Virus record (IMG/VR): IMGVR_UViG_3300025678_000001 | Source: a virus | Lineage: Duplodnaviria > Heunggongvirae > Uroviricota > Caudoviricetes | Length of the DNA: 64,000 bases | Reading direction: 5' to 3' (one strand) | Shown here: piece after piece, positions 1-64,000 of the stretch | Numbering within the stretch: the first letter of the stretch is position 1 | Layout: every line of letters starts with the position of its first letter | The notes under the pieces: model-generated | What the model was told of the DNA's origin: nothing | What the model saw: the letters and a program-made list of their open reading frames with translations, nothing else | Databases searched by the model: none | Translations under genes and position numbers: made by a program

Positions 1-141
1 GAACCCGAGATTCAAGATATTCAGCCTTTTCGGCCGGTACCTGGGAGCATTAAGATCTGGTTTTTTGTACGTTCTGGCCACAAGTTCTACATTAATAATT
101 TACGTAAAATCTATGAAGTTTCCTAGCTAAACTTGTAGAGG

Positions 142-1461
142 TTAAGCGTTGTAGGTAAACTCAGAGACCTTTCCTTTATGGTAGTCATGGATCTCCATAA
201 CCGCCTGACGTTTAGCACCGGTAAACTTATTGTGGTAGTGCCAGTAGTCTGACTTAGAGAGTGAGGGAAGATGTTTGAGGGCAAAACCGTGGATCTCATT
301 GTCTGTGATGTAGTCCAGGGTCTTTTTGGAGTGAAAGTGGCCGGTGTAGCAGGTACGGTAGTCTGTACAGCCCCATTCGGTAGGAAACTCTGTAGCGTAA
401 ACCAGGGGTGTCCATTTCTTAGTGACGTCTCCGTGCTCGAAGCCAAAGAAGTTCTGACCGAAGATCCGAACCTTCCGTTCTGCGTACTCTACGTCAAAGA
501 CGATCTGAGAGCTTTGGAAGCATTTAGAGAGCGCGTGGGCTAGGTGATAGGAAGATAATCTGTCATGGTTACCCGGAAGGTAGACCACCTCTAAGACGTT
601 GCAGTACTGTTTCAGGAAGTTTACTGACCAGTAGAGAGCATCAAAAGCCTCGTTATAGGCATCCTGGGCTCTTAGGTCATTGTCTACCGGGGTCCCCTTT
701 GTTGTGGTACCATTGAAGGTATCCATGTTCAAAAGATCCCCACCAAAGACGTAGATGATCCTTTCCAGCTGGTGAGACTTATAAGCTCGCTGAACCAGGT
801 TCACTATAGCTGCCTTAAAATCTGCTGTGATCGTCGAGTTTCCTTCCTTTCCGAAGTGCAGGTCCTGTACAGAGAGTACAGCTACCGACTTTTCTTCAAA
901 GGTGTTGTTGATGTAGACGTGATCTTTGGGTATGGGATTATAAACGGGCCGAAAGTTCTCCAGGGTCTCTTTGAGATAGTCCTGGGTTTCTTTCTTGATC
1001 TTTGTGACGAAAGCAGATACCAACCAGTAGCCGGCTTGCTGTTTGTTCCAGTAGTGCGAGAGTTTCCACTTGGTTGTATCAATCTTCAGGATCCGGATGA
1101 TCTCTTCAGGACTTTTTGGTTCTTCCGAGGCCATCCCTTTAATGTTAGCGGTACCTTGTTCCAGGTCCTCTTCAAACTCAATGACCTTCTCTTTGTTCTT
1201 GGCCAAAGCTTCTGCTAACTGATTTTCTAGTTCTGAAATGTACTCACTTTTTATGGCTTCGTCGTCCATGAGATTCAGTAGACGTTTACCAGCCAGATCT
1301 ACCACACTGTTTTGTAACTCTCCTTGAACTATATCTTTGGTCTCCAGTATCTGGGCTTTAAGTTCCTGATACTTTTTTACTGGGATACCGAGCCGAAGGG
1401 CACACCACTCATCTGTTTTTTTCCATTTGAGGGAGCCGTACACTTGATTGAGTAGATTCAT
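142..1461 (-). CDS. calcineurin-like metallophosphoesterase with N-terminal coiled-coil region
   Basis: 439-aa ORF with all five metallophosphatase motifs: DxH (LSVQDLHFG), GDxxN (VFGGDLLNMD), GNHD (LPGNHDRL), H (FGFEHGD), GHxH (TGHFH). Confidence 0.85.
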   Translation of the reverse strand: MNLLNQVYGSLKWKKTDEWCALRLGIPVKKYQELKAQILETKDIVQGELQNSVVDLAGKRLLNLMDDEAIKSEYISELENQLAEALAKNKEKVIEFEEDLEQGTANIKGMASEEPKSPEEIIRILKIDTTKWKLSHYWNKQQAGYWLVSAFVTKIKKETQDYLKETLENFRPVYNPIPKDHVYINNTFEEKSVAVLSVQDLHFGKEGNSTITADFKAAIVNLVQRAYKSHQLERIIYVFGGDLLNMDTFNGTTTKGTPVDNDLRAQDAYNEAFDALYWSVNFLKQYCNVLEVVYLPGNHDRLSSYHLAHALSKCFQSSQIVFDVEYAERKVRIFGQNFFGFEHGDVTKKWTPLVYATEFPTEWGCTDYRTCYTGHFHSKKTLDYITDNEIHGFALKHLPSLSKSDYWHYHNKFTGAKRQAVMEIHDYHKGKVSEFTYNA

Positions 1462-1552
1462 ATGGGTGTTGAGGTTAGTATACGGTGTATGAAAATAGAT
1501 ACAAAATGTAGAACTTATCTACAATCTATACACCTTTTATTAACAAGTTCTA

Positions 1553-1590
1553 TAAAAAGAAACCCCCGGTATAGACATACCAGGGGGGTG
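1553..1590 (-). terminator. rho-independent terminator (minus strand)
   Basis: GC hairpin CCCCCGGTAT...ATACCAGGGGGG followed on the minus strand by TTTCTTTTTAT. Confidence 0.45.
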
Positions 1591-1633
1591 TTATGTCAGA
1601 GGAAACCAACAAAACCACTGACTTTTATATCGT

Positions 1634-2512
1634 TTAAGCTATACATCCAAAAGGTCCAAGTAAGCTTCCACCTCCGCTAAGAACAGAAGGTGTGGGGGAT
1701 CCAGGTTCAGTAGCTATGGTATCTCCATTATTGAAGGTTGCTGAAATCGGTGAAGAAGATCCACAAGGAGTGTATTCCACCAGACCTGGGCCACTAGATC
1801 CGAAGAGTGTGTAGCATGCACAAGATCCAGGAGTATTACACTCTACACAGCTTGTGTACACAGCAATAACATCATTTGTATTTGGTGTACCAGTCGGACT
1901 TACGTTGTCAAAACACTGGTAAGATCCACCACCACAGGTACTACACCAGGCTCTTACAATGTCAGCACCTGTAAGGGAAAGAGTAGTCCGGAAGGCTACT
2001 GTGATTCCTCCACCACAAAGAATACCCGTATAGTAGTTATATGCCGGCGTTCCGCATGCGGTACCACATACAACATCACTTGTAGAACCATCTAGATCCA
2101 CGTCAAAAGAACCTGGATCAGGAGTGATCAAAGCACCAAGCTTATAAGTGTAAGTACCTACTTTATAGTACAGATTACTTGAAGGTGTAAGAGGAATAGA
2201 GGATCTTACAACTATGGTATTAGTTCCACCTACCTGAGCACAACTATCAAGACAGTTGAACTTAGTTGCAGTATAGTAATAGAAGTCATAAGCTGTAGAA
2301 AAGCTTTGTGCACTGGAATAAAGACCTCCACCACATGAAGCTTCGATGGTACCCGCGTAGGCTGATTCAGTAAGGCCAGTTTCAACAAAGGGACTTCCAC
2401 TGATCATCCGTACCGTAACGCTGGAAGGATTACTTACAGGCCAGAATCTAACCCGGTAGGATCCTGGGTTTGGACTAGCTAGAGTAAAGTTTACAGTAAG
2501 TGTATAGGACAT
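1634..2512 (-). CDS. Cys/Gly-rich virion structural protein (hypothetical)
   Basis: 292-aa ORF in the minus-strand structural operon; low-complexity G/T/S/C-rich. Confidence 0.5.
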   Translation of the reverse strand: MSYTLTVNFTLASPNPGSYRVRFWPVSNPSSVTVRMISGSPFVETGLTESAYAGTIEASCGGGLYSSAQSFSTAYDFYYYTATKFNCLDSCAQVGGTNTIVVRSSIPLTPSSNLYYKVGTYTYKLGALITPDPGSFDVDLDGSTSDVVCGTACGTPAYNYYTGILCGGGITVAFRTTLSLTGADIVRAWCSTCGGGSYQCFDNVSPTGTPNTNDVIAVYTSCVECNTPGSCACYTLFGSSGPGLVEYTPCGSSSPISATFNNGDTIATEPGSPTPSVLSGGGSLLGPFGCIA

Positions 2513-2523
2513 TGAATATTATT

Positions 2524-2970
2524 TTAAGCAACGCAGAGAGCTCCTTTAGTAAACGTAAGGCCTGGGGTCATTGGAATTACAGTGTTATCAACCGCACACA
2601 CCGTCTTTTCTAGTGTAGTCATGCCTCCTGTAATCGAAATAACCACAGGTGTTGTAGTTCCACAAGGTGTATAGGTGTACATACCAACATCATTCAGAAC
2701 AAAGCTGTAGCAAGTAATAGTAGCCCCAGATACCGGTACGATAATCTCTGTACCAGCTCCACCATCACAATCTGCCTGGATAGATACCTCGATGTTATAA
2801 CAAGAAGGTACTCCGACAATATTGATGGGATTTGTAAACTGGTTCGGAAGAATAGTCCAGGTACTATCTCCAATAACCCTCCATTTAACCTTGTATCCGT
2901 TTACCGGAGCAATGGCAGGTGGGGTCAGTGTGATCTGGGCCGTTTTAAATACTGAGCAAGGATAAGACAT
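2524..2970 (-). CDS. hypothetical structural protein
   Basis: 148-aa ORF tightly packed in the minus-strand operon. Confidence 0.45.
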   Translation of the reverse strand: MSYPCSVFKTAQITLTPPAIAPVNGYKVKWRVIGDSTWTILPNQFTNPINIVGVPSCYNIEVSIQADCDGGAGTEIIVPVSGATITCYSFVLNDVGMYTYTPCGTTTPVVISITGGMTTLEKTVCAVDNTVIPMTPGLTFTKGALCVA

Positions 2971-2987
2971 GATTTAGTGTTTGGTTT

Positions 2988-3623
2988 TTACACGATAGTT
3001 CCTATTCCGGATACTTTTACAGGAGATCCTATGAATGCTTTAAAGCTCTGAGGAGTATTAGACACCACGTTAATCGTAAAGATCTGATGGTCAGATCCTG
3101 TAGCTTTTACTACAGCGTTTCCGGAAAGCGGTGTAGTTGGAGCAAGAGATACAGTGAACGTAGTAGCACTTGTGATTGCAGTTACTGTAGTTCCTGCCTG
3201 GAACTCACCAGTTCCGGATACTACTTCTACAGTCATGCCTACAGCAAGACCAGTTGTACTACCTACAGTGATTGTAACAGTGGAGTTAGTAGCCCCAGGG
3301 GTAGAAGTGTAAATTGGACCAAGTCCAAGATAGGTCACAACTAACGGTGCAGGATTACCTCCAACAGCAGTATTTGTAGCAGTATAAGTAGCAAGATCAA
3401 CCGGTGTGTTGATCAGAGGATTGACAGCTTTATGGAGCTTTGTAAGAATAGTGATAAGACGATCACCATTCAATACTCCCAGGGCCGGCAGGTTAGGACC
3501 GGTATATGCTGTACAATCGGTCTGTACCAGTTCTTCACAAGGCTCTCCATTTACACAGGGAGCCAGCGGTGTTGGAACCGGGGTAGGTGTACAATCAACA
3601 CATGGGTTACAGCCGTAGCACAT
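2988..3623 (-). CDS. hypothetical structural protein
   Basis: 211-aa ORF, Cys-rich N-terminus, T/V/G-rich. Confidence 0.45.
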   Translation of the reverse strand: MCYGCNPCVDCTPTPVPTPLAPCVNGEPCEELVQTDCTAYTGPNLPALGVLNGDRLITILTKLHKAVNPLINTPVDLATYTATNTAVGGNPAPLVVTYLGLGPIYTSTPGATNSTVTITVGSTTGLAVGMTVEVVSGTGEFQAGTTVTAITSATTFTVSLAPTTPLSGNAVVKATGSDHQIFTINVVSNTPQSFKAFIGSPVKVSGIGTIV

Positions 3624-3648
3624 ATCTATTAAGTTTTAAGTTTTGTCA

Positions 3649-4911
3649 TTAAACTCCGTCAAGTGTTATACTACTACTAGTAATTGTCGGAGGATTACAC
3701 ACAGGAGCACCACAATCAGGACTATCTGCCTGGTACAATGCACCTGTTTGAGTATGGTTGTATGTAGCTGAGCAAGGGTTTGTGTCTATTTGTTGATAAT
3801 ACTTACTTGTCCCAACACATACATAATATAAAGTGATGTCACGGTTTACCCAGTTTGGTGCAGTACTGTTATGAGCTACTGTTACTACACTGGATGTTAC
3901 TACTCCACAAGTCCCAGTTACTACCACGCGGTATTTATAACCATTTATAGAAGATCCACCTGCAATCGAGTAGGTTGAAGATGTTGCTCCACCAATCGAA
4001 CTATAGGATAACCCACCGTTTGTACTTCTCTCCCACTGATATGTCAAACCAGATCCAGTAGCTGTTACTGAGAGATTGATAGGATCAGAAGGACAGGTAG
4101 CTGACAAAGTCGGCTGAACTGTAATTGCTGTTACTGGTATAATGGATATCACTGCAGCAGCTGAAGGAGTATCATCACAGATGTTTGTGGCTACACAGAC
4201 AAAAGATCCAAGTATAGAGCCGGCATCTGTAATGGTTAAAGAGTTGGTCTCAGCTCCAGAATAAGATCCACCATCTGGTATAAGTATACCATTACGATAC
4301 CATGCATACCCGGTGATATCTCCTGAAAACGTAGCAGTCAGCGTAACGTTTGTAGGGCCCGCGTCAGCACAGATTCCAACACTGCTGGGACTAGTCAAAA
4401 GACCCGGAGCTACATCTGAGGAAACCCTGGTCACAGTAGGACAATCTGTCTTACTGTTTCCATCAGCCCGAGGTACCACTCTTATCTTATAGGTAGCACC
4501 TGAAATAGTACCGGTGAATACACCACTTACGGTAGCTGCAGCCGGCTTAGTCTGTCGGTTAACCTCAACATCAACATTATTGTAAAGAACTATATCGTAC
4601 TGATTTACATCCCCACCCAGCTCAGAAAATGAATAACCAAGACCGCTACAGCTGCTCGAGGTTGTTACAGGATCTGGACAGGTCAGATTTACCAACTCAT
4701 ATGGAAGAGACTCGGTATCTCCCTGGGCACACTTTGTTACAATCTTGAACTGGTAAATCCTGTTATCCAGTAAACCGTTTACGTTATACGACGTAACAGT
4801 TCCACCTACCGTCGCAATCTTGGAGTAGGTGCCACCGTGTTTAAGCCTCAGATAAATATCCTGACTGGTTATACCCGGGCCTACACTCCATGTAACTAAG
4901 AAGTTGGCCAT
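3649..4911 (-). CDS. structural protein with Ig-like repeats
   Basis: 420-aa ORF with beta-rich T/S/G repeat segments typical of Ig-like decoration or tail domains. Confidence 0.5.
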   Translation of the reverse strand: MANFLVTWSVGPGITSQDIYLRLKHGGTYSKIATVGGTVTSYNVNGLLDNRIYQFKIVTKCAQGDTESLPYELVNLTCPDPVTTSSSCSGLGYSFSELGGDVNQYDIVLYNNVDVEVNRQTKPAAATVSGVFTGTISGATYKIRVVPRADGNSKTDCPTVTRVSSDVAPGLLTSPSSVGICADAGPTNVTLTATFSGDITGYAWYRNGILIPDGGSYSGAETNSLTITDAGSILGSFVCVATNICDDTPSAAAVISIIPVTAITVQPTLSATCPSDPINLSVTATGSGLTYQWERSTNGGLSYSSIGGATSSTYSIAGGSSINGYKYRVVVTGTCGVVTSSVVTVAHNSTAPNWVNRDITLYYVCVGTSKYYQQIDTNPCSATYNHTQTGALYQADSPDCGAPVCNPPTITSSSITLDGV

Positions 4912-4914
4912 ACA

Positions 4915-6150
4915 TTATACAAGAGTTGCTCCGGTTACGATCACATTAGGACAAGGAACAGAAGCTTCTTTTACTACGGTTTTACTACATGTCTGTCCAC
5001 TCTTCACAACACAACCTTCTACAGTTACAGTATAGTTTAGAGCTGCGTTTAAGCTGGCTCCTGATACATTGAATGTGATTCCAAGTACATCTGTAGCGGC
5101 TGCGATCAGGTCAACATAACCAACATAAGTGTGGCCAGCAGAATCTTTGATTGTTACTTTAGAGCCAAGACCAGTACAGTTTGCGTAACCGGCTGGAATA
5201 TTTGTCATACCAGCAAAGAACAGAGTAACCTCGGTTCTAAGCTCGTTTGTGCCTACTGTGTAATCCAGGATAAACTGAGAGCAATCCACACCACCACAGC
5301 AGTTTTTCAGGTCCTGAATGGCTGCACGCATGTCACATACAGTAATCCAGAGGTTCTGGAAGGATTGAGCTAAGCTTGTAAGAGTGTTATTCCATCCAGC
5401 AATAGAGTTCATGTTTCCTACCTGGCTAAGTGCCGGCAGGGCCCCAAGGTTGTTACACTGTTGGGCAATAGATGCTGACAGCTGAGCTGCAGAGCCTACC
5501 TGAGTTCTCAGTTGGCAATATTGGTCTTCTAAAGCAACTACTACCTGGGTGATCGGAGTAGGTACCGCGGGGAGCACACATGTAGGTGTTACATTAGGGA
5601 TAGCAGCGGCCTGGAGGTTATTGATCTGTAACTGATGGGAAGTCAGTGTATTATTGATTGTATTGATCTGGGTTGTATGCTGATCAACTGTTACCTTAAG
5701 AGAACAGAATTGATTAGCTAAACGTAAAGTATACTGATTATGAATCAGTTGTGTTACAGTTTGCCCAGTTCCAGGATCAACATACTGAAGACAACTTGGC
5801 AGATTAAGCGTAGGTTCAGTGTAAGAAGTACCAGGTTGGATAGCCTCGATAGCTGCATTTAAACAGCAAACCTTTTTAACAATGAAGTCCAATACTGCTA
5901 ACAGAGTCTTCGTAGTTGGAGCTGGATTGGCTGAGTTACAAAAAGTGACCAGGCAAGAGAGATCCAGGTCTGTAAGGTCATACGCACTTTGGATAGTGCA
6001 GAGATGACTTGCTACCTTGTAGACTACGTCTGTGACCGTATCACCAGCGCAAAGGTTGATACAAGGCAGGTCGGGGCCCTGCCAGGTGACACAGTTTGAG
6101 GATACCGGGGAACAACCCTGTTCAGCAGTATTGGACTTTTTAGGTAACAT
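4915..6150 (-). CDS. putative tail/baseplate protein
   Basis: 411-aa ORF adjacent to the fibre genes; Q/N-rich coiled segments. Confidence 0.45.
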   Translation of the reverse strand: MLPKKSNTAEQGCSPVSSNCVTWQGPDLPCINLCAGDTVTDVVYKVASHLCTIQSAYDLTDLDLSCLVTFCNSANPAPTTKTLLAVLDFIVKKVCCLNAAIEAIQPGTSYTEPTLNLPSCLQYVDPGTGQTVTQLIHNQYTLRLANQFCSLKVTVDQHTTQINTINNTLTSHQLQINNLQAAAIPNVTPTCVLPAVPTPITQVVVALEDQYCQLRTQVGSAAQLSASIAQQCNNLGALPALSQVGNMNSIAGWNNTLTSLAQSFQNLWITVCDMRAAIQDLKNCCGGVDCSQFILDYTVGTNELRTEVTLFFAGMTNIPAGYANCTGLGSKVTIKDSAGHTYVGYVDLIAAATDVLGITFNVSGASLNAALNYTVTVEGCVVKSGQTCSKTVVKEASVPCPNVIVTGATLV

Positions 6151-6300
6151 AGGATACGAAATATTGGATAACCCTGAAACACAGGGTGTTTGAGTTTAGA
6201 AAGTCTACAATATAATATACGGATTTTCTACAGGAAAAACAAAAAACCACCCCTGGAAAGAGGTGGTTTGTCATGCATCCGTACCGTGTGTTGCGATGGG

Positions 6301-6762
6301 TTAGCTTTCTGTGTCTACAAGCTTGAAGAGAACATGGTAGTTTTCAGTGGTTTCTACTTTCTCAAGAGCTTTAAGACTGATCTTTTTATACTCAATCTCC
6401 TTCTCTGTCTGCAGAAGTTCGTTGAACTCTGTTTCAAATGCTTGAAAATCAGGGTTTTTGATCATCGGTAACTGGTTATCCTCAGTAGAGTTTGGATCTT
6501 CTACCAGGGCAGGAATACTGATGTCTCCAGTCATGTCGTTTGGTTTACCGTACTTTTTGATCAGTTCATTCCTGAACTCGTCAATAGCAGCTTTTTCAAC
6601 CGCAGTCTTTTTAGCCAGATCGGTCAGCCAGTATTTGGTTACCAGCGGAAGCTTCTCGTTCAAAATACCTGTCTGGAGAACCTGACCGGTAGCAAGACGA
6701 ACTCCGTTTAACTCTGCATCCAGGTTATAGATTTCGTACAGTTTAAGGGTGATTTTTTCCAT
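6301..6762 (-). CDS. hypothetical protein
   Basis: 153-aa ORF flanked by TTGTAGAAC motif regions. Confidence 0.5.
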   Translation of the reverse strand: MEKITLKLYEIYNLDAELNGVRLATGQVLQTGILNEKLPLVTKYWLTDLAKKTAVEKAAIDEFRNELIKKYGKPNDMTGDISIPALVEDPNSTEDNQLPMIKNPDFQAFETEFNELLQTEKEIEYKKISLKALEKVETTENYHVLFKLVDTES

Positions 6763-6781
6763 GGTTTTTTATAGTTTAAAC

Positions 6782-6804
6782 TTCTACAAAGTTAACTTGT
6801 AGAA
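6782..6804. promoter_or_regulatory. dyad operator TTCTACAA-N7-TTGTAGAA
   Basis: perfect 8-bp inverted half-sites separated by AGTTAAC, intergenic between minus-strand genes. Confidence 0.4.
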
Positions 6805-6832
6805 CTCACTCTTTTTAAACAACTTTATCACA

Positions 6833-8998
6833 TTAGTTTAGTTTGACCCAGGTAGATCCGTCATAGCCCCACCAGCCTTTTGTAGTAATGGCTCCGGCAC
6901 CAGCCGATGTAGCATATACCAGAAGACCTTCTGCCGGGGTGGCAATGGCTTCGGCCTGGGCTCCCGTCATGCGGGGAGGTAAGAAACCTTTTGTAGTACT
7001 ACTGATCTCCAGAATAGCAGAAGCTCCGGGGGAAGTTGTACCAATACCTATATTGTCTGTACTGGCTTTTGCGTAGAACAGGTTGCTATTGGTTTGACCT
7101 TTGATCCAGAAGTTGACGTTTGAGTTATTTCCAGGATTGACATATATGCCTCCATAAAACTCAAGATGCATGTTTACTAAACCCCCGGATCCAACCATAT
7201 CAAGATTCGAGTTTTCATGTCTCAATATGACAGGATTACCTGTTACATCAATCCCAAAAGTACCACCACCAGTAAGATTCATATACAACCTGAACTTGTT
7301 ATCCAGGGTAAAGTATCCGGTATTTGAAGCATTTGTAAAGTATACACAGTAGGCATTCTGGTCATTTGTAGCCCCGGTCACCTGAAGTCTGGCATTACCA
7401 TAGTCAGTTGTACTACCAATACTCATCTCATCAGAGAAATAAGATTTTCCGATTACCTGAAGCTTATGACCCGTATCTGAGGTACTTCCTATAATAGCAT
7501 TGACACCAGTGTCGTATATGACCGAATTACCAATAGATCCTGCTCCAGTCCACTTGGTAACATAGTTGGTAGTTCCTGAACCACTAATACCTCCGGACGC
7601 AATTGTCCAGGATCTATCTGCACTAAGGTCGAGGGTTGTTCCATTGATCGTGATTGTTCTAGTTGTAGGTACAGCTCCAATTTCTGATAAGATCTGGGCT
7701 GCTGTTCTATACTTTATTACTCCACTATCAGATACAAGGATCTTATCTGTAGTTACTGCAGCAGCAGCTATACTACTTATAGTGAGTGAACCATAGATAT
7801 TATTTGTAGTACCATCCCAACGATATTTGATAGTACCATTTCCATCAGCTAGTACAATGTTGTTAGATACGTTTCCAATCACTACTTCCTGGCCGATGAC
7901 AGTGTTATAAGAACCTGTTGTGATTCCAGTTCCGAAATTACCACCACCAATAATCGTGTTGTTATTACCTTGAGTAATGCCAGCTCCAGCATTTTGACCG
8001 AAAGCTGCATTCTTAGCTCCAGATGTAACATTAGGAAGAGTAGTATATCCAACAGCCGTATTCAGATCACCTGTTGTACGACTGGCTAATACTCCGTCTG
8101 CTCCGATAGCTACTGAGTAGTAATCTTTACCATCAGAGATTTCCATACCCATACCAACCATGATCTTGGTATCAAACTGTATAGAAAACCCATCTTGAGT
8201 GATTGTTCTATTACCAGTTAATACACCATCTGCAGTATAAAAGTTTGGAACACTCCAGGATCTATCAGTAGAAAGATCATAAGCAGTACCGTTTATTGTA
8301 AGAATACGTGCATTTGTTACCGGGGTGTATGTGAGAGCGGTAGTTACATCAGAAGCCCCCAGAGTGATTGCTCCAGTTCTTGTATTGAAAGAACTCACAC
8401 CTGCTGCAATAGTCCATGAACGATCAGCAGAAAGGTCATATGTGGTACCATTGATCGTAAGTGTACGAGAAGTTGGTACCAGGTTCAGTTGAGCTTTGGT
8501 CATGTATTTGAGCTCATACTGTGAACCGTTTAGTTGAAAGACTGCAATCTTATCAGGATCTGTTACTGCGTTATTAATAACAGTTGCAAAAAGACCACCA
8601 CCAGCTACTATATTTCCAAACGTAGAGAGAACTCCTGAAGAGTTTAATGTCATCAGATCTCCGTTGGTTGTAGAAAGTCCATCCGTGTTTATTCCCCACT
8701 TTAACTGTCCTGTACTATGTACATATATTGAGTAGGTAGAATTAGTAAGATTGGTATCTGTAATCCACATGCCAGGAGAACCCGCACGCTTTAAAAGTAC
8801 ATAACCGTTTTCTGCGATCACGTTACCTTTAAGTCGTGTGTTACCATTAACATCTAGTTTATACCCAGAGTCAATAAGTGTTCCTACCAATAGATGCCCA
8901 CTAGAAGGAATAGAAAGACTAGCTGGTAGCGTTACATTACCAGCATCGTCATAACTAACGATGTTAATAAGATTGGATGTCTTTCTTTGGGGGTTCAT
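6833..8998 (-). CDS. tail fibre protein with three internal R(T)LTINGTxYDLSxDRSW repeats
   Basis: 721-aa G/T/S/N-rich ORF; repeat TSRTLTINGTTYDLSADRSWTI occurs three times. Confidence 0.6.
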   Translation of the reverse strand: MNPQRKTSNLINIVSYDDAGNVTLPASLSIPSSGHLLVGTLIDSGYKLDVNGNTRLKGNVIAENGYVLLKRAGSPGMWITDTNLTNSTYSIYVHSTGQLKWGINTDGLSTTNGDLMTLNSSGVLSTFGNIVAGGGLFATVINNAVTDPDKIAVFQLNGSQYELKYMTKAQLNLVPTSRTLTINGTTYDLSADRSWTIAAGVSSFNTRTGAITLGASDVTTALTYTPVTNARILTINGTAYDLSTDRSWSVPNFYTADGVLTGNRTITQDGFSIQFDTKIMVGMGMEISDGKDYYSVAIGADGVLASRTTGDLNTAVGYTTLPNVTSGAKNAAFGQNAGAGITQGNNNTIIGGGNFGTGITTGSYNTVIGQEVVIGNVSNNIVLADGNGTIKYRWDGTTNNIYGSLTISSIAAAAVTTDKILVSDSGVIKYRTAAQILSEIGAVPTTRTITINGTTLDLSADRSWTIASGGISGSGTTNYVTKWTGAGSIGNSVIYDTGVNAIIGSTSDTGHKLQVIGKSYFSDEMSIGSTTDYGNARLQVTGATNDQNAYCVYFTNASNTGYFTLDNKFRLYMNLTGGGTFGIDVTGNPVILRHENSNLDMVGSGGLVNMHLEFYGGIYVNPGNNSNVNFWIKGQTNSNLFYAKASTDNIGIGTTSPGASAILEISSTTKGFLPPRMTGAQAEAIATPAEGLLVYATSAGAGAITTKGWWGYDGSTWVKLN

Positions 8999-9015
8999 TA
9001 CGGATTACTTAAAGA

Positions 9016-9294
9016 TTAAACCAGGGGAAGCAGTGTGATATTCAGCTTGTCAGCTACATACTGATAGGCTGATTCATTACTGTTATCCCAGGCTACATAG
9101 TCATTACCTTCCATCAGAACATTACCTTCTGCAATAGAGGTTTCAACAAAAGGTTCTGTAACTGCTACGTTATAGAGTTGGTAGTAAAACTTAGCATAAC
9201 TTTTAAGATCGTCATACACACTTACTACACTGATCTTGCTGATGGTCATTAACCGACCATTGTACCATACATCAAAAGGTTGGATTGTTCTCAT
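9016..9294 (-). CDS. hypothetical protein (fibre-associated)
   Basis: 92-aa ORF between the two fibre genes. Confidence 0.45.
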   Translation of the reverse strand: MRTIQPFDVWYNGRLMTISKISVVSVYDDLKSYAKFYYQLYNVAVTEPFVETSIAEGNVLMEGNDYVAWDNSNESAYQYVADKLNITLLPLV

Positions 9295-9299
9295 AGTTG

Positions 9300-12200
9300 T
9301 TAATATTCTGTTTCGATATAAATACGGTTAATACCAAGCTGGATCTGGGTAGCTACTGTTAAAGCAGCATTACTAGCCAGAACACCAGCTGTAAGTAAGG
9401 TTGTGTTTGTGGGAAGGTTGGTTGTAGCAGTACCAGAAGCCTCGGTACCAGTTGTGATATCCACAATTCTCCAAGTATATTGTGAACTGTTTGGAGCACA
9501 GTAGATAAATAGATCATATCCTTTTTTGGATGTGATTGTAAAGCCAGTTGAAGCTTTTGTAGCAGCTGTACCTCTTGTAAGGAACGAGATAGCTCCGTTA
9601 TCAGCAGCATCCACACAGAATCCTACAGTATTGTTCAAAGCTGAAGGATCTGCAGATACTACAGTGGTAGCAGAGTGCATGCCAGCAAAGAAACGACCAC
9701 CATTTGTCCATACGTCAAAACCACAACGAGTATAGAAGAAGAAACCACCTTGACCAGCAGCACCACCCCTCATAAACATGGCATCAGTATTTCTTTGACC
9801 AAGTACCTGGTTCGTTGTAGTTACCACATTTGCGTACCTACTTCTCTTTGTGGCAGTATAAACGTTGGTAGTTGTAGGAAGGGCTGACGTAAATGTACCA
9901 GAACCAGCACCAGCTGTACCAATCCACAAACCAGCTGTTGCACCAGTGGTTGTCCACAGTACAATGTTGTTCTGCCATAAAGCAGATTGTAGAGACATGG
10001 CCAGACCAGTATCCCCGAGGATTCTAGCTGTTGCTCTACCAGCAATATACTTAGAGTATTTTACTGTGTTACCAGATGCAGGAACAGAAGGTTCTGTACT
10101 CAGACCTTTGATAAGCATCTGACTATTTGTAGCCAGTAATGATAAGATACCATTTGTGTCATCCCAGGTAAAGTTAGCAGATGCTCCCAGGGTACCGGCA
10201 TTATTATATTGGATCTGGGTATTTGAACCAGCCGGTGAAGCTGTTACAGTAGCCCAAGTATTATCTCCCCTCAGATATGTTGACGCTGAAGGGGTACCTG
10301 TAGCTGAAAGGTTTGAGATACCTACAATGGAGTTAGCCAGAGTTGTAGCAATAGCTGTTGTCCCAGATCCTGTTACAGCTCCGGATAATGTGATTGTTTG
10401 GTTACCTGTGAGATAAGTGTTTGTATCCAGAGCGAACGTACCAGCAGATGTCATCTTCACAAAGGAAGTTGAGACAAAGGACAGACCTGCTAAAGAAGTC
10501 AGGTTTGTGGACAAAGGTTGAGCACCAATAGTGTTATAACTTACTGTAAGAGCACTAGCTCCATTGAAAGTACTACCAGAAGTTCCACCGGTACCACCAT
10601 TGTTGAATGTAATAGCATTTGTTGTTGTACCACCACTACCAGATGGCGCGGCCCATGTTCCATCTGCACGAAGGAAGTTAGAAGTTCCTCCACCAGAAGC
10701 AGGAACCAGACCTTTCAGAGTACTTGTAAAGACATCCAGAAGTGTGGTAGCTTGTGTACCAGTCAATGTTTCCACGTTACCAGTTCCAGCTGTCACCCTA
10801 CCATGGAATGTACCAGTAGCTACCTGGGCCAACATGGCATTGGTTACCTTATTAGCACCAATGGTTGTTGTGATTGCTGTTGTACCAGTACCGGAAATAT
10901 CTCCAGAGAGTGTGATAGATTGGTTGGCTGTCAGATAAGTAGAACTATCCAGGCTACCATCACCTTTTACAAACTGACCAGACGTACCAGAAATATAGCT
11001 TATAACACCGGCTGTGGATTTTACAATACCAGTTCCTGACAAAGGAGCCTGATAGCTAAGAGCAGGAATATCAGTAGCAACCAGTAACCTAAATCCTGGA
11101 GTACCTGCAGAACCATTAGGAGCCGCATATACAAAGTTTGCAGTTTGAGATCCAAATGTGTTGTTTAGATCTGTACCGGTAACAGCTGTGTTACCCGTTA
11201 CGCGACCCTTTGTATCCAGGGTGATCTTTACAAAGTTGGCACCAGTAGATTGAACTACAGTAGCTAAGGTAGTTGTAATAGCGGTTGACCCTGTACCAGA
11301 AACGTCACCAGAAAGAGTGATCGACTGGTTTGCAGTTAGATAGGTTGAGGTATCAAATACCCAGGTATTGGTACCTGTACCAGTGTACTTCAGTAAGCCA
11401 GCACTGGCTCCGAGAGCCGGGAGAGCTACCCCTCTAAGACCTGTAACTGTTATTGCGGGTGTCAGAGATGTAGCACCAGATCCACCAGAAGAAGATACAT
11501 CTCCTGTAGGACTGAATGAGATTGTCTGGTTAGCTGTAAGATAAGTACTCGTGTCTAGAGTCCAGGTATTCAGAGCTGTTTTCTTAGCAAAACCTGTAGT
11601 TCCAGCCAGTGCTGCTATGGCACTAAGATCACCATCAAGCGGTTGATATGTTGTGGCAGCAGTAGCTGAAGTCAGATAAGGACTCAAAGCTGAACTGGTA
11701 ATATATCCAGAGTCATTCGTAAATGAAGATACGTTTGTCGGGGCCCCTGTTAGCTTACTATAGGCCAGGGAAGTAATCCAGGTTGGATCAGCGTACGAAC
11801 CACTTGTCAGAACATCACCAACACTCCAGGAACGGTTGAGAGATAAATCCAGGGTAGTACCGTTAATAGTCAAAGTTCTGGTTGTCTGTACATATCCGGT
11901 AAGGGCTGATGAGGTTATATAACCAGCATCATTTGTAAAACTGGATACGTTTGTGGGTGCTCCAGTCAGTTTACCATAAGCTAATGAAGTGATCCATGCA
12001 GGGTTTGCATAAGATCCAGAAGTATAAACTCCATTTGTTACAGTTCCGGCATTTCCACTAATACTGATGCTCCAGGTACCAGAAGCACCTGTACCGGTCA
12101 GAGAAGGAATATCAGTACCAATAGCCAGACCAAGATTTGTTCTAGCTGCCAGAGCTGTACTTGCACCAGTACCACCATTTACAATACCAAGTTCTCCAGA

Positions 12201-14882
12201 TACAGCTGCTGACTGATTTAAAGCTACCGCATTCCATTCTACCTGTGTACCGGTAGCATTAACCAGAAGTGATTTATAAGCGGCACCAAGAGTAAGTTTA
12301 CCCCAGGTATTTAAGGCAGAACCGTATAACAGATCTCCTACTGCTACGGTACTTAAACCAGTACCACCATGAGTAGGATCTACAATTCCAGATAAAGAAA
12401 ACTCAGTTCCAATAAGTTGTAAAGGAGCCAATGCTGAGTAATCCGGAGATGCACTAAAGAGTGTAAAGTCAATATCACTAACACCAAAGATAATTGGTGT
12501 ACTGATCGTCATTACATAAGACTCACCAGCACCAGGACTACCTTCTTTCAGATAGAAGTAGTCACCCTGGCCAAGTTTTGATGTACTATTTGGTCCGTAT
12601 TTATTAGTATCAGTAGAGCGGGTAAGCACCCAGTTAGTAGAACCAGATCCTACGTTTGTTACGGTATAAATACCGTTTTTGTACATAGCAACATCTTGAT
12701 CAAGTAAAACTCGATCACCCACATTCATTGTAACACCATTGATGACAAGAGCTGCTTGTACACCAGCATTTGTAAGAGTGGCTCCAACACCGGTATTAGC
12801 TTTACCACCTAGAGTATATCCAGATCCATTTGTAAGAGTTGTAATCTCAACACCACCATAAGTGGCAGATACTAGAAATGTATTCGGTGTAGGTACATCA
12901 TGTACAAAGTAGGCAACACCAGTTGTCAGACCATAAGCTGATGTATTGAATGTCACTACATCATCTACAGATAATCCATGGTTTACAGAAGTTGTCAGTG
13001 TTGTACCGCCTGAGATTGCAGTTACTGTAAACGTAGTTCCACCATCAGCATAGGTGGCGTTAACAGGACCATGAAGTTCTACACGAACTGCAGGATGAAT
13101 ATCAATACCAGTTGAGGTAGCATTATCTACATACTCTTTTGTAGTAAGTTGTGTAGCGTAAGTAACTGGGGCTGTAGCATACATAGCACCAGTAGATGAT
13201 ACGTTTCCAGTAATTCTGGCTGAACCAACAACCTGGAGTTTGTTTACCGTATCATCAGTAATAGTATTCAGAAGCAGGTTACCTGTTGCTGCTTTCAAGG
13301 TCATTTTGATATCAGCAGAAGACAGACCACCTGCAAACAGCACAATATCACTACCAGGAGTACCAGTACCTAAGTAGAGCATAGAAGGCTGAGCTCCTGC
13401 CCCACCTCCGGTAAACACATAACCAGAGTTAGCTGGAAAGATTGAATAGGTACTAGAGCTGTAGTTAGAGCTGTTGATACCCATATCAATGAAATAAGAA
13501 TCTACATCTGATGCATCATTATAAGCTACAAAGTCAGCTGAAGCATCTGAACCAGCATGTAGGTTTTGTACATATACCAACTGATAGTTGTTGGTATTTG
13601 ATACAAAACTAGCCATGGTATTGATGTACGGGGTATTACTTGTAACACCAGTACCATATACCTGTAGAGTCTTTGCTATGATGTCAGTAGCTGTAAGATC
13701 GTGTAAACCAAGATCCAGATCAGAAGTTGCCCCACTATAAGGAACGAATCCTGATACAGCAGCTACAGAAAGTGTAAAGTTTGGATAACTACCAGTGATT
13801 GTTACTCCACCTCCATTTGTAAGTGTTACTACCTGATCAGGAGCAGAGTTAGTAATTACACCAGTAGTATTGTTATAGTTAATACCAGTACCAGAAGATA
13901 AACCAGTACGAGCTATATAGTTGTTTGGATTACTTAAAGGATAGTAAGTGGCTGCTGCTGTTACAGAAGTCAGATAACTACCAAGAGCAGAAGGTATGAC
14001 ATAGTCTACCCCAGCTGTGGCGGCACTGATAGCAGTACCATTACCTTTCAGTAAGCCATTGATTGTAGTAGATAAAGTGATGGCTGGTGTAGTTGTAGCA
14101 TTAGCTACAGTTCCTGCAAAACCGTTTGCTGAAACAATAGAAACAGTAGTTACTCCACCTGTAGATACTGATGCCCAGGAAAGAGAAGAGCCATCTGTTG
14201 TCAGGAATTTACCTCCATTACCAGTTTGATCAGGAAGAGTTACTTCCATCAGAAGATCTGAGTAGATTACAATATCTACCACATCACCACTATGAACTGG
14301 ATCAACAAATGTGATACTGTGAGAAGTATTAGAGAACGAAGAGGTATTTATACGAACACCATTGATGAATACATCAAAGTATCCTACAACGAGCGTATGA
14401 GTAGTATTAAAAAGAGTCTGACCTTCAATACCACTGAAACTTTCTGTATAACGAGTAGTTGCGGTACCGGAAATAGCAGCTGTGGATATGTTGGAGATAC
14501 GACCATACTGGTCAACAGTAATAATAGGAACAGCGTTTGTTCCTCCGTAAGTATCTGCAGTTACCCCGGTAGTTGCCAGATCCAGAGTAACATCACCTGT
14601 TCCAGGATCAACGCCAGTACTTAAGATTGAAAGATTAGGTCCAACTGATATCTTACTTACATATGCTACGTCAATAGAAGATCCACTCCAACCAGTACCA
14701 TTCCAGGTAAACAGGTTATTTAGAGTAATATCATAAACAATGAAACCCTTATCACTAAGACCAAGAGTTCCACCAAGAGTGGTTCTATCAGTAGTAGTTA
14801 AAGGGTGAACCCGGGCGTTTAACAGCTTGTTTTTGTCCAGGTCTATGTTGTGTAGATATCTTGTTGTATCTAAGGTAGACAT
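9300..14882 (-). CDS. giant tail fibre or tail-associated protein (1860 aa) with several internal repeat families
   Basis: 5.6-kb ORF; tandem ~50-aa repeats (SGSYA[DN]P[AT]WITSLAY[GS]KLTGAPTNVSSFTND[AS]GYITSSAL), four STYLTANQSITLSGD repeats, and the INGTTLDLS motif shared with the 721-aa fibre. Confidence 0.65.
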   Translation of the reverse strand: MSTLDTTRYLHNIDLDKNKLLNARVHPLTTTDRTTLGGTLGLSDKGFIVYDITLNNLFTWNGTGWSGSSIDVAYVSKISVGPNLSILSTGVDPGTGDVTLDLATTGVTADTYGGTNAVPIITVDQYGRISNISTAAISGTATTRYTESFSGIEGQTLFNTTHTLVVGYFDVFINGVRINTSSFSNTSHSITFVDPVHSGDVVDIVIYSDLLMEVTLPDQTGNGGKFLTTDGSSLSWASVSTGGVTTVSIVSANGFAGTVANATTTPAITLSTTINGLLKGNGTAISAATAGVDYVIPSALGSYLTSVTAAATYYPLSNPNNYIARTGLSSGTGINYNNTTGVITNSAPDQVVTLTNGGGVTITGSYPNFTLSVAAVSGFVPYSGATSDLDLGLHDLTATDIIAKTLQVYGTGVTSNTPYINTMASFVSNTNNYQLVYVQNLHAGSDASADFVAYNDASDVDSYFIDMGINSSNYSSSTYSIFPANSGYVFTGGGAGAQPSMLYLGTGTPGSDIVLFAGGLSSADIKMTLKAATGNLLLNTITDDTVNKLQVVGSARITGNVSSTGAMYATAPVTYATQLTTKEYVDNATSTGIDIHPAVRVELHGPVNATYADGGTTFTVTAISGGTTLTTSVNHGLSVDDVVTFNTSAYGLTTGVAYFVHDVPTPNTFLVSATYGGVEITTLTNGSGYTLGGKANTGVGATLTNAGVQAALVINGVTMNVGDRVLLDQDVAMYKNGIYTVTNVGSGSTNWVLTRSTDTNKYGPNSTSKLGQGDYFYLKEGSPGAGESYVMTISTPIIFGVSDIDFTLFSASPDYSALAPLQLIGTEFSLSGIVDPTHGGTGLSTVAVGDLLYGSALNTWGKLTLGAAYKSLLVNATGTQVEWNAVALNQSAAVSGELGIVNGGTGASTALAARTNLGLAIGTDIPSLTGTGASGTWSISISGNAGTVTNGVYTSGSYANPAWITSLAYGKLTGAPTNVSSFTNDAGYITSSALTGYVQTTRTLTINGTTLDLSLNRSWSVGDVLTSGSYADPTWITSLAYSKLTGAPTNVSSFTNDSGYITSSALSPYLTSATAATTYQPLDGDLSAIAALAGTTGFAKKTALNTWTLDTSTYLTANQTISFSPTGDVSSSGGSGATSLTPAITVTGLRGVALPALGASAGLLKYTGTGTNTWVFDTSTYLTANQSITLSGDVSGTGSTAITTTLATVVQSTGANFVKITLDTKGRVTGNTAVTGTDLNNTFGSQTANFVYAAPNGSAGTPGFRLLVATDIPALSYQAPLSGTGIVKSTAGVISYISGTSGQFVKGDGSLDSSTYLTANQSITLSGDISGTGTTAITTTIGANKVTNAMLAQVATGTFHGRVTAGTGNVETLTGTQATTLLDVFTSTLKGLVPASGGGTSNFLRADGTWAAPSGSGGTTTNAITFNNGGTGGTSGSTFNGASALTVSYNTIGAQPLSTNLTSLAGLSFVSTSFVKMTSAGTFALDTNTYLTGNQTITLSGAVTGSGTTAIATTLANSIVGISNLSATGTPSASTYLRGDNTWATVTASPAGSNTQIQYNNAGTLGASANFTWDDTNGILSLLATNSQMLIKGLSTEPSVPASGNTVKYSKYIAGRATARILGDTGLAMSLQSALWQNNIVLWTTTGATAGLWIGTAGAGSGTFTSALPTTTNVYTATKRSRYANVVTTTNQVLGQRNTDAMFMRGGAAGQGGFFFYTRCGFDVWTNGGRFFAGMHSATTVVSADPSALNNTVGFCVDAADNGAISFLTRGTAATKASTGFTITSKKGYDLFIYCAPNSSQYTWRIVDITTGTEASGTATTNLPTNTTLLTAGVLASNAALTVATQIQLGINRIYIETEY

Positions 14883-15502
14883 TAGGATAAGTATGCTTTA
14901 CCGGCAACAGCCTGGTTAAAATAGATTTTTAGTGTGTTGTTATCAACCACTTCTATGGTACCTACTATATCGTTTCCATCCTGATCTTCTGTTCTGACGT
15001 TTGGCACCATATTCATACCGTGGGTAATCACCCAAACAGTAGCAGGTGTGCTCTGTGTAAATACATAAGAGCTGTTATGATTGATGGTAACAGCCGGGTT
15101 AAGATTGATCCTTGTGATACAACCACCACTGTTTACCTCAATAATATTCTGATTACCGTTTCCATATGCAAAACCAACTCCCAAAGTTTGGGGACCTGTT
15201 GGTGAACCCGTTTTGTAATAGCCCGGGCCCCAGGCATCTTTTGTAGAATCATATTGTACAAGAGAGTCGTTCCTATAGTTAACTGGTAGGAACGTAGTAT
15301 AGTTCATATTAGTCTGACACAGTGCATCCTCGTCTTCGTTACTCTGCCAGTCTACCAGCTCTTTTCTCATAGAGATCAGATCCGGATCAGCAAAAGATGT
15401 CGTACAAGAACTGATACCATAACGCATCTGCCGAGCCAGTTTGAACACTGAGTCAGCATATTCCTTATAGTACTTATCTTTTTTAGCGAGGAGGGTTCTC
15501 AT
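14882..15502 (-). CDS. hypothetical structural protein
   Basis: 206-aa ORF directly upstream of the giant fibre gene. Confidence 0.5.
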   Translation of the reverse strand: MRTLLAKKDKYYKEYADSVFKLARQMRYGISSCTTSFADPDLISMRKELVDWQSNEDEDALCQTNMNYTTFLPVNYRNDSLVQYDSTKDAWGPGYYKTGSPTGPQTLGVGFAYGNGNQNIIEVNSGGCITRINLNPAVTINHNSSYVFTQSTPATVWVITHGMNMVPNVRTEDQDGNDIVGTIEVVDNNTLKIYFNQAVAGKAYLS

Positions 15503-15785
15503 TAGGAGTAGGATTGATTGTTGTGGATACCACTTTTACCAGGCTATTTTCGTATGGAACTATACAGTTACTGCATACTTGTTTTCCATTGGAAGCTGTT
15601 CTGATCTGGCAGCCACAGGTGATCTGGGCACCACAGTTACTACATTTTTTCATTTGTTTGGTTTTTATTGGTTCAGCATGCACACTTAGCAGTGTACTTG
15701 TTAAGTCTCTTCTGAGCGTAAACAAGCAGCTCCATGCCCTGTTCCGGGTCGTGAGCGTATTCCACCTTGGCTTTAGCTGCATCAA
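15483..15785 (-). CDS. small zinc-ribbon protein (probably starts at an internal Met near 15653)
   Basis: C-terminal CSNCGAQITCGCQ...CSNCIV Cys cluster; the N-terminal part overlaps the neighbouring ORF. Confidence 0.4.
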   Translation of the reverse strand: MMQLKPRWNTLTTRNRAWSCLFTLRRDLTSTLLSVHAEPIKTKQMKKCSNCGAQITCGCQIRTASNGKQVCSNCIVPYENSLVKVVSTTINPTPNENPPR

Positions 15786-16221
15786 TGAAGCTCTTGATCA
15801 GTCGAAGCTCGTTGAGCTGTTCCTTTACGTCGGCATCCGGCTCGCATCCACTAAGTTCCAGCTGGGCAAGCAGGTTGTAGTACTTATTGAGAGTCTGTGT
15901 TACGCGTAAGTAGTCATACTCTACGAACACATTTGAGTTGGGAGATACAGAGTAGTTGATCTTGTAGATACCATCCGGAATCACTTGAGAGTACTCTCCA
16001 CAACCGGTACTTTGAAGACCCAAAGCACAGGCATTGAGAACCAGGTTAAAGTGAGGTAAAACCTCTATAACTACAGGCATGTTGAAACCTGGGGAAGTGA
16101 TCAGCAGTTTTCCGCAGTCCACAGTCAGGCCCTCAGCATAGTAGCTGGTATCAAAAAGGCGTAAAACCTTGATATTATTGGTATCTGGCAGCTCTAAACT
16201 TAGCTGATGTTTGCTTGCCAT
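15673..16221 (-). CDS. hypothetical protein
   Basis: 182-aa ORF. Confidence 0.5.
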   Translation of the reverse strand: MASKHQLSLELPDTNNIKVLRLFDTSYYAEGLTVDCGKLLITSPGFNMPVVIEVLPHFNLVLNACALGLQSTGCGEYSQVIPDGIYKINYSVSPNSNVFVEYDYLRVTQTLNKYYNLLAQLELSGCEPDADVKEQLNELRLIKSFIDAAKAKVEYAHDPEQGMELLVYAQKRLNKYTAKCAC

Positions 16222-16354
16222 AGGGTATAAACTTTAGAGAGTTATATGTATAATGTGTACAGGTTCTCAATAATAATATACAAAATCTTAAGGACCTATC
16301 CAAAAAGAAAAGGGGAAGGTATAGACCTCCCCCTTTATAATGGATCGTGTAAGA

Positions 16355-17716
16355 TTACACAGTTTCCAGACTTACTGAGTTACCAGCAGCAGTGCAGGAT
16401 GCAGTGATGAAGGTAGTCAGGTCTGTGGTTGTTGTTCCAGTCGGAACGTGTACAACCAGCAGGTACTGATCGTTGTCGAAGGTACCGGTCGGGTTGTTGA
16501 ACCGAGGTACGTTGTGCAGGATCAGCACGCGGTCGTAGAGGGCACTACGTGTTACGGTAGCCAGAGCCGGATCGGCTTCGATCTCACGCATACGCAGGTG
16601 TTCTACGCGGCCGCTATCAGGATAAGCGTTCTGGAGATAACGACCATCCTGGATCAGTTCACGAAGAACTGTTTCGCCAACACCCTGAGCTTGAACAGGA
16701 GTCTGGATCTCGGAAACTGCAAAGCAGTTCACGTCACAAGGCTCACCGTTGTCCATGGTGAAGGAAGGATACAGGAACAGGGGCTCCAGGTCGTACTTAT
16801 CAGTTACTGTAAAGGTACAGTTACCGAAAGTAGTGTCTACATAAGCCACTGTCAGGGCCAGGTGGCTTACAACGTCAGTCCAGTTAGAAGTAACCGGAGT
16901 GTAACCTGCAGTTGTGATCGGAGCGAATACCTGAGCGTTTACATTTGTAGAGCTTGTAGCTTTTGCACTCAGAACGATGTTTGTGTTGCTACCACCGGCA
17001 GAACCAGCAGCACCAACGCTTACAACAGTAGTGTTACCAGGAAGACCTGCCGCAACTACTTTGTAACCAGCAACGAACTTAGTACGATCAGCATCAGCTA
17101 CAACGATTGTAGCACTACCAGAAGTAGGATCAATTGCTACAGAAGCTTGAGTTTGGTTCCAAACTTTAGCTTGCACAAAGTCCTTCAGCAGCGGGTAGCT
17201 GTTGATCTGGTCTGCCCACTGAAGCAGCACAACGTTCTGATCTACAGGGTTTCCAGAAGCATCACAGCAACCTGTGAAGGCATCCAGAGTACGGTAGATA
17301 TTGTGGCTCAGGAAACGCAGAGCAGGGGATCCTTTGATGTCCAGACGAAGACGGTAAGTCTTGTTACACTCGATAGTGCAGCTGGAAGGATCTACGGTAA
17401 CGATTTGGTTTACCGGGCTTTTAGCAGACACCTTGATAAGGCGGCTGATGTACTTGGGGTTGATTACTTTAGACTTTACAGACTCTTTGTAACCACCGTG
17501 AACGGGGCCAATCTTGTCTGAAGTGAAGTAAGAACCCTGAGCCAGGATAAACGGGGTAGCTTGAGCTGTAGTACCCAGAGCTGCATAAGTCTTGGCATCG
17601 AAGAAACCAAGCTTACCTGCAGTCAGGTCAGCTGTAGTACCAGCATTTGCAAGAGCGATTGCGTTGGTCTCAGGGACCGGCAGGAAGCTCTTTCTAAAGG
17701 CATGAGGGAAATACAT
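16355..17716 (-). CDS. putative major tail or structural protein
   Basis: 453-aa ORF downstream of the head genes; T/S/A-rich. Confidence 0.45.
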   Translation of the reverse strand: MYFPHAFRKSFLPVPETNAIALANAGTTADLTAGKLGFFDAKTYAALGTTAQATPFILAQGSYFTSDKIGPVHGGYKESVKSKVINPKYISRLIKVSAKSPVNQIVTVDPSSCTIECNKTYRLRLDIKGSPALRFLSHNIYRTLDAFTGCCDASGNPVDQNVVLLQWADQINSYPLLKDFVQAKVWNQTQASVAIDPTSGSATIVVADADRTKFVAGYKVVAAGLPGNTTVVSVGAAGSAGGSNTNIVLSAKATSSTNVNAQVFAPITTAGYTPVTSNWTDVVSHLALTVAYVDTTFGNCTFTVTDKYDLEPLFLYPSFTMDNGEPCDVNCFAVSEIQTPVQAQGVGETVLRELIQDGRYLQNAYPDSGRVEHLRMREIEADPALATVTRSALYDRVLILHNVPRFNNPTGTFDNDQYLLVVHVPTGTTTTDLTTFITASCTAAGNSVSLETV

Positions 17717-17752
17717 AGGGCTTTAAAGATTAGGGGTTAATAAATAAAAAAG

Positions 17753-18160
17753 TTATTTTAAGAACAGCAGTTTATACTTGATGCTGTTTATGGTTGACTT
17801 TACATTGTCCAGTTCATTCACGATCTCACTATATGGCATCTGACTTTGAAGACTAGTGATCATCTCTTTGATCTCTCTGAGGTAAGCAACAGCTTCCTGC
17901 ACTGAGTTCAGAGGTCTTGGAGCTGAATCTTGATAATCCAGAAGCTTCTCAGAAGCTCCTTGAAAACCTTCTGCCAGATCATCAGCATGACCCGGGAGAG
18001 CGTCGTACAGCTCGTTCAGAGCTTTGTGGCCGGCAAAGGATCCAACACCAGTTATCTTCAAGTGAAGCTTGTGAAAGCTGGTTCTCGCGTTCATAAGCTC
18101 AGTAACACAAGAGGCGGTCGTTGATTCCAGTGAAGAACCTGGTCTGGGTAATTTTGTCAT
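17753..18160 (-). CDS. hypothetical protein
   Basis: 135-aa ORF. Confidence 0.5.
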   Translation of the reverse strand: MTKLPRPGSSLESTTASCVTELMNARTSFHKLHLKITGVGSFAGHKALNELYDALPGHADDLAEGFQGASEKLLDYQDSAPRPLNSVQEAVAYLREIKEMITSLQSQMPYSEIVNELDNVKSTINSIKYKLLFLK

Positions 18161-18162
18161 GA

Positions 18163-18864
18163 TTAGCTATTTCTTTGTCCGTTTTGAGTTTCTCTCTGAT
18201 ACTGGTTCATGCTCTCTATGTCACCGGCAAGGATAGCAGCCGCTTCATCTATAAGGATCTCAGTCACGTCATCTTTAAACTCACAGGTCACATCTGTTTG
18301 AGATACATTACCGGTTGCAGGATCTACACAGTTTCTGAACTGCACCACACGTGGTTTTCTGTAGTAAACCAGATCAACCTGGGTAACTGAAAACTTACCG
18401 TTTGTATATACTCTCACAGTGTTTCCAACAAGAGTGCTCAGTGTTTCGGCCCAGTCAAAACTGGGTGCCTTGGTTTCAGTTGTAAGCAGGATACCTATGT
18501 TGGCTTCCTCTGCTTCATAGACCGTCATCCGTCTTGCAGGACAACAGTCATTCTTGGCCATTGCGTCTACCCGTACATAGTACAGGTAGTTATCCGGTAA
18601 ATCACTTTCTACGTAGAGATCTTTATTTCTCACAGTCATCTTCTCAGCGGTCGTCATCAGAACTCTCAGATCATCTGTCAGACCGGTCGACTGTTCTGTA
18701 CCCTCTCTACGAGTATTGAGACCGTAGATCTGTCTCCTAGTCCACTCAAGTTGGGCTTTGTTAAACGCCTCCTGAACCATCCAACATTCGATGTTATCAT
18801 AGTCCATAGAAGCCAGCTTGTTAAGCCGCTGCTTGATCTTGATCTGTAAGAGAGCGTTTGTCAT
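18163..18864 (-). CDS. hypothetical protein (head-tail joining?)
   Basis: 233-aa ORF. Confidence 0.5.
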   Translation of the reverse strand: MTNALLQIKIKQRLNKLASMDYDNIECWMVQEAFNKAQLEWTRRQIYGLNTRREGTEQSTGLTDDLRVLMTTAEKMTVRNKDLYVESDLPDNYLYYVRVDAMAKNDCCPARRMTVYEAEEANIGILLTTETKAPSFDWAETLSTLVGNTVRVYTNGKFSVTQVDLVYYRKPRVVQFRNCVDPATGNVSQTDVTCEFKDDVTEILIDEAAAILAGDIESMNQYQRETQNGQRNS

Positions 18865-18869
18865 AGTTT

Positions 18870-19883
18870 TTACTGGTTCCAGTATTTTTCGACCGCTTTA
18901 GTCAGATCAATCAGGATCTCTTCGTTCAGCGGGTTTCTTAAAAACTCAGCTACATCTGTAGGAGTTCTGCCCATCATGGTACCAGTTTTCATATGGTAGA
19001 TGAAGCCATCTGCTTTGGGAGAGATGAACTTGAAGTAGCCGGCATCTTTTACGATAGCCCGGATCTTCAGGCTCTCCATATCCAGGTTAGCTGCATCCAG
19101 GAAACGCTGGGCTGTCTTACGCTTATCTTTATCTACCAGATCACCGTTGATGAACTTATCCATGTTGTCATAGATAATATCGTTCGGTGTAGTCTTCTTA
19201 TACTGTGCACTGTTCGGGTCAAGAACTTTAGCTACATACATGAGCTTGTTCTGATTCTTGTCATAGAGCTTCTGCAGTTCGGCCAGGGCCTTGTTGCGGA
19301 TCTTCTTAACTTCTGTCTTGATAGAAGCTGTTTCTTCCAGCTTATCCAGATAGAACTTAGGAGGTACCGGCATTCTGCGGGCTTCTTCCAGGCTACGAGC
19401 AATGATTGAGAAACCACCTGCTTCGATAGCGTAGAGTCTGATCAGATCATAAGGATCTTTGTCAGGTTCCAGATAAACTGGTTCATTACCACAACGGATC
19501 TTGATCTTATCCCAGAACTCGTCATTATTAGGCTTCAGCAGTTTTACTTTGTTCCAGAACTCGGGATCATCTGCAGAGACCACATTGGCTGCAAGACTCT
19601 TCTCCAGTTCTGCCACGATTGTCCGAATCTGTTTGATCTTTGCTTCCTGGTCTTCCGGAGAAAGACTCTTAACTTCCGGAGCAAATTCGTTAAGCCCTGT
19701 TACGTATCTTTTAATACCGTTGATCTCCAGACAAGAGATCGGTTCTTCGTAAAAGGCCCCGTCAAAAAGACTCAGTCCGTATTTCTCAAGACCCATGTTG
19801 GATACCATGGGATCGAAGTAGGGACGGATAGCAATAGAGCTACGTTTGTTCTGCGGATAAGCCTCCACAATAGTTACGCTCAT
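18870..19883 (-). CDS. hypothetical protein
   Basis: 337-aa ORF. Confidence 0.5.
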   Translation of the reverse strand: MSVTIVEAYPQNKRSSIAIRPYFDPMVSNMGLEKYGLSLFDGAFYEEPISCLEINGIKRYVTGLNEFAPEVKSLSPEDQEAKIKQIRTIVAELEKSLAANVVSADDPEFWNKVKLLKPNNDEFWDKIKIRCGNEPVYLEPDKDPYDLIRLYAIEAGGFSIIARSLEEARRMPVPPKFYLDKLEETASIKTEVKKIRNKALAELQKLYDKNQNKLMYVAKVLDPNSAQYKKTTPNDIIYDNMDKFINGDLVDKDKRKTAQRFLDAANLDMESLKIRAIVKDAGYFKFISPKADGFIYHMKTGTMMGRTPTDVAEFLRNPLNEEILIDLTKAVEKYWNQ

Positions 19884-20277
19884 GATTTGGTTTTTTGGTT
19901 TTTATAATAAGCAACCTGATATCAGGTATGTCTTAATCTTGGTACCTGGGAAGAGTTACGAGCTCTTCGTGGACGCATCCCCAGGCTACTAAACAGGTTT
20001 TCCTCCTGTAAACTCCTTTCACGATCATGACTTCGTTACTCATCCCGTCATTGAGGGACCGGTAAAAACCGGGAGGGGGTACTAAATGACTCAAAGTGGT
20101 GCGGGTGTTTTCCGGTAAACCGGTGGCCATTAATCCCGTTCTGAGTACTGTTCTTTTTTAACTTAGCAGCCTTTCTTGCCGCCTTTCTTACCGCCTTTAC
20201 CTTTCATGGTGTTTGGTTTTGAGCTAACTACCCGGGGAGATTGCTCCCCCCGGGGATAGCAGGTTTATAGGATTGGA

Positions 20278-21897
20278 TTAGAAAGAACCACCAGTGATCG
20301 GGTTCCTCATCACGATCTTCAGCACTTTTGTCGGGTCTTTTACCCAGATTGCCGGCATGGTCTGAGTCATGAACACGCGGTAACCGTTGAAGTTACCAGA
20401 GCTTTGGAAGCCTTGTGTACGACCCATGTAGTCCATAGTACCGTTCTGGTAGAACCACTTCAGTTGATTGTCCCAAGACAGCTTCAGAAGGAAGATGTTG
20501 TCGTTGGTGTTATCAGTGATGTCGAAGATGATGAAGTTGTAGCTAGACAGCGGGAAACCGTCGATGATCGGGTTCTCGATGTCATTTGTGTGTACGTTGT
20601 CGAACGCAGGGTTCAGGACAAACTTCACGTTAGCTAAGAACGGAATAACGTACTGAGTGTAAGCGAAACCGAAGTTCAGGTCCATACCCTTACCAGTGAT
20701 AGCTCCGATTTCAGAAGCGTTGATCACCAGACCAGAGTTGATAGCCTCACGTTTGATGGCTTCGTTTACCAGGCGCATACCACCCATACCGGTCTGAACG
20801 ATAAGCTGACGCTTAGGATCCGGACCTTGGAACTCAACCTTACCGTTGAAGAAGTTGAAGATCTCACTCTTGAACAGATCCAGGTTGAAGGAACCTTTGT
20901 TGTAGATGCGTTTGAAGCTGTTATCCAGCTGTTTCCACAGACCCACAGAAAGGCGGATATCGTCCGGACCGTCTTGCTTAACCTTACCACCTTGACCCCA
21001 CATTAGGTAAGTCTCGATGTCGTTAGCAATCTTAGTCAGGTGAGCAGCTTCCAGGGTTGTAAGGAAGGAGCGAGACAGTTGACCAGATTGATAAGCTTTC
21101 TTCACGTAGTCCTTACCCATCTTGGCAGCCATGTCTTCCAGGTTGGTAATAGAAGGATCTACAGTCTTATCGAAGTTTCTCCACAGCTCGATTACCGGTA
21201 CAGTACCGTCGGCTTTCATACCACCTTTCAGCATCAGGTCAGCGCGACTGGAGATGCTGTAGTGTACGTGAGCTTCTGCACCACCAACGTAGTTGTAGAA
21301 CTCACGGAAACCTGCAGACACATTACCGATATCAGAGAAACGTTCACCGTACTCACCGCGGGCAGAACCCTTACGGAATACTTTGGTACCAACACGCAGG
21401 TACTTGTTATCCAGGTACTTAGCGTTGTCGTTGTTTACCAGTTGCACAGTGTAGATGAAACCATCACCAGCAGGGATGATATCATCTTGAGTGATATACA
21501 TCTCAACACCGTTGTACTTGTCGTAGGTGATGATATCACCATGACCAAAGGAACGTTTGTTGATCTTGATCTTGAAGGTCTGGCCGTCAACACCTTTTGT
21601 AGTGTTTGAAGACTCAATATCCTCCACGATGTAAGGAAGGTCCTGGGCTACAGGTACCTGCCACTTATACTCACCTCTGGAGTTATCTACAGAGATAACA
21701 TTCTTACCACCGAAAGAGGACATCTGGTACAGAGGCATTTCTACCTTTTGTGCCATAGCCCACAGGTCAACAGGTCCGAGATCAGTCGGCTCTGCTGATT
21801 TCAGCAGGTTAGAGAGGTGGTATGAGTCTACGTGTGAGCTAGTTTGATAGCTGGTATCCCGTAGAAATATACCATTGTTTAAAACAGGGGTTGCCAT
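20278..21897 (-). CDS. putative major capsid protein
   Basis: 539-aa ORF immediately downstream of the scaffold-like gene in the portal-scaffold-capsid order; followed by a long structured gap. Confidence 0.5.
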   Translation of the reverse strand: MATPVLNNGIFLRDTSYQTSSHVDSYHLSNLLKSAEPTDLGPVDLWAMAQKVEMPLYQMSSFGGKNVISVDNSRGEYKWQVPVAQDLPYIVEDIESSNTTKGVDGQTFKIKINKRSFGHGDIITYDKYNGVEMYITQDDIIPAGDGFIYTVQLVNNDNAKYLDNKYLRVGTKVFRKGSARGEYGERFSDIGNVSAGFREFYNYVGGAEAHVHYSISSRADLMLKGGMKADGTVPVIELWRNFDKTVDPSITNLEDMAAKMGKDYVKKAYQSGQLSRSFLTTLEAAHLTKIANDIETYLMWGQGGKVKQDGPDDIRLSVGLWKQLDNSFKRIYNKGSFNLDLFKSEIFNFFNGKVEFQGPDPKRQLIVQTGMGGMRLVNEAIKREAINSGLVINASEIGAITGKGMDLNFGFAYTQYVIPFLANVKFVLNPAFDNVHTNDIENPIIDGFPLSSYNFIIFDITDNTNDNIFLLKLSWDNQLKWFYQNGTMDYMGRTQGFQSSGNFNGYRVFMTQTMPAIWVKDPTKVLKIVMRNPITGGSF

Positions 21898-21928
21898 AGG
21901 GCATCGGATTTAAGGGTTATTGTAAAAG

Positions 21929-23197
21929 TTACCTTTTGAATATGTTAGTAGGTCTTGCGATCTTTCTTGAACTTGGTTCGTCATCATCCTGTTGAGAAGC
22001 AGCAGTCTTACGTGATTGTTCAGTTTTCAGAAGACGAACTGTTTGTTCTATTTTTTGGTTCCCGCCTTGTTTCTGAAGCTGACCACGGTATCCTTCAGGA
22101 TCACTCAGCAGCCACAGAGCTTCTGCGATAAGGCTGTAGTTGGGTTCTACGAACTGGTATTTCTCGAGCAGGTGACCCAGCAGGTTTGTCTGGCGTCCAC
22201 TGATAGAGGGGTAATTAGGCTGGGTTAAACCGGAGTATAGTTGAGCCTGGGTTTTCTTGTCCAGTTTCAGACCGTTGATCTCTGCCGGCCGAAGGGCTTC
22301 AAACACGTTTTGTTGGTAAGCCTGAGCAGCCTGTTTCTGTTGTTCTTTCCGGGCCTCCTGTTCAGCAAGCTGATTCTGCACGATTTCTTCCTGCATCTGG
22401 TCAAGCTTCGGCTTGAACTGTTTGGCTTTCTTTTCCAGAACACCCAGATCTTTCCAGGTAGTAAGCTCTTCTTCAATCTCTTCTGCAGTACCAAACTTGG
22501 TAGCTTGCAGGTAGTTCCGGATGATCACCTCCTGGTCATTGTCTTTGGTAGGATCCAGTTCACGAACCTCTTCTACCTGAGCCAGGGCTTTGAACAGTCC
22601 TTTGATGTCTTGTCCACCATCTGCTACATACTTTGCAGCATACTGGAGTTCTTGAGGAAGGCTATCAAAAAACTCTTGAGGTGTTTTAGCAGCCACCTCC
22701 TGCTTCATATTGTCTACGTTAGCTTGCCACAGCTCATCAATATCTTTTTCAGAAAGAGAGCCCAGATATTCGTCCAGTGTTTGTTTTGATTCATCATAGT
22801 CATCAAAGGCAAACATCTCTTTGGACTCAATCCTTTTCTTCAGGAATCCTACGAGTGCGTTCTTATCGGTCTTAGGACGACCACCTTTTTTCTGTTCACC
22901 TTCCTGGTTCTCGTCGATCTCGTCAAGAAATTCTGTAGACGTTTCACGGGAAACTGCACCTTTAGAAGTATCAGTTTTCTCCACTTTCTTTTCAGGATCG
23001 TCTTCAACCTCTTCTTCATCTTCTTTATCCAGAAAGCTCATGTCAGCTGTCTTGGTAGTAAAGATGCTCGGTTTAGCCTTGTTGGGGTCACCGGTTGGAG
23101 TAATAATACTATCAGCTCCAGGGGCAGCTCCAAAGATCTCATTCAGATCGACGTCCACTTGTTGTACAGAAGTTTGTACAGCGGGTTGGTTTTCCAT
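21929..23197 (-). CDS. putative scaffolding protein
   Basis: 422-aa highly acidic E/K-rich coiled-coil ORF between the portal-like and capsid-like genes. Confidence 0.5.
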   Translation of the reverse strand: MENQPAVQTSVQQVDVDLNEIFGAAPGADSIITPTGDPNKAKPSIFTTKTADMSFLDKEDEEEVEDDPEKKVEKTDTSKGAVSRETSTEFLDEIDENQEGEQKKGGRPKTDKNALVGFLKKRIESKEMFAFDDYDESKQTLDEYLGSLSEKDIDELWQANVDNMKQEVAAKTPQEFFDSLPQELQYAAKYVADGGQDIKGLFKALAQVEEVRELDPTKDNDQEVIIRNYLQATKFGTAEEIEEELTTWKDLGVLEKKAKQFKPKLDQMQEEIVQNQLAEQEARKEQQKQAAQAYQQNVFEALRPAEINGLKLDKKTQAQLYSGLTQPNYPSISGRQTNLLGHLLEKYQFVEPNYSLIAEALWLLSDPEGYRGQLQKQGGNQKIEQTVRLLKTEQSRKTAASQQDDDEPSSRKIARPTNIFKR

Positions 23198-23315
23198 AAC
23201 TTAACTTGGTTTTTTGTTGTATTCTTCTACAATAAAAATATACAACTTTAAACCTTATCAAGTTACTTTTTGTAGAACTTAGGGGGCTGATGTCCGTATA
23301 ATAGGGCTATAGTTC

Positions 23316-26069
23316 TTAACTCTTTTTGGATTTAGGCTTCTCTCCTACTACCGGATTCTGAAGTTTTGTCTTTTCTATCTGAAGTCTTTTATCAGCAATC
23401 TCTTTATTGGCTTGAATCTTCTCACGTTCCAGGTTCATCTTTTGCTGGTTACTCATGTTCTTGTTAACCTCCTGCTCACGCTTGAAGTTCATCTGCTCAC
23501 GATAGTTATCCTGCTCCTGGATCTTTTCCAGGGCATCCTGATAATCACTCTGAGCGTTCTGGTTAAGATCTACAGCAGCCCCGTAGCCGGCAGAACGGAT
23601 CTCAGCTACAGTGATGTCCTTCTTGATCATCTTATCGTCACGATTAGCCATAAACTCGCGTTCTGCAGCCTTATCACGTTCCTGAGAAGCAATCAGTTGC
23701 TGCTGCAGTTCTTGTTGATGCTGCTGATCAGCCAGTCTGATGGCGTTAGTCTTCTCTTCAGAAGTCTTCAGGGCATGGTTGATCTCAGCCAGAGAGTCAG
23801 CCTTGATGATGTTACCCAGATCATAGATGGAAGCACCGGCTGTATTGTTGTTCAGAGCCAGCTGTTTAAGCTGCTCCATGATGTTCCGGGAGTTTACCCT
23901 GGTAGTACAGAAGATGTTCAGATCGCGTAAAAGAAGACTTGTACCATTAATCTGGAAGTTGACCTTCTCATCGGACTGAGTAATGTACTGAAGACGGATA
24001 GAGGGCTTCTTAGAATGGTAGTACTGGGCCAGGTCGGTCCTCATCTGGTGAACCCGCGGCATTAGGTAGTCAGAGTGCTGAGTAAACAGGTGTTCTGTCT
24101 GAGCATAGGAGGCTGATTGAGCCATCTCAAGACCTTTTGCAGAATCCTGTACTCCAAGCTGCTGACCCATCCGCTGGGGGTTCAGACCAATGACCTCAAA
24201 GGCCTGGTTCTTAAAGTAGGTAGCCAGGTTAATACGGGAAAGCAGACGGTTTGTCTGTTCCAGGTTTAGTACCTGGTAGTGTTGGAAGGAAAGGGCGTTC
24301 TCAGTGTTTGTAATCGTACTGTCCAGGGGCAGCATCTGGAAGTTCTTCATAGCCACATAGGCTTTGGCCAGATTATTTTTACCCCAGTCTTCTCCCATAG
24401 AGTGACGAGGTAAAGCGTTCTGGTCCAAAAGAATAACCGTACCAAGCTCATCTACAAGGATGTCAGCTATCTGGTTATTCACTATGTTGTAGCCTATCTG
24501 GTATGGCTTCATCAGATCGACCAGTGAAATACTGCGGGTGTTACGATCACCGAATACAGCACCTTCCACTGGGAGTTTGCAGCCATAGAGAGTACTATCT
24601 CCTTTAAACTGGAAAGGAATAGGGCCCGGTTTACCACCGTTCAGTCCGAGATAGATCGGATTGATACCACCAGGGTTATTCATACCCCAGAAACTTGGCC
24701 TATTAGGACCAATCTTGATACCACCATAGGTCTCGTTAATCCAGATCCAGTCAATATGTTCACCAAAGATCAGGTTGTCCTTACTCTTCTGTTTGTATAA
24801 TGCAGTGTTATAGAGAGGTTTATCTGTAACTTTGTAGGTCTCATCTACAATATCCTGAATAAGTTCTCCTTCTTCAGTGATCTTGGTAAGGTGTCCTACC
24901 TTCCGCTGACTTTTCCAGTAAGCAGTGGTTACCCTTAAAAGGTGCTGCTTTCCGAAGTCCTGAGTATCTTCTGAGTCGGCCAGGATCCACTCTACAATGT
25001 CCCCGGTACCAAACTTAGTATCATAGAGACTCATGAACTGACGGTAAGCCAGGGAGGGCATCTGAGTATTCCACTCATGAGATCTTGTAGGATCATAGTA
25101 GGTACCATCATTCTGATATCCTTGTACAGCATAGCCGGCAGATCTTACCGGATAGATAGTCTCGATGGCTTCCAGTTGCTCCTGGGTCATCATCCAGCCA
25201 TACTTGTCAATGATATCAGCAGCACTGGCCAGGTCAATCTTACCTACCCAGGAACCCTGGGAAATATACCTGGTATCCGGTGATTTATGGTAGAAAGTCA
25301 GTAGAGGATTCCATAACTCAATTTCATAGTCATCCTCCATCATCCGGAAGTGCCAGAACTCACGGTCGGTGATCAACATGTCACGGAAACCGCGTTCTTC
25401 CAGCTCATCCATACGGAAACGTTCCTCATCAACGCGTTTTTGGTGAGCAGCCCACTCTTCGATCATACTACGATAATCCTTCTTGAAAAAACCCTCAATC
25501 TCCGGGAGCTTCTTGAGGTTATCTGGTTGCATGGCGGTTTGAGCCTCCTCACTGTCCAGTTCAAGGCCTTGGGACATCATCTGAAGCGTCATCTTACGTT
25601 GAGCGTTTTGAAGTAAAACCTGCTCGATCTGAGCACGTTTCTCTTCAAGCATCTCGTTGTAAGATAGGTCATCTACCGCCCGGAACATGATCTTTGAGGT
25701 TCTCTGGGCAAACTCGTTACACAGAACGTTGATTACGTTCGGAATGATCGGATAAAACTTGAGCTCTAACGCTGATGAGTCCTCTTTGGTAAGAGTTTCG
25801 ATTAGGTCAGCCATCTCGTTGTCTTCCTCAACTATGTAGTCAGATTTATCAATAATCCCTTTGGCCAGCTTGTAGTTCTTCATGAGTCTGCGAGCATTAC
25901 GTCTCAGCATCTTCATACCCTGCCACTCGAGCCAGTCAAGGTTCCATGCACGCCACTCATCATCCTTTTCCTTTGCAGGAAGGAACTGGATAGGTTGGGT
26001 CAGAGTACCCATCTTGTTGTACTCAACCTTCTTTCCGGCTTTTAGGTCAAGGGCGTTATATATTTGCAT
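23316..26069 (-). CDS. putative portal protein
   Basis: 917-aa ORF directly downstream of the terminase-like gene; C-terminal Q/E-rich coiled coil. Confidence 0.5.
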   Translation of the reverse strand: MQIYNALDLKAGKKVEYNKMGTLTQPIQFLPAKEKDDEWRAWNLDWLEWQGMKMLRRNARRLMKNYKLAKGIIDKSDYIVEEDNEMADLIETLTKEDSSALELKFYPIIPNVINVLCNEFAQRTSKIMFRAVDDLSYNEMLEEKRAQIEQVLLQNAQRKMTLQMMSQGLELDSEEAQTAMQPDNLKKLPEIEGFFKKDYRSMIEEWAAHQKRVDEERFRMDELEERGFRDMLITDREFWHFRMMEDDYEIELWNPLLTFYHKSPDTRYISQGSWVGKIDLASAADIIDKYGWMMTQEQLEAIETIYPVRSAGYAVQGYQNDGTYYDPTRSHEWNTQMPSLAYRQFMSLYDTKFGTGDIVEWILADSEDTQDFGKQHLLRVTTAYWKSQRKVGHLTKITEEGELIQDIVDETYKVTDKPLYNTALYKQKSKDNLIFGEHIDWIWINETYGGIKIGPNRPSFWGMNNPGGINPIYLGLNGGKPGPIPFQFKGDSTLYGCKLPVEGAVFGDRNTRSISLVDLMKPYQIGYNIVNNQIADILVDELGTVILLDQNALPRHSMGEDWGKNNLAKAYVAMKNFQMLPLDSTITNTENALSFQHYQVLNLEQTNRLLSRINLATYFKNQAFEVIGLNPQRMGQQLGVQDSAKGLEMAQSASYAQTEHLFTQHSDYLMPRVHQMRTDLAQYYHSKKPSIRLQYITQSDEKVNFQINGTSLLLRDLNIFCTTRVNSRNIMEQLKQLALNNNTAGASIYDLGNIIKADSLAEINHALKTSEEKTNAIRLADQQHQQELQQQLIASQERDKAAEREFMANRDDKMIKKDITVAEIRSAGYGAAVDLNQNAQSDYQDALEKIQEQDNYREQMNFKREQEVNKNMSNQQKMNLEREKIQANKEIADKRLQIEKTKLQNPVVGEKPKSKKS

Positions 26070-26074
26070 GGTTC

Positions 26075-26380
26075 TTAGTTATTTGTATACAGAGAGGGTG
26101 TAGGATGATCAGACCCCTGAGCTGTTAGTGAGCTTAAAGCTTGAACATTGTTACTATACAGAATACCACTATCTCTGGGCTGCCAGGGAGCAGTTGTAGG
26201 AGTATTCCACGGATGATTAGGAGCAGCCGTACCTGGTATATTGATCGGCAGAAGAGGTTTGATACCCAGTGATTCTTCTTCTTTTAACAGCAGAATAGCT
26301 TCTTCCAGAGTAAGGGAGCTTTCTTTGATCAAACGAGAAAGTATAGCTACTTTCTGGGAATGTAATGTACTGTTTTCCAT
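26075..26380 (-). CDS. hypothetical protein
   Basis: 101-aa ORF between the terminase-like and portal-like genes. Confidence 0.4.
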   Translation of the reverse strand: MENSTLHSQKVAILSRLIKESSLTLEEAILLLKEEESLGIKPLLPINIPGTAAPNHPWNTPTTAPWQPRDSGILYSNNVQALSSLTAQGSDHPTPSLYTNN

Positions 26381-28578
26381 TATCTTAGGTTTTTAAAGGG
26401 TGTTCTGGGTGGTGTCATACTTTTGGAACCCCCTTCTGATGACCCAATATGTCTAAAAGGTCTCCAATTTAATTTACTGATTTTTTGGGAGTTCTCCAAC
26501 TTTTGTTCCACTCGTTCTACACGTTTGGTGTATCCACGGTTGGCTTGTTGAACCTTGGCAAAGGCTATGAGTGCACAGAAAGATACCAGACGGTCCACGT
26601 TGAGTCCATCATAGTAAGCTTTCATCTCTTTGAGCAGCATTGGATCCGGAATACGTTCCACGCCGTAGGTTGTCCTTACAATGGTCCCGTCTTCCTTTGT
26701 TTCGTGGTCCAGTTCTTCCTTGGTAAACTCGATACCGTAGCTTAGGATGTTACCCTTGAATAGGGTCCCTACGTTTTTCCAACCATATTCCTGGAAGACG
26801 TTTCGGTTGGCTCCCAGGTCCTTCAGAAACAGAATCATGTCTTTTGGCACCAGGTACCGCTGTTTCTTTTTAGAGATCATGTACTGGATAAATAAGGCCA
26901 CGTTATTCTCCACAACTGTCCAAGCATTATACCACTCGATCATCAACTCTAGGCGTTCATGAGTTTTGTTGATGTCATCAAAACGTCCACACCAGCTAGC
27001 CACGATCTTATCCCGCTCTATGGTGTTCTCTACTTTACCATCACCATAGTCCTTAATGACTTCAACCGGGTTTTTATAGATGTAGATCGAGCATAGGGAA
27101 TCTGAGGTTGTAGTCTTACCTTCTCCTACCGGGTCGACAGACGCGTAGTACATTCCAAAAGGAGGGTCTTTAACCGGTCGTTCGTAGATACAGATGACCC
27201 CTTCTTTGTTTTCCATCTTCTTTGGTACAGGAAACTCCATGATCGGAGTCTTCCTGGAGGGAGAGTCAATGATCTTCCCTTCAGCATTTCTGGAGAGCTC
27301 TAGGTATTCAACAGGGTACTCTTTATCAGCGATCCGTCGTTCTTGTTGTGCAACTAGGTGTGCAGGGAATACGCTTACTTTACGCGTATCAAACGCTTCC
27401 TCGATGTTTCTGGGGTGCTGAGAAAGCTCTAGCTGGTAAGCTTGAGGGGTAAGATCTCGTTTGGCCTTCTCAAAGTACTTATCCAGGGCCTCTAAGGCTT
27501 TTTCTACCAGAGAGTTTCCAAATTCATCCATGTATGGAGGCATGGACCACTGTTCTGGTATAAAGAGCCCGGTTACTCTGATTGTACCATTCTTGTCTAC
27601 AAGATTGGACTCTACACCATAGAACCCGTTTTCTTCCGGATGCATAATGTATTCTTTCATGGGTTCACACTGATCCAGGTCACCCACGGAACCAGCAGCT
27701 ATGAACTGACCGGTAATGATATGACCAGACTTCAGGGCCGGCTTGATATAACCATAGGTCAGGTCCATCTTGGGTGCGATACCGCCCTCTTCATGGAAGA
27801 AATAAGTTACCGGTCCACCAACGCCATTTGTAGGATCCTTTTCAAAAGAGTAACCAGCAATGGTACTCTTAAGACCCTTATAGGTATCACGGCCATTTAT
27901 ACGTACTTTGATCTGCTGGTTCCAGGCAAATACCTTATCAGGTTCGGCCGGTCGGTACCAGGCAGTATGCTCGTTCAAGAAGTTTTTGTATTCATCCAGG
28001 AACTTCCAGGAGCCTTTCTCGTTTATATAGTCTTTCAGTGAGGCACCGATCTTACAGATACTACCGGATTCAAACCAGTAAGTATTGATCAGTTTTGCCA
28101 TATGAAAGTAAGAAGAAGCTATCTGACGCTTCTTTAGGATGATAGCATGTTTGTAGTTCAGCTCAGCCAGATGTTCATACAAGGCCATATGATACTGGGC
28201 ATCACGAACCTTGGCAAAGTCAAACTTCTTTTCTTCCTTGTCATAGATAGGAAGAAAGTTGAGCCACATGTAGTAGTCCCTGGTTATATACCAGGTCTTT
28301 GACTTGTTCTTTACAATGATGCCGTTTCTGCACTTATTCTTCTGGTCATCCCAGTAGGTCATGAAGTCTTTGCTCTTCAGTGGAGCATTGCAGTAGTAAC
28401 CCTGGGTCTGAAACTTACGAGCCTCAGCATTAAAGATCCTGGTTACTTCATCAAACTCATACTTGCCTGGTTCTTTGAATAGAAAGAACAAGAAATCCCG
28501 GAACTCCTCCCGGGTATTAAAAGTGGTTACGAACCAGTTACCGTTTTCGTAGGTAGGGACTTGTTTAAAGGGGGTCAT
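26380..28578 (-). CDS. putative terminase large subunit
   Basis: 732-aa ORF; C-terminal nuclease-like segment (YYASVDPVGEG...SLCSIYIYK...TVVENN); position upstream of the portal. Confidence 0.55.
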   Translation of the reverse strand: MTPFKQVPTYENGNWFVTTFNTREEFRDFLFFLFKEPGKYEFDEVTRIFNAEARKFQTQGYYCNAPLKSKDFMTYWDDQKNKCRNGIIVKNKSKTWYITRDYYMWLNFLPIYDKEEKKFDFAKVRDAQYHMALYEHLAELNYKHAIILKKRQIASSYFHMAKLINTYWFESGSICKIGASLKDYINEKGSWKFLDEYKNFLNEHTAWYRPAEPDKVFAWNQQIKVRINGRDTYKGLKSTIAGYSFEKDPTNGVGGPVTYFFHEEGGIAPKMDLTYGYIKPALKSGHIITGQFIAAGSVGDLDQCEPMKEYIMHPEENGFYGVESNLVDKNGTIRVTGLFIPEQWSMPPYMDEFGNSLVEKALEALDKYFEKAKRDLTPQAYQLELSQHPRNIEEAFDTRKVSVFPAHLVAQQERRIADKEYPVEYLELSRNAEGKIIDSPSRKTPIMEFPVPKKMENKEGVICIYERPVKDPPFGMYYASVDPVGEGKTTTSDSLCSIYIYKNPVEVIKDYGDGKVENTIERDKIVASWCGRFDDINKTHERLELMIEWYNAWTVVENNVALFIQYMISKKKQRYLVPKDMILFLKDLGANRNVFQEYGWKNVGTLFKGNILSYGIEFTKEELDHETKEDGTIVRTTYGVERIPDPMLLKEMKAYYDGLNVDRLVSFCALIAFAKVQQANRGYTKRVERVEQKLENSQKISKLNWRPFRHIGSSEGGSKSMTPPRTPFKNLR

Positions 28579-28580
28579 CT

Positions 28581-28802
28581 TTACTTCAGTTTGCTCAGAT
28601 AGTCAGGGTCTTTTTCAACCTTGGCTATAAGCGTCTGCAGTGTAGTGATGCTAGATGATCTAATCACGCGTGGGTGGTTAAAGTCACTCCAATACTCATT
28701 GTAACAGTCCCTGGGAATAGCTGCCCAGCTACCGGTCAAGTAGTTAAAGTGAAATACCCAATCATACAGATGCTCGTTCTGAGTTGTGGTTTCTTTTGCC
28801 AT
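28581..28802 (-). CDS. hypothetical protein
   Basis: 73-aa ORF. Confidence 0.35.
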   Translation of the reverse strand: MAKETTTQNEHLYDWVFHFNYLTGSWAAIPRDCYNEYWSDFNHPRVIRSSSITTLQTLIAKVEKDPDYLSKLK

Positions 28803-28972
28803 AGTCTTAGGTTTTTAGCTGTAAGGGGACGGGTCGAACGTCCACGCAGAGATTCAGTATTGGAACGGCATATACGCTTGCAAGCATTAGTGGTCAACCC
28901 TTACCGTATACCTATTTCTTTATCTGCACCCACGAGACGAGTGGGCGTGTCTGCCAGTTTCACCACCTTACA

Positions 28973-29485
28973 TTATTGATCGTACGCTAGGTTTTGTCCT
29001 CCGCGTACTGTGGAACTTTGTTCTTCTTTCAGATCTCGGTAAACTCCTTTGAAAGACTGACGTACCTGGTCAAATCGTTCAGCTATACGTAACAGAGCAG
29101 TAGCAGATCCATCACGGCCGGCAGTAGGTTTCTCGTTAGCCATGAAAGTGGCCATGTTATCAAGTGCTACCTTGATACCGTGATATGCCCTGTATGTAGG
29201 AGTTTCATAAAGCTTCCTGCATCTGAATAAACCTTCTTTGATAAGATCATCATCAGTAGAAAAGTCGGCATCAACCTCCTGTAAGATCATCTCTTCCTTA
29301 TCTTGTTCGGGTACATCAAAGAAGGGATTAAGATCCGGGTTAGGACAGGTCATATAGAACAAGTACGCATAGATCTTTAAGTGATCATCCGGATACTTGT
29401 CCATGATGTCTTTCAAAAACTTCAGTGTGTAACAGTGTTCGGTAGCTGTTACTTTTCCATTCTGTATATCAAATAGTCTTACCAT
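28973..29485 (-). CDS. hypothetical protein
   Basis: 170-aa ORF. Confidence 0.45.
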   Translation of the reverse strand: MVRLFDIQNGKVTATEHCYTLKFLKDIMDKYPDDHLKIYAYLFYMTCPNPDLNPFFDVPEQDKEEMILQEVDADFSTDDDLIKEGLFRCRKLYETPTYRAYHGIKVALDNMATFMANEKPTAGRDGSATALLRIAERFDQVRQSFKGVYRDLKEEQSSTVRGGQNLAYDQ

Positions 29486-29768
29486 GGGTGTTTTTACGCA
29501 TCTTCCTGCGTGTGGGTTTATTGGATCTTACTTTTTCAAAATACTTTCCTATAGCATCTTTGAAGTCGTCTAGCTTAAATTGTTTGTTATACGCCTGCTT
29601 GTTTCCTTCTTTCAACTGTTCATACAAGCCTTTATACCGGTTATCCAGCTCCTTTGCAATCATCTTTAGTCCTGTTGGACCTGTCATGATGCGTATTTGT
29701 CTTTCCATGTTTTCTTCTTCTGTTTTTCTTCTTCCTGGGTTCCGTTGTGATTCCGTTACTGACATCAA
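29469..29768 (-). CDS. small basic protein
   Basis: 99-aa K/R-rich ORF. Confidence 0.4.
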   Translation of the reverse strand: MMSVTESQRNPGRRKTEEENMERQIRIMTGPTGLKMIAKELDNRYKGLYEQLKEGNKQAYNKQFKLDDFKDAIGKYFEKVRSNKPTRRKMRKNTHGKTI

Positions 29769-29801
29769 GAAGTATAAAACTGTAACTCTCTAAAGGATCT
29801 T

Positions 29802-30740
29802 TCATGACTTAGGTTTGAGTTTATCTCTGTTATCTTCTAACCAGTGCATAAGAGAGATCACCTCTGCCTTAAGATAAGGAAGCTCATACTGGACAACATC
29901 TTTTACAATCGGATCTCCATTTGTATCCAGGGCAGTAATGGGGTTACCATACTTATCCTCTCCTACTGTATCAAAAAGTATATGGTGGATGATCAGCTTA
30001 CCTGGCTTTAACCTGGGATTATGTTTCAGGATCATATACATGTACAGAGAGAGCTGTAGATTATAATGATTCAGATTACAGTCATCCAGATGTCCTACTG
30101 GTGTCTGCATCTTTTGAGTGATACCTTCCCAGTTAGTATAGCCTTCTGTCTTGATCTCCTTATTTGTTTTGTAGTCTGTGATATGCACGACACCATTTAC
30201 CACCTCGACCAGGTCAGACTGTCCACATAGACCGGCAGACTTCAGATAAACCAAGTGTTCAGGATACACACCATCCTTAAGTTTTTGTTCCGGGGAATAT
30301 TTGATACCCTCTATCTCCACTGGTTTTATGATAGGGACTGATACACCATGGCGTTCTATTGTTTCCAGTTCACAGAGATCTCGTTCACGACAGTTATGGT
30401 ACCAGGTACCTAGTGTAGTAGCACGGTTGGCTTCAGATCTCCAGGCTTCTTTGATAGCCTCTGGAGTCATACCATACCATTTGCTTTTCTTGTTTTTGGA
30501 GCTTTTAAGAGCTATTGCATCAGCATCAAAGGGTTGTTTGAAGTTGGATATGAAACTGGTTACGGAAACCCAGTCCCGTTTATCTTCGTCCTTTATACTT
30601 GTGTACTTGTGATCTTGGGGTGTGAATCTTAGTATCATAGGTAAATCCGATTTGGTTTTTAACTGGTCGGCACTCAAGTACGTTGAGTATTTCATCGACC
30701 GAGTGGTAAGTAGCATAGAACTGGGCAGAGTATTTATCAA
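29802..30740 (-). CDS. putative PD-(D/E)XK-family nuclease
   Basis: 312-aa ORF with a GQSDLVEV...HITDYKTNK segment resembling a D...(D/E)xK catalytic core. Confidence 0.45.
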   Translation of the reverse strand: MINTLPSSMLLTTRSMKYSTYLSADQLKTKSDLPMILRFTPQDHKYTSIKDEDKRDWVSVTSFISNFKQPFDADAIALKSSKNKKSKWYGMTPEAIKEAWRSEANRATTLGTWYHNCRERDLCELETIERHGVSVPIIKPVEIEGIKYSPEQKLKDGVYPEHLVYLKSAGLCGQSDLVEVVNGVVHITDYKTNKEIKTEGYTNWEGITQKMQTPVGHLDDCNLNHYNLQLSLYMYMILKHNPRLKPGKLIIHHILFDTVGEDKYGNPITALDTNGDPIVKDVVQYELPYLKAEVISLMHWLEDNRDKLKPKS

Positions 30741-30972
30741 ATACCACCGACCTGGTTTTTGCTATCTTATGTTTAGAAGTCACATACTCCTCAATACTCA
30801 CGATCCCCTCTTTTCTTACCCACTTCTTTACCCGTAGCTGTTTAACCAGCTTTTGTTTCTTCACTGGAAAAAGATCACCCTCAGGCATTTTTTCAAACTC
30901 GATCTTTTCCTTGTAGACAGAGTGTATGACTTCTAGCTGTATGCTTTCGTTAGTGTGAACAACAGGCATCAA
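30580..30972 (-). CDS. hypothetical protein
   Basis: 130-aa basic ORF; its 3-prime end overlaps the downstream nuclease ORF, whose true start is probably an internal Met. Confidence 0.4.
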   Translation of the reverse strand: MMPVVHTNESIQLEVIHSVYKEKIEFEKMPEGDLFPVKKQKLVKQLRVKKWVRKEGIVSIEEYVTSKHKIAKTRSVVFDKYSAQFYATYHSVDEILNVLECRPVKNQIGFTYDTKIHTPRSQVHKYKGRR

Positions 30973-31352
30973 TAGCCGATTTTTTCTTTGAGTTTATCTT
31001 CTTCCTCTTCTGTAAGTTCAGCCTCCCACTTTTTTAGCGGACATGCTGATGAAAGACTTCTGGTCTTGAAATCCAGGGAGCATCCACAGCCTCCTTTTGT
31101 TGAGTCACAACAGGGATAAGTTCCCGGTACAACACAACCTTCAGAGTTATAGGTAAGAAGCTCACACTGCCGGCAGATTTGCATGCGTTCGTGAGCTATG
31201 TGTTCGACGTCTTCACGCTTGAACACGCTGTTCATTACTCCCTCAAGTATCTGACCCTTGTTCTTCCAGATCCTGATCAGGCTCTCCTTTAGTAACATAA
31301 CTGGTCTTTTTGTGTAGTTTAATAAACTCTGCTCGTTGGTTTTCTTCCTCAA
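30969..31352 (-). CDS. Cys-rich zinc-binding protein
   Basis: CRQCELLTYNSEGCVVPGTYPCCDSTKGGCGCS cluster. Confidence 0.45.
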   Translation of the reverse strand: MRKKTNEQSLLNYTKRPVMLLKESLIRIWKNKGQILEGVMNSVFKREDVEHIAHERMQICRQCELLTYNSEGCVVPGTYPCCDSTKGGCGCSLDFKTRSLSSACPLKKWEAELTEEEEDKLKEKIGY

Positions 31353-31662
31353 TGATCTTCTTAAGACTCTTCAGATCATAAAGTGTCTCTGCAGTTTTGA
31401 ACCTAGCCGTTATCTGCTGCAGACCTTTTAGTCTATTGGACTCTTCAAACTGTTCAAGCCTCATTATTTTTTCATCCAGTTTCCAGTGCTTTACTACGAA
31501 GTCACCGAGATTAGTGACATGTACGCGTGAGTGTTTCAAACCGGATAAAGCTTTCCGAACCTCCCTCCAGTAGTGATTGATGATGACCATTGCCACATCG
31601 GGTGAGATGTCTACTTCCGTAGCTACCTGGGGAACCAGGTCTTTAGCTTTGATTGGTCTCAA
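31243..31662 (-). CDS. hypothetical protein
   Basis: 139-aa ORF. Confidence 0.4.
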   Translation of the reverse strand: MRPIKAKDLVPQVATEVDISPDVAMVIINHYWREVRKALSGLKHSRVHVTNLGDFVVKHWKLDEKIMRLEQFEESNRLKGLQQITARFKTAETLYDLKSLKKIIEEENQRAEFIKLHKKTSYVTKGEPDQDLEEQGSDT

Positions 31663-32014
31663 CGCTTAGGAATTTATAGTCAAGCAGAATGTTACCTTTT
31701 GCATGGATCTTCAGTTCAGGGTTCAGATAGATCTTCTTCTTATTCTTACCCTCTTTCTTGATAAGGTTTTTCTTTTCTGCCTTTGTTAAACAGTTACGTA
31801 CAGACTGAGTGGATGAAAAGATTGCACTCTTTGAAGCATTGTTACAAAACTGGGTAAGCTCTTGCTCCCCACTTATTGCAAGCATGGTAAGACAGTTCAG
31901 ATCAGCCTCACTTACAGATATCTTGGTCAGGTAACAATGAGTCATCAGCTGGTACTTTACAATGTCCCAGAGATTCATTCTTACTCTTTTATCAACCTGG
32001 TTTACTAGTGCCAT
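31643..32014 (-). CDS. hypothetical protein
   Basis: 123-aa ORF. Confidence 0.45.
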   Translation of the reverse strand: MALVNQVDKRVRMNLWDIVKYQLMTHCYLTKISVSEADLNCLTMLAISGEQELTQFCNNASKSAIFSSTQSVRNCLTKAEKKNLIKKEGKNKKKIYLNPELKIHAKGNILLDYKFLSVETNQS

Positions 32015-32015
32015 G

Positions 32016-32447
32016 TTACAAATCCATTTTAAAAAACATGTAGTCTTCTCCTGTACCTCCCCAGTTTACATGCAGAACTACTGGTGTAGCTCCAAGGTTC
32101 TCGAAGATGTGCCAGCTCTTTCCTTTCCTGGCCTCTCCAGTTACATGCTTAAACCCAAACTCTTTAGCCCATTCCAGACCGGCTCTGACTATTTTGTAAC
32201 CAAGACCTTTTCCTTGAAAGGCCGGGAGTACAGTGAAACTGTCAATGTGAGCCACGTTATCACTCTCCCAGCTAAAAAGGATCTCAGCTACTATTTCAGA
32301 TCGGTCAACAAGCCAGATACCCTGAAACTTGTCTTCCTGGGTAAGCATGTACAACTTGTACTTATCATCCCATCGAAGCTCTTTGGGATGCTCGCGTTCA
32401 AACTTGAAAGTCTCTTTGTAGTCTTTGAGTTTGTACAGGATCTTCAT
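32016..32447 (-). CDS. GNAT-family N-acetyltransferase
   Basis: motif A FQGKGLGYKIVRAGLEWAKEFGF (Q/RxxGxG) in a 143-aa ORF. Confidence 0.7.
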   Translation of the reverse strand: MKILYKLKDYKETFKFEREHPKELRWDDKYKLYMLTQEDKFQGIWLVDRSEIVAEILFSWESDNVAHIDSFTVLPAFQGKGLGYKIVRAGLEWAKEFGFKHVTGEARKGKSWHIFENLGATPVVLHVNWGGTGEDYMFFKMDL

Positions 32448-32448
32448 A

Positions 32449-32844
32449 TTACTTTTTCAGTGTTCGTTCTTTTTTCTGCTCCTGCTCATTAGGGATGATC
32501 ACTTCCTCACCAACGGTTAATCCCATCTCAGCCAGTTCCGGATTGTTATCCAGATCTTCCTGGGTAATCTTATGAGGAGTTCCTCCCTGATAAGGATCCG
32601 GATCTGGTTTAGGGTTCGTGATCTGGGCAATAAAAGTCAACGCTTTTAGCTCCTCGGCCCTGGACACAGCTAAACGTGTGTTCAGATCCTGGAGCTCAAC
32701 CTGGACTTTTTTTACTTCGATCTGTTCTTGGAAAAACTTGAGGATTTCCTCCCTGGTAGGGGCAGTCTTTTCCTCGGTGGGAGTTACATTGTCCTTAGAC
32801 ATAGGGCGTGGGTTTTTTAGGTGTTTAGAAATTCGGGCTATCAT
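32449..32844 (-). CDS. hypothetical protein
   Basis: 131-aa ORF. Confidence 0.45.
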   Translation of the reverse strand: MIARISKHLKNPRPMSKDNVTPTEEKTAPTREEILKFFQEQIEVKKVQVELQDLNTRLAVSRAEELKALTFIAQITNPKPDPDPYQGGTPHKITQEDLDNNPELAEMGLTVGEEVIIPNEQEQKKERTLKK

Positions 32845-33118
32845 CTGACTCTACCCCATGGTAGGCCAGAAACTTATGTTCAAACTCTTCAAACGGAGTG
32901 TCAATGATCAGATGGTCGTCGTTCTTCATGAACAATGTGGTACATCCGCATGTCATCTCACCCTCATCATCTGAGGTAAGCTTAATACTTCTTACATCTT
33001 CCAAGAGAAACACAAAGTCCAGCCATTTACCTTTGTCGGTAATGTTCATGTCCTCAGCTTCTTTTGGATCCATGGAGTAGCAATGAAGCCTACACTTATG
33101 AAGCTTTAGAGTTTTCAT
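32825..33118 (-). CDS. hypothetical protein
   Basis: 97-aa ORF. Confidence 0.45.
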   Translation of the reverse strand: MKTLKLHKCRLHCYSMDPKEAEDMNITDKGKWLDFVFLLEDVRSIKLTSDDEGEMTCGCTTLFMKNDDHLIIDTPFEEFEHKFLAYHGVESDDSPNF

Positions 33119-33333
33119 TAGAGTACGGATTTGTTTTTCTTAGAAACATGGTACTGGTTATACCGCATATACTTGCTCTGGTTGGAGGCCTTGAGGATCT
33201 GGGTTGCCAGGGCACGTTCGGCTTCACCATCCCGGACATCTACTACGGGAACGTAGATCTTCTGTCCGTACTTATTTACAGTCTCTCTGAAATAGGATAA
33301 CTGGGTTTGATCGTCTAATGATTGGTTTTCCAT
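33118..33333 (-). CDS. hypothetical protein (first gene of the minus-strand operon)
   Basis: 71-aa ORF; the TTCTACAA-N7-TTGTAGAA dyad lies just upstream. Confidence 0.4.
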   Translation of the reverse strand: MENQSLDDQTQLSYFRETVNKYGQKIYVPVVDVRDGEAERALATQILKASNQSKYMRYNQYHVSKKNKSVL

Positions 33334-33381
33334 AGTGTAATAAGTTAAGGTTACAGTATAATATACTTAATAAGTTTAAAC

Positions 33382-33404
33382 TCTACAAATTTATCTTGTA
33401 GAAC
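33382..33404. promoter_or_regulatory. dyad operator TCTACAA-N7-TTGTAGA(AC) upstream of the structural operon and downstream of hxlR
   Basis: same half-sites and 7-nt spacer as the 6782 dyad. Confidence 0.45.
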
Positions 33405-33533
33405 TTATAAAAAGTACACAAACTTATACACTATGTGTGGATATGTAAGCGTTGAGGAAGTACAAAGAAAGCCGGTTACTTGGAGAGATGCAAGTACCCG
33501 GGCCCTAAATATCTTAGAGAGGTTAGGTGGTAA

Positions 33534-33920
33534 CTAGGCAGAAAGCTGTTCCTTTTCTAATAAGACAATGATGTCTTCTGGGAGATTGTGCTTCTTATGA
33601 TGCTTGTAGAAATAGTTCACCAGGGCTTTGTGGTAGACCTCCTGGGCATGCGTGAGAGGTTTGGTATCCTCATGAAGTTCATAGGTAACTTTTACCGGTA
33701 TGGTCTGGTACTGCTTTCGTACAACCAGCTCATATTCTTCCAGATCTTTTAAGGTCTCACTGAGGACTTTGACAGATATATCCGGGAGCTTGCGTTTGAG
33801 TTCAGAGAATCTCATGGGGCCCTGGCGTAGGTGCCAGATAACTACTGCTCTCCACTTTTTGCCCCACATCTCGGAGGCTAGGTTCATCAGGTAAGCTGCT
33901 AACATATGATTACAACACAA
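33534..33920 (-). CDS. HxlR-family winged-helix transcriptional regulator
   Basis: WGKKWRAVVIWHLRQGPMRFSELKRKLPDISVKVLSETLKDLEEYELVVRKQYQTIPVKVTYELHE matches the HxlR/DUF24 signature (WxxxILxxLxxGPxRFxEL...IxxKxLxxxLKxLExxGLVxR...P..VEYxLT). Confidence 0.8.
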   Translation of the reverse strand: MCCNHMLAAYLMNLASEMWGKKWRAVVIWHLRQGPMRFSELKRKLPDISVKVLSETLKDLEEYELVVRKQYQTIPVKVTYELHEDTKPLTHAQEVYHKALVNYFYKHHKKHNLPEDIIVLLEKEQLSA

Positions 33921-34048
33921 TAAACAAAACTCAGCAGTAGTAGTTGTCTTTAGAGTGGACTATTTCTCACTGAGGTAAGTAGATTACTAAGGGGTAATAC
34001 TTAGTAAAATTAATCAGTGTCAGCTTATATACAACTGATTCTTATCAG

Positions 34049-34120
34049 TTTCCTCCCCTGGGTACGATCCAGGAACTGCAGGGCCAAAACCTGCCGTGAT
34101 ACCAGTTTCACCAAAAGGAA
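34049..34120 (-). tRNA. tRNA-Gln(UUG)
   Basis: T-arm CCTGG/ATCGTAC/CCAGG, anticodon arm GCAGG-UUUUGGC-CCUGC, acceptor pairs with two GU. Confidence 0.6.
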
Positions 34121-34126
34121 ATAGTG

Positions 34127-34198
34127 GGTGTAAGGACGGTACCGACCCGTCTTCCCCAGGTCCACAACCTGGTGCATCACCTTAATGCTTCAAACACC
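34127..34198 (-). tRNA. tRNA-His(GUG)-like, encoded G-1/C73, two U-U mismatches in the acceptor stem
   Basis: anticodon arm CCAGG-UUGUGGA-CCUGG; T-arm GACGG/GTCGGTA/CCGTC; extra 5-prime G opposite C73. Confidence 0.45.
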
Positions 34199-34203
34199 AT
34201 AAG

Positions 34204-34275
34204 AGCCTTCTACCGGAACCGACCCGGTAAGTCCTGTTTACAAGACAGGCAGTTTTCCAGTTAGCTTAAGAAGGC
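34204..34275 (-). tRNA. tRNA-Thr(UGU)
   Basis: perfect 7-bp acceptor (GCCTTCT/AGAAGGC), T-arm ACCGG/GTCGGTT/CCGGT, anticodon loop CTTGTAA. Confidence 0.65.
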
Positions 34276-34280
34276 CTGTG

Positions 34281-34353
34281 TGGTACAGAGTGGTTACGAT
34301 CCACTTCCCCCGGTTTTTCAGACCGGTGCTTCTACCAAGTTAGCTTCTGCACC
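34281..34353 (-). tRNA. tRNA-Phe(GAA)
   Basis: T-arm AGTGG/ATCGTAA/CCACT, anticodon arm CCGGT-CTGAAAA-ACCGG, acceptor with one GU. Confidence 0.65.
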
Positions 34354-34428
34354 AAGTAGGACTTTGTCAAAGCCGGCCACTCCTGCACAAAGAGGAGACC
34401 AGCTTGATCAGGTGTCCTGAAACCTTTG

Positions 34429-34501
34429 AGGTGGGTGGGAAACTCGAAGCCCCGTATGACTGTTTTGCGGACAGTTGCCTTACCATCTTGGCGAACCCAC
34501 C
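34429..34501 (-). tRNA. tRNA-Cys(GCA)-like (C33, weak T-stem)
   Basis: acceptor GGTGGGT/ACCCACC, D-arm GCC-AAGATGGTAA-GGC, anticodon loop CCGCAAA, T-loop TTCGAGT. Confidence 0.4.
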
Positions 34502-34507
34502 ATGTTG

Positions 34508-34579
34508 TCTAGCTGATCTGGATCGAACAGACGTAATCTTGCTCCCAAAGCAAGTGCCTTACCGCTAGGCTACAGCTAG
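34508..34579 (-). tRNA. tRNA-Pro(UGG)
   Basis: acceptor CTAGCTG/CAGCTAG, D-arm GCC-TAGCGGTAA-GGC, anticodon arm CTTGC-TTTGGGA-GCAAG, T-loop TTCGATC. Confidence 0.7.
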
Positions 34580-34617
34580 AAAAAGAAAACCCCCAAACCG
34601 TTTTACCAGTCTGGGGG
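34578..34617 (-). terminator. rho-independent terminator (minus strand)
   Basis: CCCCCA...TGGGGG hairpin followed on the minus strand by TTTTCTTTTTCT. Confidence 0.5.
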
Positions 34618-34757
34618 TTAGTATTTTGATTTTGTACTTCTTAACTCGTTGCTATGATCACTGTACATACACCAACACAACTACCCCCGCAGACCGGACA
34701 AGGTTGCGTAAACTGGGTAAACTGTGTATGGGTAGTAATCTTCTTCATCTACAATAC

Positions 34758-34789
34758 AAAGATACTACTTTTTGTAGAACTACCAAAAT
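34758..34789 (-). promoter_or_regulatory. minus-strand promoter (-33 TTTTG, N19, -7 TATCTTTG) overlapping the TTGTAGAAC box
   Basis: reverse complement of caaagata (34758-65) and caaaa (34785-89); ~130 nt upstream of the 34578-34617 terminator. Confidence 0.45.
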
Positions 34790-34797
34790 CTTTTTGC

Positions 34798-34870
34798 ACG
34801 GGCCCAGGGAAACGATCCCTGTCCATCCGAGGTTTTGGAGACCTGGTGCATACCATTATGCTGGCCCATG
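34798..34870 (-). tRNA. tRNA-Trp(CCA)-like
   Basis: T-arm CAGGG/ATCGTTT/CCCTG; anticodon loop CTCCAAA with a 27-43 mismatch; acceptor with GU. Confidence 0.45.
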
Positions 34871-34875
34871 TATGT

Positions 34876-34959
34876 GGGAAGTGAGTGAGTCGAACACCCC
34901 GAGTCCGTAGACAGCTGGTTTACAATCAGCCCCGCTACCACTTACGGTATAACTTCCCC
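34876..34959 (-). tRNA. tRNA-Tyr(GUA), class II (long variable arm)
   Basis: acceptor GGGAAGT/ACTTCCC, anticodon loop TTGTAAA, T-arm GGGTG/TTCGACT/CACTC, 84 nt. Confidence 0.55.
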
Positions 34960-35040
34960 TATTTCGCATATCCAGTCAGTAGTCTTTCCGTCAAAAGCTA
35001 TCAACCAGAGTATGCCGTTCATATTAACGATGTACATGCA

Positions 35041-35123
35041 GAGAGCAGAGTAGTCGAAACCCACCCCGGTTAAGGAGCCCACTGTTTAGCAAACAGGTCT
35101 GACCACCTAGTCAGTTTACTCTC
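35041..35123 (-). tRNA. tRNA-Ser(GCU)-like, class II, T-arm poorly formed
   Basis: anticodon arm CCTGT-TTGCTAA-ACAGT, D-arm CTGAC-TAGGTG-GTCAG, acceptor GAGAGTA/TGCTCTC. Confidence 0.4.
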
Positions 35124-35129
35124 TAGATG

Positions 35130-35221
35130 CGGAAGGCAGAGGAACCGACCCCCATGCCCGTGTAAGGGGCAGCCTAGTTTTCAAGACTAGTCGCCACTCC
35201 AATGTAGCTGCATTACCTTCC
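35130..35221 (-). tRNA. tRNA-Ser(UGA), class II
   Basis: acceptor GGAAGGT/GCCTTCC, anticodon arm CTAGT-CTTGAAA-ACTAG, variable-arm hairpin, T-loop GTCGGTT. Confidence 0.6.
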
Positions 35222-35226
35222 ATGTA

Positions 35227-35313
35227 GTACCGGTGGAGGGGGATGATCCCACACGATCCTTTCGGATCACAAGATTTTAAGTCTTGCGTGTCTGCCTATT
35301 TCACCACACCGGC
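35227..35313 (-). tRNA. tRNA-Leu(UAA), class II
   Basis: anticodon arm CAAGA-CTTAAAA-TCTTG, variable-arm hairpin GATCC-GAAA-GGATC, acceptor GCCGGTG/CACCGGT. Confidence 0.55.
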
Positions 35314-35394
35314 AGTTGTCTGGACTCTCACCATAGCAGTCAGGGATTTCAGGTCCCCAGGTGTGCATTCAATTCGTCCCACCTTCTGACATCG

Positions 35395-35477
35395 TACCTC
35401 TGACAGGCCTCGAACCTGCACCCGTTTCCGGACTAGATCCTAAGTCTAGCGTGTCTCCCAAGTTTCACCACAGAGGT
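35395..35477 (-). tRNA. tRNA-Leu(UAG), class II
   Basis: perfect acceptor ACCTCTG/CAGAGGT, T-arm GCAGG/TTCGAGG/CCTGT, anticodon arm CTAGA-CTTAGGA-TCTAG. Confidence 0.65.
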
Positions 35478-35518
35478 ATAAAAACCAAAATCCCGACCAG
35501 GAAAACCTAATCGGGATT
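35478..35518 (-). terminator. rho-independent terminator (minus strand)
   Basis: 8-bp stem AATCCCGA/TCGGGATT followed on the minus strand by TTTGGTTTTTAT. Confidence 0.5.
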
Positions 35519-35673
35519 GGAAACTTTTTCAGTAACTACATACCTCACCCGATTGGTTTATGCAACCAATACAGACTGAGTGAGGATAGAGTAAACTGCT
35601 TCATAAAAATTTGGTGGATGGTCACCCCACTTGTTTTAATCTAAACAAGAAATCATCGGTCGGTTACGTTAAC

Positions 35674-35735
35674 TTCTCAGCTTGAACGCCTGTCGTGTGA
35701 CCTTTCAGCTTTCACGCCTGTTAAGAGGCTTTACC
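35674..35735. repeat. imperfect direct repeat CAGCTT(G/T)(A/C)ACGCCTGT x2, spaced 29 nt
   Basis: cagcttgaacgcctgt and cagctttcacgcctgt inside the short promoter-to-terminator unit. Confidence 0.35.
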
Positions 35736-35748
35736 GACCATCACAATA

Positions 35749-35780
35749 CAAATATACAACTCTTTTGGAGTTCTACAAAA
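35749..35780 (-). promoter_or_regulatory. minus-strand promoter (-33 TTTTG in TTTTGTAGAAC, N19, -7 TATATTTG)
   Basis: reverse complement of caaatata (35749-56) and caaaa (35776-80); transcribes a ~230-nt ORF-free segment ending at the 35478-35518 terminator. Confidence 0.45.
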
Positions 35781-35788
35781 TATTTTTG

Positions 35789-35864
35789 TGGAGACTCTGG
35801 AACTTGAATCCAGCTGATATCCTGCTTGCAAGGCAGGTGTCCACTCCTGGCAGACCCAGTCCCC
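35789..35864 (-). tRNA. tRNA-Ala(UGC)
   Basis: T-arm CTGGA/TTCAAGT/TCCAG, anticodon arm CCTGC-CTTGCAA-GCAGG. Confidence 0.6.
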
Positions 35865-35870
35865 ATGCTG

Positions 35871-35942
35871 TACTCTCGGGTGGTAACGATCCACCTACCT
35901 TCTCCGTATCAGGGAGCTACTCTACCATTGAGCTACGAGAGT
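35871..35942 (-). tRNA. tRNA-Ile(GAU)
   Basis: perfect acceptor ACTCTCG/CGAGAGT, T-arm GGTGG/ATCGTTA/CCACC, anticodon loop CTGATAC. Confidence 0.65.
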
Positions 35943-35947
35943 ATAAG

Positions 35948-36020
35948 TTGATCCGGGTGGGTACGATCCACCGACCTTGACGTTATGAGCGTCCTGCTAC
36001 TACCACTGAGCTACGGATCA
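35948..36020 (-). tRNA. tRNA-Met(CAU)
   Basis: perfect acceptor TGATCCG/CGGATCA, T-arm GGTGG/ATCGTAC/CCACC, anticodon loop CTCATAA. Confidence 0.6.
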
Positions 36021-36025
36021 GTATG

Positions 36026-36099
36026 CGGTCCGTACCGGGATCAAACCGGTCATCTCTGGCGTGACAAGCCAGCGTCTTCATCGTGCAGACCCACGGACC
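36026..36099 (-). tRNA. tRNA-Asp(GUC)
   Basis: perfect acceptor GGTCCGT/ACGGACC, T-arm ACCGG/TTTGATC/CCGGT, anticodon arm CTGGC-TTGTCAC-GCCAG. Confidence 0.7.
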
Positions 36100-36105
36100 A
36101 AATAG

Positions 36106-36180
36106 TACCCCCACCGGAGATCGAATCCGGTTCTTCACCGTGAAAGGGTGGCGTCCTGTACCTTCTAGACGATAGGGGCA
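36106..36180 (-). tRNA. tRNA-Glu(UUC)
   Basis: the sequence GCCCCTATCGTCTAGAAGGTACAGGACGCCACCCTTTCACGGTG...TTCGATC... closely parallels canonical bacterial tRNA-Glu. Confidence 0.65.
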
Positions 36181-36259
36181 AATTGGAGGCTTAGGACTCC
36201 ATCATCCTCCTTGAGATCCCGGCGTCCTTCTACTTTTTATAGTACGGATCTCTTTTACG

Positions 36260-36331
36260 AGCAGCATCTCGGGGTCGATCCGAGTTCTCCGGTTTGGAAG
36301 ACCGGCACATCAGCCCTAATGCTTATGCTGC
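36260..36331 (-). tRNA. tRNA-Gly(UCC)
   Basis: perfect acceptor GCAGCAT/ATGCTGC, T-arm CTCGG/ATCGACC/CCGAG, anticodon arm CCGGT-CTTCCAA-ACCGG. Confidence 0.7.
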
Positions 36332-36445
36332 ATGAAAGAACAGAGCTCCAGGGGAATCTCACCCGTCTGTCCGGAACAGACCTCACTGCCTTTTACTATG
36401 TACGGTATTTACTCGTACACAACAGCTACCTGAAGATGATCTTGG

Positions 36446-36515
36446 TTGCGGGGCCGGGATTTGAACCCGGGAAACACGGCTTATGAGACCGGTCGGCCAC
36501 CTGGCTCCCCACAAT
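36446..36515 (-). tRNA. tRNA-like gene, anticodon arm unresolved
   Basis: canonical T-arm CCGGG/TTCAAAT/CCCGG and acceptor pairing TGTGGGG/CCCCGCA, but the interior is 2 nt short of a standard cloverleaf. Confidence 0.3.
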
Positions 36516-36522
36516 AAAACTG

Positions 36523-36595
36523 CGGACTCTCCGGGGAACGATCCTGGAACCTTCACCTTAACAGGGTGCCGCTCTACCAGTTGAGCTAAGAGTCC
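36523..36595 (-). tRNA. tRNA-Asn(GUU)
   Basis: perfect acceptor GGACTCT/AGAGTCC, D-arm AGCTCAACTGGTAGAGCG, anticodon loop CTGTTAA, T-loop ATCGTTC. Confidence 0.7.
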
Positions 36596-36596
36596 G

Positions 36597-36668
36597 TATA
36601 CTTAGAAGGATTCCAACCTTCACTTTCAGTTTAGAAGACTGACGTGCTAAGCATTACACCATAAGTAC
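36597..36668 (-). tRNA. tRNA-Arg(UCU)
   Basis: T-arm GAAGG/TTGGAAT/CCTTC, anticodon arm TCAGT-CTTCTAA-ACTGA. Confidence 0.65.
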
Positions 36669-36676
36669 ATATCTGG

Positions 36677-36747
36677 AAGACCCGGAGGTAGTCGAAACCC
36701 CATCATCACGTTCGTAGCGTGATATCCTTCCATTGAACGACGGGTCC
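36677..36747 (-). tRNA. tRNA-Arg(ACG)
   Basis: acceptor GGACCCG/CGGGTCT, T-arm GGGGT/TTCGACT/ACCTC, anticodon arm TCACG-CTACGAA-CGTGA. Confidence 0.65.
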
Positions 36748-36802
36748 TTGTTAAGACCGTCTTCGGTAATATGTACTGTAGTGTGTCATGTCTTCTGTCT
36801 GG

Positions 36803-36876
36803 TAGCTCCTATCCGGGTCGAACGGATGCATTCTCGGTATGTAACACCGAAGCTCTACCACCTGAGCTAAGGAGCT
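36803..36876 (-). tRNA. tRNA-Val(UAC)
   Basis: perfect acceptor AGCTCCT/AGGAGCT, D-arm TAGCTCAGGTGGTAGAGCT, T-arm ATCCG/TTCGACC/CGGAT, anticodon loop GTTACAT. Confidence 0.7.
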
Positions 36877-36882
36877 ATTTGA

Positions 36883-36932
36883 AGCTCATTATTGAGCTTG
36901 AATGAGCTGAATATTGAGCTTAATCGGCTCAT
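36883..36932. promoter_or_regulatory. palindromic operator AGCTCA-N4-TGAGCT plus three phased TGAGCT half-sites
   Basis: AGCTCATTATTGAGCT at 36883-98; TGAGCT again at 36903, 36915; GGCTCA at 36927; lies between tRNA-Val and tRNA-Lys. Confidence 0.4.
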
Positions 36933-36940
36933 ATATCTTG

Positions 36941-37012
36941 TTCCCCCGTCCGGTAACGATCCGGACCCCACGGATTAAAAGTCCGTTGCCTACACCTGTT
37001 TGCTACGAGGGA
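36941..37012 (-). tRNA. tRNA-Lys(UUU)
   Basis: T-arm TCCGG/ATCGTTA/CCGGA, anticodon arm ACGGA-CTTTTAA-TCCGT, acceptor with one GU. Confidence 0.65.
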
Positions 37013-37050
37013 AAATAAAAAACCCCGGTAGCTGGTGCTCCGGGGTTCTT
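37011..37050. terminator. bidirectional hairpin terminator (strong T-tract on the minus strand)
   Basis: CCCCGG-N11-CCGGGG hairpin flanked by AAAATAAAAAA on one side and TTCTTGTTATCTT on the other. Confidence 0.5.
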
Positions 37051-37194
37051 GTTATCTTAAACTTACTTCTAGTTATCCTAGATCAGTACAGACAAATGAA
37101 CCCACGGAGCGTACCTTCTCATCCGCTCTGCGTTCCATAATGCCTATATTGACTGTAAGTAACATTTGCTGTGTAATAGTTTTATGTAGATCTC

Positions 37195-37235
37195 TGACCT
37201 ACAATACAAATATACGTTAGTTCTACAACATGACC
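37195..37235 (-). promoter_or_regulatory. conserved CTACAATACAAATATAC / GTTCTACAA box (candidate minus-strand promoter at the head of the tRNA array)
   Basis: -7-like TATATTTG on the minus strand (reverse complement of 37207-14) adjacent to GTTCTACAA. Confidence 0.4.
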
Positions 37236-37239
37236 AAAT

Positions 37240-37563
37240 TTATTTCATCGTTTTTCCTGAGAAAAGTTTGTCGAGTTCTCGTACAGCAATGTTGTACGCT
37301 ATCTGTTGAGCTTTCATTTGATCTGTCATTGAGTTATCCAGATCTGGTTTCAGTTCCTCTTCGTTTATAGGATCTATACCTACAATATAAGGTGGAGCTT
37401 CAGACTTATTCCGGATAGTCTTCTTTACCTGCTTACGACGGTTATAGTGTTTCCGAGGAAGTGGAATCTTCCAACTCCACTCATCTTGTAACCCGATCAC
37501 TATGCTCTTCTTACCTTTCCCAGGTCCGTCAAACGCCGGGTTGTGTTCTACTTCTATCTTCAT
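37240..37563 (-). CDS. hypothetical protein
   Basis: 107-aa ORF. Confidence 0.45.
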   Translation of the reverse strand: MKIEVEHNPAFDGPGKGKKSIVIGLQDEWSWKIPLPRKHYNRRKQVKKTIRNKSEAPPYIVGIDPINEEELKPDLDNSMTDQMKAQQIAYNIAVRELDKLFSGKTMK

Positions 37564-37738
37564 GCTTCCTCATTTTTCTGCGGGTACGTTTTTTATCTTT
37601 GATTATAGTCTTTGCCGGGCCCCACATCAGATAGGTTTCAACTGCTCTTTTCCATGCTTGTTCTCTTTCCTGTTCTTCCTCAGTCATCAAGCGTATAGCA
37701 CCGGATCTGTCTTTAAGCATGAGTACCTTGTTACTCAT
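37529..37738 (-). CDS. hypothetical small basic protein
   Basis: 69-aa ORF. Confidence 0.3.
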   Translation of the reverse strand: MSNKVLMLKDRSGAIRLMTEEEQEREQAWKRAVETYLMWGPAKTIIKDKKRTRRKMRKHEDRSRTQPGV

Positions 37739-37932
37739 TTCTGACCCTTTTTGGTATTGGAGCCCGGGTAAGCCTCGTTGAGTACTATCATCTTCTTAAG
37801 CTCATCTCTGTGTACCCACTGTACCTTACCCACCGCGGCATAGTACTTCCAGGCCATCTCATCCTGGGGGAGATCACCATTCTTATACAGCTCGACCACA
37901 CAAGCCAGGTCTGTATAGACTACTTCACTCAT
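37735..37932 (-). CDS. hypothetical small protein
   Basis: 65-aa ORF in a tightly packed array. Confidence 0.35.
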   Translation of the reverse strand: MSEVVYTDLACVVELYKNGDLPQDEMAWKYYAAVGKVQWVHRDELKKMIVLNEAYPGSNTKKGQK

Positions 37933-38326
37933 TGGGATTAAGTTTTAAAAGTCGATCCGGATCAAATCCCCTGGTGGCAAATGCCTTGAACGTCTCAGCG
38001 TACTTGGGGGTCTCAGTTCTCTGAGGCATACCGTAGGTCTCCCCAGCCTGTACACAGAGAGCTGCTATCTTTCGTAGAAACTCCATGGTATACTGGTGTG
38101 GTACCGATCCCTTATACCATGCCTCTAATGCTTTGTTCAGGTTATACTGAATTGCAGTGATGGTATCTCCAACATGCAGGTCCTGGATCATATCCGGCCT
38201 GGTCGGGTCAGCTATCATCTTTTCCTGGAAGTCACGCTCGGTGTCAATCACCTTATAGACTTCTTCTCTGGTCATAACGGTCGGTTTTTGGTAGACCGGT
38301 TCAAGATCCTGATAGGTTGTATTCAT
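37925..38326 (-). CDS. hypothetical protein
   Basis: 133-aa ORF, last minus-strand gene before the divergent control region. Confidence 0.5.
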   Translation of the reverse strand: MNTTYQDLEPVYQKPTVMTREEVYKVIDTERDFQEKMIADPTRPDMIQDLHVGDTITAIQYNLNKALEAWYKGSVPHQYTMEFLRKIAALCVQAGETYGMPQRTETPKYAETFKAFATRGFDPDRLLKLNPNE

Positions 38327-38458
38327 AACTAAGCTGTTTTAAAAGTGAGGGGGCTTTTACACCCCCTTGGGCTAAGGCAGGTCTGTCAAGTTTCATGAGT
38401 TCTCTACAAATATAAGAAACCAGACTCCAGTTCTCCAAATATTTCTACAAGTTTCCTT

Positions 38459-38529
38459 GAGCTCATTTTTGAGCCCTAGAACATAGTAATAAGGAATACA
38501 TGGTATGTTATAGAGCTCAGATTTGAGCT
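38459..38529. promoter_or_regulatory. two palindromic operators AGCTCA-N4-TGAGC(C/T) in the divergent intergenic region
   Basis: AGCTCATTTTTGAGCC at 38459-74 and AGCTCAGATTTGAGCT at 38514-29. Confidence 0.4.
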
Positions 38530-38544
38530 CAAGGAAAGTTGGAC

Positions 38545-38640
38545 CCAGTTCTCCAAGATACCCCCCGGTACTATCGTAGTTTTACGATACCCCCCCCCGG
38601 GTAGTTTTACTAACCTCGGGTACCGGTATGGTTTGTAGGA
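38545..38640. repeat. C-tract direct repeats (GATACCCCCC(C)GG(G)TA...GTAGTTTTAC x2; C6, C9, C5-6 tracts)
   Basis: seen in the divergent intergenic region between the minus- and plus-strand gene blocks. Confidence 0.4.
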
Positions 38641-38736
38641 GAGGATGGGGGTACCTCTCCCTGATCAACCCCCGCCACCCTCCAAAGAACTCCGTACCCC
38701 CCTCAAATCCAGTGTTAACTTTTAAAAAAACTCTAT

Positions 38737-38973
38737 ATGGAGAAGAATCAAACACCGCTGAACAGCATCGCGCTGACTACCTTCAAACAACTGAACGGTA
38801 TTGACAAGATTTCCGTAAACAAGGGTGACGGACGCATGTTTGCGGACACCGTTGCGGGACGCCTCTACTTCGCGGAGAAGGTGGACCTGAATAAACCCCT
38901 GTTCGTGGCCAAGGGTCAGTACGACAGTTACTGGGTATTCAACCAGAACGTGAAACAGGTGGCAGAGCTTTAA
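38737..38973 (+). CDS. hypothetical protein (first plus-strand gene)
   Basis: 78-aa ORF downstream of the divergent intergenic region. Confidence 0.4.
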   Translation: MEKNQTPLNSIALTTFKQLNGIDKISVNKGDGRMFADTVAGRLYFAEKVDLNKPLFVAKGQYDSYWVFNQNVKQVAEL

Positions 38974-40281
38974 GCTCTCCCTGTTCACGCAGTACAAAGA
39001 GAGCCGTGGCTTTACGTTACGGTTCTCTTCTACATCTCAAGTCCACCATTCTTTTCACCATTTAACGTTACTGTTCTATGAAACACGTACGAACACTCCG
39101 CTTTCAGTGTTACCAGCTCTTTGTATCCTGGTACACTAAGATCAGCCAAAGGTTTCACGACCTCAGACTCTGCAACATCAAGACACGTTGGCAGGACCAT
39201 TGTGTTGTTGTAGTGGTAACTTACTGAGTTTTCCTCTGTAAGATGCTGATTACGAACTGATTGTGGGTGTATGACTGAGTGATAGTTATACACCCACTTC
39301 TTTCCTCATACTCTTCATCCACAGTCAACCTGAATACGGTCGGGCGTGGATCAAATAGCTATAGGCACGGGTGTTCCCTGCCGTATGCAAAACACAACAA
39401 ACCCAAGTGGCACAGGGGGTAACTCTCTGCAGGGAGATATAGTAGATGTCTGTAACAAGCTCTATGGTCACACTAGGCATATTGGTAATTATTCTTGGTA
39501 AGCCGGTATATGCCACCGGCTCCAAAAAAACGCTAGAGACCAACGCCGGCACAGTGGACTGGACTACTGGAGGGGATGTGAAGAACCAGATATTAGCTGA
39601 CTCCCTGACGTGCTGGTGTTGTTATCTCTACTACACAACTACTGTCTCTTATGTATCAATGCGTCACAACCTGGTTCCCAAGGCTAGGCAGTTGTAATAG
39701 GCTCAAGACTTTTAAGTCTGTAAGTAGTGGAAACAGTTAGGTTCAAATCCTACATATTACAACTGAACGCAGAGGGATATGATACCTGATTTCTCCACCG
39801 TTCTAAAACCTACGCTATATGCCACAGGATCCTTCATTACCGTTTACTATCATTTCAATGTATCCGTCTGTTGAACACCCTGGTAAGGTGGCTGTCCTTG
39901 TACAGTACAAAGATGGTATACAGAAAGTCTTATACCTGACCGACAAGCCTGTCTATGGTATTCAGGTAGAACAATAAAACCGACCCGGATATGAAACTTG
40001 AGACAAAGAGAAAGCTGTTATTCAGGCTCACTGAAGCCTGGCAGCAGTCCTTCCCGGGACAGTATGGTTACTTCCGGGTGTTTACGCGTCCACCGATTAG
40101 GTATTCTCCACGATACAGGGGAGTAAGGGACACTAAACGCAGAGTTACCGTACAGATCGTACACAGGATGGACACAACAGATAATGCTGTGTACCAGAGC
40201 CTGAAACAATTCACCAAACCTTTTAATCAGGACTTCCCACACCTGCACTGGCAGTGGTGGTAGTCTGCAAATCAACCCGTT

Positions 40282-40503
40282 ATGAAATACTTCACTCTCA
40301 TCTACGGTATTGTGGTATTCCTTCTGGCCACTGTTCTTCTGATCATGGTACCTCAGCGTGTACCTCATATGAACGCAGGTCAGTGGACCATGCTTCTTAT
40401 GATCTGTATACTGGGATACTTCTCAGCCGGCCTGTGTTTCTGGGTGTATACCCAGACCAGGAAAGATCCGGTCATGGAAGACTATGCCAGACTGGGTCAT
40501 TGA
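40282..40503 (+). CDS. small membrane protein (hypothetical)
   Basis: 73-aa ORF with two hydrophobic helices. Confidence 0.3.
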   Translation: MKYFTLIYGIVVFLLATVLLIMVPQRVPHMNAGQWTMLLMICILGYFSAGLCFWVYTQTRKDPVMEDYARLGH

Positions 40504-41078
40504 TCGTCTTTCCCAATGCACATATTCTCATGTGGTAACATGTCGTACGGCAACGACTATAACAAGTAATAAGGAGTAAGTCACCTCAGATAACATCTCC
40601 TACGACGTGAAGCCACACTGATTAACCTGTTATAGAAACAGGCTACTGTATATGTAATGCAGTGAAATAAAGTAATCAGTCTCTTCAAGAGATGAGAAAA
40701 CAGTTGTAATAAGCTAATACAGGCTGAATAGAGTAAACGTGAAACCTTACGTTACAACTGTTTGTGCAAAGGGATCTCGGCAAGGTGGTGTTAAGCCTTG
40801 TGCGTTCAGTGTGGTATATCCATACTGAGGTCACCAGATCTTATTGTTATGTGGGTATTTAACCTTAAGAAATACCAGTTTGACCATATCGCATCTACCA
40901 TGAGAAAACATGGTCGTGGTTATGAATGGCATACTGGTGATTACACTGCTATCAAGCTTAAGATAGAAGATTGGAAAGAGTTCTTTCCACACTATCTCAA
41001 CTCCTCTGTGGGAGTATAAACCGTGTTAAGCACAGAGCGTTCACATAGTTAAAGTATACACTTTAAGGCTAAGCTGTA

Positions 41079-41324
41079 TTGTTTAAACCAGCCCAACTAT
41101 GTGGGATCACCAAATCTTTTTTTATGTATAAGCTCCTTCAATATCACATGATACCCAATCCTGAGTATCTGTTCGGACACGCAGAAATAGCTGGTATGCT
41201 GGCCAACAACGATGAAAAGGTAAACACCTGGACTAAATATGTTCTGGAGTGTCAGCGTAGGGGTATTATATACTACAGTGAGGAATGTTACAACCAGTTT
41301 ATGATCGACTGTAACCGTCTTTAA
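41079..41324 (+). CDS. hypothetical protein
   Basis: 81-aa ORF. Confidence 0.3.
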   Translation: MFKPAQLCGITKSFFMYKLLQYHMIPNPEYLFGHAEIAGMLANNDEKVNTWTKYVLECQRRGIIYYSEECYNQFMIDCNRL

Positions 41325-41531
41325 GATATCCTTCTCTTTAGTGGTACGAGAGAGGTGCTGGGAACAGCCTTAGGTATCGTATATAAATACGCGGACCGGT
41401 TTGACTGGTCTGAATAATCGTATATGGTATGGCCACACCAATGTCGGTTGGTAAATCTATATTAGGAAAACATGGGAGACTTGGTTCGACGGCTGGGTCT
41501 CCCTACTTTTTAACTCACCCAAACTCACTAT

Positions 41532-41765
41532 ATGAAAGTCTTCATCATCTTTCTTTTGTCTTGTATGCTCTTGGCATGCAAGGAACATAGTAAACGTCAA
41601 GTACTGTTTCGTGCCAAACAAGTCTGGTCAGATCACATGGGTACAAAAAGAGTGTCTCAGGATGTTTATATCGTGTGGTTTGACAGTGCATACCATGTAG
41701 GAGATACTGTGGATGCTGGTCCATGGAATACTTTCAGTTACATACTCTTGGAACGCGTCCGATAA
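41532..41765 (+). CDS. small lipoprotein
   Basis: signal peptide with lipobox MKVFIIFLLSCMLLAC. Confidence 0.45.
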   Translation: MKVFIIFLLSCMLLACKEHSKRQVLFRAKQVWSDHMGTKRVSQDVYIVWFDSAYHVGDTVDAGPWNTFSYILLERVR

Positions 41766-41831
41766 CCACGCTCCTTCTTTTTTTTCTTTTTTCCCACGTC
41801 CTAAACCTGATAACTCACCTAAAACAAGTTT

Positions 41832-42092
41832 ATGATCGACTTCCAAATCCCGGATCTTACACTGGATATGTGTAAGGCCGGCCGTGTTTCCGAACACCAG
41901 TACTATCCCAGACATGTCATCGAACTCCTGGTTGACCAGGAAGGCTACAAACACTGTGGCTGGCTTAATGATGGAATTTTTCCTCCGGCTCTTGATGACT
42001 GGATGGAGGTATACCGTAACTACACCGGCTCCTATACGATCATGGTATCCCATGGTTCTAAGATGCTCTACTGCGTAGACATGGGAGACTAA
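41832..42092 (+). CDS. hypothetical protein
   Basis: 86-aa ORF followed by a terminator hairpin. Confidence 0.35.
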   Translation: MIDFQIPDLTLDMCKAGRVSEHQYYPRHVIELLVDQEGYKHCGWLNDGIFPPALDDWMEVYRNYTGSYTIMVSHGSKMLYCVDMGD

Positions 42093-42099
42093 AATAAAT

Positions 42100-42146
42100 G
42101 GTGAGCTGGGGTCCGCGAGGGCTCTGGCTCACTTAACTTTTTTGTT
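42100..42146 (+). terminator. rho-independent terminator
   Basis: GGTGAGC...GCTCAC hairpin then TTAACTTTTTTGTT. Confidence 0.5.
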
Positions 42147-42172
42147 CACACCCTAAACCAAATAACACCAGA

Positions 42173-42607
42173 ATGAAAAAGCTTTTGCTTATGGTGTCTA
42201 TACTGTCATGTCTGGCGGTATCAGCCCAAACCACTTTAACAGTGGAGAGTTACAGGAACCTCTACTCTGTCTTTAATGAAGACGATAAAACCTGGTACAA
42301 TGTGGAAGACAACTCGGACAATATCGAGATTGTATTATCCAGTGTTACAAACACACTTGCTGTACATGCAAAGAAAGAACTTCTCTTTCATTACTACGGT
42401 GAGTCCAAAAAGATCTCCAGTCCACTGGATGATGATGCCGGCTATGACGGCATAGAACGTGGCGTATACTGGTATGCAAACGGATACAAGTTCACCGGTG
42501 ATCTTCGGGTCATTACGTACAGAAAAGACAAGGCCCACCGGATAGATATATTCTTCCGAAATGCCGCAGATATATACTCTGTATACAGTTACTGGTTCCG
42601 AATGTAA
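42173..42607 (+). CDS. secreted protein (signal peptide)
   Basis: MKKLLLMVSILSCLAVSAQ signal peptide; 144 aa. Confidence 0.5.
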   Translation: MKKLLLMVSILSCLAVSAQTTLTVESYRNLYSVFNEDDKTWYNVEDNSDNIEIVLSSVTNTLAVHAKKELLFHYYGESKKISSPLDDDAGYDGIERGVYWYANGYKFTGDLRVITYRKDKAHRIDIFFRNAADIYSVYSYWFRM

Positions 42608-42661
42608 CCTCAACTCTTTCAAACACAAGTAAATCACCTCAACCTTAAAAACGTAAACAAA

Positions 42662-43246
42662 ATGCGTAAACTTTCATTGTTCTTTGTACTGATTACAGTT
42701 ACACTGACATCGTTCTCACAGAACGTCGCCTTCAACCCTTTCTATTCTTCTCAGAAATCCAACATGCTTGGAGCTGATGTATACAATGCATCCAACTCTG
42801 GTCTGATCCTGGGAGCTGGTTTCTCTTTTGCCCTGCGTACCTATAACGGTACCAGTAAGATCTATGAAGAGAATATCCACATCCTGCAGGATTATCCCAT
42901 GAGCAGCAAAGATGTGATCTCTGAGTTCTCTTACTACACCAAACAGGTACACGGTATCGTGGGTTACCAGTTCGGTACTGTATCCGTGGCTACTGAATGG
43001 GGTATTGCCTGGAGACTGAAATACTGGGCATGTAACAGTCATCTGTCCGGTAATACAGTCATGCTCCCCAACTCCAATCCTTCGGGTGCATACTTCACCT
43101 ATACCAAGCTTCCTGAAAAGTTCCTGATGGGTGCAACCGTGGCTATTCCTGTAGTTGGAACAACCAGAGTGTACCTGGGATACAATAACGTGGAACAGTT
43201 CAAATTCGGAGTATCTCTGCCGATCACACCGATCTTCAGAATGTAA
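42662..43246 (+). CDS. secreted beta-rich protein, possibly outer membrane
   Basis: MRKLSLFFVLITVTLTSFSQ signal peptide; alternating hydrophobic beta-strand pattern. Confidence 0.5.
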   Translation: MRKLSLFFVLITVTLTSFSQNVAFNPFYSSQKSNMLGADVYNASNSGLILGAGFSFALRTYNGTSKIYEENIHILQDYPMSSKDVISEFSYYTKQVHGIVGYQFGTVSVATEWGIAWRLKYWACNSHLSGNTVMLPNSNPSGAYFTYTKLPEKFLMGATVAIPVVGTTRVYLGYNNVEQFKFGVSLPITPIFRM

Positions 43247-43272
43247 TTATCTGATTTCAAATCACCATCTGT

Positions 43273-43533
43273 ATGAGAGTCTTTAAATCTATACCGTTTT
43301 GGTCCTGGGTAAGCTTTTGCTTATGCATAAGTACATTCTGGACCTGGGTGTTCTACCGTCTGCACCCTGCATTATGGGTGCCTACAGTTATTTCTTTACT
43401 TATGACGCTGATACTTTTCAGAAAAGACAGTCTGGAAAACCAGCGTATTGATAAGAAGTATACTGATCCACCCAGAAAATGTGGACTCATCAAGGACAAA
43501 GACGATGGGATCTACTGGGACTACAAGAACTGA
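43273..43533 (+). CDS. small membrane protein
   Basis: 86-aa ORF with two TM helices. Confidence 0.4.
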   Translation: MRVFKSIPFWSWVSFCLCISTFWTWVFYRLHPALWVPTVISLLMTLILFRKDSLENQRIDKKYTDPPRKCGLIKDKDDGIYWDYKN

Positions 43534-43716
43534 CACGTTAGGTACCATGGTACTTAGTACGGTCGAATGACATATCTACAACAGGCAGCCGCATCTCCGC
43601 CTCTGGGCCGTGTACGGCTGTTTTCTATCTTCTTTTTCTGGTGAACCTGGTCTCGAAAGGGGCTGGGTTCACCTTGTTATCACTGTAAGAATCAGTGACA
43701 AAGAGGATAATATAGT

Positions 43717-43920
43717 ATGGCAGCTAAAAAAGCTCAACTCATCATCGTTGGGATGTTGAAGCCACTGGGTAACTTAAGTAACTCCTGGGTACGGTGTACA
43801 TACTGGTCAACAACTATATTTATTTTCTTGGGGCTTATATCCTTGATTATCCTTGTCTGGACAGTAAAGGCAGGTGTGTACTACTTAAAGAGATTGGTAA
43901 TCAAGGTAATTAGTGCGTAA
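43717..43920 (+). CDS. small membrane protein
   Basis: 67-aa ORF with a TM helix. Confidence 0.35.
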   Translation: MAAKKAQLIIVGMLKPLGNLSNSWVRCTYWSTTIFIFLGLISLIILVWTVKAGVYYLKRLVIKVISA

Positions 43921-43938
43921 CATTAAAAACACTACACC

Positions 43939-44262
43939 ATGAAAGGACTAACAAAAAGAGTACGCCATGTACACTATAAAAGAATGTTGGAGTACTTTGA
44001 GAAACACATTGAACAAAAAAAGAAGTCTGTGTTTGGTATCCACTGTATGGGTCTTTGCAGGCTTGTATACCTTTCACTACGTCCTCTGTACAAGTGGGAG
44101 TCGGACGTTCCTTTTCTGGAGCACTATCCAGAACTTATGGCAAAAAGACCAAAAAGGTATTATGGACCTTTTTGGTGGGATACCAGGATCAAAGATGGAG
44201 GACATCTCAAACGTATTCGTGCACTTAAAAAGTGCATAGAGGAAACCAAACGAACCTCATAA
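43939..44262 (+). CDS. hypothetical basic protein
   Basis: 107-aa ORF. Confidence 0.4.
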   Translation: MKGLTKRVRHVHYKRMLEYFEKHIEQKKKSVFGIHCMGLCRLVYLSLRPLYKWESDVPFLEHYPELMAKRPKRYYGPFWWDTRIKDGGHLKRIRALKKCIEETKRTS

Positions 44263-44324
44263 CTCACAGCTAACTGACCAGGATATCTTCCTGGTTTTTT
44301 AATACACCCACAAACCATCCAAAA

Positions 44325-44699
44325 ATGGAAAAACTTTTTATCGACCTTAACGAAGGTTACATTCATCTTACACTCGGTATCTCTGAAGAACGTGCCCGTG
44401 AGCTTGGAAAAGCTGTGGCAGAAACAGTTAAAAATGCTCGTCAAAACGGCATCATCACAGATGTTGAGAAAGACGGTCAAAAAGGCGTTAAGATCAGCGG
44501 TCCGCGTCTGTTGGAAATCCTGCTGAATGATGTGGCTCAAACTGAACCGGAACGGATCATGTTGATGTCCAAGTTTGAAAGTATGATAAAAGATCTCAGA
44601 TCTAGCATGGATGATACTTTTGAACAGCTTAAAGATCTGCTGAAACAGATGAAAGAAGCTCAATCTGCTGGTTCGGATGAGTCTACTACTCAGCTGTAA
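44325..44699 (+). CDS. hypothetical protein, paralog A of a tandem pair
   Basis: 124 aa; clear similarity to the next ORF (ISEERARELGK vs ITDERAEKLGK; LLNDVAQTEPERI vs LLNEVAQTTAEQI). Confidence 0.55.
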   Translation: MEKLFIDLNEGYIHLTLGISEERARELGKAVAETVKNARQNGIITDVEKDGQKGVKISGPRLLEILLNDVAQTEPERIMLMSKFESMIKDLRSSMDDTFEQLKDLLKQMKEAQSAGSDESTTQL

Positions 44700-44782
44700 A
44701 AACACTCACACCCTGTTACTCATGTGACAGGGTGTTTCTTAAGTACACAACTATTCCTCATACACCCTAAAACCATCCAAGT

Positions 44783-45115
44783 ATGGAAAAGATTAACATC
44801 GTCCACGGACCTGACTATCTGCATCTGAACTTCGGTATCACCGACGAACGTGCTGAAAAACTGGGCAAGATCGTCTTTGACGAGATCATAGCCAAAGCTG
44901 TCGAGAGAGGCATCATTGCCACCTACAAAGACGAGAACACAGGAGACGAAGGTCTTACTGTTATTGGTAGCAAACTGGCTGAAGCTCTGCTCAATGAGGT
45001 TGCTCAGACAACTGCTGAACAGATCTTTCTGTTCGTAAGGTTCGATGACCTCCTGAACAACCTGGGCGCGAAGATCATGGTCATGCAGCAAGAAGCTGAT
45101 GAACAGGTCGAGTAA
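44783..45115 (+). CDS. hypothetical protein, paralog B of a tandem pair
   Basis: 110 aa; paralog of 44325-44699; conserved upstream ACACCC-AAACCATCCAA-ATGGAAAA and downstream CCTGTTAC hairpin. Confidence 0.55.
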   Translation: MEKINIVHGPDYLHLNFGITDERAEKLGKIVFDEIIAKAVERGIIATYKDENTGDEGLTVIGSKLAEALLNEVAQTTAEQIFLFVRFDDLLNNLGAKIMVMQQEADEQVE

Positions 45116-45144
45116 CTCAAATCATCCTGTTACATACCTCTAAA

Positions 45145-45450
45145 GTGTGTAACAGGATCTTTAACTCACCAAAAAACATTGTTATGAACGCTAAACATCT
45201 GCAAGGTTTGCTGGTTCTGGTAGCATCAGCTACACCCAGAGAAAAACTTCTGGAAGATCTGGAAGAAGCCTGCAAAGAGGCGCGACTGCGGCCTGATAAC
45301 AAAGAAGCCCAGGCTCTTGTTGCTTTTCATGCTCAACTCATTCTGATCAACATCGGTACGGACGGTAAGTTTGAGAAAGCAGCACAAATGCTGGAACGCA
45401 TGGATCATATCGACAAGATGAGTGAACTGGTCAAACCTGCTGACAACTAA
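45145..45450 (+). CDS. hypothetical protein
   Basis: 101-aa ORF (may start at the Met at 45184). Confidence 0.4.
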   Translation: MCNRIFNSPKNIVMNAKHLQGLLVLVASATPREKLLEDLEEACKEARLRPDNKEAQALVAFHAQLILINIGTDGKFEKAAQMLERMDHIDKMSELVKPADN

Positions 45451-45625
45451 GACATTTCTTATATGGATGGTTGCCCTGGAGACAATGTTCAAAGGGGCAG
45501 CCATTCTTTCTTTACTGAACAACTAAGTTGTATGCCGTAAAGCATGCAGACCCTGAGCAGTAGTATAAACGGCCCTGATACCTGGTACTGGGGCCACTTT
45601 TTTATAGTGTAAAATCGTCCTCAAC

Positions 45626-45850
45626 ATGAAAAAACTTCTTTTACTACTTGGTTTCCATAGTACTAATGAAGTAGAGGCCCCTACTCCTCGTTCTGAAGTT
45701 GTTGAACGCCCCTTTGATGCAAAAGACTATGCATTGTGGTGTAAGCAGTTTAACGTATCCAGGATGAGTAACCGTAACGGTCAGTTCACTGTTCGGATTG
45801 GAGAAACTGAAAAGGTTGTAGAACTTGACAGCAACCTCAACATTTCTTAA
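45626..45850 (+). CDS. hypothetical protein
   Basis: 74-aa ORF. Confidence 0.4.
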   Translation: MKKLLLLLGFHSTNEVEAPTPRSEVVERPFDAKDYALWCKQFNVSRMSNRNGQFTVRIGETEKVVELDSNLNIS

Positions 45851-45870
45851 CTTTACTTTTTTGTAGAACT

Positions 45871-46434
45871 ATGGTATTCCAAAACATCAAGCTTAACCAT
45901 GAAGTAGATGACTTCAAGGAAGCACTCGGCCTTACAAAAAGTCTGATGAATGTCTGCAGGGAAAGGATCTTCTTCTCCCACTTTGCCAACAACTTGATGG
46001 CCATTGAGTTATATGACTCAAAGGATGCAGCACCTAATGACCTGACCACCATATCTGGTGACCTTCAGCGTTGTCTGAAGATGATAACAGATCCTCTGGA
46101 GTATGAAGCTACACTTCTGTTCTTTTCACACTACCACGAGATAGCAATCCATGCTTTCAAGTATTGGAAGCTTGAGCATGCAAAAGATTTGACTGTAGAA
46201 CAGAAACTCAAACTCTCCATTCTGAAGCTGACTTTAGAAGCAGCCAAGAAGAAGGTAGAGCGTGAGAACAAAGAAAACGTCCTTTTACTCAGCGACCTGG
46301 TACAACGCATAGATGTAGTAGTTAAATCTAACTATAACTTCAGTAAGTACATGAAAATCATAGGCATTCCCTATGACGATGGTACTTCCCAGGTGGACGA
46401 CATGCTGAAAGACCTCTTTAAAGATGGTGACTAA
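45871..46434 (+). CDS. hypothetical protein
   Basis: 187-aa ORF; TTGTAGAACT motif abuts its ATG (leaderless?). Confidence 0.5.
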   Translation: MVFQNIKLNHEVDDFKEALGLTKSLMNVCRERIFFSHFANNLMAIELYDSKDAAPNDLTTISGDLQRCLKMITDPLEYEATLLFFSHYHEIAIHAFKYWKLEHAKDLTVEQKLKLSILKLTLEAAKKKVERENKENVLLLSDLVQRIDVVVKSNYNFSKYMKIIGIPYDDGTSQVDDMLKDLFKDGD

Positions 46435-46453
46435 GTTACCAGTCCAAACTTTT

Positions 46454-46524
46454 TTTGTTTACACTTTGTAGAACTAAGAAAAACGTCTACATTTGTTCTA
46501 CATCTTTAAAGTTTACATGTTACA
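46454..46524 (+). promoter_or_regulatory. iteron-like cluster of GTT(C)TACA repeats with a TTGTAGAAC box upstream of the wHTH gene
   Basis: GTTTACA, TTGTAGAAC, GTCTACA, GTTCTACA, GTTTACA, GTTACA within 70 bp. Confidence 0.35.
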
Positions 46525-46808
46525 TGAAAAAGAATCCCCGGTTGTCCGGTGGGTTTGGAATGGTATCCAAGACAGTAATGTCAGATCCAGAACTCTCCAT
46601 GAGAGAGAAGGGTCTGTATGCTTACCTGGCTACATATGCTGATAGTGTAACAAACGAGCTGACAGTAAGTGTAAACAGGATGTGTGCTGAGCTTGGTATT
46701 ACCCAGGCCACCGTTAAAAGATCTTTGAGTTTACTTGAGAAGAAAGGTATCATAACCAGAGTTGACAAACGTGCATGCACTGTAAGAACTACAGTGCTTT
46801 TAAAATAA
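46524..46808 (+). CDS. winged-helix DNA-binding protein (replisome-organiser/DnaD-like N-terminal domain?)
   Basis: MKKNPRLSGG...LYAYLATYADSVTNELTVSVNRMCAELGITQATVKRSLSLLEKKGIITRV wHTH pattern; iteron-like GTTCTACA repeats upstream. Confidence 0.5.
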   Translation: MKKNPRLSGGFGMVSKTVMSDPELSMREKGLYAYLATYADSVTNELTVSVNRMCAELGITQATVKRSLSLLEKKGIITRVDKRACTVRTTVLLK

Positions 46809-47238
46809 CTAGGTACCAGGTCGAGGGAATGTTTGCTCACGTAATGGGTAAATCCTTCTATGCATAGGTTTATGCTGTTATTGGAACAGATACCCCTCGA
46901 TCCTAGTACCAAACTTTTTGTTGACTGATCACTAGAGCCATACAAACTCTGTAGAGGGCAGATCGAGCTGGTTCATGTAAAGAAGATGCTAACCTTACAC
47001 TGGCTGTAAGAAGATGCAGATTTCTTGCAGGTAGGTTGAAACACTTGCCACATGTTCAAGTGCTCTCTGTTTGCAGCAGAAGCGGTCTCCTCATAAGAGA
47101 CTTATGTCCTGGAGATAGCCCCAACAAAGCCAAGTCTGATCCTGGTGGGTGTTGCTTTGAAACATGCTCCAAGGGTACGCCGTGCTACAGAGAATGCGTA
47201 GACAACACCACCCAGGATAGACTTAAAAACAGTACAGT

Positions 47239-47970
47239 ATGAAACATTCTAAAGTCGTAGGCCAGATCTACGAAACAACCAATTATGAAATGTTCAAAAA
47301 ACGCAGTGACAACCGTCAGCTGAAAGAACACATCGTAAAAGAAAGAATGGAAAGCATCAAGCAGATTGGCCAACAAGATGCTATCAAGGTTTCTAAAGAC
47401 TTTATGGTAGACGACGGCCAACATCGGTTGGAAGCTTGCAGAAGGCTTCAAAAACCGGTAAAATATACTTTCCAGGAAGAGCCGCTCAGTACTCACGAGC
47501 TGGCCACCTTGCAGACACAATCTTCCCGGTGGAAGGTTGAAGACCACGCTCAATCTTTCCTGTCAAAAGGAATTGAAGACTACAGACTTTATAACCTGTT
47601 TGTAAAACTCTATCCTGAGTTCAACCACAGTGTTGCGTTAGTTCTTCTGACCAATACGATCAGCAGAAACCGTCACACTGAAGAACAATTCAAGATCGGA
47701 ACATTCAAAGTGAAAAGCTATACGAAAGCCGTTAAGCTGGCAGATCAGCTTAGAAAAATAGGTGAGTACTATGAAGGCTATGTTCGTAATGGATTTATCC
47801 AGGCATTTCTGACTTTGGCTGAACATCCGGACTTTGAGTTCAACCGGTTACTCCGGAAGATTCCTAAGCGTAGGAAAGAACTGATGGACTTCTCTAAAGC
47901 AGAGGATTACATCCAAACACTGGAACATATGTACAACTGGAAAGAAACCAAGAAAGTACAGTTTACATAA
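47239..47970 (+). CDS. ParB-like nuclease domain protein
   Basis: DGQHRLEA motif (ParB/Srx DGxHR) in a 243-aa ORF. Confidence 0.5.
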   Translation: MKHSKVVGQIYETTNYEMFKKRSDNRQLKEHIVKERMESIKQIGQQDAIKVSKDFMVDDGQHRLEACRRLQKPVKYTFQEEPLSTHELATLQTQSSRWKVEDHAQSFLSKGIEDYRLYNLFVKLYPEFNHSVALVLLTNTISRNRHTEEQFKIGTFKVKSYTKAVKLADQLRKIGEYYEGYVRNGFIQAFLTLAEHPDFEFNRLLRKIPKRRKELMDFSKAEDYIQTLEHMYNWKETKKVQFT

Positions 47971-48005
47971 TCCAGCTTCAACAACTTTTAAAACCTCAAT
48001 CGTCT

Positions 48006-48227
48006 ATGCGTAAACTAATCTTAGAGATCCTGGTAGCACTGGTAACACTTTGTGTGACTGTTAATGCGGTGTACTACCTGGGAGATATCCTCTCCGGAAA
48101 AATCAACTTCCTCATCATGTTTGTGGTACTGTTTGCTCTCGGAGTTTGTGTCATAGCATCAGTTTACGTTCTGATGAGAGTGGTTAAAACCTATTCTCAA
48201 ACTGTAAAAAAACAAAGTAAGTCATGA
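48006..48227 (+). CDS. small membrane protein, translationally coupled to the SPFH gene
   Basis: 73-aa two-TM ORF; its stop overlaps the next start (ATGA). Confidence 0.45.
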   Translation: MRKLILEILVALVTLCVTVNAVYYLGDILSGKINFLIMFVVLFALGVCVIASVYVLMRVVKTYSQTVKKQSKS

Positions 48228-49210
48228 TTTTCCTCATCACCCTCATCTTGTCACTCGGCCTTTTAGGTCTGATGTTCGGGATCTTCAATTTCAACAACTA
48301 CGTTAAAGTAGTCAAAAAAGAAGTAAACTACGGTAGCAGAACCCAAACTATTGAAGAAGAACAAGTCAACGTTGCTCAGATCATTAAGACAGCAGCCGTT
48401 GTTCTCTTCTGTATCATCGCATCTGCTGTAAATCCTCTTTCCCTGCAGCGTATTGACGCCGGTAATGTGGGTCTTAAGATCGACAAAGTCGGTAACATGA
48501 AAGGTATCCCTACCGCTATCCCGGTAAAGGGTTGGGTATTCTATAATGACTGGACTACAGACATCGTAGAGTATTCTATCCGCCAGGGTCACGTACAGTA
48601 TGAAGCATTCGATGTAACTACCAAAGGTGGTTTCAACATCAAGGTAAACCCGAGCTTCAACTTTGCCCTGAAACCTGAGAAAGCCGCGGACGTCTATATC
48701 AACCTGCTGAAAGGTGGAAGCTTCTCCAGTCTTACTGATAACTGGATCAAGACAGCTACCAACATCGCCATGAATAATGCTACGAATAAGTATACCATTG
48801 ACAGCATCTTCAACAACCGGGAACACTATCAACAGGATATCATCAAAGAGCTCAACAAAGAAATGAGTGCTTACTTTACTGTGTCCCAGATCAATCCTGG
48901 TGTTGTCCCGCCTCCGGAACTGGCTAACGTAATCAAGCAGAAAACTGAAACTATTCAGAAAGCACAACAGGCTGAGCTTGACCGTATTACAGCTGAGAAC
49001 GAAGCTCTTACAAAGATCGCTACGGCTCGTGGTGACTCAGCTCAGGCTGTGATCCAGGCTGCAGGTAGGGCCGAAGCTATCAAGCGTGAACAACAGACTC
49101 TTACACCCTTATACATCGAGTATATCAAAACTCAGAAGTGGAACGGTGATGTACCCAGTACTGTGTTAGGTAACTCCAACGGGTTCATGATCAACCTCAA
49201 TAACAAGTAA
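48224..49210 (+). CDS. SPFH/band-7 (prohibitin/HflK-like) domain protein
   Basis: N-terminal TM, SPFH-like core, C-terminal A/E/Q-rich coiled coil (QKAQQAELDRITAENEALTKIATARGDSAQAVIQAAGRAEAIKREQQ). Confidence 0.6.
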   Translation: MIFLITLILSLGLLGLMFGIFNFNNYVKVVKKEVNYGSRTQTIEEEQVNVAQIIKTAAVVLFCIIASAVNPLSLQRIDAGNVGLKIDKVGNMKGIPTAIPVKGWVFYNDWTTDIVEYSIRQGHVQYEAFDVTTKGGFNIKVNPSFNFALKPEKAADVYINLLKGGSFSSLTDNWIKTATNIAMNNATNKYTIDSIFNNREHYQQDIIKELNKEMSAYFTVSQINPGVVPPPELANVIKQKTETIQKAQQAELDRITAENEALTKIATARGDSAQAVIQAAGRAEAIKREQQTLTPLYIEYIKTQKWNGDVPSTVLGNSNGFMINLNNK

Positions 49211-49265
49211 CAAAGAGCCGGGTAAAACCGGCTCCCTTCATATCACCCTAAAAAATACTACTGCT

Positions 49266-49505
49266 ATGTGGTTTAACAGCAAGCCCCAAGACAGTGTCCT
49301 GGAACTCCAGGATCGTTCTAAAAACGTGGTGGACGTGTTTACAAGAACCGTTGAAGATCTGAAACAGATTAACCACGATATCCAGAATCTTTCTGAGAAG
49401 AAAGAACAAGAAAAAGCCAAGTTGGAAGGTGAACTGGCTACCCTGGATGGCCAGAAGGTTTCCAACAACAAAGTCATCGAGAAGATCAACAAGATCTTTG
49501 AGTAA
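49266..49505 (+). CDS. small coiled-coil protein
   Basis: 79-aa E/K-rich ORF. Confidence 0.4.
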   Translation: MWFNSKPQDSVLELQDRSKNVVDVFTRTVEDLKQINHDIQNLSEKKEQEKAKLEGELATLDGQKVSNNKVIEKINKIFE

Positions 49506-49519
49506 CCCAAACTAAAAGC

Positions 49520-49825
49520 ATGGAAAAAAGACGTGTAGGAGCAATCCTCTCCTCTTCAGAAAACGAAGTTCGGTTTCTGGGATATGGATGGTACGTCGGT
49601 GATCACGTACCTGAATACAAAGAAGGTGCAGGTATGAGAAACTTGATGAGTAAGATGGATATGACCAACCCCAAAATCGAATTGGACAACGGTACCGTTG
49701 TATACGGCTGTGAATGCTGGTGGGGTCCGGAAGAAAAGATCAAAGAGCATATGGAAGGTCGTAATGTAGTTGAAGTAAGCATCGAAGAACTCTTCGGTCC
49801 TGAACCTGCAGCACAACCTGAATGA
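49520..49825 (+). CDS. hypothetical protein
   Basis: 101-aa ORF. Confidence 0.45.
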   Translation: MEKRRVGAILSSSENEVRFLGYGWYVGDHVPEYKEGAGMRNLMSKMDMTNPKIELDNGTVVYGCECWWGPEEKIKEHMEGRNVVEVSIEELFGPEPAAQPE

Positions 49826-50013
49826 TCTGATACTGAGAGCTAGTAAGTAATCTATGGGGAAGTCCGTCGAACAGTTTTTCACTTAGTACCGTCCCCGTGT
49901 GATAATAGGCGTAGCCGGTCTGGGAACCGTGCATAAACCCAGTAGATCCACTCGAAGTAGTGTGAAAGCTATCCTCAGTATAGACCTTGGCTTGGAACAC
50001 TTGTGCCAGTAAA

Positions 50014-50086
50014 CAGGTGTACTCAGGGAGTAGCTCAGATAGGAGAGCATCCGGGCGACCCCCGGAAGGTCGGTGGTGCAAGTCCA
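50014..50086 (+). ncRNA. degenerate tRNA-like element
   Basis: canonical D-arm TAGCTCAGATAGGAGAGCA and T-stem GGTGG/CCACC, acceptor 6 of 7 pairs, but anticodon loop GCGACCC (C33) and T-loop TGCAAGT are non-canonical. Confidence 0.3.
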
Positions 50087-50113
50087 CCCTTCCTAACTAA
50101 ACCAAAGAAACCT

Positions 50114-50914
50114 ATGAGTTACGCCATTAAACTTTTATTCTTTTTAGGTAGTTGTATTCTTGCATTTGTAGCCGGTAGGCTTACAAGCAGTCTGTCTTAC
50201 CACTGGAGTCAAGTGGATGGGCCGAATCAGGCCGTTATAGTTTCACCCAATGACAGTACCACACAAGTCAACGGTTTGGTACAGGGTGTCTATCATTTTG
50301 AGTTAGCAGTTACCGACCCTCAAGGAGCTACAGGACGGGATACCATGATGGTTACCGTACTTCCTGGAGTTCTTCCTATCAAACTGGTTTACTTCAAAGC
50401 GTACCCGCTGGCTGATGTAAACATGATCAAGTGGAAAACATCTGAAGAGATAAACATAAAAGAGTTTATCCTGGAATCCTCTACAGACGGTGTTCATTTT
50501 TACGGTCTCTATCATACGTTTGCTATCGGAGCTACACCAACCTCTCCTTCTGAGTATGACTATGAACATAAGTTCCCAGGAAGAGAGCAGTATTACAGAC
50601 TTAAGTCTATTGAGACATCTGGTACTTATACATACAGTGATGTTGTAAAAGTAACCAGATCTATTTCGACATCTATTTGGTCAAACAACCCTGTTACATC
50701 GACTCTTAATGTTACCATAAACGTAGATAATGCTACTACAGCTAACTTCTACATTTATGATGCTACCGGAAGAAGAATGGCATTCTATACGTACAATCTA
50801 AGTCCTGGTAAGAACAGTTTCAGTTATCATACTGGTCAGTATGCTTCTGGTCTGTATATCATTAAAGTTGACGTAGGAGGTATTATCTCAACCAAAAAAT
50901 TCGTCAAACAATGA
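50114..50914 (+). CDS. secreted protein with Ig/PKD-like domain and a Type IX secretion system C-terminal sorting domain
   Basis: signal peptide MSYAIKLLFFLGSCILAFVAG; C-terminus ...NSFSYHTGQYASGLYIIKVDVGGIISTKKFVKQ matches the Por/T9SS CTD pattern; the ORF-track start at 50003 is rejected because it lies within a tRNA-like element. Confidence 0.65.
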   Translation: MSYAIKLLFFLGSCILAFVAGRLTSSLSYHWSQVDGPNQAVIVSPNDSTTQVNGLVQGVYHFELAVTDPQGATGRDTMMVTVLPGVLPIKLVYFKAYPLADVNMIKWKTSEEINIKEFILESSTDGVHFYGLYHTFAIGATPTSPSEYDYEHKFPGREQYYRLKSIETSGTYTYSDVVKVTRSISTSIWSNNPVTSTLNVTINVDNATTANFYIYDATGRRMAFYTYNLSPGKNSFSYHTGQYASGLYIIKVDVGGIISTKKFVKQ

Positions 50915-51174
50915 ACCCTCATGCTTTAATAACCTTTATCGTTTGTATAGGAGGTTTTCTTTGGCTTGTTACATCCAGTACTATCGTTGTTCTATGCAAG
51001 CCACAGCTTCCCAAGCTTTGGTGGTATAAAAACTGGTTACTTATTGTACAGGTACTCTGTGCTTTTATACTACTTCTGATGGGACTTCAGAAAGCTTCTC
51101 AAGATGTTGGATTCAAAGAAGACAAACCTCAATACGAACAAATCAATGAACCTTTATACAGATTAAAACAGTAA
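50911..51174 (+). CDS. small membrane protein
   Basis: 87-aa ORF with two TM helices. Confidence 0.4.
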   Translation: MNPHALITFIVCIGGFLWLVTSSTIVVLCKPQLPKLWWYKNWLLIVQVLCAFILLLMGLQKASQDVGFKEDKPQYEQINEPLYRLKQ

Positions 51175-51186
51175 AACGAAACACAC

Positions 51187-51585
51187 ATGAAAAAGCTCTT
51201 CTTTATCCTTTGTCTGACAGTAGGATCTCTTATGGCAAACGCCCAACACGTTACTGTTGAACCCCACGTTGTAGTGGAACCGCATGTAACCCCTGTTGAA
51301 CACGTTACTCCGGTCACAGAACATGCTGTACCGGTAGAACATTTCACGCCCAGTCATCCATATTCAGCATCCGAAGAATACCACCCGGTATATAATGGTG
51401 GTGTCTGGTTTGCCCTGATCCATAACCACCAGACCGGTAATACCGATACTGTAAAGGCATCCTCTAAGAATGAACTGGATAAGATGATCCAGGATAAAAC
51501 GGTAGATGAAGATGAAGGACGTACCGGAGCAATGCTCTTGGTACTGGTTATTCTTTTATTTGTTCTTGGTCTGTTCTTTTTATAA
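51187..51585 (+). CDS. secreted repeat protein with C-terminal membrane anchor
   Basis: signal peptide MKKLFFILCLTVGSLMANAQ, HVTVEPHVVVEPHVTPVEHVTPVTEHAVPVEH repeats, C-terminal TM. Confidence 0.5.
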   Translation: MKKLFFILCLTVGSLMANAQHVTVEPHVVVEPHVTPVEHVTPVTEHAVPVEHFTPSHPYSASEEYHPVYNGGVWFALIHNHQTGNTDTVKASSKNELDKMIQDKTVDEDEGRTGAMLLVLVILLFVLGLFFL

Positions 51586-51592
51586 CCACCAT

Positions 51593-51901
51593 ATGAAAAA
51601 ACAAATCATTGTTACGATCCCGGATAATCCGGATTATAGAGTTGTAGCCGACTTTGGTACTTTCAACAATGTGATTGAAGACGTCTGGTTCTTTGTACTT
51701 CAAAAACGAGAGTATCGGAAAAAGTGGGGGTTCTTTGGTAAACCTCAACCACGATGGATCGAAGTAGATTCCAGATGGACGTCTGACGATTTTACAACGT
51801 CTTCAAAAGTATACAAATATGCTTTTGAACTCTATGATTTACTCGTAGGGAAACGTCTCAACAGAGCCCGTAACGCACAGGAGATAGAACGTTCACTATA
51901 A
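51593..51901 (+). CDS. hypothetical protein
   Basis: in-frame Met (MKKQIIVT) of ORF 51506-51901 just after the upstream stop. Confidence 0.4.
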   Translation: MKKQIIVTIPDNPDYRVVADFGTFNNVIEDVWFFVLQKREYRKKWGFFGKPQPRWIEVDSRWTSDDFTTSSKVYKYAFELYDLLVGKRLNRARNAQEIERSL

Positions 51902-52140
51902 ACTTCTTAATACCTGCTGAAAGCAAAACAACTGAAACCAAGTATCCGCCGGTAGTAGCGGTTTAAACAGTGAGTACACTTACCTTGGTTAATTCAGAAC
52001 CCCTACCAAGAGGGAGTTGTTTGTGGACAGATACTCTGATAAGTAAAGCCTCTTGGACTCAAACTCCAACGTAACGTAAGGATAAAGTATTCACACACTT
52101 GGAGTGACAGGTATTAACTTCTAAAACCCTTAACAAGCAT

Positions 52141-52596
52141 ATGGCTACTAAAAAGAAAGCTGCTAAAAAGAAAGCAGCGTACAAACCACTGAACCCTACG
52201 TTCTTTAAACAGGTTACAGTATCGGAGCTTGACTGGTCAAAAGTTCCTGTTGGTACAAAAGTGACAGCAAAAGTAGACCGAACAATCATTACTGGAAGGA
52301 TCTACAAAGAAGATAAAGAGATTTTGATCTGTCACAATAACAGAAACAAAGACTGCTATACAGAAGGTTTATTAGGATATAAATACTCTGTTAACATTGG
52401 AACCGGTTCTCCTGTTGATCTTAAACACAACGAAGTTCAGATCCTGGAACTTGAACGTGATCCTAACTGGGTAGCACCAGTTCAGATCTTTATTGACGGG
52501 GATGCTATCATCTTCGGAAAAGGTAAGATCAGAGTGGGATGTACCACCGTTAAAAACGAAGTTGTCAGAGAGATAGCAAAGAATCTCGTTGACTAA
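52141..52596 (+). CDS. hypothetical protein with Lys/Ala-rich N-terminus
   Basis: 151-aa ORF starting MATKKKAAKKKAAYK. Confidence 0.5.
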   Translation: MATKKKAAKKKAAYKPLNPTFFKQVTVSELDWSKVPVGTKVTAKVDRTIITGRIYKEDKEILICHNNRNKDCYTEGLLGYKYSVNIGTGSPVDLKHNEVQILELERDPNWVAPVQIFIDGDAIIFGKGKIRVGCTTVKNEVVREIAKNLVD

Positions 52597-53290
52597 TAAG
52601 CTTGTAAAGTATGTAGTCTTCCAGTGACATGAGGACGGTAAGATGTATCGGTTAATAACCAGAGTCTTACGAGTAAGTCACCTTTACATGATCAGGCTAA
52701 ACATTGAAGCCTTTGTACGCTGCTCGACGACATTTGTAACGTGAGTCAGACTGCATAAAGATAACAACCCTGAATGAACAGGGTGTAGATAACCTTAAAG
52801 CAATAAGAGGTGAGAAAAGTACCTTGAGGGTCTAAGAACGATGGACACTTTTATAGTGCACCAGTTTCCCGCCAGAGTAAGGACGGAGGGACTAAGACTA
52901 TATCTTTCAAAATCTATGGAGTAATCCTGTACGTGTTGTTCCCTTGAGAAAGGAAGGGTTACGTGGATGAGCGTGGTTAAGAGCCTACCCCCAACAACAC
53001 GAATGAGTTTTCAGCAAGTAGTTATGAGGAGGAGATTAAGATTCTCTATCAGGTACAGAAGCCAAAGCGGAGTGCTCTGTTAGGTAAATGGGATGCTTGA
53101 GTAAGCCGTTATATTAAAGCATCGGTAATAACTACACGACCCTACTCTTATAGAAGACTGAGGCTTGATAAGAGCCCATCCTCACTGAAATATGACCAGA
53201 CCTCTTTTACATGACCAAGTTTGTAGAAGAAGGGTACTGTAAGGAGTCATTACTATAAGACAAGAGGGTGCTAGTGATTTACAAGGAACA

Positions 53291-53956
53291 ATGACGCATT
53301 ACGGCCTGGGTCTTTACCCGGGCCTCTTTTTCTTAATCCAAAAAACCAGAAACATGAGTCAAAAGGAAGACTTGAGTATAGCCGGATCAGGTAGTCCAAT
53401 CTCACTTAAAAAGTTCTTACTAAAACATCCTGATGCCAAACCTCTGACTGTCTTGGTTGACGGTACAGGGTTAGGTATAGCTAAGGATGATTCAGGTACA
53501 ATATACATCACTCGTGAAGATTGTGCCCAACAAGCCCTGTACTACTGTAAAGAAGTATTTGATGGAGTAAGAGTTCCTGCTTACCTATTCAGGTACCTGA
53601 ACTACATGATGTTTGATGACGAGCGTTGGAATGACGATAAACAAGTAGCCCAGGCTTTCATTGACGGTACAGTAAACGATCAGTCAGAAGAGTACCTCCG
53701 GGTCAAAAACTTCTTGACCTATGCAGAACACAATCCAGAAGGATTACAGGTCATAGGTCTTATTCAGCTTATTGGAGGTAGTCTGAACATGGCTCGTAAA
53801 CGTAACTCAGGTATCCGGATCTATCTTGAACACCCTGAGACAGCCTTGCATCCAAAAAGACAATCACGTTTTATAAGCTTGTTTTACAAGCTTCAAAAAG
53901 ATTATGGTTATGAGGAGGTTCAACCAGCGCATGACGTGGATGGTGACCAAGACTAG
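53291..53956 (+). CDS. hypothetical protein (may start at 53354, MSQKEDL)
   Basis: 221-aa ORF after a 0.7-kb ORF-free region. Confidence 0.45.
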   Translation: MTHYGLGLYPGLFFLIQKTRNMSQKEDLSIAGSGSPISLKKFLLKHPDAKPLTVLVDGTGLGIAKDDSGTIYITREDCAQQALYYCKEVFDGVRVPAYLFRYLNYMMFDDERWNDDKQVAQAFIDGTVNDQSEEYLRVKNFLTYAEHNPEGLQVIGLIQLIGGSLNMARKRNSGIRIYLEHPETALHPKRQSRFISLFYKLQKDYGYEEVQPAHDVDGDQD

Positions 53957-54000
53957 TAACCATAGTCTTTTTTAACAAATCTAAAACCCCTTTACATACA

Positions 54001-54336
54001 ATGAAAAAGATCATCTTTTCAATCTTAACAGCAGTAGTACTGCTGAGTGCATGTGAAACATCTGAAGGTATCAAAGCTGGTACCTTACAGAAAGTAAGTC
54101 ATAAGACCTTCCCCTGCTCCTACTATGTAGCGGAGTTTGCATTTGAAGGTGGCCGGGCATCTGGTTCTAACGACTCAAAAGCTTACGCGAACACCCAGGA
54201 AGTGGAAATCACTAAAGAAGCTTTTGACAGCCTCCAGAACCTGGTAGGAAGCCGTGTACGGTTCTCCTACAAAGACGAAGGTTTCAAGGCGTGTGCTCCG
54301 AATAAAAAACTGGAGACACTGGCTGTCATTAAATGA
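54001..54336 (+). CDS. lipoprotein
   Basis: MKKIIFSILTAVVLLSAC lipobox signal peptide. Confidence 0.5.
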   Translation: MKKIIFSILTAVVLLSACETSEGIKAGTLQKVSHKTFPCSYYVAEFAFEGGRASGSNDSKAYANTQEVEITKEAFDSLQNLVGSRVRFSYKDEGFKACAPNKKLETLAVIK

Positions 54337-54689
54337 TCAAACCGGTTGGGTAGCACAAACACAGAAACTGTCCAAATGTTGTACAACTCTGTATGAACAT
54401 CTGAGCCAAGTAGTGCGTCGGTGTCCAAAGCCGAAGATGATGGGGTAGGTCCATCCCTGGCCACACGTTCCGAAACATGACAACGGATAGTACCATCCTG
54501 TATGATGAGAAGCAGAGTGATGTCTGTATGGATAAGTGACAACTTCTTTGAAAGTTGTGGGCCGACAGCCTGAGATCTGTGATCTTAAAAGTCTAGTCCT
54601 AACTCACCTAGAAAAAACAGCAGGGAGGGGATAACCCTCTGTGAGGACAGCCACGGTACTTGCAAGCTGGATAAATTAGAGTACCACAC

Positions 54690-54810
54690 GGGCTTATTAG
54701 TTCAGTGGCAGAACACCGGGTCCGATGAGGCGGCTTTTATTAAGGTTATTGCAACCCCAAAAGAAAACCGAAACCCCGGGAGGTCACCAGTTCAAATCTG
54801 GTATAAGCCC
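54690..54810 (+). tRNA. tRNA-like gene with a ~47-nt structured insertion replacing the anticodon loop
   Basis: G(-1)+GGCTTAT acceptor pairing with ATAAGCC+C73, D-arm TA-GTTC-AGTGGCA-GAAC, T-arm ACCAG-TTCAAAT-CTGGT, anticodon stem CCGGG/CCCGG flanking 54 nt containing its own hairpin. Confidence 0.45.
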
Positions 54811-54844
54811 CTATAAACAAACACTTTAAATTAGTCTAAAGCTT

Positions 54845-55084
54845 ATGAAAGTCTTATTCGGAAAGATGCCCAGTAAGTTGATCGTACGTTTGAAGATAGC
54901 ACTGGGTATCTTTACTATCTGTACGATCTTTGGGATTATAGGGTACTTTGTACCTTCTTCAAAGCCTCCCTTACTTAGAACATTTGCTGCGTTCATCCTA
55001 CCACTTGCTTGTCTAACAGCAGTTCTGATCTTGTTTAAGATCATGGAATTTATCCTGTGGTGTTTTGATTGTAAGCCCAGGTAA
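54845..55084 (+). CDS. small membrane protein (hypothetical)
   Basis: 79-aa ORF with two TM helices, downstream of the tRNA-like gene. Confidence 0.3.
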   Translation: MKVLFGKMPSKLIVRLKIALGIFTICTIFGIIGYFVPSSKPPLLRTFAAFILPLACLTAVLILFKIMEFILWCFDCKPR

Positions 55085-55498
55085 AAATATAGTACAGAGG
55101 AGGTAGGCTTGGAAGTAGCCATAAGGTAGAACCTTACTCTTGGGTTGAGGCTGGCTGAGATCAGATATACATCTAAGAGTCCTTTAAAGAGTTGCAAGTA
55201 GGACCCGTAACTGATTATGTGACGACTAAAAGTGGTAAAACTACAGGAGATATAGTCCTGATGAAAAGAAGTAAGCGTCAATAGGACTGAGTAGCTGGAT
55301 TATTATACACTCCTTAGAGCATTTGGTGTAACAACACACTCTGTACTTTTTTCTTAGCTCCGGGGATCACACCATCCGTCAATCTGGTTGTGTTATGTTT
55401 AAGCAAGCTTAAAAGAGCAGCTCCATTGGTCTGTTTACTGTCTGGTGAGCTCAGACTTTAAAAAGTAGAATGGGTCAACTGGAAAAGCTGCAGAAATA

Positions 55499-55530
55499 TT
55501 TGTAGAACTCCTAAAAAAGTTCTATATTTG
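55499..55530 (+). promoter_or_regulatory. Bacteroidetes-type promoter (-33 TTTG within TTTGTAGAAC, N20, -7 TATATTTG) driving the tmRNA-like gene
   Basis: TTTG at 55499-55502, TATATTTG at 55523-55530, RNA 5-prime GGGCCCG at 55540. Confidence 0.5.
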
Positions 55531-55539
55531 TTCTACACT

Positions 55540-56195
55540 GGGCCCGTCTGGTTTAGACAGCAGAGTGAGTGGTAACTACACATGTGGACAAAGTAAGAAC
55601 GTCCTAAAATACTTACAAAACAATAAACGCTATGACTAAGTCTGAGCGTGTAGCAGAAGGTGAAGCTATCCTGGCTTCTATCTTCGTTGATGAGGCTGTA
55701 GCAGCCTGATCCTACGGGGGATCTATCCCTGGCAACAGAAAATAGAACTGAAGTCTTATATGAGCATACAGAACTAAACGGGACATATGCCGTAAAGTAA
55801 TCCGTGTATAAGACGTAGAGTGGCTCCCTTAATAGTCTAGGCTGACCTAGAGCATTCTAACTGAAGCATGGTATACAGGGGGTGAAGCCGTGCAACCCAG
55901 CTATGGGTTACCAGAATGATACAGTTACAGATGAGCGTAGTATGTGAAAACATTCAAATAAGTATCTGTTATAAAAAGTATAGTGACTGAATGTTTGGTA
56001 GTAATAGCATGTTTTCCTGGTTATGTCAAAACTAGGTGGTGGAGTAGGCGGTCTTGATTGGACGCCCCCAAACTACGGTGCAGATGAAGTGACGCAGTCT
56101 TTTAGACTTGATCCAAAGTAATCAGTACTAAACATGTAATACGTTGTAGTTATTGACTTCTTTGTTGGACACGAGTTCGATTCTCGTCGGGTCCA
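55540..56195 (+). ncRNA. ssrA: candidate phage-encoded tmRNA (ssrA-like), unusually long (~650 nt)
   Basis: 5-prime GGGCCCG-UCUGGUUUAGAC parallels E. coli tmRNA 5-prime GGGGCUG-AUUCUGGAUUCGAC; 3-prime GGAC-ACGAG-UUCGAUU-CUCGU-CGGGUCC-A parallels GGAC-GCGGG-UUCAACU-CCCGC-CAGCUCC-A; the 5-prime and 3-prime 7-mers pair (one GU); internal frame ...ASIFVDEAVAA followed by UGA at 55707; consensus promoter upstream and rho-independent terminator downstream; no ORF of 60 aa or more. Confidence 0.45.
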
Positions 56196-56221
56196 CTCTC
56201 TCAAAGCTAAGCAATCGTTAG

Positions 56222-56257
56222 ACCCCCGGTGGTTTCTACTACTGGGGTTTTCTTTTT
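56222..56257 (+). terminator. rho-independent terminator after the tmRNA-like gene
   Basis: 7-bp stem CCCCGGT/ACTGGGG (one GU) with a 10-nt loop, then TTTTCTTTTT. Confidence 0.6.
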
Positions 56258-56590
56258 AAACAAGTTACTCAACATATTTTCTTAGAGATGTTCTCTTTGA
56301 AAATCTGGATACGTCTTTATCCAAGTCCCGTGGGGAAGGTCATTGAGACCATAGACTGTCACAAGAGGAAAAAACTGGAAGATTCTTACGGCAGTTAAGA
56401 TATCCTGACTTCAATGTCGAAGTAACACTTGTCGTAGACGGGTTTAAAAAAGAGTAGTACAATTCTAGATATGTACGTTGATCCTGAGTATTTATACAAT
56501 ATACCCGCTGATACAGAAGTATCAGAGACGTAAACTCCTGTCTGACGACCAGTACGTTAAACTGGTCTTTTTACATCCTTAACCAAGCAT

Positions 56591-56899
56591 ATGGAAGAAT
56601 ACCTGATTATCAACAAGAAGAATGATGAAATAGAGTACATCATCTCTGTGATTACAGACAGTATCGGAACCAGTTACATGATGCGTAGGTCTAAAGCTAG
56701 TTCCTGGTCAGAAGACGTACGTGATAAACGTGTTCTGACAATTACAGACACCGGTGACAACATGATCGTAGATCCTAAGCTCGGTAAGAAGCTTGAGTAC
56801 GACGTATATGCAGAACTTTTAATCCTAATGAACTTCATCAAGAGTAAAGACAAAAACCTCACTGAAGAATACATGGTTGCAAACTATTCAAAGCCATAA
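56591..56899 (+). CDS. hypothetical protein
   Basis: 102-aa ORF. Confidence 0.45.
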   Translation: MEEYLIINKKNDEIEYIISVITDSIGTSYMMRRSKASSWSEDVRDKRVLTITDTGDNMIVDPKLGKKLEYDVYAELLILMNFIKSKDKNLTEEYMVANYSKP

Positions 56900-57158
56900 T
56901 ATGAGCAGAATCACTCGTCGTAACTGGACCGAAGATAAATTCGGCATAGTATCAAAAGGTAGCCTACCAGATCTTTTTGACAACACTGTTAAAAGTGTTT
57001 ACAGAATCACAGATCAGGAGTATGATCTGTTGGCAGAGAAAATGACAGAGACAGAGATGAACTTGTTTATTACGGAAAATCCAACGTATGCTGAAAAGCG
57101 TGTTATGATTCAACTGTTGAACAAGTACATCGACTACTCAGTATTGCAAGATCAGTAA
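56877..57158 (+). CDS. hypothetical protein
   Basis: 93-aa ORF. Confidence 0.4.
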   Translation: MQTIQSHNMSRITRRNWTEDKFGIVSKGSLPDLFDNTVKSVYRITDQEYDLLAEKMTETEMNLFITENPTYAEKRVMIQLLNKYIDYSVLQDQ

Positions 57159-57200
57159 CCTGTATTCACAGGCATTTTAAACAAGACAAAAACATACAGC

Positions 57201-58241
57201 ATGAACAATGTATGGTCACAACGTGGGAGCAGTTTTATCCCCGAAGAAATCACCCACCAGGTACAGAAGTTACCGGTTGGGATTTATAAAGTTCAAGAGC
57301 ATCCGGCTCTGAAGTTCCTGTACTTGGATCGTGTTCAGGACAGTTTCCCTTTCCCGTATAAAGTATACGGTATTGAAAGGCCGTTCATCGACCGCGTGAA
57401 AAAGTCTTATGAAAACACCACAGGAAACTTTGGTGTACTGCTTAACGGTATGAAAGGTACCGGTAAGACTGTCACAGCTGAAATCATCTGTAACGAGATG
57501 AACCTACCGGTTATCATCATCCCCAGGCACTATGACAGTATAGTGTCCTTCTTAAATAACATACAGCAGGATGTTATTGTTTTTATCGACGAGTTTGAGA
57601 AAATCTATGATCGGTACCAGAACAGTCTTCTGACGATCATGGATGGAGCCATGAAGACCAAACACCGTATTTTCTTCCTGCTGACTACCAATGAAACCAG
57701 GATTGATTCAAACTTGTTACAACGTCCGAGCCGTATCCGGTACGTAAAAATGTTCAGTGACATGAAACTGGAAGTCATCATGGAAGTAGTAGATGATCTC
57801 TTAAAGCACAAACACCACAGAGAGTCTGCTATCAAGATGATCTCCGAGATGCCGATCATCACCATGGACCTGGTAAAAGCTGTGATCAACGAGATCAACA
57901 TCCACGATGAAGATCCTTACGAGTTCCGTGAGATCTTCAACGTACACGCAGATCGTTCTGAACTGTACAACATTTTTGAGATCAAAGATGGAGAACGTCT
58001 GGAGATCAAAACGTTTGCTACGATCAGTCCAAGCTGGCTCAGTGAGTACAGTGTAGGTGAAGACTTCGAGATCAATGGAAGACCCATTGGTTACATCAAA
58101 TCCGTTCTGTCTAGCCGCCAGCTCCTGGTTGCTGAAAGAGAGGACGAAGATGATGCATCCACAGAAGTAGCCCGTCTGATCCTGCTGGAACCGGCTGTAA
58201 AAACACATAAAGCTTTTGCCGGAAGCTCTCTGGCATTTTAA
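57201..58241 (+). CDS. AAA+ ATPase
   Basis: Walker A GMKGTGKT, Walker B VIVFIDEFEK, sensor/arginine region LLTTNETRID...RPSRIRY. Confidence 0.75.
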   Translation: MNNVWSQRGSSFIPEEITHQVQKLPVGIYKVQEHPALKFLYLDRVQDSFPFPYKVYGIERPFIDRVKKSYENTTGNFGVLLNGMKGTGKTVTAEIICNEMNLPVIIIPRHYDSIVSFLNNIQQDVIVFIDEFEKIYDRYQNSLLTIMDGAMKTKHRIFFLLTTNETRIDSNLLQRPSRIRYVKMFSDMKLEVIMEVVDDLLKHKHHRESAIKMISEMPIITMDLVKAVINEINIHDEDPYEFREIFNVHADRSELYNIFEIKDGERLEIKTFATISPSWLSEYSVGEDFEINGRPIGYIKSVLSSRQLLVAEREDEDDASTEVARLILLEPAVKTHKAFAGSSLAF

Positions 58242-58244
58242 GCC

Positions 58245-58811
58245 ATGTTGACAAAAGAAGAATATAAAGAACTTAAAGATTCCTTCTTCAACTTTATGAA
58301 GAAGCTTCTGGTCGAACAAGGTGACCTGAATCCCTGTATTGTACTAATGGGAAAGAAGCTTGCTAATGCCTTGGGAGAAGAAGAAGAATCAAACGCAGTA
58401 GTTTACGTTCCCATTCCTGGTAAGTACATGAAGACAGAGAAGACCAAGGAAGAATTTGTAACAGAAGTAATACCAAAAATGGGAACAGAAATACGTCAAT
58501 ACTTTTCTATCTACGCAGTAGCATGGGTAGCAGAAGCCTGGGTACGTGAAGTTCATCAAGGTGAAGTTCCTGTTAACTGGAAAGATCTTCCTATTCAAAA
58601 AGAAGTTTTGATCATTACGATTGAAACCAAGGATGCCACAGAAGGTATTACATTTGAGATCAAACGAAACGGGAAAGAAGTAAACGCAGAAGGTGAGCTG
58701 ATTGACCACATCGAACTGATCGAAGATATACGAGCCAATGGGTTTATTCCTTCAGGAGGACGTTTCAGTGGTTTGTACAAACAATTCACAGAATCTGGGA
58801 CAAGCTCTTAA
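58245..58811 (+). CDS. hypothetical protein
   Basis: 188-aa ORF directly after the AAA+ gene. Confidence 0.5.
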   Translation: MLTKEEYKELKDSFFNFMKKLLVEQGDLNPCIVLMGKKLANALGEEEESNAVVYVPIPGKYMKTEKTKEEFVTEVIPKMGTEIRQYFSIYAVAWVAEAWVREVHQGEVPVNWKDLPIQKEVLIITIETKDATEGITFEIKRNGKEVNAEGELIDHIELIEDIRANGFIPSGGRFSGLYKQFTESGTSS

Positions 58812-59130
58812 ACTTGTTCCAGATTTTTATATAGTACCCCCTTTTTTTCATTAATACAAAGCTTATGAATTGGTTAAAAAAACTATTCACTAAAGATGAT
58901 TGTGAACAAGCTAAAAAAGAGCTGGAGCAAAAAGTCGTCATCTTAGAGGCTGAACTGGAGAAAAGGCAGGAAGCCATTAACCGGACCAATGCCTACTGGA
59001 AAAAACGCTTCTACAACAGACGAAGAAATCCTTCCAGTTCCTGATTATAGCTCTATTATCCACACTTCCAAACTCCGGATTTTGTATAACTAGTTGTAGA
59101 CCTTATCTTTATAAGATAAGTAAACACCCT

Positions 59131-59391
59131 ATGTTGTACCAACTGCCAAACGGTAAGGTCATTGAGATCTCCACTGAGCAGTATCTGGAACTATCTGATG
59201 AAGAACTGGAATACCTCGTTGCTTACAATTACGGAGAAACCGTGGAAAACCCATGGTTTGGATCCGTTTTAAGCAGACGTGAATCAGCTTCCATCACTGA
59301 AGATCCAGAAACAGCTGAAGATCTGACTGAGATTCCGGAAGAAGATAAGCTATCTGCACTTGATATGGACTTTGAGCCTGAGGAAGAATAA
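59131..59391 (+). CDS. small acidic protein
   Basis: 86-aa E/D-rich ORF. Confidence 0.4.
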   Translation: MLYQLPNGKVIEISTEQYLELSDEELEYLVAYNYGETVENPWFGSVLSRRESASITEDPETAEDLTEIPEEDKLSALDMDFEPEEE

Positions 59392-59478
59392 TCCCCAAGC
59401 CTGAGTTTCTCAATAACGTAATAACCCTGGTTACCTGAGGTAGCTGGGGTTTTTTATTCATTCCCTAAACAGTTCGTT

Positions 59479-59952
59479 ATGTACGGAAAAGTAAAGGTGA
59501 CTGCTGATGAAAACGGAAACATCATCGGTCGGTCCCAAAACAACCCCGAGTTCGGCTATATCCGTGTAGAACAACAGGTTACGCAAATCAACCAGGAAGG
59601 TTGGCTCAGGCGTGCCACTCGTTCTGCTCTGATCAAAGGCCGTGTAGATGATTTGGTAGCAGCGTCGTTCACTGCTGGCCAGGAACTCCCCGGAAAGATC
59701 GTAGTACGGGAGTCTTTTGAACCCTTCAATCCGCAGAATCCGGATCGTGATCTGAAAATGGCGGGAACCACCGGCGTTATCTGCCGCGTAGGTGATCAGC
59801 CGATCTATCGTCAAAGCTTCTATGTCACTGATGATACAGCTTCTGATGAGCTGATCATGCACGACAACAGAGAAGAGATCCGCCAGGTCCAAGCTGTCTT
59901 ACGTCTGACAGAAAAGGACACCTTTAAAGAAACACCTGTAGCTACTCTCTAA
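59479..59952 (+). CDS. hypothetical protein
   Basis: 157-aa ORF. Confidence 0.5.
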   Translation: MYGKVKVTADENGNIIGRSQNNPEFGYIRVEQQVTQINQEGWLRRATRSALIKGRVDDLVAASFTAGQELPGKIVVRESFEPFNPQNPDRDLKMAGTTGVICRVGDQPIYRQSFYVTDDTASDELIMHDNREEIRQVQAVLRLTEKDTFKETPVATL

Positions 59953-60071
59953 GTAGCTCTATAAGAGTAGGAGTGCCTGGTAACCTAGTTACTGGGCACT
60001 CTTTTTATATGTAGACTATTCTTTGGAGAACTGTCACAAGTTCTCTAACTTCACCATTTAAACTGTAGATC

Positions 60072-60593
60072 ATGCGTTACAATCCTCACAAGACCGTATC
60101 CGCTAACTCTAAAGGCATCATTATCTCCTTCAGAGATGTAAACAAACATAAGTTTCAACCTTATGAAGCTCTTCACATAGAAGAAATTCAGACCAAGGGC
60201 CGGAAACGGTACCAGGAACTGGAAAAGCCGGCTTTCAACAAAGTTCAGCAACAGCTCTATGCCGAAGCTGTCTATGGTTTAAGCCATTACTCTGAGGATG
60301 ATGTCAACAAGATGTCCAAGTCTAAGAAATTACGCGTACTTGCTAAGTACGCAAAAGCCCAACGGATCCTTAACCGGTGGAAACAAGAGATTATAAACGA
60401 GAGGGTGGATAGCTTTCTTATGGCTTTCTTCCCTAACTCACCGATCACTAAAGCCCTGGTTGAGACCAAAGGTCATGACCGATCCATCCATGAAAGTCAT
60501 TCTTTCAAAGAACTGGGACTCTCCCAACAAGACGTAGCCTCTAAACTCATGGAGGTCAACATTTTACCCAAAAACTTTTATCAACTAGTATGA
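60072..60593 (+). CDS. hypothetical protein
   Basis: 173-aa ORF. Confidence 0.5.
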   Translation: MRYNPHKTVSANSKGIIISFRDVNKHKFQPYEALHIEEIQTKGRKRYQELEKPAFNKVQQQLYAEAVYGLSHYSEDDVNKMSKSKKLRVLAKYAKAQRILNRWKQEIINERVDSFLMAFFPNSPITKALVETKGHDRSIHESHSFKELGLSQQDVASKLMEVNILPKNFYQLV

Positions 60594-60874
60594 AAAAGAT
60601 CTATAAGTATCCAATCAATCCTGGGTTCAACGGAGTTTGGATAGTAGACATCCCCCAAGAAGCAACCTTTTTATATGCAGGACTGGACCCTACTGGTCAA
60701 CTCTGTATGTGGTGGGAGATAGACCCTGATGAAGAAGCCACACCCTGTACATTCTGTATTGTAGGTACAGGGCAAGAGTATGATCCAAACGAGTGGGTAT
60801 ACCTGCAAACAGTTCAAGATGGCCGCTTCATGTGGCATCTTTTTTCATCGAGCAAAGACATCAAAGAAGTATGA
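60590..60874 (+). CDS. hypothetical protein
   Basis: 94-aa ORF overlapping by 4 nt. Confidence 0.45.
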   Translation: MKKIYKYPINPGFNGVWIVDIPQEATFLYAGLDPTGQLCMWWEIDPDEEATPCTFCIVGTGQEYDPNEWVYLQTVQDGRFMWHLFSSSKDIKEV

Positions 60875-61275
60875 TCCAAACCAAGTTAAAACCGTGTGCC
60901 GGCTGTAAACAGCTGAAGCATATATGGAAGTCCCATGGAAAGGAAAAGTACTGTAAAGAGTGCTGGTACTCTATGGAAAAACCCAAACCCATCCCGCCTA
61001 TCTCTAAGAAAAGGAAGACGGAGATGTCCGAGTATGATAAACGCAGAAGTCTGTTCTTGATAGCGAATCCTAAGTGTCAGGCCAATCTCGTGGGGTGTAC
61101 GTTGGTAGCAACCGATGTACACCACACGGAGGGCCGTATAGGAGAGAACTATCTGAACATGTCTAAGTGGAAAGCTCTCTGCAGAAACTGTCATACCTGG
61201 ATAGAAACACATCCCGAAGAGGCTAAAGAGCTTGGCCTTTCTTCATCACGTTTAAACGAACCTAAAAATGAATAA
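60871..61275 (+). CDS. HNH endonuclease
   Basis: CAGC...CKEC zinc knuckle, DVHHTEGR...N...CRNCH (HNH His-Asn-His with flanking Cys pairs). Confidence 0.6.
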   Translation: MIQTKLKPCAGCKQLKHIWKSHGKEKYCKECWYSMEKPKPIPPISKKRKTEMSEYDKRRSLFLIANPKCQANLVGCTLVATDVHHTEGRIGENYLNMSKWKALCRNCHTWIETHPEEAKELGLSSSRLNEPKNE

Positions 61276-61546
61276 GTATTCCCTGTTACTGAACATCGGT
61301 ATCATAGTTATCTGTGCGTTGTTCTTGGCTCAGATCTCTATCCAGTTCAAACCGTTCAAAATCGAACTGAAGAACTGGTTACAAGCCGTGGGATACCTGG
61401 TACTGTTTGCCGGTATCGGTATTCTGATCGTAGACACACACTCAAAAGCTTATGCAAAGGGTGTTCATGATGGTGGTGAGGTCTATGAGAAAGCCTTGAT
61501 AGAAAAAATCAATGAGTTCAAGATGAACCACCCGACCAAAGAATAA
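61268..61546 (+). CDS. small membrane protein
   Basis: 92-aa ORF with two TM helices. Confidence 0.4.
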   Translation: MNKYSLLLNIGIIVICALFLAQISIQFKPFKIELKNWLQAVGYLVLFAGIGILIVDTHSKAYAKGVHDGGEVYEKALIEKINEFKMNHPTKE

Positions 61547-61568
61547 TTCTAACACCAAAAACATAGTT

Positions 61569-62303
61569 ATGCATCTCTATAGTAAGTATGCATCAGAAGC
61601 TGCTGCGTATTGCAGACAAAAAATCAAAGAGTTCAAAGAGGATCAGGACCGTGATCCTAACAAAGTATTCAGTGTCCACTATAACGCAAGACATCGGGAT
61701 CAGGTGTGGATACCATGGGTATATTGGAAATGGAGGAGTACAGATATGGAACCTGGTTGTCACATACTCAAAGGCTTTGTGGCCAACACTCTTGAACAAG
61801 TAGACCTGGGGGACAACAGAAGGGTCACCAGTGGATCTTTCAAGTATAATCGTACTAAGAATGCCCTGGTAGGTACTATTAACACAAGTAAACACTACGA
61901 GTCTCTCTTAAAGCATTCAATCCGGTTCAAAGAAGAGATCAACGCTGATAAAGCTACTTTGTTTATACAGATCCATGGCAGAACAAAAGTGTATGTAACA
62001 CTCTCTATTGAACTGAAGAACGGGTTTGTTGATAATACACTTGTAGCTCAAGTAGAAAAAAGGATCGAAAACGGGATCAAAGTCTCACTTGAAAAAGCTC
62101 TGAAAAACTGCAAAGGAAAACTGAGCAGAATTGATGAACGGATAGCATTGAATAACGGGTTAGCTAAGACAAAAGTAGATATTGAGCTTAGTCTGAATAC
62201 ATATGAGTCTATCCCGAACATTCCCTACACCATTTCTTTCAAAAAATCTGTAAACCATGATGAAGCTAAAAATAGACACGAGCAAGCTAACCTCGACGCA
62301 TAG
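61569..62303 (+). CDS. hypothetical protein
   Basis: 244-aa ORF. Confidence 0.5.
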   Translation: MHLYSKYASEAAAYCRQKIKEFKEDQDRDPNKVFSVHYNARHRDQVWIPWVYWKWRSTDMEPGCHILKGFVANTLEQVDLGDNRRVTSGSFKYNRTKNALVGTINTSKHYESLLKHSIRFKEEINADKATLFIQIHGRTKVYVTLSIELKNGFVDNTLVAQVEKRIENGIKVSLEKALKNCKGKLSRIDERIALNNGLAKTKVDIELSLNTYESIPNIPYTISFKKSVNHDEAKNRHEQANLDA

Positions 62304-63036
62304 ATATGAGATGTTCGAGTATGTAGTATGTGGGCTACCTCAACTTGGTCTGACAGAGGCCCTGCGTCTTTGGAGAACAAAGTATGATGACTTCAAAGAC
62401 TTCAACAAAGAAGTTATTGAAGGAAAACCAGGCATGAAAGACTTCGGTGAGTTCGTATACGAGATGTGGGACAAAATCCAAAAAGTAACCGTCACAGAAG
62501 CCCTGGCTTTGGAGAATGCGGAAAAACGCAGAGTATACTTTGACTGCATTGGTGTTGAGACCATCTTTAAACAGATGGAACCAACCCTCAGAGATCGTCA
62601 GGTCATCAAGAAAAAACGCATGCGTTGGGACACTAACAATGACCCGTACGATTACGAGTTTGAGGATGTCTACGAACTCTATGAGATCGAAGGAGAAAAA
62701 CTCTTTGGTAAAGACAGATGGAACCGGATGTTAAACCCGGTTTACGCAGTAAGATGCTGGTGTACTACCACAAACCGTGAGTACTGGCTCTATGTATCAC
62801 CAGAAGCTGTAGAAGAAGGTCCGGTTGCAAGATGGGGCAGAAGACAACAAGAAGAGATAAAGTATGATGCTATCAGTGCCATAGCATGGACTATCAGGAT
62901 AGACATCAGTCATCCTGAACGTATCTACCGGCAAGGAGATATCATCGTAGCCAAAATGAGTGATCAAAGTGAGACTGTAAGCCGTTACCATCTTACCAAA
63001 GAAAACTATCTCGAGCTGATGTATTCTGAAACCTGA
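62257..63036 (+). CDS. hypothetical protein
   Basis: 259-aa ORF (likely a later start codon; 47-nt overlap with the previous ORF). Confidence 0.5.
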   Translation: MMKLKIDTSKLTSTHRYEMFEYVVCGLPQLGLTEALRLWRTKYDDFKDFNKEVIEGKPGMKDFGEFVYEMWDKIQKVTVTEALALENAEKRRVYFDCIGVETIFKQMEPTLRDRQVIKKKRMRWDTNNDPYDYEFEDVYELYEIEGEKLFGKDRWNRMLNPVYAVRCWCTTTNREYWLYVSPEAVEEGPVARWGRRQQEEIKYDAISAIAWTIRIDISHPERIYRQGDIIVAKMSDQSETVSRYHLTKENYLELMYSET

Positions 63037-63075
63037 TACCAGGTTTCCTTTTATAACCGTTTTAAAAACAGAACC

Positions 63076-63327
63076 ATGGCAGTAAAGAAAGCTAAGCGGA
63101 TCGTGCTTGGAGAAGGAGAGATCTTCGGACACAAGCATATCCTGGAATGCAACAAAGACATGAGTGTTGAAGAGACAAATAACTCTATCACATTCATGCT
63201 GCACGAAATGGGTATCCTTACTCATGACGAGCATGATCGTATGGTGTTTGAGCCCGGTAAATACCGATCTTATAACCAGGTCGAGTACAATCCATTCGAC
63301 GGATCTGTATCTCGTGTATATGACTAA
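63076..63327 (+). CDS. hypothetical protein
   Basis: 83-aa ORF. Confidence 0.4.
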   Translation: MAVKKAKRIVLGEGEIFGHKHILECNKDMSVEETNNSITFMLHEMGILTHDEHDRMVFEPGKYRSYNQVEYNPFDGSVSRVYD

Positions 63328-63338
63328 ACCCGTAACAC

Positions 63339-63626
63339 ATGAATCAGGACAACTATAAAAAGCCCGCATACCCGGAACCAACTAGTGAAGACGGTTGGCC
63401 AACCACAACTAATACGGGCTTTACAAAGCTTGAAGCTGCAAGCATACAGATAGCTACTGGTCTATTAAATCTAGATCCTAGTTGGGAAACAATGTTTTCT
63501 ACGCCTTTGGATGAGCCAAAAAAAGGAAGCAAGTTCTCACAAGCTAAACTAGCTCGTAATGCTGTAGCCATAGCTAAGGCTGTTCTTGATGAGTGTGCAA
63601 AAGAACAACAAGATGAGCAAACGTAA
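63339..63626 (+). CDS. hypothetical protein
   Basis: 95-aa ORF. Confidence 0.4.
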   Translation: MNQDNYKKPAYPEPTSEDGWPTTTNTGFTKLEAASIQIATGLLNLDPSWETMFSTPLDEPKKGSKFSQAKLARNAVAIAKAVLDECAKEQQDEQT

Positions 63627-64000
63627 CGAAGTCCAGAAAGAAGCTCTCGAAATGGCTGTAAAACATAAACACTGTGGACTGGGCATTAGTATGGGCGTCG
63701 GTAAAACTCTCATCGGTTTACGGTATGTAGATCATTTCCAGAAGGAAAAAGATGGGAATCTTAAAGTGCTGGTAGCAGCACCTAAGGTTTCCATCTTTGA
63801 AACCTGGAAAGCTGAAGGAAAGAAGCATGGTATATCAACTGACAACATAGAGTTTACAACCTATTTGTCACTGAACAAGCTTACTCCTTCTCACTATGAT
63901 ATCGTAATCTTAGATGAGTGTCACAGTTTACTCTACAGTCATGAGATCTTTCTTTCTCAGTTCACAGGGCGTATACTTGGCTTGAGCGGAACTCCGCCCA
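63613..64000 (+). CDS. superfamily-2 DEAD/DEAH-like helicase (N-terminal part, truncated by the window end)
   Basis: Walker A GVGKTL, Walker B DECH, motif III SGTP; no stop before the window end. Confidence 0.6.
   Translation, partial: MSKRNEVQKEALEMAVKHKHCGLGISMGVGKTLIGLRYVDHFQKEKDGNLKVLVAAPKVSIFETWKAEGKKHGISTDNIEFTTYLSLNKLTPSHYDIVILDECHSLLYSHEIFLSQFTGRILGLSGTPP

Follow-up and report, generated by a model that had tools for sequence, protein, structure and literature searches.

The sigma-A promoters of Bacteroidota, described for Bacteroides and Flavobacterium, consist of a −33 TTTG and a −7 TAnnTTTG element separated by a spacer of about 17 to 23 nt. Autoregulated winged-helix and helix-turn-helix (HTH) repressors of phages and plasmids, e.g., those of the lambda CI/Cro, MarR, and PadR types, have operators over their own promoters. 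In the KorA/KorB operator network of plasmid RK2 and for p4 of phi29, a short operator recurs at many promoters, and its effect depends on where it lies with respect to the promoter. The T4 MotA box, through which sigma is appropriated at middle promoters, has one orientation and a fixed position.

The 64,000-nt stretch of DNA from an uncultured phage analyzed here (the window) can be compared with each of these systems. Nine sites upstream of genes or RNA genes contain exact TAnnTTTG, most with TTG or TTTG 19 to 21 nt upstream, as in Bacteroidota sigma-A promoters; unlike that consensus, structural-gene copies carry TTAT or TTTT in place of TTTG (GTATATTAT...), TGTAGA is conserved around the predicted start in all copies, and boxes of the sequence TTGTAGAACT have been added. 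As in autoregulated repressor systems, inverted boxes lie on both sides of the −7 box and the start site for a candidate regulator's own gene, and this layout is conserved with the gene. In contrast to those systems, about ten other promoters also carry boxes, variably spaced and either single or in direct or inverted arrangement, and the protein consists of 94 amino acids (aa) forming an HTH_36 domain on its own, similar to the domain with which replication initiators bind DNA. One short operator reused at many promoters of a mobile genome is reminiscent of KorA/KorB and phi29 p4, but a ParB- or KorA-type link is unsupported here and there is no sign of activation. At sites P5, P8, and P9 (see below), a box specific to the phage takes the place of the −35/−33 element or overlaps it, at about −30, as the MotA box does, but TTGTAGAACT boxes face either way, lie at many different positions, and cover the start site as well.

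A recurrent box and a core promoter

What the preliminary description had treated as a single promoter consensus comprises two separate elements, a core promoter and the lineage-specific 10-mer TTGTAGAACT. The recurrent box is a real motif, present at about a dozen host-type promoters. Its 9-mer TTGTAGAAC has 12 exact copies in the whole window, against 0.84 ± 0.98 expected (at least 12 in 0 of 100 shuffles), and with ≤1 mismatch TTGTAGAAC/GTTCTACAA is found 58 times (23.5 expected); the recurrence first noticed is borne out. Nine of the positions originally listed have an exact copy at or within 8 nt (6797, 23270, 33396, 34772, 35770 [−], 37220 [−], 45861, 46466, and 55500), some after a shift (23262 to 23270, 35763 to 35770, and 45864 to 45861). 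Positions 1547, 38437, 46495, and 55527 are box-like but not exact, representing one-mismatch variants on the minus strand (TTATAGAAC, 1547-1555; TTGGAGAAC, 38430-38438; TTGTAGAAA, 38442-38450; ATGTAGAAC, 46495-46503; GTGTAGAAC, 55530-55538), while the sequence at 1519 amounts to just TTGTAGAT. Exact copies missing from that list are 2080 and 21293, within genes, and 45816, in the final codons of a gene and 45 nt before 45861. The intragenic copies at 2080 and 21293 are roughly the number that chance would give.

The k-mers most enriched in noncoding DNA are TTGTAGA (7-mers), TTGTAGAA (8-mers), and TGTAGAACT (9-mers). The box is not a background k-mer equally frequent in coding DNA: TGTAGAACT is noncoding in 10 of 14 copies (P = 1.5e-6) in a window whose noncoding share is ~15%. 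For TTGTAGAAC, 8 of the 12 copies were scored as noncoding, a number that rises to 9 after correction of a mis-called open reading frame (ORF) start at 46455. The F-type phage boxes have T after TGTAGAAC in 13 of 13 cases (P about 6e-8). Inverted pairs have 6, 7, 14, 21, or 31 nt between extended arms, and direct pairs are also present; spacing and orientation are too variable for a single dimer-on-palindrome mode.

The core promoter, GTAT(A/C)TT(T/A)..A.TGTAGA, is the reverse complement of the second box noted previously and is conserved and strand specific in >30 related phage contigs; in 80 related loci, GTATATT...A.TGTAGA occurs 94 times in sense and 9 times in antisense orientation (shuffles, about 20). 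In the window, the second box CTACAATACAAAKATAC has four matches with ≤2 mismatches, at 23227, 34749, 35741, and 37199 (0.03 expected); the copy reported at 6202 is present, although as the shorter variant CTACAATATAATATAC. On the transcribed strand this box holds the exact Bacteroidota −7 boxes TATATTTG and TATCTTTG, and the best core copies in general are exact sigma-A −7 boxes (TAnnTTTG). The suggested pairing of box and −7 element also holds, as TGTAGA/TCTACA lies ≤35 nt from 15 of 44 TAnnTTTG sites (random, 3.9 ± 1.9; 15 reached in 0 of 1,000 random placements). Noncoding exact TAnnTTTG occurs at eight sense and two antisense sites, and a box is found at all eight of the former and also at 46488. 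Such sites are intergenic and often lie directly past terminator hairpins; terminator-like sites (36 versus 13.9 expected) are located upstream of promoters or end units downstream. The original reading of these sites as promoter-like is consistent with this arrangement.

Predicted promoter sites in the window

P9 (55500..55538, +) comprises TTGTAGAACT, 8 nt, AGTTCTATA overlapping the −7 box TATATTTG (55523-55530), and then GTTCTACAC. It is the predicted promoter of a tmRNA gene (55540..56198, +; Rfam RF00023, 60.7 bits, full model 1-374), the model start of which, 55540, is 10 nt past the G of the −7 box. P8 (46466..46503, +), with TTGTAGAACT, 7 nt, ACGTCTACA, the −7 box TACATTTG (46488-46495), and then GTTCTACAT, precedes a winged-helix gene. 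Two direct TTGTAGAACT boxes 45 nt apart (45816..45873, +) are found nearby, the second adjoining the ATG of gene 45871-46434; the pair is kept upstream of the orthologue in L248 and L249, where the sequence between the boxes differs. The leaderless mRNA suggested for 45864 is possible but weakly indicated at the actual position, 45861, which is without a canonical −7 box, and is better supported at 34746-34748 and 60072, where ATG follows TGTAGA by 0 to 2 nt.

The tRNA array is headed by P6 (37198..37228, −; TTGTAGAACT aac GTATATTTGTATTGTAGG), the orthologue of which in L244 retains both box and core. P5 (35741..35778, −; TTGTAGAACT, 7 nt, AGTTGTATATTTG, and then TATTGTGA) lies within the array, with a terminator at 35518-35489, and a similar promoter is located immediately before a tRNA in L151. 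P4 (34746..34780, −) has an inverted box, GTTCTACAA, followed after 6 nt by GTATCTTTGTATTGTAGATG; the ATG of a 35-aa ORF is inside TGTAGATG, and a terminator is at 34619-34588. In P2 (33381..33404, −), the palindrome GTTCTACAA-N7-TTGTAGAG surrounds the −7 box TAAATTTG, and a second core, GTATATTATACTGTAAC (33350-33366, −), comes before gene 33118-33333; palindrome and tandem core are conserved in L107 and L119/L133/L151/L159. P1 (6781..6805, −), before gene 6301-6762, has the palindrome GTTCTACAA-N7-TTGTAGAAG around the −7 box TAACTTTG.

P10 (23224..23278, −; GTTCTACAA, 26 nt, GTATATTTTTATTGTAGAAG) lies between the portal gene and gene 21929-23197, and P11 (6203..6233, −; CTGTAGAAA atcc GTATATTATATTGTAGAC) directly follows a terminator. 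The divergent region containing P7 (38399..38450, −) has TTGTAGAAA, TTGGAGAACT, and then the −7 box TATATTTG directly followed by TAGAGAAC. At 60023..60074 (+), a variant palindrome, TTGGAGAACT-N6-AGTTCTCTAA, is followed by TGTAGATC and the ATG of gene 60072-60593; the homologous site in L088 reads TTGTAGAACT...TTGTAGAAG ATG. A degenerate site (1506..1555, −; TTATAGAACT ... TATAGATTGTAGATAAGTTCTACAT) lies after a terminator and before gene 142-1461. Core-type promoters are also found at the window edge (84..103, −; GTAAATTATTAATGTAGAAC) and, with no box, at 16263..16281 (−; GTATATTATTATTGAGAAC), the latter after a terminator and with orthologous copies in relatives.

The winged-helix gene and the host regulator

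Independent support for a Bacteroidota host comes from three observations: gene 50003-50914 encodes a T9SS sorting domain, Shine-Dalgarno sequences are absent, and sigma-70-type promoters are not enriched (23 versus 30.1 in shuffles). We propose, with a probability of about one half, that the sites function as host-type sigma-A promoters (−33 TTG, −7 TAnnTTTG, and a start about 5 to 7 nt after the G) to which this phage lineage added copies of a separate 10-bp operator box, TTGTAGAACT. The product of the winged-helix gene (46524..46808, +; 94 aa; Pfam HTH_36, E = 7.7e-11) would be the most likely binder of these boxes, and it fits the phage factor, possibly a winged-helix protein, that the preliminary description had put forward. 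Because of the location of the boxes, beside or over the −7 box and across the start site, the bound protein would block RNA polymerase and so act as a repressor. Its targets would be P8, the promoter of its own gene, and a small regulon comprising the promoters of the tRNA array and of a few structural genes, together with the tmRNA and some small ORFs. Such a gene switch would be of an ordinary kind, yet new, and open to testing, in an unstudied and very abundant phage group.

The densest arrangement in the window is that of the three boxes before this gene, which also has the best copies of TTGTAGAACT. The same layout, i.e., F box, inner inverted box, −7 box, and R box, is found upstream of winged-helix orthologues in L236/L107 (70% identity), L244 (79%), L245 (71%), L246/L247 (73%), L248 (67%), and L249 (64%) and of the distant orthologues in L081 (54%), L088 (52%), and metagenome contig L241 (48%). 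In L246 and L247, the only noncoding boxes within ±10 kb are those at the promoter of this gene. Retention of the three-box promoter down to 48% identity suggests an autoregulated phage repressor with a small regulon. In L250-L252, the orthologues (57 to 60% identity) lack both a promoter of their own and any neighboring box. The recognition helix differs only subtly between box-positive and box-negative lineages, a pattern broken by L241. The AlphaFold model (pLDDT, 84.6) has a winged-helix fold, with the CodY, ArsR, and MarR repressors as the nearest solved folds. The PHROG matches are to the N-terminal domain of replication initiators, with DnaD-like loaders also among the closest families, and the protein may therefore have an origin-related role.

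It is possible, although unlikely, that the boxes are instead bound by a host PadR-family regulator and that the promoters of the phage regulator gene, tmRNA, and tRNAs are wired into a conserved host regulon, as with the LexA boxes of some phage promoters. The 9-mer TTGTAGAAC is also part of the conserved palindromic promoter of such a regulator in Bacteroidota: TTGTAGAAC...TAnATTTGTTCTACAA, with a box at −33 and another, inverted, directly next to the −7 box, is located upstream of PadR-family genes in L237, L239, L242, and L243 (metagenome contigs found by DNA pattern) and in both of the two genomes chosen solely for protein similarity, namely, Poritiphilus flavus (L253) and a Cyclobacteriaceae MAG (L254). 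An element of this type precedes a catalase gene in L238/L240. Our literature search found no published description of this host element. P8 and P9 share its outer architecture (the same 9-mer, with one copy at −33 and an inverted copy fused to the −7 box), and no PadR homologue was found among the proteins encoded in the window. However, the host arm is a 16-mer, TTGTAGAACAAATATA, in which A follows C in 16 of 16 arms, whereas T is found in 13 of 13 phage F boxes, which are without the AAAT extension. Further, the inner inverted box of the phage promoters is missing from the host promoters, many phage boxes are single or direct repeats, and the candidate protein is of the HTH_36 rather than the PadR type.

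Box position and other candidate readers

The box could also be part of the promoter proper, as in the extended consensus first envisaged, i.e., an extended −33 and initiation-region element read by RNA polymerase with sigma-A or by a phage-modified polymerase, but we consider this improbable. The composite sigma-A promoter proposed earlier stands in P5, P8, and P9, where the TTG of TTGTAGAAC is 19 to 20 nt upstream of the −7 box (in P7, with the TTGGAGAAC variant, the distance is 21 nt), but not in the example at 34758-34789 (P4), where the −33 TTTG is outside the box; the −33 TTG of P6 is outside it as well. The TGTAGA immediately downstream of the −7 box, conserved throughout the phage family, belongs to the family-wide core promoter, which is also present in lineages without any TGTAGAACT box. 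The start-site box mostly reads TGTAGA, but its complement, TCTACA, is found in P8 and P9.

Relative to the first base of the −7 box, boxes lie upstream at −11, −14, −16, −22 to −24, and −36/−37 and downstream at +5, +7, and +9/+10, in both orientations, and the upstream box is inverted in P1, P2, P4, and P10. The core of the portal-gp422 spacer is retained both in the window and at each of the 30 related loci aligned with it, whereas the upstream box is present in only a few close relatives and is inverted in L018. In relatives, each viewed over ±1.5 to 10 kb, the density of TGTAGAACT is 2 to 3 per 10 kb in L244 and L088-L090, as in the window, but 0 in L082-L086, L091, and L250-L252, although the core promoter is retained there. 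The core thus persists with the upstream box present, absent, or inverted, which argues against one extended consensus. The varied position and orientation of TTGTAGAACT and its gain, loss, and flipping among relatives point to the behavior of an operator rather than a sigma contact.

A little less probable again is binding by another phage protein, either an HxlR-family winged-helix protein (33534..33920, −; Pfam HxlR, E = 1.5e-21) or a ParB-like protein (47239-47970, 430 nt downstream of the winged-helix gene; PHROG, E = 2.7e-33) acting as KorB does on dispersed operators. The HxlR gene is present in the window, L107, and L245-L247, and palindrome P2 is just downstream of it; a gene of a size similar to that of the ParB-like gene (245 to 249 aa) follows the winged-helix gene in L244, L246, L248, and L249. 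Nevertheless, neither gene carries boxes in its own promoter; none precedes the HxlR gene in the window, and none is close to that gene in L246. In box-positive L088, the roughly 2 kb that follow the winged-helix gene contain no ORF of ≥120 aa and hence no ParB-sized gene. Recognition of the box by an RNA polymerase of the phage itself, which a relationship to crAss-like phages might lead one to expect, is very improbable: the portal protein is distantly related to crAss-like phage portals and the structural block encodes an 1860-aa protein of unknown function, but the box is just 9 to 10 bp, occurs in both orientations at variable distances from genes, and is always accompanied by host-type −7 boxes, and no polymerase was detected in the window.

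The operator arrangement that we attribute to the winged-helix protein was also sought among viral contigs as TTGTAGAACT-N5-8-AGTTCT. The 120 matches listed were mostly chance matches in coding sequence; 3 of these 120 were scored as preceding a winged-helix homologue (L305, L348, and L372), and L256, although unscored, has the same promoter.

Phage group and predicted host

The window is phage DNA, encoding a major head protein (20278-21897), a portal protein (23316-26069) and a large terminase (26380-28578), all on the minus strand. Genes from 1 to ~38.3 kb, comprising structural genes and a tRNA array (34048-37012, at least 20 genes), are on the minus strand, and plus-strand genes follow from ~38.7 kb onwards. 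The GenBank phages searched included no close DNA relative. Portal proteins with 23-31% identity to that of the window are found in a Leptolyngbya phage, Cellulophaga phages phi4:1 and phi17:2, and crAss-like phages. At least 596 IMG/VR contigs encode a head protein related to that of the window (83-97% identity for the 80 best matches), the longer of them being ~100-135 kb. The phage is a member of a large group of uncultured phages, with crAss-like and Cellulophaga phages as distant relatives. The structural block also encodes a protein of 1860 aa (9300-14882, minus strand) for which PHROG, Pfam and PDB gave no sequence match; in view of the distant relationship to crAss-like phages, it could be a virion RNA polymerase or a giant tail protein.

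Several features place the predicted host within the Bacteroidota. First, the product of gene 50003-50914 has a C-terminal sorting domain of type IX secretion (T9SS). Second, no Shine-Dalgarno sequences were seen upstream of the genes in the window. Third, terminator-like hairpins are enriched over shuffles (36 versus 13.9), but sigma-70-type promoter matches are not (23 versus 30.1). The 17-mer GTATATTTGTATTGTAG gave 76 matches in 596 Gb of genomes, 43 of them in Bacteroidota; as ~70 matches were estimated by chance, the total is near chance and the taxonomic skew alone is informative.

A core promoter and a lineage-specific box

The recurring 10-base box is present as TTGTAGAAC/GTTCTACAA in 12 copies in the window (0.84 expected), and a second box has four matches (0.03 expected). 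By the preliminary description's own test, its reading would fail if the motif were a background k-mer. It is not one: when non-coding DNA (~15% of the window) was compared with coding DNA without bias, the words TTGTAGA, TTGTAGAA and TGTAGAACT headed the 7-, 8- and 9-mer lists. The positions given there are imperfect: several were off by 1 to 8 nt, four sites are one-mismatch variants and that at 1519 is only a partial match; three exact copies were missing, of which two lie inside genes, at about chance level. The motif is real and non-random, but the single extended consensus proposed for it pooled two separate things: host-type promoters with a core found throughout the family and a lineage-specific, operator-like box.

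Bacteroidota sigma-A promoters have a -7 element, TAnnTTTG, and a -33 element, TTG or TTTG, ~17 to 23 nt upstream, and transcription starts 5 to 8 nt after the G of the -7 element. The proposal that the second box includes a -7 element of this type was borne out: the transcribed strand reads GTAT(A/C)TTTGTATTGTAG, an exact TAnnTTTG followed by TATTGTAG. Nine intergenic sense-strand copies of the exact -7 box were found (8 sense versus 2 antisense in the non-coding count, plus that at 46488). The -33 TTG/TTTG lies 19 to 21 nt from the -7 element in P4 (34746-34780), P5 (35741-35778), P6 (37198-37228) and P7 (38399-38450), all on the minus strand, and in P8 (46466-46503) and P9 (55500-55538) on the plus strand; in P1 (6781-6805) and P2 (33381-33404), both on the minus strand, the nearest TTG is 25 nt away. 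The sites thus resemble Bacteroidota sigma-A promoters in -7 element, -33 element and predicted host.

A relaxed form of the core, with the same architecture but with the final bases of the -7 box loosened (GTATATT, 3 to 4 nt, A, 1 nt, TGTAGA), lies upstream of structural genes at 84-103, 6203-6233, 16263-16281, 23224-23243 and 33350-33366. Across 80 related loci the core motif occurs 94 times in the sense and 9 times in the antisense orientation, against ~20 per strand after shuffling. In an alignment of the spacer between the portal and the next gene (gp422), covering the window plus 30 related loci, all sequences keep GTTTAAAGTTGTATATTnnnAnTGTAGAg as a block and, before the ATG, an A-rich leader; the upstream GTTCTACAA was found in a few close relatives only, being degenerate in others and inverted in one (L018). 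These comparisons suggest that GTATATT...TGTAGA is the core promoter of the family, with TGTAGA around the predicted start. To our knowledge, nothing is known of the transcription signals of this uncultured phage group, and a literature search on phage TAnnTTTG promoters and crAss-like promoters found nothing applicable; the host-type -7 box and family-wide TGTAGA start region provide a usable promoter model for it.

The box accompanies these promoters in varied arrangements. TGTAGA or TCTACA lies no more than 45 nt from all eight sense-strand non-coding TAnnTTTG boxes and from that at 46488, and within 35 nt of TAnnTTTG at 15 of 44 sites (3.9 ± 1.9 under random placement). Counted from the T of TAnnTTTG, the upstream box is inverted at -11 (P1 and P2), -16 (P4) and -36 (P10, 23224-23278, minus strand) and direct at -14 (P6 and P11, 6203-6233, minus strand), -22 to -24 (P5, P7, P8 and P9) and -37 (P7). 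The downstream box is at +5 in P1, P2 and P7, at +7 as the complement, TTCTACA, in P8 and P9, and at +9/+10 in P4 to P6, P10 and P11. A repeat finder located inverted box pairs at P1, P2, P8, P9, P10 and 60023, with 6, 7, 14, 21 and 31 nt between extended arms. Like the operator of a transcription factor, this short conserved box overlaps core promoter elements, forms inverted repeats and is gained, lost or inverted between relatives independently of the core. The T4 MotA box, in contrast, keeps one orientation and a constant place near -30, whereas the phage box is found at -11 to -37 and +5 to +10 in both orientations. Because it occurs in either orientation, at many distances and on either strand at the start site, the TTGTAGAACT box is probably read on double-stranded DNA by a factor of its own rather than being a fixed part of the sigma contact.

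The density of TGTAGAACT is zero in L082 to L086, L091 and L250 to L252, and the top words in a search for alternative boxes in two of these sister lineages (L082 and L083) were coding-sequence words. In the box-negative L082 to L086, TGTAGA and TCTACA form the base of the stem of a terminator hairpin that precedes the winged-helix gene by ~100 nt.

The winged-helix protein and other candidate binders

The full P8/P9 form of the composite, TTGTAGAAC-N11-17-TAnATTTGTTCTACA, was searched in public contigs and matched one IMG/VR record (3300047476_001057; L236, identical to L107), a relative of the window phage, and seven short contigs of a metagenome collection. In L236 and one of the metagenome contigs (L241) the composite is upstream of an orthologue of gene 46524-46808 (plus strand), whose 94-aa product is a Pfam HTH_36 winged helix (E = 7.7e-11). 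A scan of viral contigs with TTGTAGAACT-N5-8-AGTTCT was dominated, among the matches listed, by chance matches in coding sequence.

Winged-helix orthologues were then chosen by protein similarity alone and their upstream DNA was read; an identical copy of the protein is encoded on a contig of 135.6 kb. A layout in which a direct box is followed by an inner inverted box joined to the -7 box and then by an inverted box is kept in L244 (79% identity), L245 (71%), L246 and L247 (73%), and also in L248 (67%), L249 (64%, with variant boxes), L081 (54%) and L088 (52%). As expected for an autoregulator and its operator, gene 46524-46808 and nine orthologues from distinct related sequences bear the box in their own promoters. 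The winged-helix promoter holds the sole non-coding boxes within ±10 kb in L246 and L247; in the window and L244, boxes are present at tRNA and other promoters as well. Three orthologues of 57-60% identity (L250 to L252) overlap the upstream gene and have no promoter of their own and no nearby boxes. The predicted structure of the protein is a winged helix (pLDDT 84.6), closest among solved structures to the DNA-binding domains of CodY, ArsR/HlyU and MarR-type repressors; in sequence, the protein is similar to the N-terminal domain of phage replication initiators as well. On the most economical reading, the winged-helix protein is a candidate autoregulated phage repressor, whose operator would have spread to further promoters in this lineage. 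The protein and the box form a concrete candidate regulator-operator pair. The findings as a whole leave the general understanding of phage regulation unchanged and are of use as a starting point for annotating and experimenting on these phages.

A tyrosine integrase gene lies a few kilobases downstream of the winged-helix gene in L245 (13627-14760), L246 (14452-15564) and L247 (14646-15758), and part of this phage family may therefore be temperate; no integrase was seen among the subset of window ORFs scanned.

Binding of the phage boxes by a host PadR-family protein ranks second. A palindrome resembling the box, TTGTAGAACAAATATA ... TATATTTGTTCTACAA, is upstream of a PadR-family gene in four of the seven metagenome matches (L237, L239, L242 and L243) and of a catalase gene in two (L238 and L240). 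As an independent test, two PadR homologues were picked by protein similarity only, from Poritiphilus flavus (L253) and a Cyclobacteriaceae MAG (L254); both have TTGTAGAACA(A/T)AT...TA(G/T)ATTTGTTCTACAA upstream of the PadR gene, with FtsX/MacB-type permease genes directly downstream. Its presence in PadR promoters of the metagenome contigs and of both independently picked genomes suggests that a conserved host promoter/operator includes the 9-mer as well. The PadR-family gene is widespread in Bacteroidota (1821 homologues at E ≤ 1e-20), our literature search found no description of such an operator, and the TTGTAGAACAAATATA palindrome looks like an apparently undescribed palindromic promoter/operator of this regulator.

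The resemblance of phage and host sequences is too specific to ignore and is the basis for proposing that the phage box arose as a copy, since diverged, of the operator of a PadR regulon deeply conserved in Bacteroidota (PadR with FtsX/MacB-type permeases, and catalase), with cross-talk. The host PadR might sense a stress or xenobiotic signal and gate the phage promoters for the regulator, tRNAs and tmRNA; alternatively, promoters under host PadR control might also be occupied by the phage winged-helix protein. Either would couple phage gene expression, and perhaps the lysis-lysogeny choice of integrase-bearing relatives, to a host stress circuit. We consider this improbable. In the 16-nt host arm TTGTAGAACAAATATA, which stands on both sides of the host operator, the C is followed by A in all 16 cases (by T in none), whereas the tenth base of the phage box is just as sharply T, following TGTAGAAC in 13 of 13 direct non-coding boxes. 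A match to the host arm is confined to the right arms of P8 and P9, because these contain the -7 box. Further, the inner third box of the phage promoters is absent from host PadR promoters. The base difference and the missing third box place host PadR behind the winged-helix protein; no PadR homologue was found in the window.

Two other phage proteins fare less well than the winged-helix protein. The HxlR-family gene (33534-33920, minus strand) is found in several relatives, but its own promoter lacks boxes, and gene co-occurrence argued against its product as the binder: a peptide scan gave only one IMG/VR relative, and further loci have HxlR without nearby boxes. The ParB-like protein (47239-47970) is encoded downstream of the winged-helix gene; it was rejected as the binder because the box-positive L088 has no ORF of at least 120 aa within ~2 kb downstream of that gene. 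Promoters of single-subunit or virion phage RNA polymerases have at least 17 conserved nt, one orientation and a fixed distance to the start; the box, at 9 to 10 nt, in both orientations and at variable positions, is unlikely to be one. An RNA-level signal (5'/3' pairing or terminator hairpins) was rejected since the start-site box is TGTAGA or its complement, stems formed by the inverted pairs would be AU-rich and 8 bp long, enclosing loops of as many as 38 nt, and the box downstream of transcript starts was not found at gene ends. Host LexA was dismissed because the box matches neither published Bacteroidetes SOS motif, GGA-N5-TCC or CTAA-N5-TTAG (PMC8565304). A literature search for the motif itself returned primer sequences only.

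Promoter context, stable RNAs and further signals

The setting of these sites, including the tmRNA and tRNA starts given below, supports their being working promoters. Promoters at 1506-1555, 6203-6233 and 16263-16281 come after terminator hairpins of the preceding gene. The tRNA array (34580-37228, minus strand) has three units, each consisting of a boxed promoter, 130 to 260 nt and a terminator-like hairpin, followed by tRNAs. Strong terminators follow P4 (34619-34588) and P5 (35518-35489) at a distance of 130 to 230 nt, and a hairpin with a T run, read from the sequence, is ~150 nt after P6 (37050-37013). One unit encodes a Cys-rich ORF of 35 aa (34641-34748), and the other two may be small RNAs.

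The ATG of the 35-aa ORF at P4 is within TGTAGATG, 9 nt past the G of the -7 box, and TGTAGATC at 60064 is directly followed by the ATG of gene 60072-60593; from these positions, very short leaders are plausible for some boxed units. The leaderless mRNA proposed near 45861 is possible but weakly supported: the box does adjoin the ATG, but a canonical -7 box upstream is absent. The box pair upstream of the orthologue of that gene (45871-46434) is kept in L248 and L249; an IMG/VR search found no relative of the gene.

A phage tmRNA of 659 nt (55540-56198, plus strand) exceeds the Rfam model by two long insertions (189 versus 44 positions and 227 versus 101) and was not called by ARAGORN. Its Rfam alignment starts 10 nt after the G of the P9 -7 box, P9 ending 1 nt before the gene; in L151, a tRNA begins ~10 nt after a promoter similar to those of the window. 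A tmRNA is present in the relative L107 too; its tag is GMTQSDRVAEGDAILASLFGEVAIAA. A tRNA gene at 54691-54810 (plus strand), on the strand opposite to the main array, has a 53-nt insertion in the anticodon loop and is possibly intron bearing. Four stretches of the plus-strand half (38974-39818, 46809-47238, 52597-53290 and 54811-55539), each of 400 to 850 nt, have no convincing ORF or Rfam match.

Two further signals were seen. The 16-mer TATAGCYCTATTATCC lies 20 to 30 nt upstream of two boxed promoters (23296-23311, minus strand, and 59046-59061, plus strand); in related loci (L001 to L091) it is very well conserved in the same two orthologous places, with 48 sense and 0 antisense copies. 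ACCC(T/C)(T/A)A(A/C) occurs 12 to 25 nt upstream of start codons, including that of the major head gene, usually directly after a terminator hairpin (41517, 42150, 44764, 49245, 52126 and 59463, plus strand; 17730 and 21910, minus strand). It could be a second promoter class lacking the host-type -7 box or a translation signal; its counterpart in L246, AAACCCTTGAT (3548-6651), is present in 11 copies, all sense and mostly between terminator and ATG.

Follow-up and report, generated by a model that had tools for sequence, protein, structure and literature searches.

Inverted promoter boxes at late-type promoter sites of a distant crAss-like phage, with an HxlR/DUF24-family neighbour as candidate binder

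Primary-sigma promoters of the Bacteroidota are built from a -33 TTTG and a -7 TAnnTTTG element, which lie about 19-21 nt apart. In phages, the switch from early to late transcription can be carried out by proteins that act at promoter-overlapping sites, such as phi29 p4 and T4 MotA, whose box lies at -30. We know of no account of how crAss-like phages accomplish the middle-to-late transcription switch, and to our knowledge the HxlR/DUF24 family is known only as a cellular stress sensor. In HxlR-family proteins, which contact DNA as dimers, the two recognition helices are spaced 34.8 Å from each other (PMC7835342). Phage phi14:2 and its relatives have extended tripartite promoters that are read by the host polymerase and lie upstream of late structural, portal-region and tRNA genes (bioRxiv 10.1101/2020.03.07.982082). 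The crAss001 paper does not give phage promoter sequences. A literature search for HxlR operators returned nothing specific, and one with the sequence string returned primers and the like and nothing else.

The DNA analysed here, referred to as the window, is a 64,000-nt stretch of IMG/VR record IMGVR_UViG_3300025678_000001. The phage is a distant crAss-like phage with a Bacteroidota-type host. Its closest named phage by portal protein comparison is Leptolyngbya phage Lbo-JY46 (31%), and a nucleotide search of GenBank phages found nothing but tRNA matches. A sequence-only reading of the window had proposed a separate class of operators, namely three dyads with 7-nt spacers (N7) built from the promoter box. 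The derivation from the promoter box is borne out. The 8-mer TTGTAGAA occurs in 20 copies against 3.7 expected, and the actual unit of repetition is the 10-mer TTGTAGAACT, with 11 copies against 0.23 expected, 10 of which lie in or abut non-coding DNA. This box occupies the canonical TTG-N19/20-TAnnTTTG position in three promoters (35778, 46466 and 55500), which fit the Bacteroidota TTG/19-21 nt/TAnnTTTG scheme exactly and include those for the tmRNA and tRNAs. The assignment of the box as a -33 element follows from the reference promoter, which precedes the tmRNA gene. The features that bear on the box are:

55500..55530, plus strand: reference promoter TTGTAGAACT-N13-TATATTTG (TTG-N20-TA), 9 nt before the tmRNA gene
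55540-56198: tmRNA gene
46466..46495, plus strand: box at -33 of a TTG-N19-TACATTTG promoter, with the inverted half-box GTTCTACA after it
37207..37228, minus strand: promoter heading the tRNA cluster, box in the spacer, TATATTTG at 37214..37207
34757..34781, minus strand: promoter within the tRNA cluster with an inverted box in its spacer, TTTTG-gt-AGTTCTACAA-aaagtag-TATCTTTG
45816..45870, plus strand: two direct boxes 45 nt apart, the second abutting the ATG of a 187-aa gene, with no -7 box after either

Three late-type promoters have an inverted box without a -7 partner upstream of them, and one promoter spacer contains another; the box is therefore not a fixed core promoter element. Plus-strand (antisense) promoters driven from the inverted boxes were considered and rejected, as neither TAnnTTTG nor TATATTAT is found at 18-21 nt. 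A single box is no palindrome and makes an awkward target for a symmetric dimer.

Two of the three proposed dyads lie at late-type promoter sites. Their immediate surroundings are:

6782..6804, no strand: dyad A, TTCTACAA-AGTTAAC-TTGTAGAA, perfect arms with N7
33381..33403, no strand: dyad B, CTCTACAA-ATTTATC-TTGTAGAA as read on the plus strand, one mismatch in the left arm
33351..33405, minus strand: structural-operon late promoter and upstream box, AGTTCTACAA-ga-TAAATTTG (block 1, -33)-tAGA-GTTTAAAC (block 2)-ttattaa-GTATATTATAcTGTAA (block 3 plus start region)
33118..33333, minus strand: first late gene, 71 aa, kept directly after the late promoter in relatives
33534..33920, minus strand: HxlR/DUF24-family winged-helix gene (Pfam PF01638), likely start ATG 33905 from alignment with relatives

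Re-reading the sequence returned dyad A exactly as it had been described, a perfect N7 dyad. For dyad B, which had been called perfect and placed at 33382-33404, the N7 dyad stands; its left arm carries one mismatch and it spans 33381-33403. Dyads with at most one mismatch number two in the window against 0.00 expected from 100 dinucleotide shuffles, and with up to three mismatches there are three against 0.56 expected, a count reached in 2 of the 100 shuffles. The placement of B between the HxlR-like gene (33534-33905/33920, minus strand) and the first late gene (ATG 33333, minus strand) was also correct. Standing at this HxlR/structural operon boundary and sharing bases with the late promoter's -33 block, B is well placed to gate late expression, as had been suggested.

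On the coding (minus) strand, dyad B reads TTCTACAA-N7-TTGTAGAG. At the sequence level, A and B share one architecture, in which an inverted TTGTAGAACT lies 7 nt upstream of a mirror-like TTTGTAGA(A/G), followed by GTTTAAAC; at B, the mirror-like element is block 1 of the late promoter. Site B matches AAATTTG-N4-GTTTAAAC-N7-GTATATTAT exactly before the first late gene, and this tripartite promoter is carried by more than 118 IMG/VR contigs. As block 1 of a clade-wide promoter, the right arm of B does not count as an independent half-site. Late-type promoters of this kind have TATATTAT(a)nTGTAGA in place of TAnnTTTG. Compared with Bacteroidota sigma-A promoters, dyads A and B contain TAACTTTG and TAAATTTG, respectively, and the nearest upstream TTG is 25 nt off; they do not appear to be canonical Bacteroidota promoters. 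A further site, site C, aligns with module B and lies upstream of a 422-aa gene:

23225..23279, minus strand: site C, with inverted box AGTTCTACAA (23279..23270), a degenerate block 1, GTTTAAAG (23253..23246) and GTATATTTTTATTGTAG (23243..23227)

Site A is a window-specific local paralogue of B over 34 nt. The shared block, AGTTCTACAAG-N5-TTTGTAGA(A)GTTTAAACT, is identical at 31 of 34 positions, with an alignment score of 51 against a mean of 16.4 and a maximum of 28 in shuffles. The corresponding features are:

6773..6806, minus strand: module A, 34 nt, inverted box AGTTCTACAA + G + TTAAC + TTTGTAGAA + GTTTAAACT
6301..6762, minus strand: 153-aa gene downstream of dyad A

Module A, which contains a -7-like TAACTTTG at 6794..6787, precedes the ATG of the 153-aa gene by 11 nt. 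It has blocks 1-2 only, with an N5 spacer and no third block, and for this reason is not a full member of the tripartite late promoter. Site A may have arisen recently by the copying of part of module B (blocks 1-2) to a place before the 153-aa late gene. The third proposed member has a different composition:

35771..35793, no strand: third site, TTCTACAA-AATATTT-TTGTGGAG, two mismatches

Its quoted sequence and imperfect symmetry were right, with the position corrected from 35764-35786 to 35771-35793. A minus-strand promoter supplies the left arm as its -33 box (box 35778..35769, -7 TATATTTG at 35756..35749), and six of the eight right-arm bases belong to the 3′ end of tRNA-Ala (35788-35864, minus strand). 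We reject this site as an operator and regard it as the coincidence of a promoter box abutting the tRNA-Ala 3′ end. With the third site coincidental and A a local paralogue of B, a separate three-member operator class is not supported.

Conservation in related phages, on which the sequence-only reading had staked its proposal, separates the two remaining sites. Site A was absent before the downstream gene in all relatives compared and was seen in this genome only; homologues of the 153-aa gene in relatives are preceded by ordinary TAnnTTTG -7 boxes without a dyad. At B, the N7 dyad is kept in the window and in five other IMG/VR contigs (L165, L199, L202, L254 and L301), all five of which encode an HxlR-family winged-helix gene just upstream. 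The HxlR proteins of these five are 46-67% identical to that of the window and 39-67% identical among themselves, and the six N7-dyad contigs fall in three separate HxlR clusters (39-67% identical). Left-arm columns at B are 96% conserved, as opposed to 60% for the flanks. Of about 22 TAGA-class promoters, 6 have the N7 dyad, and the rest show N13-15 spacing, a forward box or none. Two relatives (L283 and L298) carry another palindrome, TGCTAA-N5-TTAGCA, at this location, and L300 keeps a dyad with 9-nt arms and no adjacent HxlR gene.

The association of box and HxlR gene follows block 1. Block 1 is TTTG[T/G]AGAG in 18 of 68 unique promoters, and an HxlR gene lies within 700 nt upstream of 14 of these 18 [T/G]AGA-class promoters compared with 0 of the 50 others, which lack boxes and share other blocks. 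Because this association is at the clade level, the HxlR-box cases are not independent events. A matching left arm was found in only one of seven TATA-class promoters (L183), so covariation of the arms was dropped as evidence. Nor did the recognition helix covary with the site: in L007, L017 and L190 the helix has diverged and the box is the same. In L009/L166 (IMGVR_UViG_3300032116_000067, 100 kb), which has boxes, neither the 3 kb upstream of the promoter nor the rest of the ~10.6-kb locus examined contains an HxlR gene. The route by which relatives were found matters here. Among 80 portal-anchored loci there was no dyad with at most one mismatch, an apparent non-conservation that was overturned by promoter-anchored searches, which recovered the right relatives. 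A search seeded by the window HxlR protein returned a single locus, as did one for homologues of the 721-aa tail gene, where a degenerate block 1-2 stands before a different gene. Across all of IMG/VR, the exact 16-base dyad has 68 matches, about the number expected by chance, none of them near GTTTAAAC or in relatives; since all lie in unrelated contexts, exact-sequence conservation is uninformative.

The HxlR-like protein, 123 aa long, is the only recognisable DNA-binding protein found near site B. It scores 76.4 bits against PF01638 (curated cut-off 20.8), and its closest PDB relatives include YtcD, HxlR and YodB, at E values of about 1e-13, and QsrR. The gene lies upstream of dyad B, its end 131 nt away, and is downstream of the box-bearing promoters of the tRNA cluster. 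No N-terminal sensing cysteine was found in helix 1 of the window protein, read from the ATG start, or of 17 phage homologues. The dyad has 8-nt arms and an N7 spacer, and its inner ACAA and TTGT are about 11 bp apart centre to centre. On geometry, a helix spacing of 34.8 Å would place the HxlR recognition helices on the inner ACAA/TTGT of the 23-bp dyad.

The sequence and the comparison with relatives show A and B to be composite sites at late-type promoters, and at B the TTTGTAGA(A/G) element to be block 1 (the -33 TTTG) of a tripartite late promoter for the host RNA polymerase. We tentatively read the dyads, at somewhat less than even confidence, as sites at which a dimeric regulator is predicted to bind, with the neighbouring HxlR/DUF24 protein as the best candidate binder. 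A dimeric phage regulator, for which the HxlR/DUF24 protein encoded immediately upstream is the candidate, would bind the 23-bp dyad, cover the -33 block and in this way control use of the late promoter by the host polymerase. One protein would then be able to act on both temporal classes, the box also standing at -33 in promoters for tRNAs, the tmRNA and middle genes. Either sign of regulation, repression or activation, fits the sequence. A wider form of this proposal, which we consider speculative and unlikely, is that the cysteine-less HxlR/DUF24 protein is the temporal switch of an environmental crAss-like clade, shutting the box-bearing tRNA, tmRNA and middle promoters by binding at their -33 box and controlling the clade-wide tripartite late promoter through the block-1 dyad.

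The strongest alternative is that these sites reflect promoter architecture only, a reading that we regard as rather unlikely. Here the box would be an extended -33/upstream element for the host RNA polymerase or a polymerase-associated phage factor of the box-bearing clade, the dyads an inverted box that happens to abut a box-like -33 block, and A a duplicated fragment, with no dedicated dyad-binder. Several observations fit: three promoters take their TTG from the box at the canonical distance, B has as its right arm a promoter block shared across the clade, relatives differ in how the left arm is spaced and oriented, and the L009/L166 boxes lack an adjacent HxlR gene. A and B are also paralogous over 34 nt, so both dyads may reflect one event. 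In addition, work on phi14:2 shows the middle and late promoters of crAss-like phages to be extended multi-block motifs read by the host polymerase (bioRxiv 10.1101/2020.03.07.982082). However, inverted boxes occur without a -7 partner on their own strand, the N7 arm is 96% conserved against 60% for its flanks across HxlR proteins only 39-67% identical, and the 50 promoters without [T/G]AGA share the other blocks and function without the box.

The dyad may instead be the operator of another phage or host DNA-binding protein, which we judge improbable. Boxes or dyads occur in L009/L166 and L300 with no HxlR gene beside them, the box stays constant where the HxlR recognition helix changes, and nine other small uncharacterised proteins near the switch region have no Pfam match. 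Against this, no alternative candidate was found, and HxlR adjoins 14 of the 18 box-type promoters. Less probable still are RNA hairpins (a terminator, attenuator or processing site) that part the tRNA-hxlR transcript from the late operon. Stems of 8-13 bp are possible on both strands and B is where the tRNA-hxlR unit ends, but these stems are weak (-6.6 to -9.8 kcal/mol, z -1.4 to -2.5), rich in AU and without a U tract. The terminator scan calls nothing at the dyads, the genuine terminators of this genome (for example near 6240 and 1560) have GC-rich stems with a run of T after them, and no such hairpin can fold in relatives whose boxes point forward. We also rejected hairpin promoters of the N4 type, read by a virion RNA polymerase, as the sites precede late genes and the window has no DFDxD motif. 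Chance juxtaposition without function is barely credible: the roughly chance number of exact IMG/VR matches and the demonstrably coincidental third site speak for it, but 0.00 dyads with at most one mismatch are expected in the window and five divergent relatives also have the dyad at the homologous site.

For the regulator-bound promoter reading, the locus offers, exactly at the boundary between early and late genes, a concrete cis-element together with a candidate trans-factor, and natural variants in related contigs (N7, N13-15, forward, other palindrome, none) provide a ready mutational series. Should the box prove to be a promoter element and nothing more, the findings still set out the promoter grammar of a phage clade that is uncultured.

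Among known systems, the locus resembles the MarR/DUF24 operators (HxlR, YodB, QsrR and HypR) in having a ~23-bp dyad beside a clear HxlR-domain gene, and the dimer helix spacing of about 35 Å is compatible with the inner ACAA-N7-TTGT of the phage dyad (PMC7835342). It differs in that cellular members have an N-terminal sensing cysteine, whereas the phage proteins do not, in that their sites serve a detoxification operon, whereas the phage site overlaps a late promoter, and in that many phage box copies are single and non-palindromic. The AAATTTG / GTTTAAAC / GTATATTAT series of the window matches the three-block promoters of phi14:2 in layout and placement; the phi14:2 report does not mention the additional inverted box or the dyad it creates (bioRxiv 10.1101/2020.03.07.982082).

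Phi29 p4 and T4 MotA have no sequence or fold relationship to the phage system here, and the likeness is one of placement, with one box that stands at -33 in early/middle promoters and shortly before late ones. Purely by analogy, such a shared layout would be expected if one protein had opposite effects on the two promoter classes. If true, an HxlR-type temporal switch would give a cellular stress-sensor family a phi29-p4-like or MotA-like role.

Inverted repeats of the form TTCTACAA-N7-TTGTAGAA occur at three places in the window, where the sequence-only reading had proposed a separate class of operators:

6782-6804, dyad A: exact; coding (minus) strand AGTTCTACAA-G-TTAAC-TTTGTAGAA-GTTTAAACT, then tataaaaaacc and ATG
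33381-33403, dyad B: one mismatch (CTCTACAA); coding (minus) strand AGTTCTACAA-G-ATAAA-TTTGTAGA-GTTTAAACT, then tattaa, GTATATTATACTGTAA, a 17-nt gap and ATG
35771-35793, third site: two mismatches

The first lies exactly where it had been placed, and the second exists, although it had been set one base off and is not perfect as claimed. The third, set seven bases off, does show a two-mismatch pattern, but this is a coincidence: the site is a minus-strand promoter with a box at -33 and TATATTTG 12 nt past the box, which by chance comes after the 3′ end of tRNA-Ala, the source of 6/8 bases of the right arm. The other two dyads are real and non-random, as the window holds two with at most one mismatch versus none in 100 dinucleotide shuffles. 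They do not form an operator class of their own. Rather, in each an inverted promoter box, the 10-mer TTGTAGAACT, meets block 1 of the late promoter (TTTG plus TAGA(A/G)); the box is the left arm and block 1 the right. The 34-nt module common to A and B is identical at 31/34 positions (alignment score 51 versus a shuffle mean of 16.4), and site C (23279-23225) can also be aligned with B. The dyad is absent in 16 relatives of the 153-aa gene downstream of A; where an intergenic region exists, it contains an ordinary -7 box, TATCTTTG or TATATTTG, 15-30 nt before the ATG, at the position held in site A by TAACTTTG. The exact dyad was not found in any related IMG/VR contig, and one relative of the tail gene upstream of A has a degenerate block 1-2 ahead of a different gene. 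The best view of site A is that of a local paralogue of module B, a partial copy specific to the window. Separately, TTCTACAATATAAATTTGTAGAA recurs in an unrelated IMG/VR family (L098, L099, L104, L111, L119 and about 10 more), where its context, …catcatacctcaata[dyad]gcgcgttttaattattgtataat, is conserved; these phages form another group, whose own conserved dyad has the same arms.

The window is a phage, with the following landmarks:

20278-21897, minus: major head protein
23316-26069, minus: portal
26380-28578, minus: large terminase
34048-37012, minus: tRNA cluster, about 20 genes
55540-56198, plus: tmRNA gene (Rfam RF00023)

The closest relatives of its portal are crAss-like phages, Cellulophaga phages phi17:2 and phi4:1, and Leptolyngbya phage Lbo-JY46 (23-31% identity); GenBank phages include no nucleotide-level relative, and IMG/VR holds hundreds of relatives with portal identities of 66-84%. 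Window promoters combine TTG, 19-20 nt and TAnnTTTG, the Bacteroidota type of consensus. No DFDxD virion-RNA-polymerase motif occurs in any frame of the 64-kb window, and no PHROG matches the 1860-aa protein (9300-14882); a crAss-type polymerase, if present, is outside the window. The tmRNA match (60.7 bits versus a gathering score of 47) was not called by ARAGORN and probably carries insertions, since the model has 374 positions and the match covers 659 nt. Rfam also finds tRNAs missed by ARAGORN at 34429-34501, 36106-36179 and, weakly, 36446-36513, and a plus-strand 120-nt tRNA match at 54691-54810 may contain an intron. Directly 3′ of the portal stop codon, about 25 relatives among L001-L080 carry the conserved 16-mer TATAGCTCTATTATCC; the window there reads TATAGCCCTATTATAC (23311-23296 (-)), with an exact copy of the 16-mer in an intergenic region at 59046-59061 (+) and 4 matches at ≤3 mismatches versus 0.52 expected.

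The 10-mer box is the real repeat unit, present in 11 copies versus 0.23 expected (TTGTAGAA, 20 versus 3.7), with 10 of these copies within non-coding DNA or bordering it. The name promoter box is fair, because three promoters take their -33 TTG from it at canonical spacing: 35778(-), within the tRNA cluster; 46466(+); and 55500(+), whose -7 box ends 9 nt ahead of the tmRNA gene. Other copies sit in promoter spacers (37228(-) and, inverted, 34772), immediately 5′ of an ATG (45861), or, in inverted orientation, ahead of three late-type promoters (6797, 23270, 33396). At these spacer, ATG-adjacent and inverted sites no -7 element follows the box on its own strand, so the box is more than a fixed core element. 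The middle-type promoters at 46466-46503 and 55500-55538 (+) are enclosed by a wide inverted repeat (N20-21), with TTGTAGAAC at -33 and GTTCTACA at the start site, which recurs in the HxlR-positive relatives L296 and L301. At 60023-60048 (+), after a terminator and 24 nt ahead of the ATG of a 173-aa gene (60072), lies a better palindrome, built from a box variant and of opposite polarity, TTGGAGAACT-gtcaca-AGTTCTCTAA, with 9/10 arms; related TTGGAGAACT boxes occur at 38429 and 38547 (-).

Before their first late gene, the relatives carry a strongly conserved three-block promoter, AAATTTG-N4-GTTTAAAC-N7-GTATATTAT(a)nTGTAGA, whose exact pattern recovers more than 118 IMG/VR contigs among the matches listed. 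Given this clade-wide promoter, the right arm of dyad B is its block 1, the -33 region. The core TTTG-N20-TATATTATAnTGTAGA also stands behind a terminator at 6220(-) and in homologues, and a related form precedes the gene after portal. In L034, L036, L053, L168, L173 and many others the first late ATG falls 3 nt past GTATATTAT (GTATATTATattATG), which implies leaderless late mRNAs; the window there reads TGTAA/TGTAGA. About 30 nt upstream of block 1, the element CACAnnnnGTGnATAAGT (33440-33419 (-)) is conserved at homologous positions in HxlR-positive and HxlR-negative relatives, independently of the box. Runs of GGGGGG(T/A)(A/T) recur at 38330-38650 (-), near the divergence of gene orientation (about 39 kb), and in HxlR-negative relatives a similar motif, ggggggataagtt, recurs 30-40 nt ahead of the late promoter; these may mark an origin or another regulator site.

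Block 1 has the form TTTG[T/G]AGAG in 18 of 68 unique promoters, all of them preceded by 700 nt or more of sequence. A gene of the winged-helix HxlR family lies within 700 nt upstream in 14/18 of these versus 0/50 of the others, an association at clade level, whose cases do not count as independent. About 22 genuine promoters of this class came from a targeted search for ATTTGTAGAGTTTAAAC.

Box arrangements beside block 1 in TTTG[T/G]AGAG promoters
N7 dyad, [T/C/G]TCTACAA-N7-TTGTAGAG: window, L165, L199, L202, L254, L301
Arm at N13-15: L188, L198, L235, L291, L300
Arm at N6, nearer by one base: L293
Forward box: L212, L214, L296
No box: L169, L271, L283, L298 (in L283 and L298, another palindrome, TGCTAA-N5-TTAGCA, in the box position)

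The six N7 loci fall in three HxlR clusters, 39-67% identical and interleaved with non-N7 loci. In their alignment, left-arm columns are 96% conserved versus 60% for the upstream flanks, which indicates selection on the inverted box beside block 1, with some freedom of spacing. Dyad B is conserved in a subclade. Arm covariation was not counted as support: L183 pairs TTTGTATAG with TATACA at the same spacing, and the compensatory arm is absent in six other TATA-class promoters.

A role as RNA hairpins is unlikely: the stems have little stability (-6.6 to -9.8 kcal/mol, z -1.4 to -2.5) and no U tracts, a terminator scan made no call at the dyads, true terminators in the window are GC-rich, and the hairpin cannot form in relatives whose box is forward. 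The better reading is a putative protein site on DNA. The best candidate binder is the product of the HxlR gene just upstream (PF01638, 76 bits), whose closest solved relatives are YtcD, HxlR, YodB and QsrR. Proteins of the HxlR family bind DNA as dimers, with 34.8 A between the recognition helices (PMC7835342), a spacing that would fit the inner ACAA-N7-TTGT, with the wings reaching the outer bases. Bound to B, such a dimer would sit over the late promoter's -33 block. Because hxlR lies downstream of three box-bearing promoters, its product would be made when the tRNAs are and could act back on their expression. Several observations count against HxlR as the binder: L009/L166 has boxes, yet neither the 3 kb upstream of its promoter nor the rest of the 10.6-kb locus examined encodes an HxlR, L300 carries a dyad with 9-nt arms and no HxlR gene next to it, the recognition helix has diverged in the L007 subgroup (L007/L017/L190) while the box is the same, and most boxes are single and non-palindromic. 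B is a credible candidate site for a regulator where early genes give way to late ones, an operator-like dyad that overlaps a promoter.

The phage HxlR proteins differ from cellular members of the family in lacking the sensing cysteine, which would make them constitutive binders. Middle and late genes of crAss-like phages are reported, in a study of phi14:2, to have an extended tripartite promoter that is read by the host polymerase and stands before late genes, portal-region genes and tRNAs (bioRxiv 10.1101/2020.03.07.982082). Compared by layout rather than by sequence logos, the window matches this arrangement.

Follow-up and report, generated by a model that had tools for sequence, protein, structure and literature searches.

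The question raised by this locus is whether a dense run of tRNA genes with unusual T-loops constitutes a working phage tRNA set, and what those T-loops signify. The window, the whole 64,000-nt stretch of viral DNA that was analysed, contains 24 cloverleaf tRNA genes at 34048–37012 when ARAGORN and Rfam predictions are combined, all on the minus strand, as is the structural operon, and spanning 2,965 bp. Default ARAGORN predicts 17 of these and no tRNA genes elsewhere in the 64 kb. Rfam RF00005 gives 17 matches at the gathering score and a focused search gives 22 within the tRNA clan, adding seven genes to the default ARAGORN set (His, Cys, Glu, a second CAU tRNA, Ser(UGA), Ser(GCU), and Tyr) and missing those for Ala and Trp. 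The best-scoring model for Ser(UGA), Ser(GCU), and Tyr is tRNA-Sec, at 32, 31.8, and 21.3 bits, respectively. Relaxed ARAGORN (-ps90) recovers 23 of the 24 genes, the last being Ser(UGA), for which the minimum-free-energy structure is a class II cloverleaf. An earlier note made from the sequence alone had proposed a minus-strand array of about 24 tRNAs, and the count bears this out; its amino-acid list is also correct, including a queried Cys (GCA), as are the long variable arms it described in the class II tRNAs Tyr, both Ser, and both Leu. The one gene its list leaves unnamed is an initiator-like CAU tRNA (36446–36513). All 20 amino acids are covered in addition to this initiator-like tRNA, and identity elements such as G3:U70 (Ala), G-1/C73 (His), and the class II form (Tyr, Ser, Leu) are found. 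Only three genes encode CCA, and intergenic spacers within sub-clusters are 0–8 nt.

The array consists of three sub-clusters, each preceded by a strong terminator-like hairpin. The features below are all on the minus strand, are listed in its 5' to 3' direction, and the tRNAs were predicted by both ARAGORN and Rfam unless stated. Upstream of the first unit lie a Bacteroidetes-type promoter motif (TTTG-N20-TAnnTTTG; 37207–37238), a short ORF or leader (MERRADEKVRSVGSFVCTDLG; 37073–37138) read from the sequence and sharing its stop with a gene caller ORF, and a hairpin (37021–37047) whose U-tract ends at 37013, one base ahead of tRNA-Lys. The promoter motif and hairpin are kept in L201, a related phage, while the leader differs there through in-frame indels. 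The unit opens with tRNA-Lys(UUU) (36940–37012; T-loop ATCGTTA; Rfam 38 bits), tRNA-Val(UAC) (36800–36876; TTCGACC), and tRNA-Arg(ACG) (36674–36747; TTCGACT, with U53:A61), the latter two encoding CCA. tRNA-Arg(UCU) (36596–36668; TTGGAAT, D-loop aatGCtta; Rfam 65 bits) follows and is separated by 0 nt from tRNA-Asn(GUU) (36522–36595; ATCGTTC). The initiator-like tRNA, supported by Rfam at 30.2 bits, relaxed ARAGORN, and its fold, encodes CCA and has a canonical T-loop (TTCAAAT), a D arm reduced to 3 bp with a 4-nt loop, and a weak anticodon stem; this gene may be in decay. Its L201 orthologue has an A54/U58 T-loop and a GGG:CCC anticodon stem, and the orthologue's body, this stem included, is presumably near-identical to E. 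coli tRNA-fMet.

The remainder of the first sub-cluster comprises tRNA-Gly(UCC) (36259–36331; ATCGACC, kept in L201), tRNA-Glu(UUC) (36105–36179; TTCGATC, with A53:U61; Rfam 48.6 bits and relaxed ARAGORN), tRNA-Asp(GUC) (36025–36099; TTTGATC, D-loop gcacGAtga), and a tRNA(CAU) (35947–36020; ATCGTAC), which would be Ile2 if lysidinylated and elongator Met otherwise. tRNA-Ile(GAU) (35870–35942) has the T arm GGTGG-ATCGTTA-CCACC, fitting a pattern that retrieves a tRNA-Ile(GAU) group common across viral contigs. tRNA-Ala(UGC) (35788–35864; TTCAAGT, with A53:U61), predicted by ARAGORN, ends the unit. Immediately past it are a second promoter motif (35749–35779; kept in L201), a short ORF or leader (MKQFTLSSLSLYWLHKPIG; 35545–35604), and a 13-bp hairpin with U-tract (35489–35518; equivalent in L201) that lies immediately 5' of tRNA-Leu(UAG) (35394–35477; TTCGAGG). 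This second sub-cluster continues with tRNA-Leu(UAA) (35227–35313; ATCATCC), tRNA-Ser(UGA) (35131–35221; GTCGGTT; Rfam Sec model and fold), for which the L201 orthologue is 83% identical, tRNA-Ser(GCU) (35038–35124; TTCGACT; Rfam Sec model and ARAGORN -ps90), tRNA-Tyr(GUA) of bacterial type (34874–34957; TTCGACT; relaxed ARAGORN and fold), and tRNA-Trp(CCA) (34796–34869; ATCGTTT; ARAGORN). A third promoter motif (34757–34787) immediately past tRNA-Trp is followed by a 35-aa ORF with a CPxC...C..C motif (34641–34748), conserved at the protein level in L201, and a 13-bp hairpin with U-tract (34588–34619), conserved there in structure but not in sequence. The hairpin lies immediately 5' of tRNA-Pro(UGG) (34507–34579; TTCGATC; Rfam 61.9 bits), which precedes tRNA-Cys(GCA) (34428–34501; TTCGAGT; Rfam 45.2 bits and relaxed ARAGORN), tRNA-Phe(GAA) (34280–34353; ATCGTAA), tRNA-Thr(UGU) (34203–34275; GTCGGTT, kept in L201), tRNA-His(GUG) (34126–34197; GTCGGTA; Rfam 33 bits and relaxed ARAGORN), and tRNA-Gln(UUG) (34048–34120; ATCGTAC). 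Phe, Thr, and Gln are further supported by Infernal alignment, and tRNA-His has G-1 with C73 and an acceptor stem interrupted by two U-U mismatches. No recognisable promoter was found between the terminator-like hairpin and the tRNAs at any of the three sub-clusters.

T-loop classes were read from ARAGORN structures and Infernal alignments, which uphold the many nTCGTnn loops described previously. Half of the array (12/24) departs from the near-universal U54/A58: eight tRNAs are A54/U58 (ATCGTnn or ATCATCC; Lys, Asn, Met, Ile, Leu(UAA), Trp, Phe, and Gln), three are G54/G58 (GTCGGTn; Ser(UGA), Thr, and His), and Gly alone is A54/A58 (ATCGACC). The other 12 T-loops are UUCRAnn-like. Two tRNAs also carry a matched 19:56 swap, Arg(UCU) with C19:G56, which is kept in L201, and Asp with A19:U56. 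Across the window and L201 arrays the 54/58 pairs number 20 UA, 15 AU, and 9 other, with 95.5% pairing in the T stem. By comparison, 2,412 other phage tRNAs include 2216 UA, 116 AU, 45 AA, and 12 GG, with all others at 8 or fewer; A54 is accompanied by U58 in 116 tRNAs, by A58 in 45, and by G or C in four, while U54 occurs with U58 only once. Positions 54 and 58 thus covary. The A54:U58 share is 33% against 4.8% in other phage arrays, a roughly 7-fold enrichment, and non-canonical pairs of any type make up ~8% in those arrays.

L201 carries the same tRNAs in unchanged order, although the proteins flanking the array are just 35–76% identical between the two phages. This comparison bears on whether most of the genes are pseudogenes or tRNA-like relics whose odd T-loops are simply damage. 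Such a reading could draw on the seven genes missed by default ARAGORN, the low Rfam scores (30–38 bits) of the initiator-like, His, and Lys tRNAs, the unmatched Ala and Trp, and the stunted D arm of the initiator-like tRNA. However, among 420 stem pairs compared with L201, 286 are unchanged, 13 changed on one side, 99 compensatory, and only 22 broken. Both phages retain a full anticodon set, the two sides of the 19:56 pair change together, and the covariation of 54 and 58 is not that of independent decay. Wholesale decay is disfavoured and very improbable, and the array genes appear from their sequences to be functional. Some members may nonetheless be decaying, given the degraded initiator, the His mismatches, and the 6-nt T-loop of L201 Leu(UAG).

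The T-loop style had been regarded as phage-specific and as a mark of shared phage lineage, neither of which is upheld. A54:U58 occurs in single chromosomal tRNAs of several bacterial lineages, namely the tRNA-Lys adjoining gyrA in a Reyranella chromosome, tRNA-His of Kiritimatiellia and Lentisphaerae, tRNA-Met of Spirochaetales, and tRNA-Gly (Gly-CCC) of Bacteroidales. It is also present in tRNA-Met of a Segatella copri assembly, in arrays on Chryseolinea and Cyclobacteriaceae contigs, and in two cultured phages among those examined. As some of these are housekeeping chromosomal tRNAs, normal translation can proceed with the variant. As a lineage mark it fails because orthologues switch between U:A and A:U; the window and L201 differ by three such swaps, at Gln (TTCGATT in L201), Trp (TTCAAAT in L201), and the initiator-like tRNA, and by one of G:G to A:A, at His (ATCGATA in L201). 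With the T and D stems set aside, the A:U-type tRNAs also resemble each other no more than random array tRNAs do. It is the density of the trait that is unusual, while the variant itself is found in bacteria and other phages.

The Bacteroidota examples would also fit tRNA genes taken up recently from a host with this T-loop style. Against this, the colinear array lies in a relative with highly diverged proteins, and cellular cases involve one isoacceptor per lineage (Lys, His, Met, or Gly-CCC) whereas viral cases are chiefly Ile(GAU), Asn, and Asp. The bacterial loci compared gave generic tRNA similarity to the array and nothing more, and recent capture is highly unlikely. The earlier proposal of long residency in phages is therefore supported by the colinear L201 array and the compensatory changes, but not by T-loop style.

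The genomic setting agrees with the previously suggested phage origin, large genome, and Bacteroidetes host. The window encodes a portal, a large terminase, and a major capsid protein matching Pfam Crass_capsid, and an identical sequence is found on a 133,468-bp contig, making this a crAss-like phage of ~133 kb. One ORF has a T9SS sorting domain and the Bacteroidetes-type promoter motif has 6 matches against 1.2 expected; the host is probably a member of the Bacteroidota. The array lies upstream of the terminase gene, and the layout of array, small genes, TerL, portal, and MCP is common to Bacteroides phage crAss001. The crAss001 array sits at the matching position, yet its T-loops are nearly all canonical; its Ser(UGA) loop, GTCGGGA, resembles the GTCGGTT described here. 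Eleven syntenic relatives have no array, which is therefore dispensable in some hosts and would best be described as an accessory island.

Phage tRNAs are classically thought to supply codons common in the phage and ill-served by the host (PMC10264068, PMC6409571). The GC3 range of the clade, 0.14 to 0.61, implies varied hosts and favours this account, as does heavy phage use of U- and C-ending codons in four-codon boxes. However, the set is uniform, with one tRNA per codon box and U34 in seven of eight four-codon boxes (ACG for Arg). As every box and amino acid receives one tRNA, including Trp and Met where there is no codon choice, particular codons are not targeted. Allowing for U34 superwobble, the set covers 59 of 61 sense codons and 98.6% of phage codon usage, compared with 45 of 61 under strict wobble; CGG (13% of Arg codons) and AUA (16% of Ile codons) are left uncovered. 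Near relatives of equal GC3 (L001–L005, 0.525–0.53 vs. 0.512 in the phage) also lack the array in both cases with enough flank to judge, L004 and L005. Codon-usage compensation is consequently rather unlikely, and the chances are about even that the uniform set instead reflects a general tRNA supply.

A different proposal is that remodelled elbows, meaning non-U54/A58 loops, swapped 19:56 pairs, and non-G53:C61 pairs, hide phage tRNAs from some host or competitor factor recognising the canonical T-loop, for instance a tRNase cutting in that loop or a decay pathway that depends on modification. In another version the phage would encode a nuclease against host tRNAs, and the altered elbows would spare its own. 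Cleavage inside the T-loop is known for a Burkholderia CdiA-CT toxin. The extreme density of non-canonical loops, their presence in the related L201 array, and the alteration of several distinct elbow contacts are in line with such evasion, and the high densities reached in unrelated phages of other GC content, such as L159 at 61% GC, fit recurrent selection. Loop mutations are also published as letting phage tRNAs evade anticodon nucleases (PMC10264068) and phage tRNAs as neutralising PARIS (PMC11464382), although both concern anticodon loops and T-loops go unmentioned in PMC10264068. Conversely, just half of the tRNAs are altered, the A:U-type members form no clear functional class, and the same variant is fixed in bacterial housekeeping tRNAs. 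Reversion to U54:A58 in Gln and Trp (L201) and the initiator-like tRNA (window) is unexpected under constant selection, and no tRNA nuclease or repair gene was recognised among 30 window ORFs compared with PHROGs or Pfam. Evasion of this kind is doubtful, though an adaptive cause of the T-loop variation is possible.

The locus is an element of an ordinary kind with an under-described structural twist, and we consider it quite likely to be a working accessory tRNA island in which alternative 54:58 pairs covary. The array would be transcribed as polycistronic precursors, cut by host RNase P and 3' processing enzymes, completed by the host CCA-adding enzyme, and charged by host synthetases. The odd T-loops would form alternative 54:58 tertiary pairs in the tRNA elbow (A54-U58, G54-G58, and A54-A58), replacing U54-A58; in this lineage the match at 54:58 is still constrained while base identity is no longer fixed. 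Relaxed constraint is the likeliest cause, at about even odds, since phage tRNAs may do without the U54- and A58-dependent modifications and the quality control by which cellular tRNAs are held canonical, but alone it leaves the ~7-fold excess of A54:U58 unaccounted for. The phage would gain a nearly host-independent decoding set during mass production of virion protein.

The minus strand carries a tRNA array of 24 genes at 34048–37012, which agrees with the count of about 24 made in the earlier note from the sequence alone. Automated prediction, the check proposed there, gives 17 genes in the 64-kb window with ARAGORN defaults, all on the minus strand within these limits, and 23 with relaxed settings. 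The Rfam tRNA model (RF00005) has 17 matches at gathering score in the array and a focused run yields 22 matches to the tRNA clan (CL00001). Each method misses different genes, and the 24 cloverleaves are the union of the two. ARAGORN defaults miss seven (His, Cys, Glu, Tyr, both Ser, and the second CAU tRNA) and Rfam misses Ala and Trp, both of which ARAGORN defaults find. Ser(UGA) at 35131–35221, the one gene that relaxed ARAGORN leaves out, is folded by minimum free energy into a class II cloverleaf, and its orthologue in a related phage contig (L201) is 83% identical. The amino acid identities assigned earlier are all correct, including a queried Cys (GCA).

The genes form clusters of 12, 6, and 6 with intergenic spacers of 0–8 nt. 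In minus-strand order the first contains Lys-UUU, Val-UAC, Arg-ACG, Arg-UCU, Asn-GUU, an initiator-like CAU tRNA, Gly-UCC, Glu-UUC, Asp-GUC, Met-CAU, Ile-GAU, and Ala-UGC; the second Leu-UAG, Leu-UAA, Ser-UGA, Ser-GCU, Tyr-GUA, and Trp-CCA; and the third Pro-UGG, Cys-GCA, Phe-GAA, Thr-UGU, His-GUG, and Gln-UUG. In all 24 the acceptor stem is 7 bp long, a D arm is present, an anticodon stem of 5 bp closes a 7-nt loop containing U33, and the T stem, also of 5 bp, closes a further 7-nt loop, except that the initiator-like D arm is reduced and Trp has one nucleotide at positions 8–9. The Rfam gathering threshold of 29 bits is reached by 19 of the 24, and three class II tRNAs match the Sec model alone, at 21–32 bits against a cut-off of 47. 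Identity elements are in place, as Ala has G3:U70, His has G-1/C73, and Tyr, Ser, and Leu are class II. CCA is encoded by Val, Arg-ACG, and the initiator-like gene only.

Each cluster follows the same arrangement. Minus-strand promoter motifs at 37238, 35779, and 34787 are followed by short ORFs of 21, 19, and 35 aa, whose counterparts in L201 differ by in-frame indels. After each ORF stands a strong minus-strand hairpin with a U-tract (37021–37047, 35489–35518, and 34588–34619) that runs straight into the first tRNA of the cluster. The arrangement as a whole is kept in L201, where one of the hairpins is retained by structure rather than sequence, and is absent from crAss001. No promoter was found between hairpin and tRNA at any of the three sub-clusters, so transcription of the tRNAs would involve read-through, antitermination, or a polymerase that ignores the hairpin. 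The layout suggests control of tRNA expression by read-through or antitermination. The 35-aa ORF (34641–34748, minus strand; MKKITTHTQFTQFTQPCPVCGGSCVGVCTVIIATS) has a CPxC...C..C motif and is probably a real small zinc-ribbon-like protein, given its conservation at the protein level in L201.

L201 (metagenome contig Ga0209990_10000472) is the one true relative of the array that the searches found and contains the IMG/VR fragment L170. Exact searches with tRNA-derived patterns returned L170 only from IMG/VR and L201 only from metagenomes; as both are the same phage, they amount to one independent relative. Searching IMG/VR with the flanking ORF 37925–38326 found no others, and the search for cultured-phage homologues of the window tRNA-Ile gave weak partial matches only. 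L201 is colinear with window 29171–37238 at 68–92% nucleotide identity, and its neighbouring proteins are 35–76% identical. Its array has the tRNAs of the window in identical order with an additional Lys-CUU. Across 21 orthologous pairs with 420 stem base pairs, 286 pairs are unchanged, 13 have changed on one side and 99 on both sides with pairing kept, and 22 are broken in one of the two phages. T-stem cells in the two arrays are 95.5% paired. This compensatory pattern is what selection on structure leaves behind, and it is not the mark of pseudogenes.

Individual members of the array may nonetheless be decaying, namely Leu-UAG in L201, which has a T-loop of 6 nt, and the initiator-like gene in the window. 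The latter has a D stem of 3 bp and a D-loop of 4 nt, with the acceptor and T arm kept. The hallmarks of a bacterial initiator are a CAU anticodon, a 1:72 pair that is weak or mismatched, and an anticodon stem with three G:C pairs in a row. In the window gene the anticodon stem reads C-U, C:G, G:C, G:C, U-G. The L201 orthologue has a GGG:CCC anticodon stem and U1:A72, and its body is close to that of E. coli tRNA-fMet.

The unusual nTCGTnn T-loops described in the earlier note are real. ARAGORN structures and Infernal alignment to the Rfam consensus locate the differences at positions 54 and 58, where canonical tRNAs have a reverse-Hoogsteen pair of U54 and A58. This combination is absent from 12 of the 24 tRNAs. 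It is replaced by A54/U58 in eight (Lys, Asn, Met, Ile, Leu-UAA, Trp, Phe, and Gln), by G54/G58 in three (Ser-UGA, Thr, and His), and by A54/A58 in Gly, with A54/A58 found in Gly, Glu, and His of L201. Other contacts of the elbow vary as well. The D-loop G18 G19 facing U55 C56 is canonical in 22 of the 24, and matched 19:56 changes occur in Arg-UCU (C19:G56) and Asp (A19:U56). G53:C61 is replaced or lost in five window T arms, being A:U or U:A in Arg-ACG, Glu, Ala, and Ser-GCU and a mismatch in Cys; when the window and L201 are taken together, seven of 44 distinct T arms are affected. As a side observation, the whole window contains 464 GATC sites compared to ~242 expected from base composition; each A54-type T arm (GGATCG) contributes one.

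tRNA biology takes U54 and A58 to be invariant, and gene-finding programs depend on them. Elbow variation also explains part of the under-calling by automated finders. Only two of the seven genes missed by ARAGORN defaults (His and Ser-UGA) are non-canonical at 54/58, so other departures from the cloverleaf contribute to missed genes too.

Positions 54 and 58 do not vary independently. Among the 44 distinct T arms, 20 have U:A, 15 have A:U, and nine have other combinations (G:G, A:A, A:G). Between the window and L201, a full switch between U:A and A:U is seen in Gln, Trp, and the initiator-like tRNA, and a switch between G:G and A:A in His. Double changes at 54:58 number five in 23 orthologues, compared to 27 in 105 T-stem pairs, so the 54:58 pair changes about as often as an ordinary T-stem pair. 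The covariation and the switching between orthologues indicate that this lineage has released the identity of the two bases but still keeps them matched. For the A:U-type tRNAs, a common origin by duplication was rejected. Their identity outside the T and D stems is 0.377 within the group and 0.377 across all pairs (p = 0.48), so the shared style is not a trace of recent duplication, with the T and D stems alone somewhat more alike among the A:U-type tRNAs of the window.

The same covariation extends to other viruses. For comparison, 2,412 tRNAs predicted in other viral arrays were used after removal of those carrying the search patterns. The 54/58 combination is U/A in 2216, A/U in 116, A/A in 45, and G/G in 12, with every further combination found eight times or fewer. 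U58 is paired with A54 116 times and with U54 once.

The earlier note regarded this T-loop style as phage-specific, which does not hold, as A54:U58 also occurs in bacterial chromosomal tRNAs and cultured phages. A scan of one prokaryotic genome per species for a pattern that joins a common D arm to GGATCGT, placed where the T-loop lies, returned at least 120 loci. Among the matches listed, ARAGORN predicts a tRNA in 113 loci, of which 73 hold a single tRNA. The prokaryotic cases listed form lineage-wide sets: tRNA-His in Kiritimatiellia, Lentisphaerae, and Verrucomicrobia (PVC bacteria); tRNA-Met in Spirochaetales; tRNA-Gly(CCC) in Bacteroidales; and tRNA-Lys(UUU) in the alphaproteobacterial Reyranella and Aestuariivirga as well as in Gemmatimonadota and candidate phyla radiation bacteria. 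Housekeeping bacterial tRNAs with A54:U58 are among loci L202–L281 of the retrieved set, including a tRNA-Lys between gyrA and an ABC transporter on the 6.2-Mb Reyranella chromosome NZ_OZ252257.1 (L264 2330–2404). Viral contigs with the same pattern are, among the matches listed, mostly arrays of at least 10 tRNAs, and their isoacceptors (Ile-GAU 50, Asn 20, and Asp 19 among the matches listed) differ from the prokaryotic ones. The T arm of the window tRNA-Ile, GGTGG-ATCGTnn-CCACC, is that of widespread viral tRNA-Ile(GAU) genes. A group of these with the T arm GGTGG-ATCGTTC-CCACC and an encoded CCA was observed in at least 50 large arrays on unrelated contigs (L081–L199 and L322 onward), and bacterial tRNA-Ile(GAU) with the viral-type loop was observed, among the matches listed, only inside multi-tRNA clusters. 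Among cultured phages, Bacillus phage Hobo has a single A54:U58 tRNA (Phe), as does Aeromonas phage PX29 (Lys).

The special trait of the array is the density of its non-canonical T-loops. In the window 33% of the tRNAs are A:U and 50% are non-canonical in total, compared to 4.8% and ~8% in other viral arrays and one in 18 and one in 20 non-canonical tRNAs in Hobo and PX29, respectively. High density as a trait of Bacteroidota phages was rejected, as the Bacteroides phage crAss001 is canonical and the dense array L159 has 61% GC and lacks the Bacteroidetes promoter motif. No proteins common to the window and L159 or other dense loci were found. Annotated GenBank records contain the A54-U58 T-loop, but no paper of the library searched names it under any spelling. 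Its presence in phages of unrelated groups and in housekeeping tRNAs of several bacterial lineages shows A54-U58 to be a natural alternative that recurs and covaries, as G-G and A-A do more rarely.

The array is carried by a phage that appears to be crAss-like, with MCP, portal, and large terminase (TerL) genes in the conserved order. The MCP matches Pfam PF23898 (Crass_capsid), and the portal and TerL match PHROG families. The best GenBank matches of TerL are all from Crassvirales or other Bacteroidota phages at 24–26% identity, and it has hundreds of environmental relatives at 70–85% identity. Sequence identical to the window is found in a 133,468-bp ENA contig and a JGI contig, and the identical TerL on 14 contigs, ERZ764804 and JGI 3300009716 among them. 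We infer a Bacteroidota host from a T9SS sorting domain and the promoter motif. The ORF at 50003–50914 (plus strand) encodes a PKD-like domain together with a C-terminal sorting domain of the T9SS type (Por_Secre_tail), a Bacteroidota marker that is phage-borne here, and the motif TTTG-N18-22-TAnnTTTG occurs six times compared to 1.2 expected.

The array lies at the head of a leftward structural operon and is followed by small genes, TerL, portal, and MCP. To place it among TerL relatives, 80 loci were retrieved (L001–L080) and 20 were scanned with ARAGORN, including all 11 with a full 10 kb upstream. In the 20 scanned relatives no array was detected near TerL, at most a single Leu or Cys tRNA. 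The 11 are syntenic through the small-gene block upstream of TerL and none has the array, so the covariation analysis does not draw on them; in three, synteny reaches the gene of the HxlR-type winged-helix regulator that lies directly downstream of the array in the window (33534–33920, minus strand). In relative L061 a homologue of window ORF 38737–38973 lies immediately next to the HxlR gene. By this synteny the array is accessory. A GNAT acetyltransferase gene (32016–32447, minus strand) lies 1.6 kb further on from the regulator, and since both genes are also present in array-less relatives, neither is tied to the array. GC3 within the TerL clade spans 0.14–0.61 at 70–85% protein identity, implying a wide range of host base compositions in one phage group. 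Another phage relative (L445), matched via an AAA ATPase gene, contains a group I intron at 4476–4692 (Rfam 85.5 bits).

Two further RNA genes lie on the plus strand of the window. A phage tmRNA of 659 nt at 55540–56198 scores 60.7 bits against Rfam RF00023 (cut-off 47) and is not called by ARAGORN. It has two large unaligned inserts, G3:U70, and a tag reading frame ending ...AILASIFVDEAVAA-stop. Its promoter at 55499–55530, TTTGTAGAACT...TATATTTG, is of the same type as those of the tRNA array. No tmRNA was detected at gathering score in 11 related loci. The second is a tRNA-like gene of 120 nt at 54691–54810 (Rfam tRNA 46.2 bits) with canonical acceptor, D, and T arms. The 54 nt inside its anticodon stem, CCGGG/CCCGG, yield no anticodon loop of 7 nt with U33, and the insert reads CCGAUGAG...CGAAAC. 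The ARAGORN intron model of a Cys tRNA with a 28-nt intron is unconvincing. A hammerhead reading of CCGAUGAG...CGAAAC was rejected as the flanks pair with each other and there is no Rfam ribozyme match, and a YrlA-like reading was dropped on topology. A search for relatives of this gene found none.

The array itself is one more example of the well-known phage tRNA arrays, and resembles viral tRNA clusters in general (PMC6409571). The closest likeness in layout is to crAss001 (Kehishuvirus primarius, MH675552), a crAss-like phage of a Bacteroidota host whose structural operon likewise begins with a single block of ~24 tRNA genes and interspersed short ORFs, followed by small genes, TerL, portal, and MCP. 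Its Ser(UGA) T-loop is likewise G54/G58. However, 23 of its 24 T-loops are canonical UUCRAnn and none is A:U, it has its own Ile(UAU) and duplicate isoacceptors, and no hairpin with a U-tract precedes its tRNA clusters. The window TerL is also only ~25% identical to GenBank Crassvirales TerL. The clusters of large virulent phages (T5, T4-like phages, and Herelleviridae) are similarly dense and polycistronic, cover most or all amino acids, and have occasional A54:U58 members, but Hobo and PX29 each have one non-canonical tRNA, compared to 12 of 24 together with 19:56 swaps here. With its 24 genes packed into 2,965 bp (8.1 per kb), the array also falls within the prokaryotic tRNA array unit, defined as at least 20 tRNA genes at a minimum of two per kb (PMC4758250), although it lies on a phage genome rather than a chromosome or plasmid. 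Bacterial array contigs of Ramlibacter, Chryseolinea, Cyclobacteriaceae, and Chloroflexales share A54:U58 members. A precedent for a different 54:58 geometry exists beyond prokaryotes. The T-loop of eukaryotic initiator tRNA has A54, A60, and an A54-A58 pair (see also PMC10602860). Here too U54 is replaced, as in A54/A58 Gly of the window and Gly, Glu, and His of L201, but that tRNA belongs to another domain of life with a dedicated role in initiation, and the dominant variant in the phage is A54/U58.

The composition of the set bears on its function. Minimal decoding sets such as those of Mycoplasma, plastids, and mitochondria use U34 superwobble. Like these, the array has one U34 tRNA per four-codon box and ~23 elongators for all amino acids, although it would supplement a full host set rather than replace it. 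By strict wobble 45 of the 61 sense codons are read, rising to 59 with U34 superwobble, in which case 98.6% of phage codon usage is covered and CGG and AUA are left out. It is proposed that the array would be transcribed polycistronically with the late operon, that host enzymes would process the tRNAs and add CCA, and that host synthetases would charge them. The tRNAs would then act as a general supply during virion protein synthesis, and translation may continue when host tRNAs are limiting or attacked, situations in infection discussed in PMC10264068 and PMC11464382. The earlier note instead proposed compensation for a codon-usage mismatch with the host. This ranks below general supply because of the uniformity of the set, in which even Trp and Met, amino acids without codon choice, are represented. 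Furthermore, array-less relatives have the same GC3, hence the presence of the array does not track a shift in GC3.

For the elbow variants, the favoured explanation is relaxed constraint on base identity with pairing retained. They could alternatively be an adaptive disguise that lets phage tRNAs escape, by a route other than the anticodon, a host factor tuned to the canonical T-loop, for instance a nuclease, a checkpoint-like modification enzyme, or a decay pathway, with A54-U58 a general, so far undescribed, phage-enriched alternative tRNA architecture. The release of 54:58 identity together with rewiring of the 19:56 and 53:61 contacts is in keeping with such a disguise. It is nevertheless improbable, and is weakened by the alteration of no more than half of the tRNAs, by reversion in orthologues, and by the occurrence of this variant in housekeeping tRNAs of cells. 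The paper on phage tRNAs that evade anticodon nucleases makes no mention of T-loops (PMC10264068).

Relaxed constraint and disguise aside, tRNAs without U54 or A58 cannot carry m5U54 or m1A58, making them natural test cases for those modifications and their enzymes. With this array, a complete set of one tRNA per box from a distant lineage of environmental crAss-like phages joins the known phage tRNA arrays, and its elbow variants could bear on how phage tRNAs evade tRNA-targeting defences.
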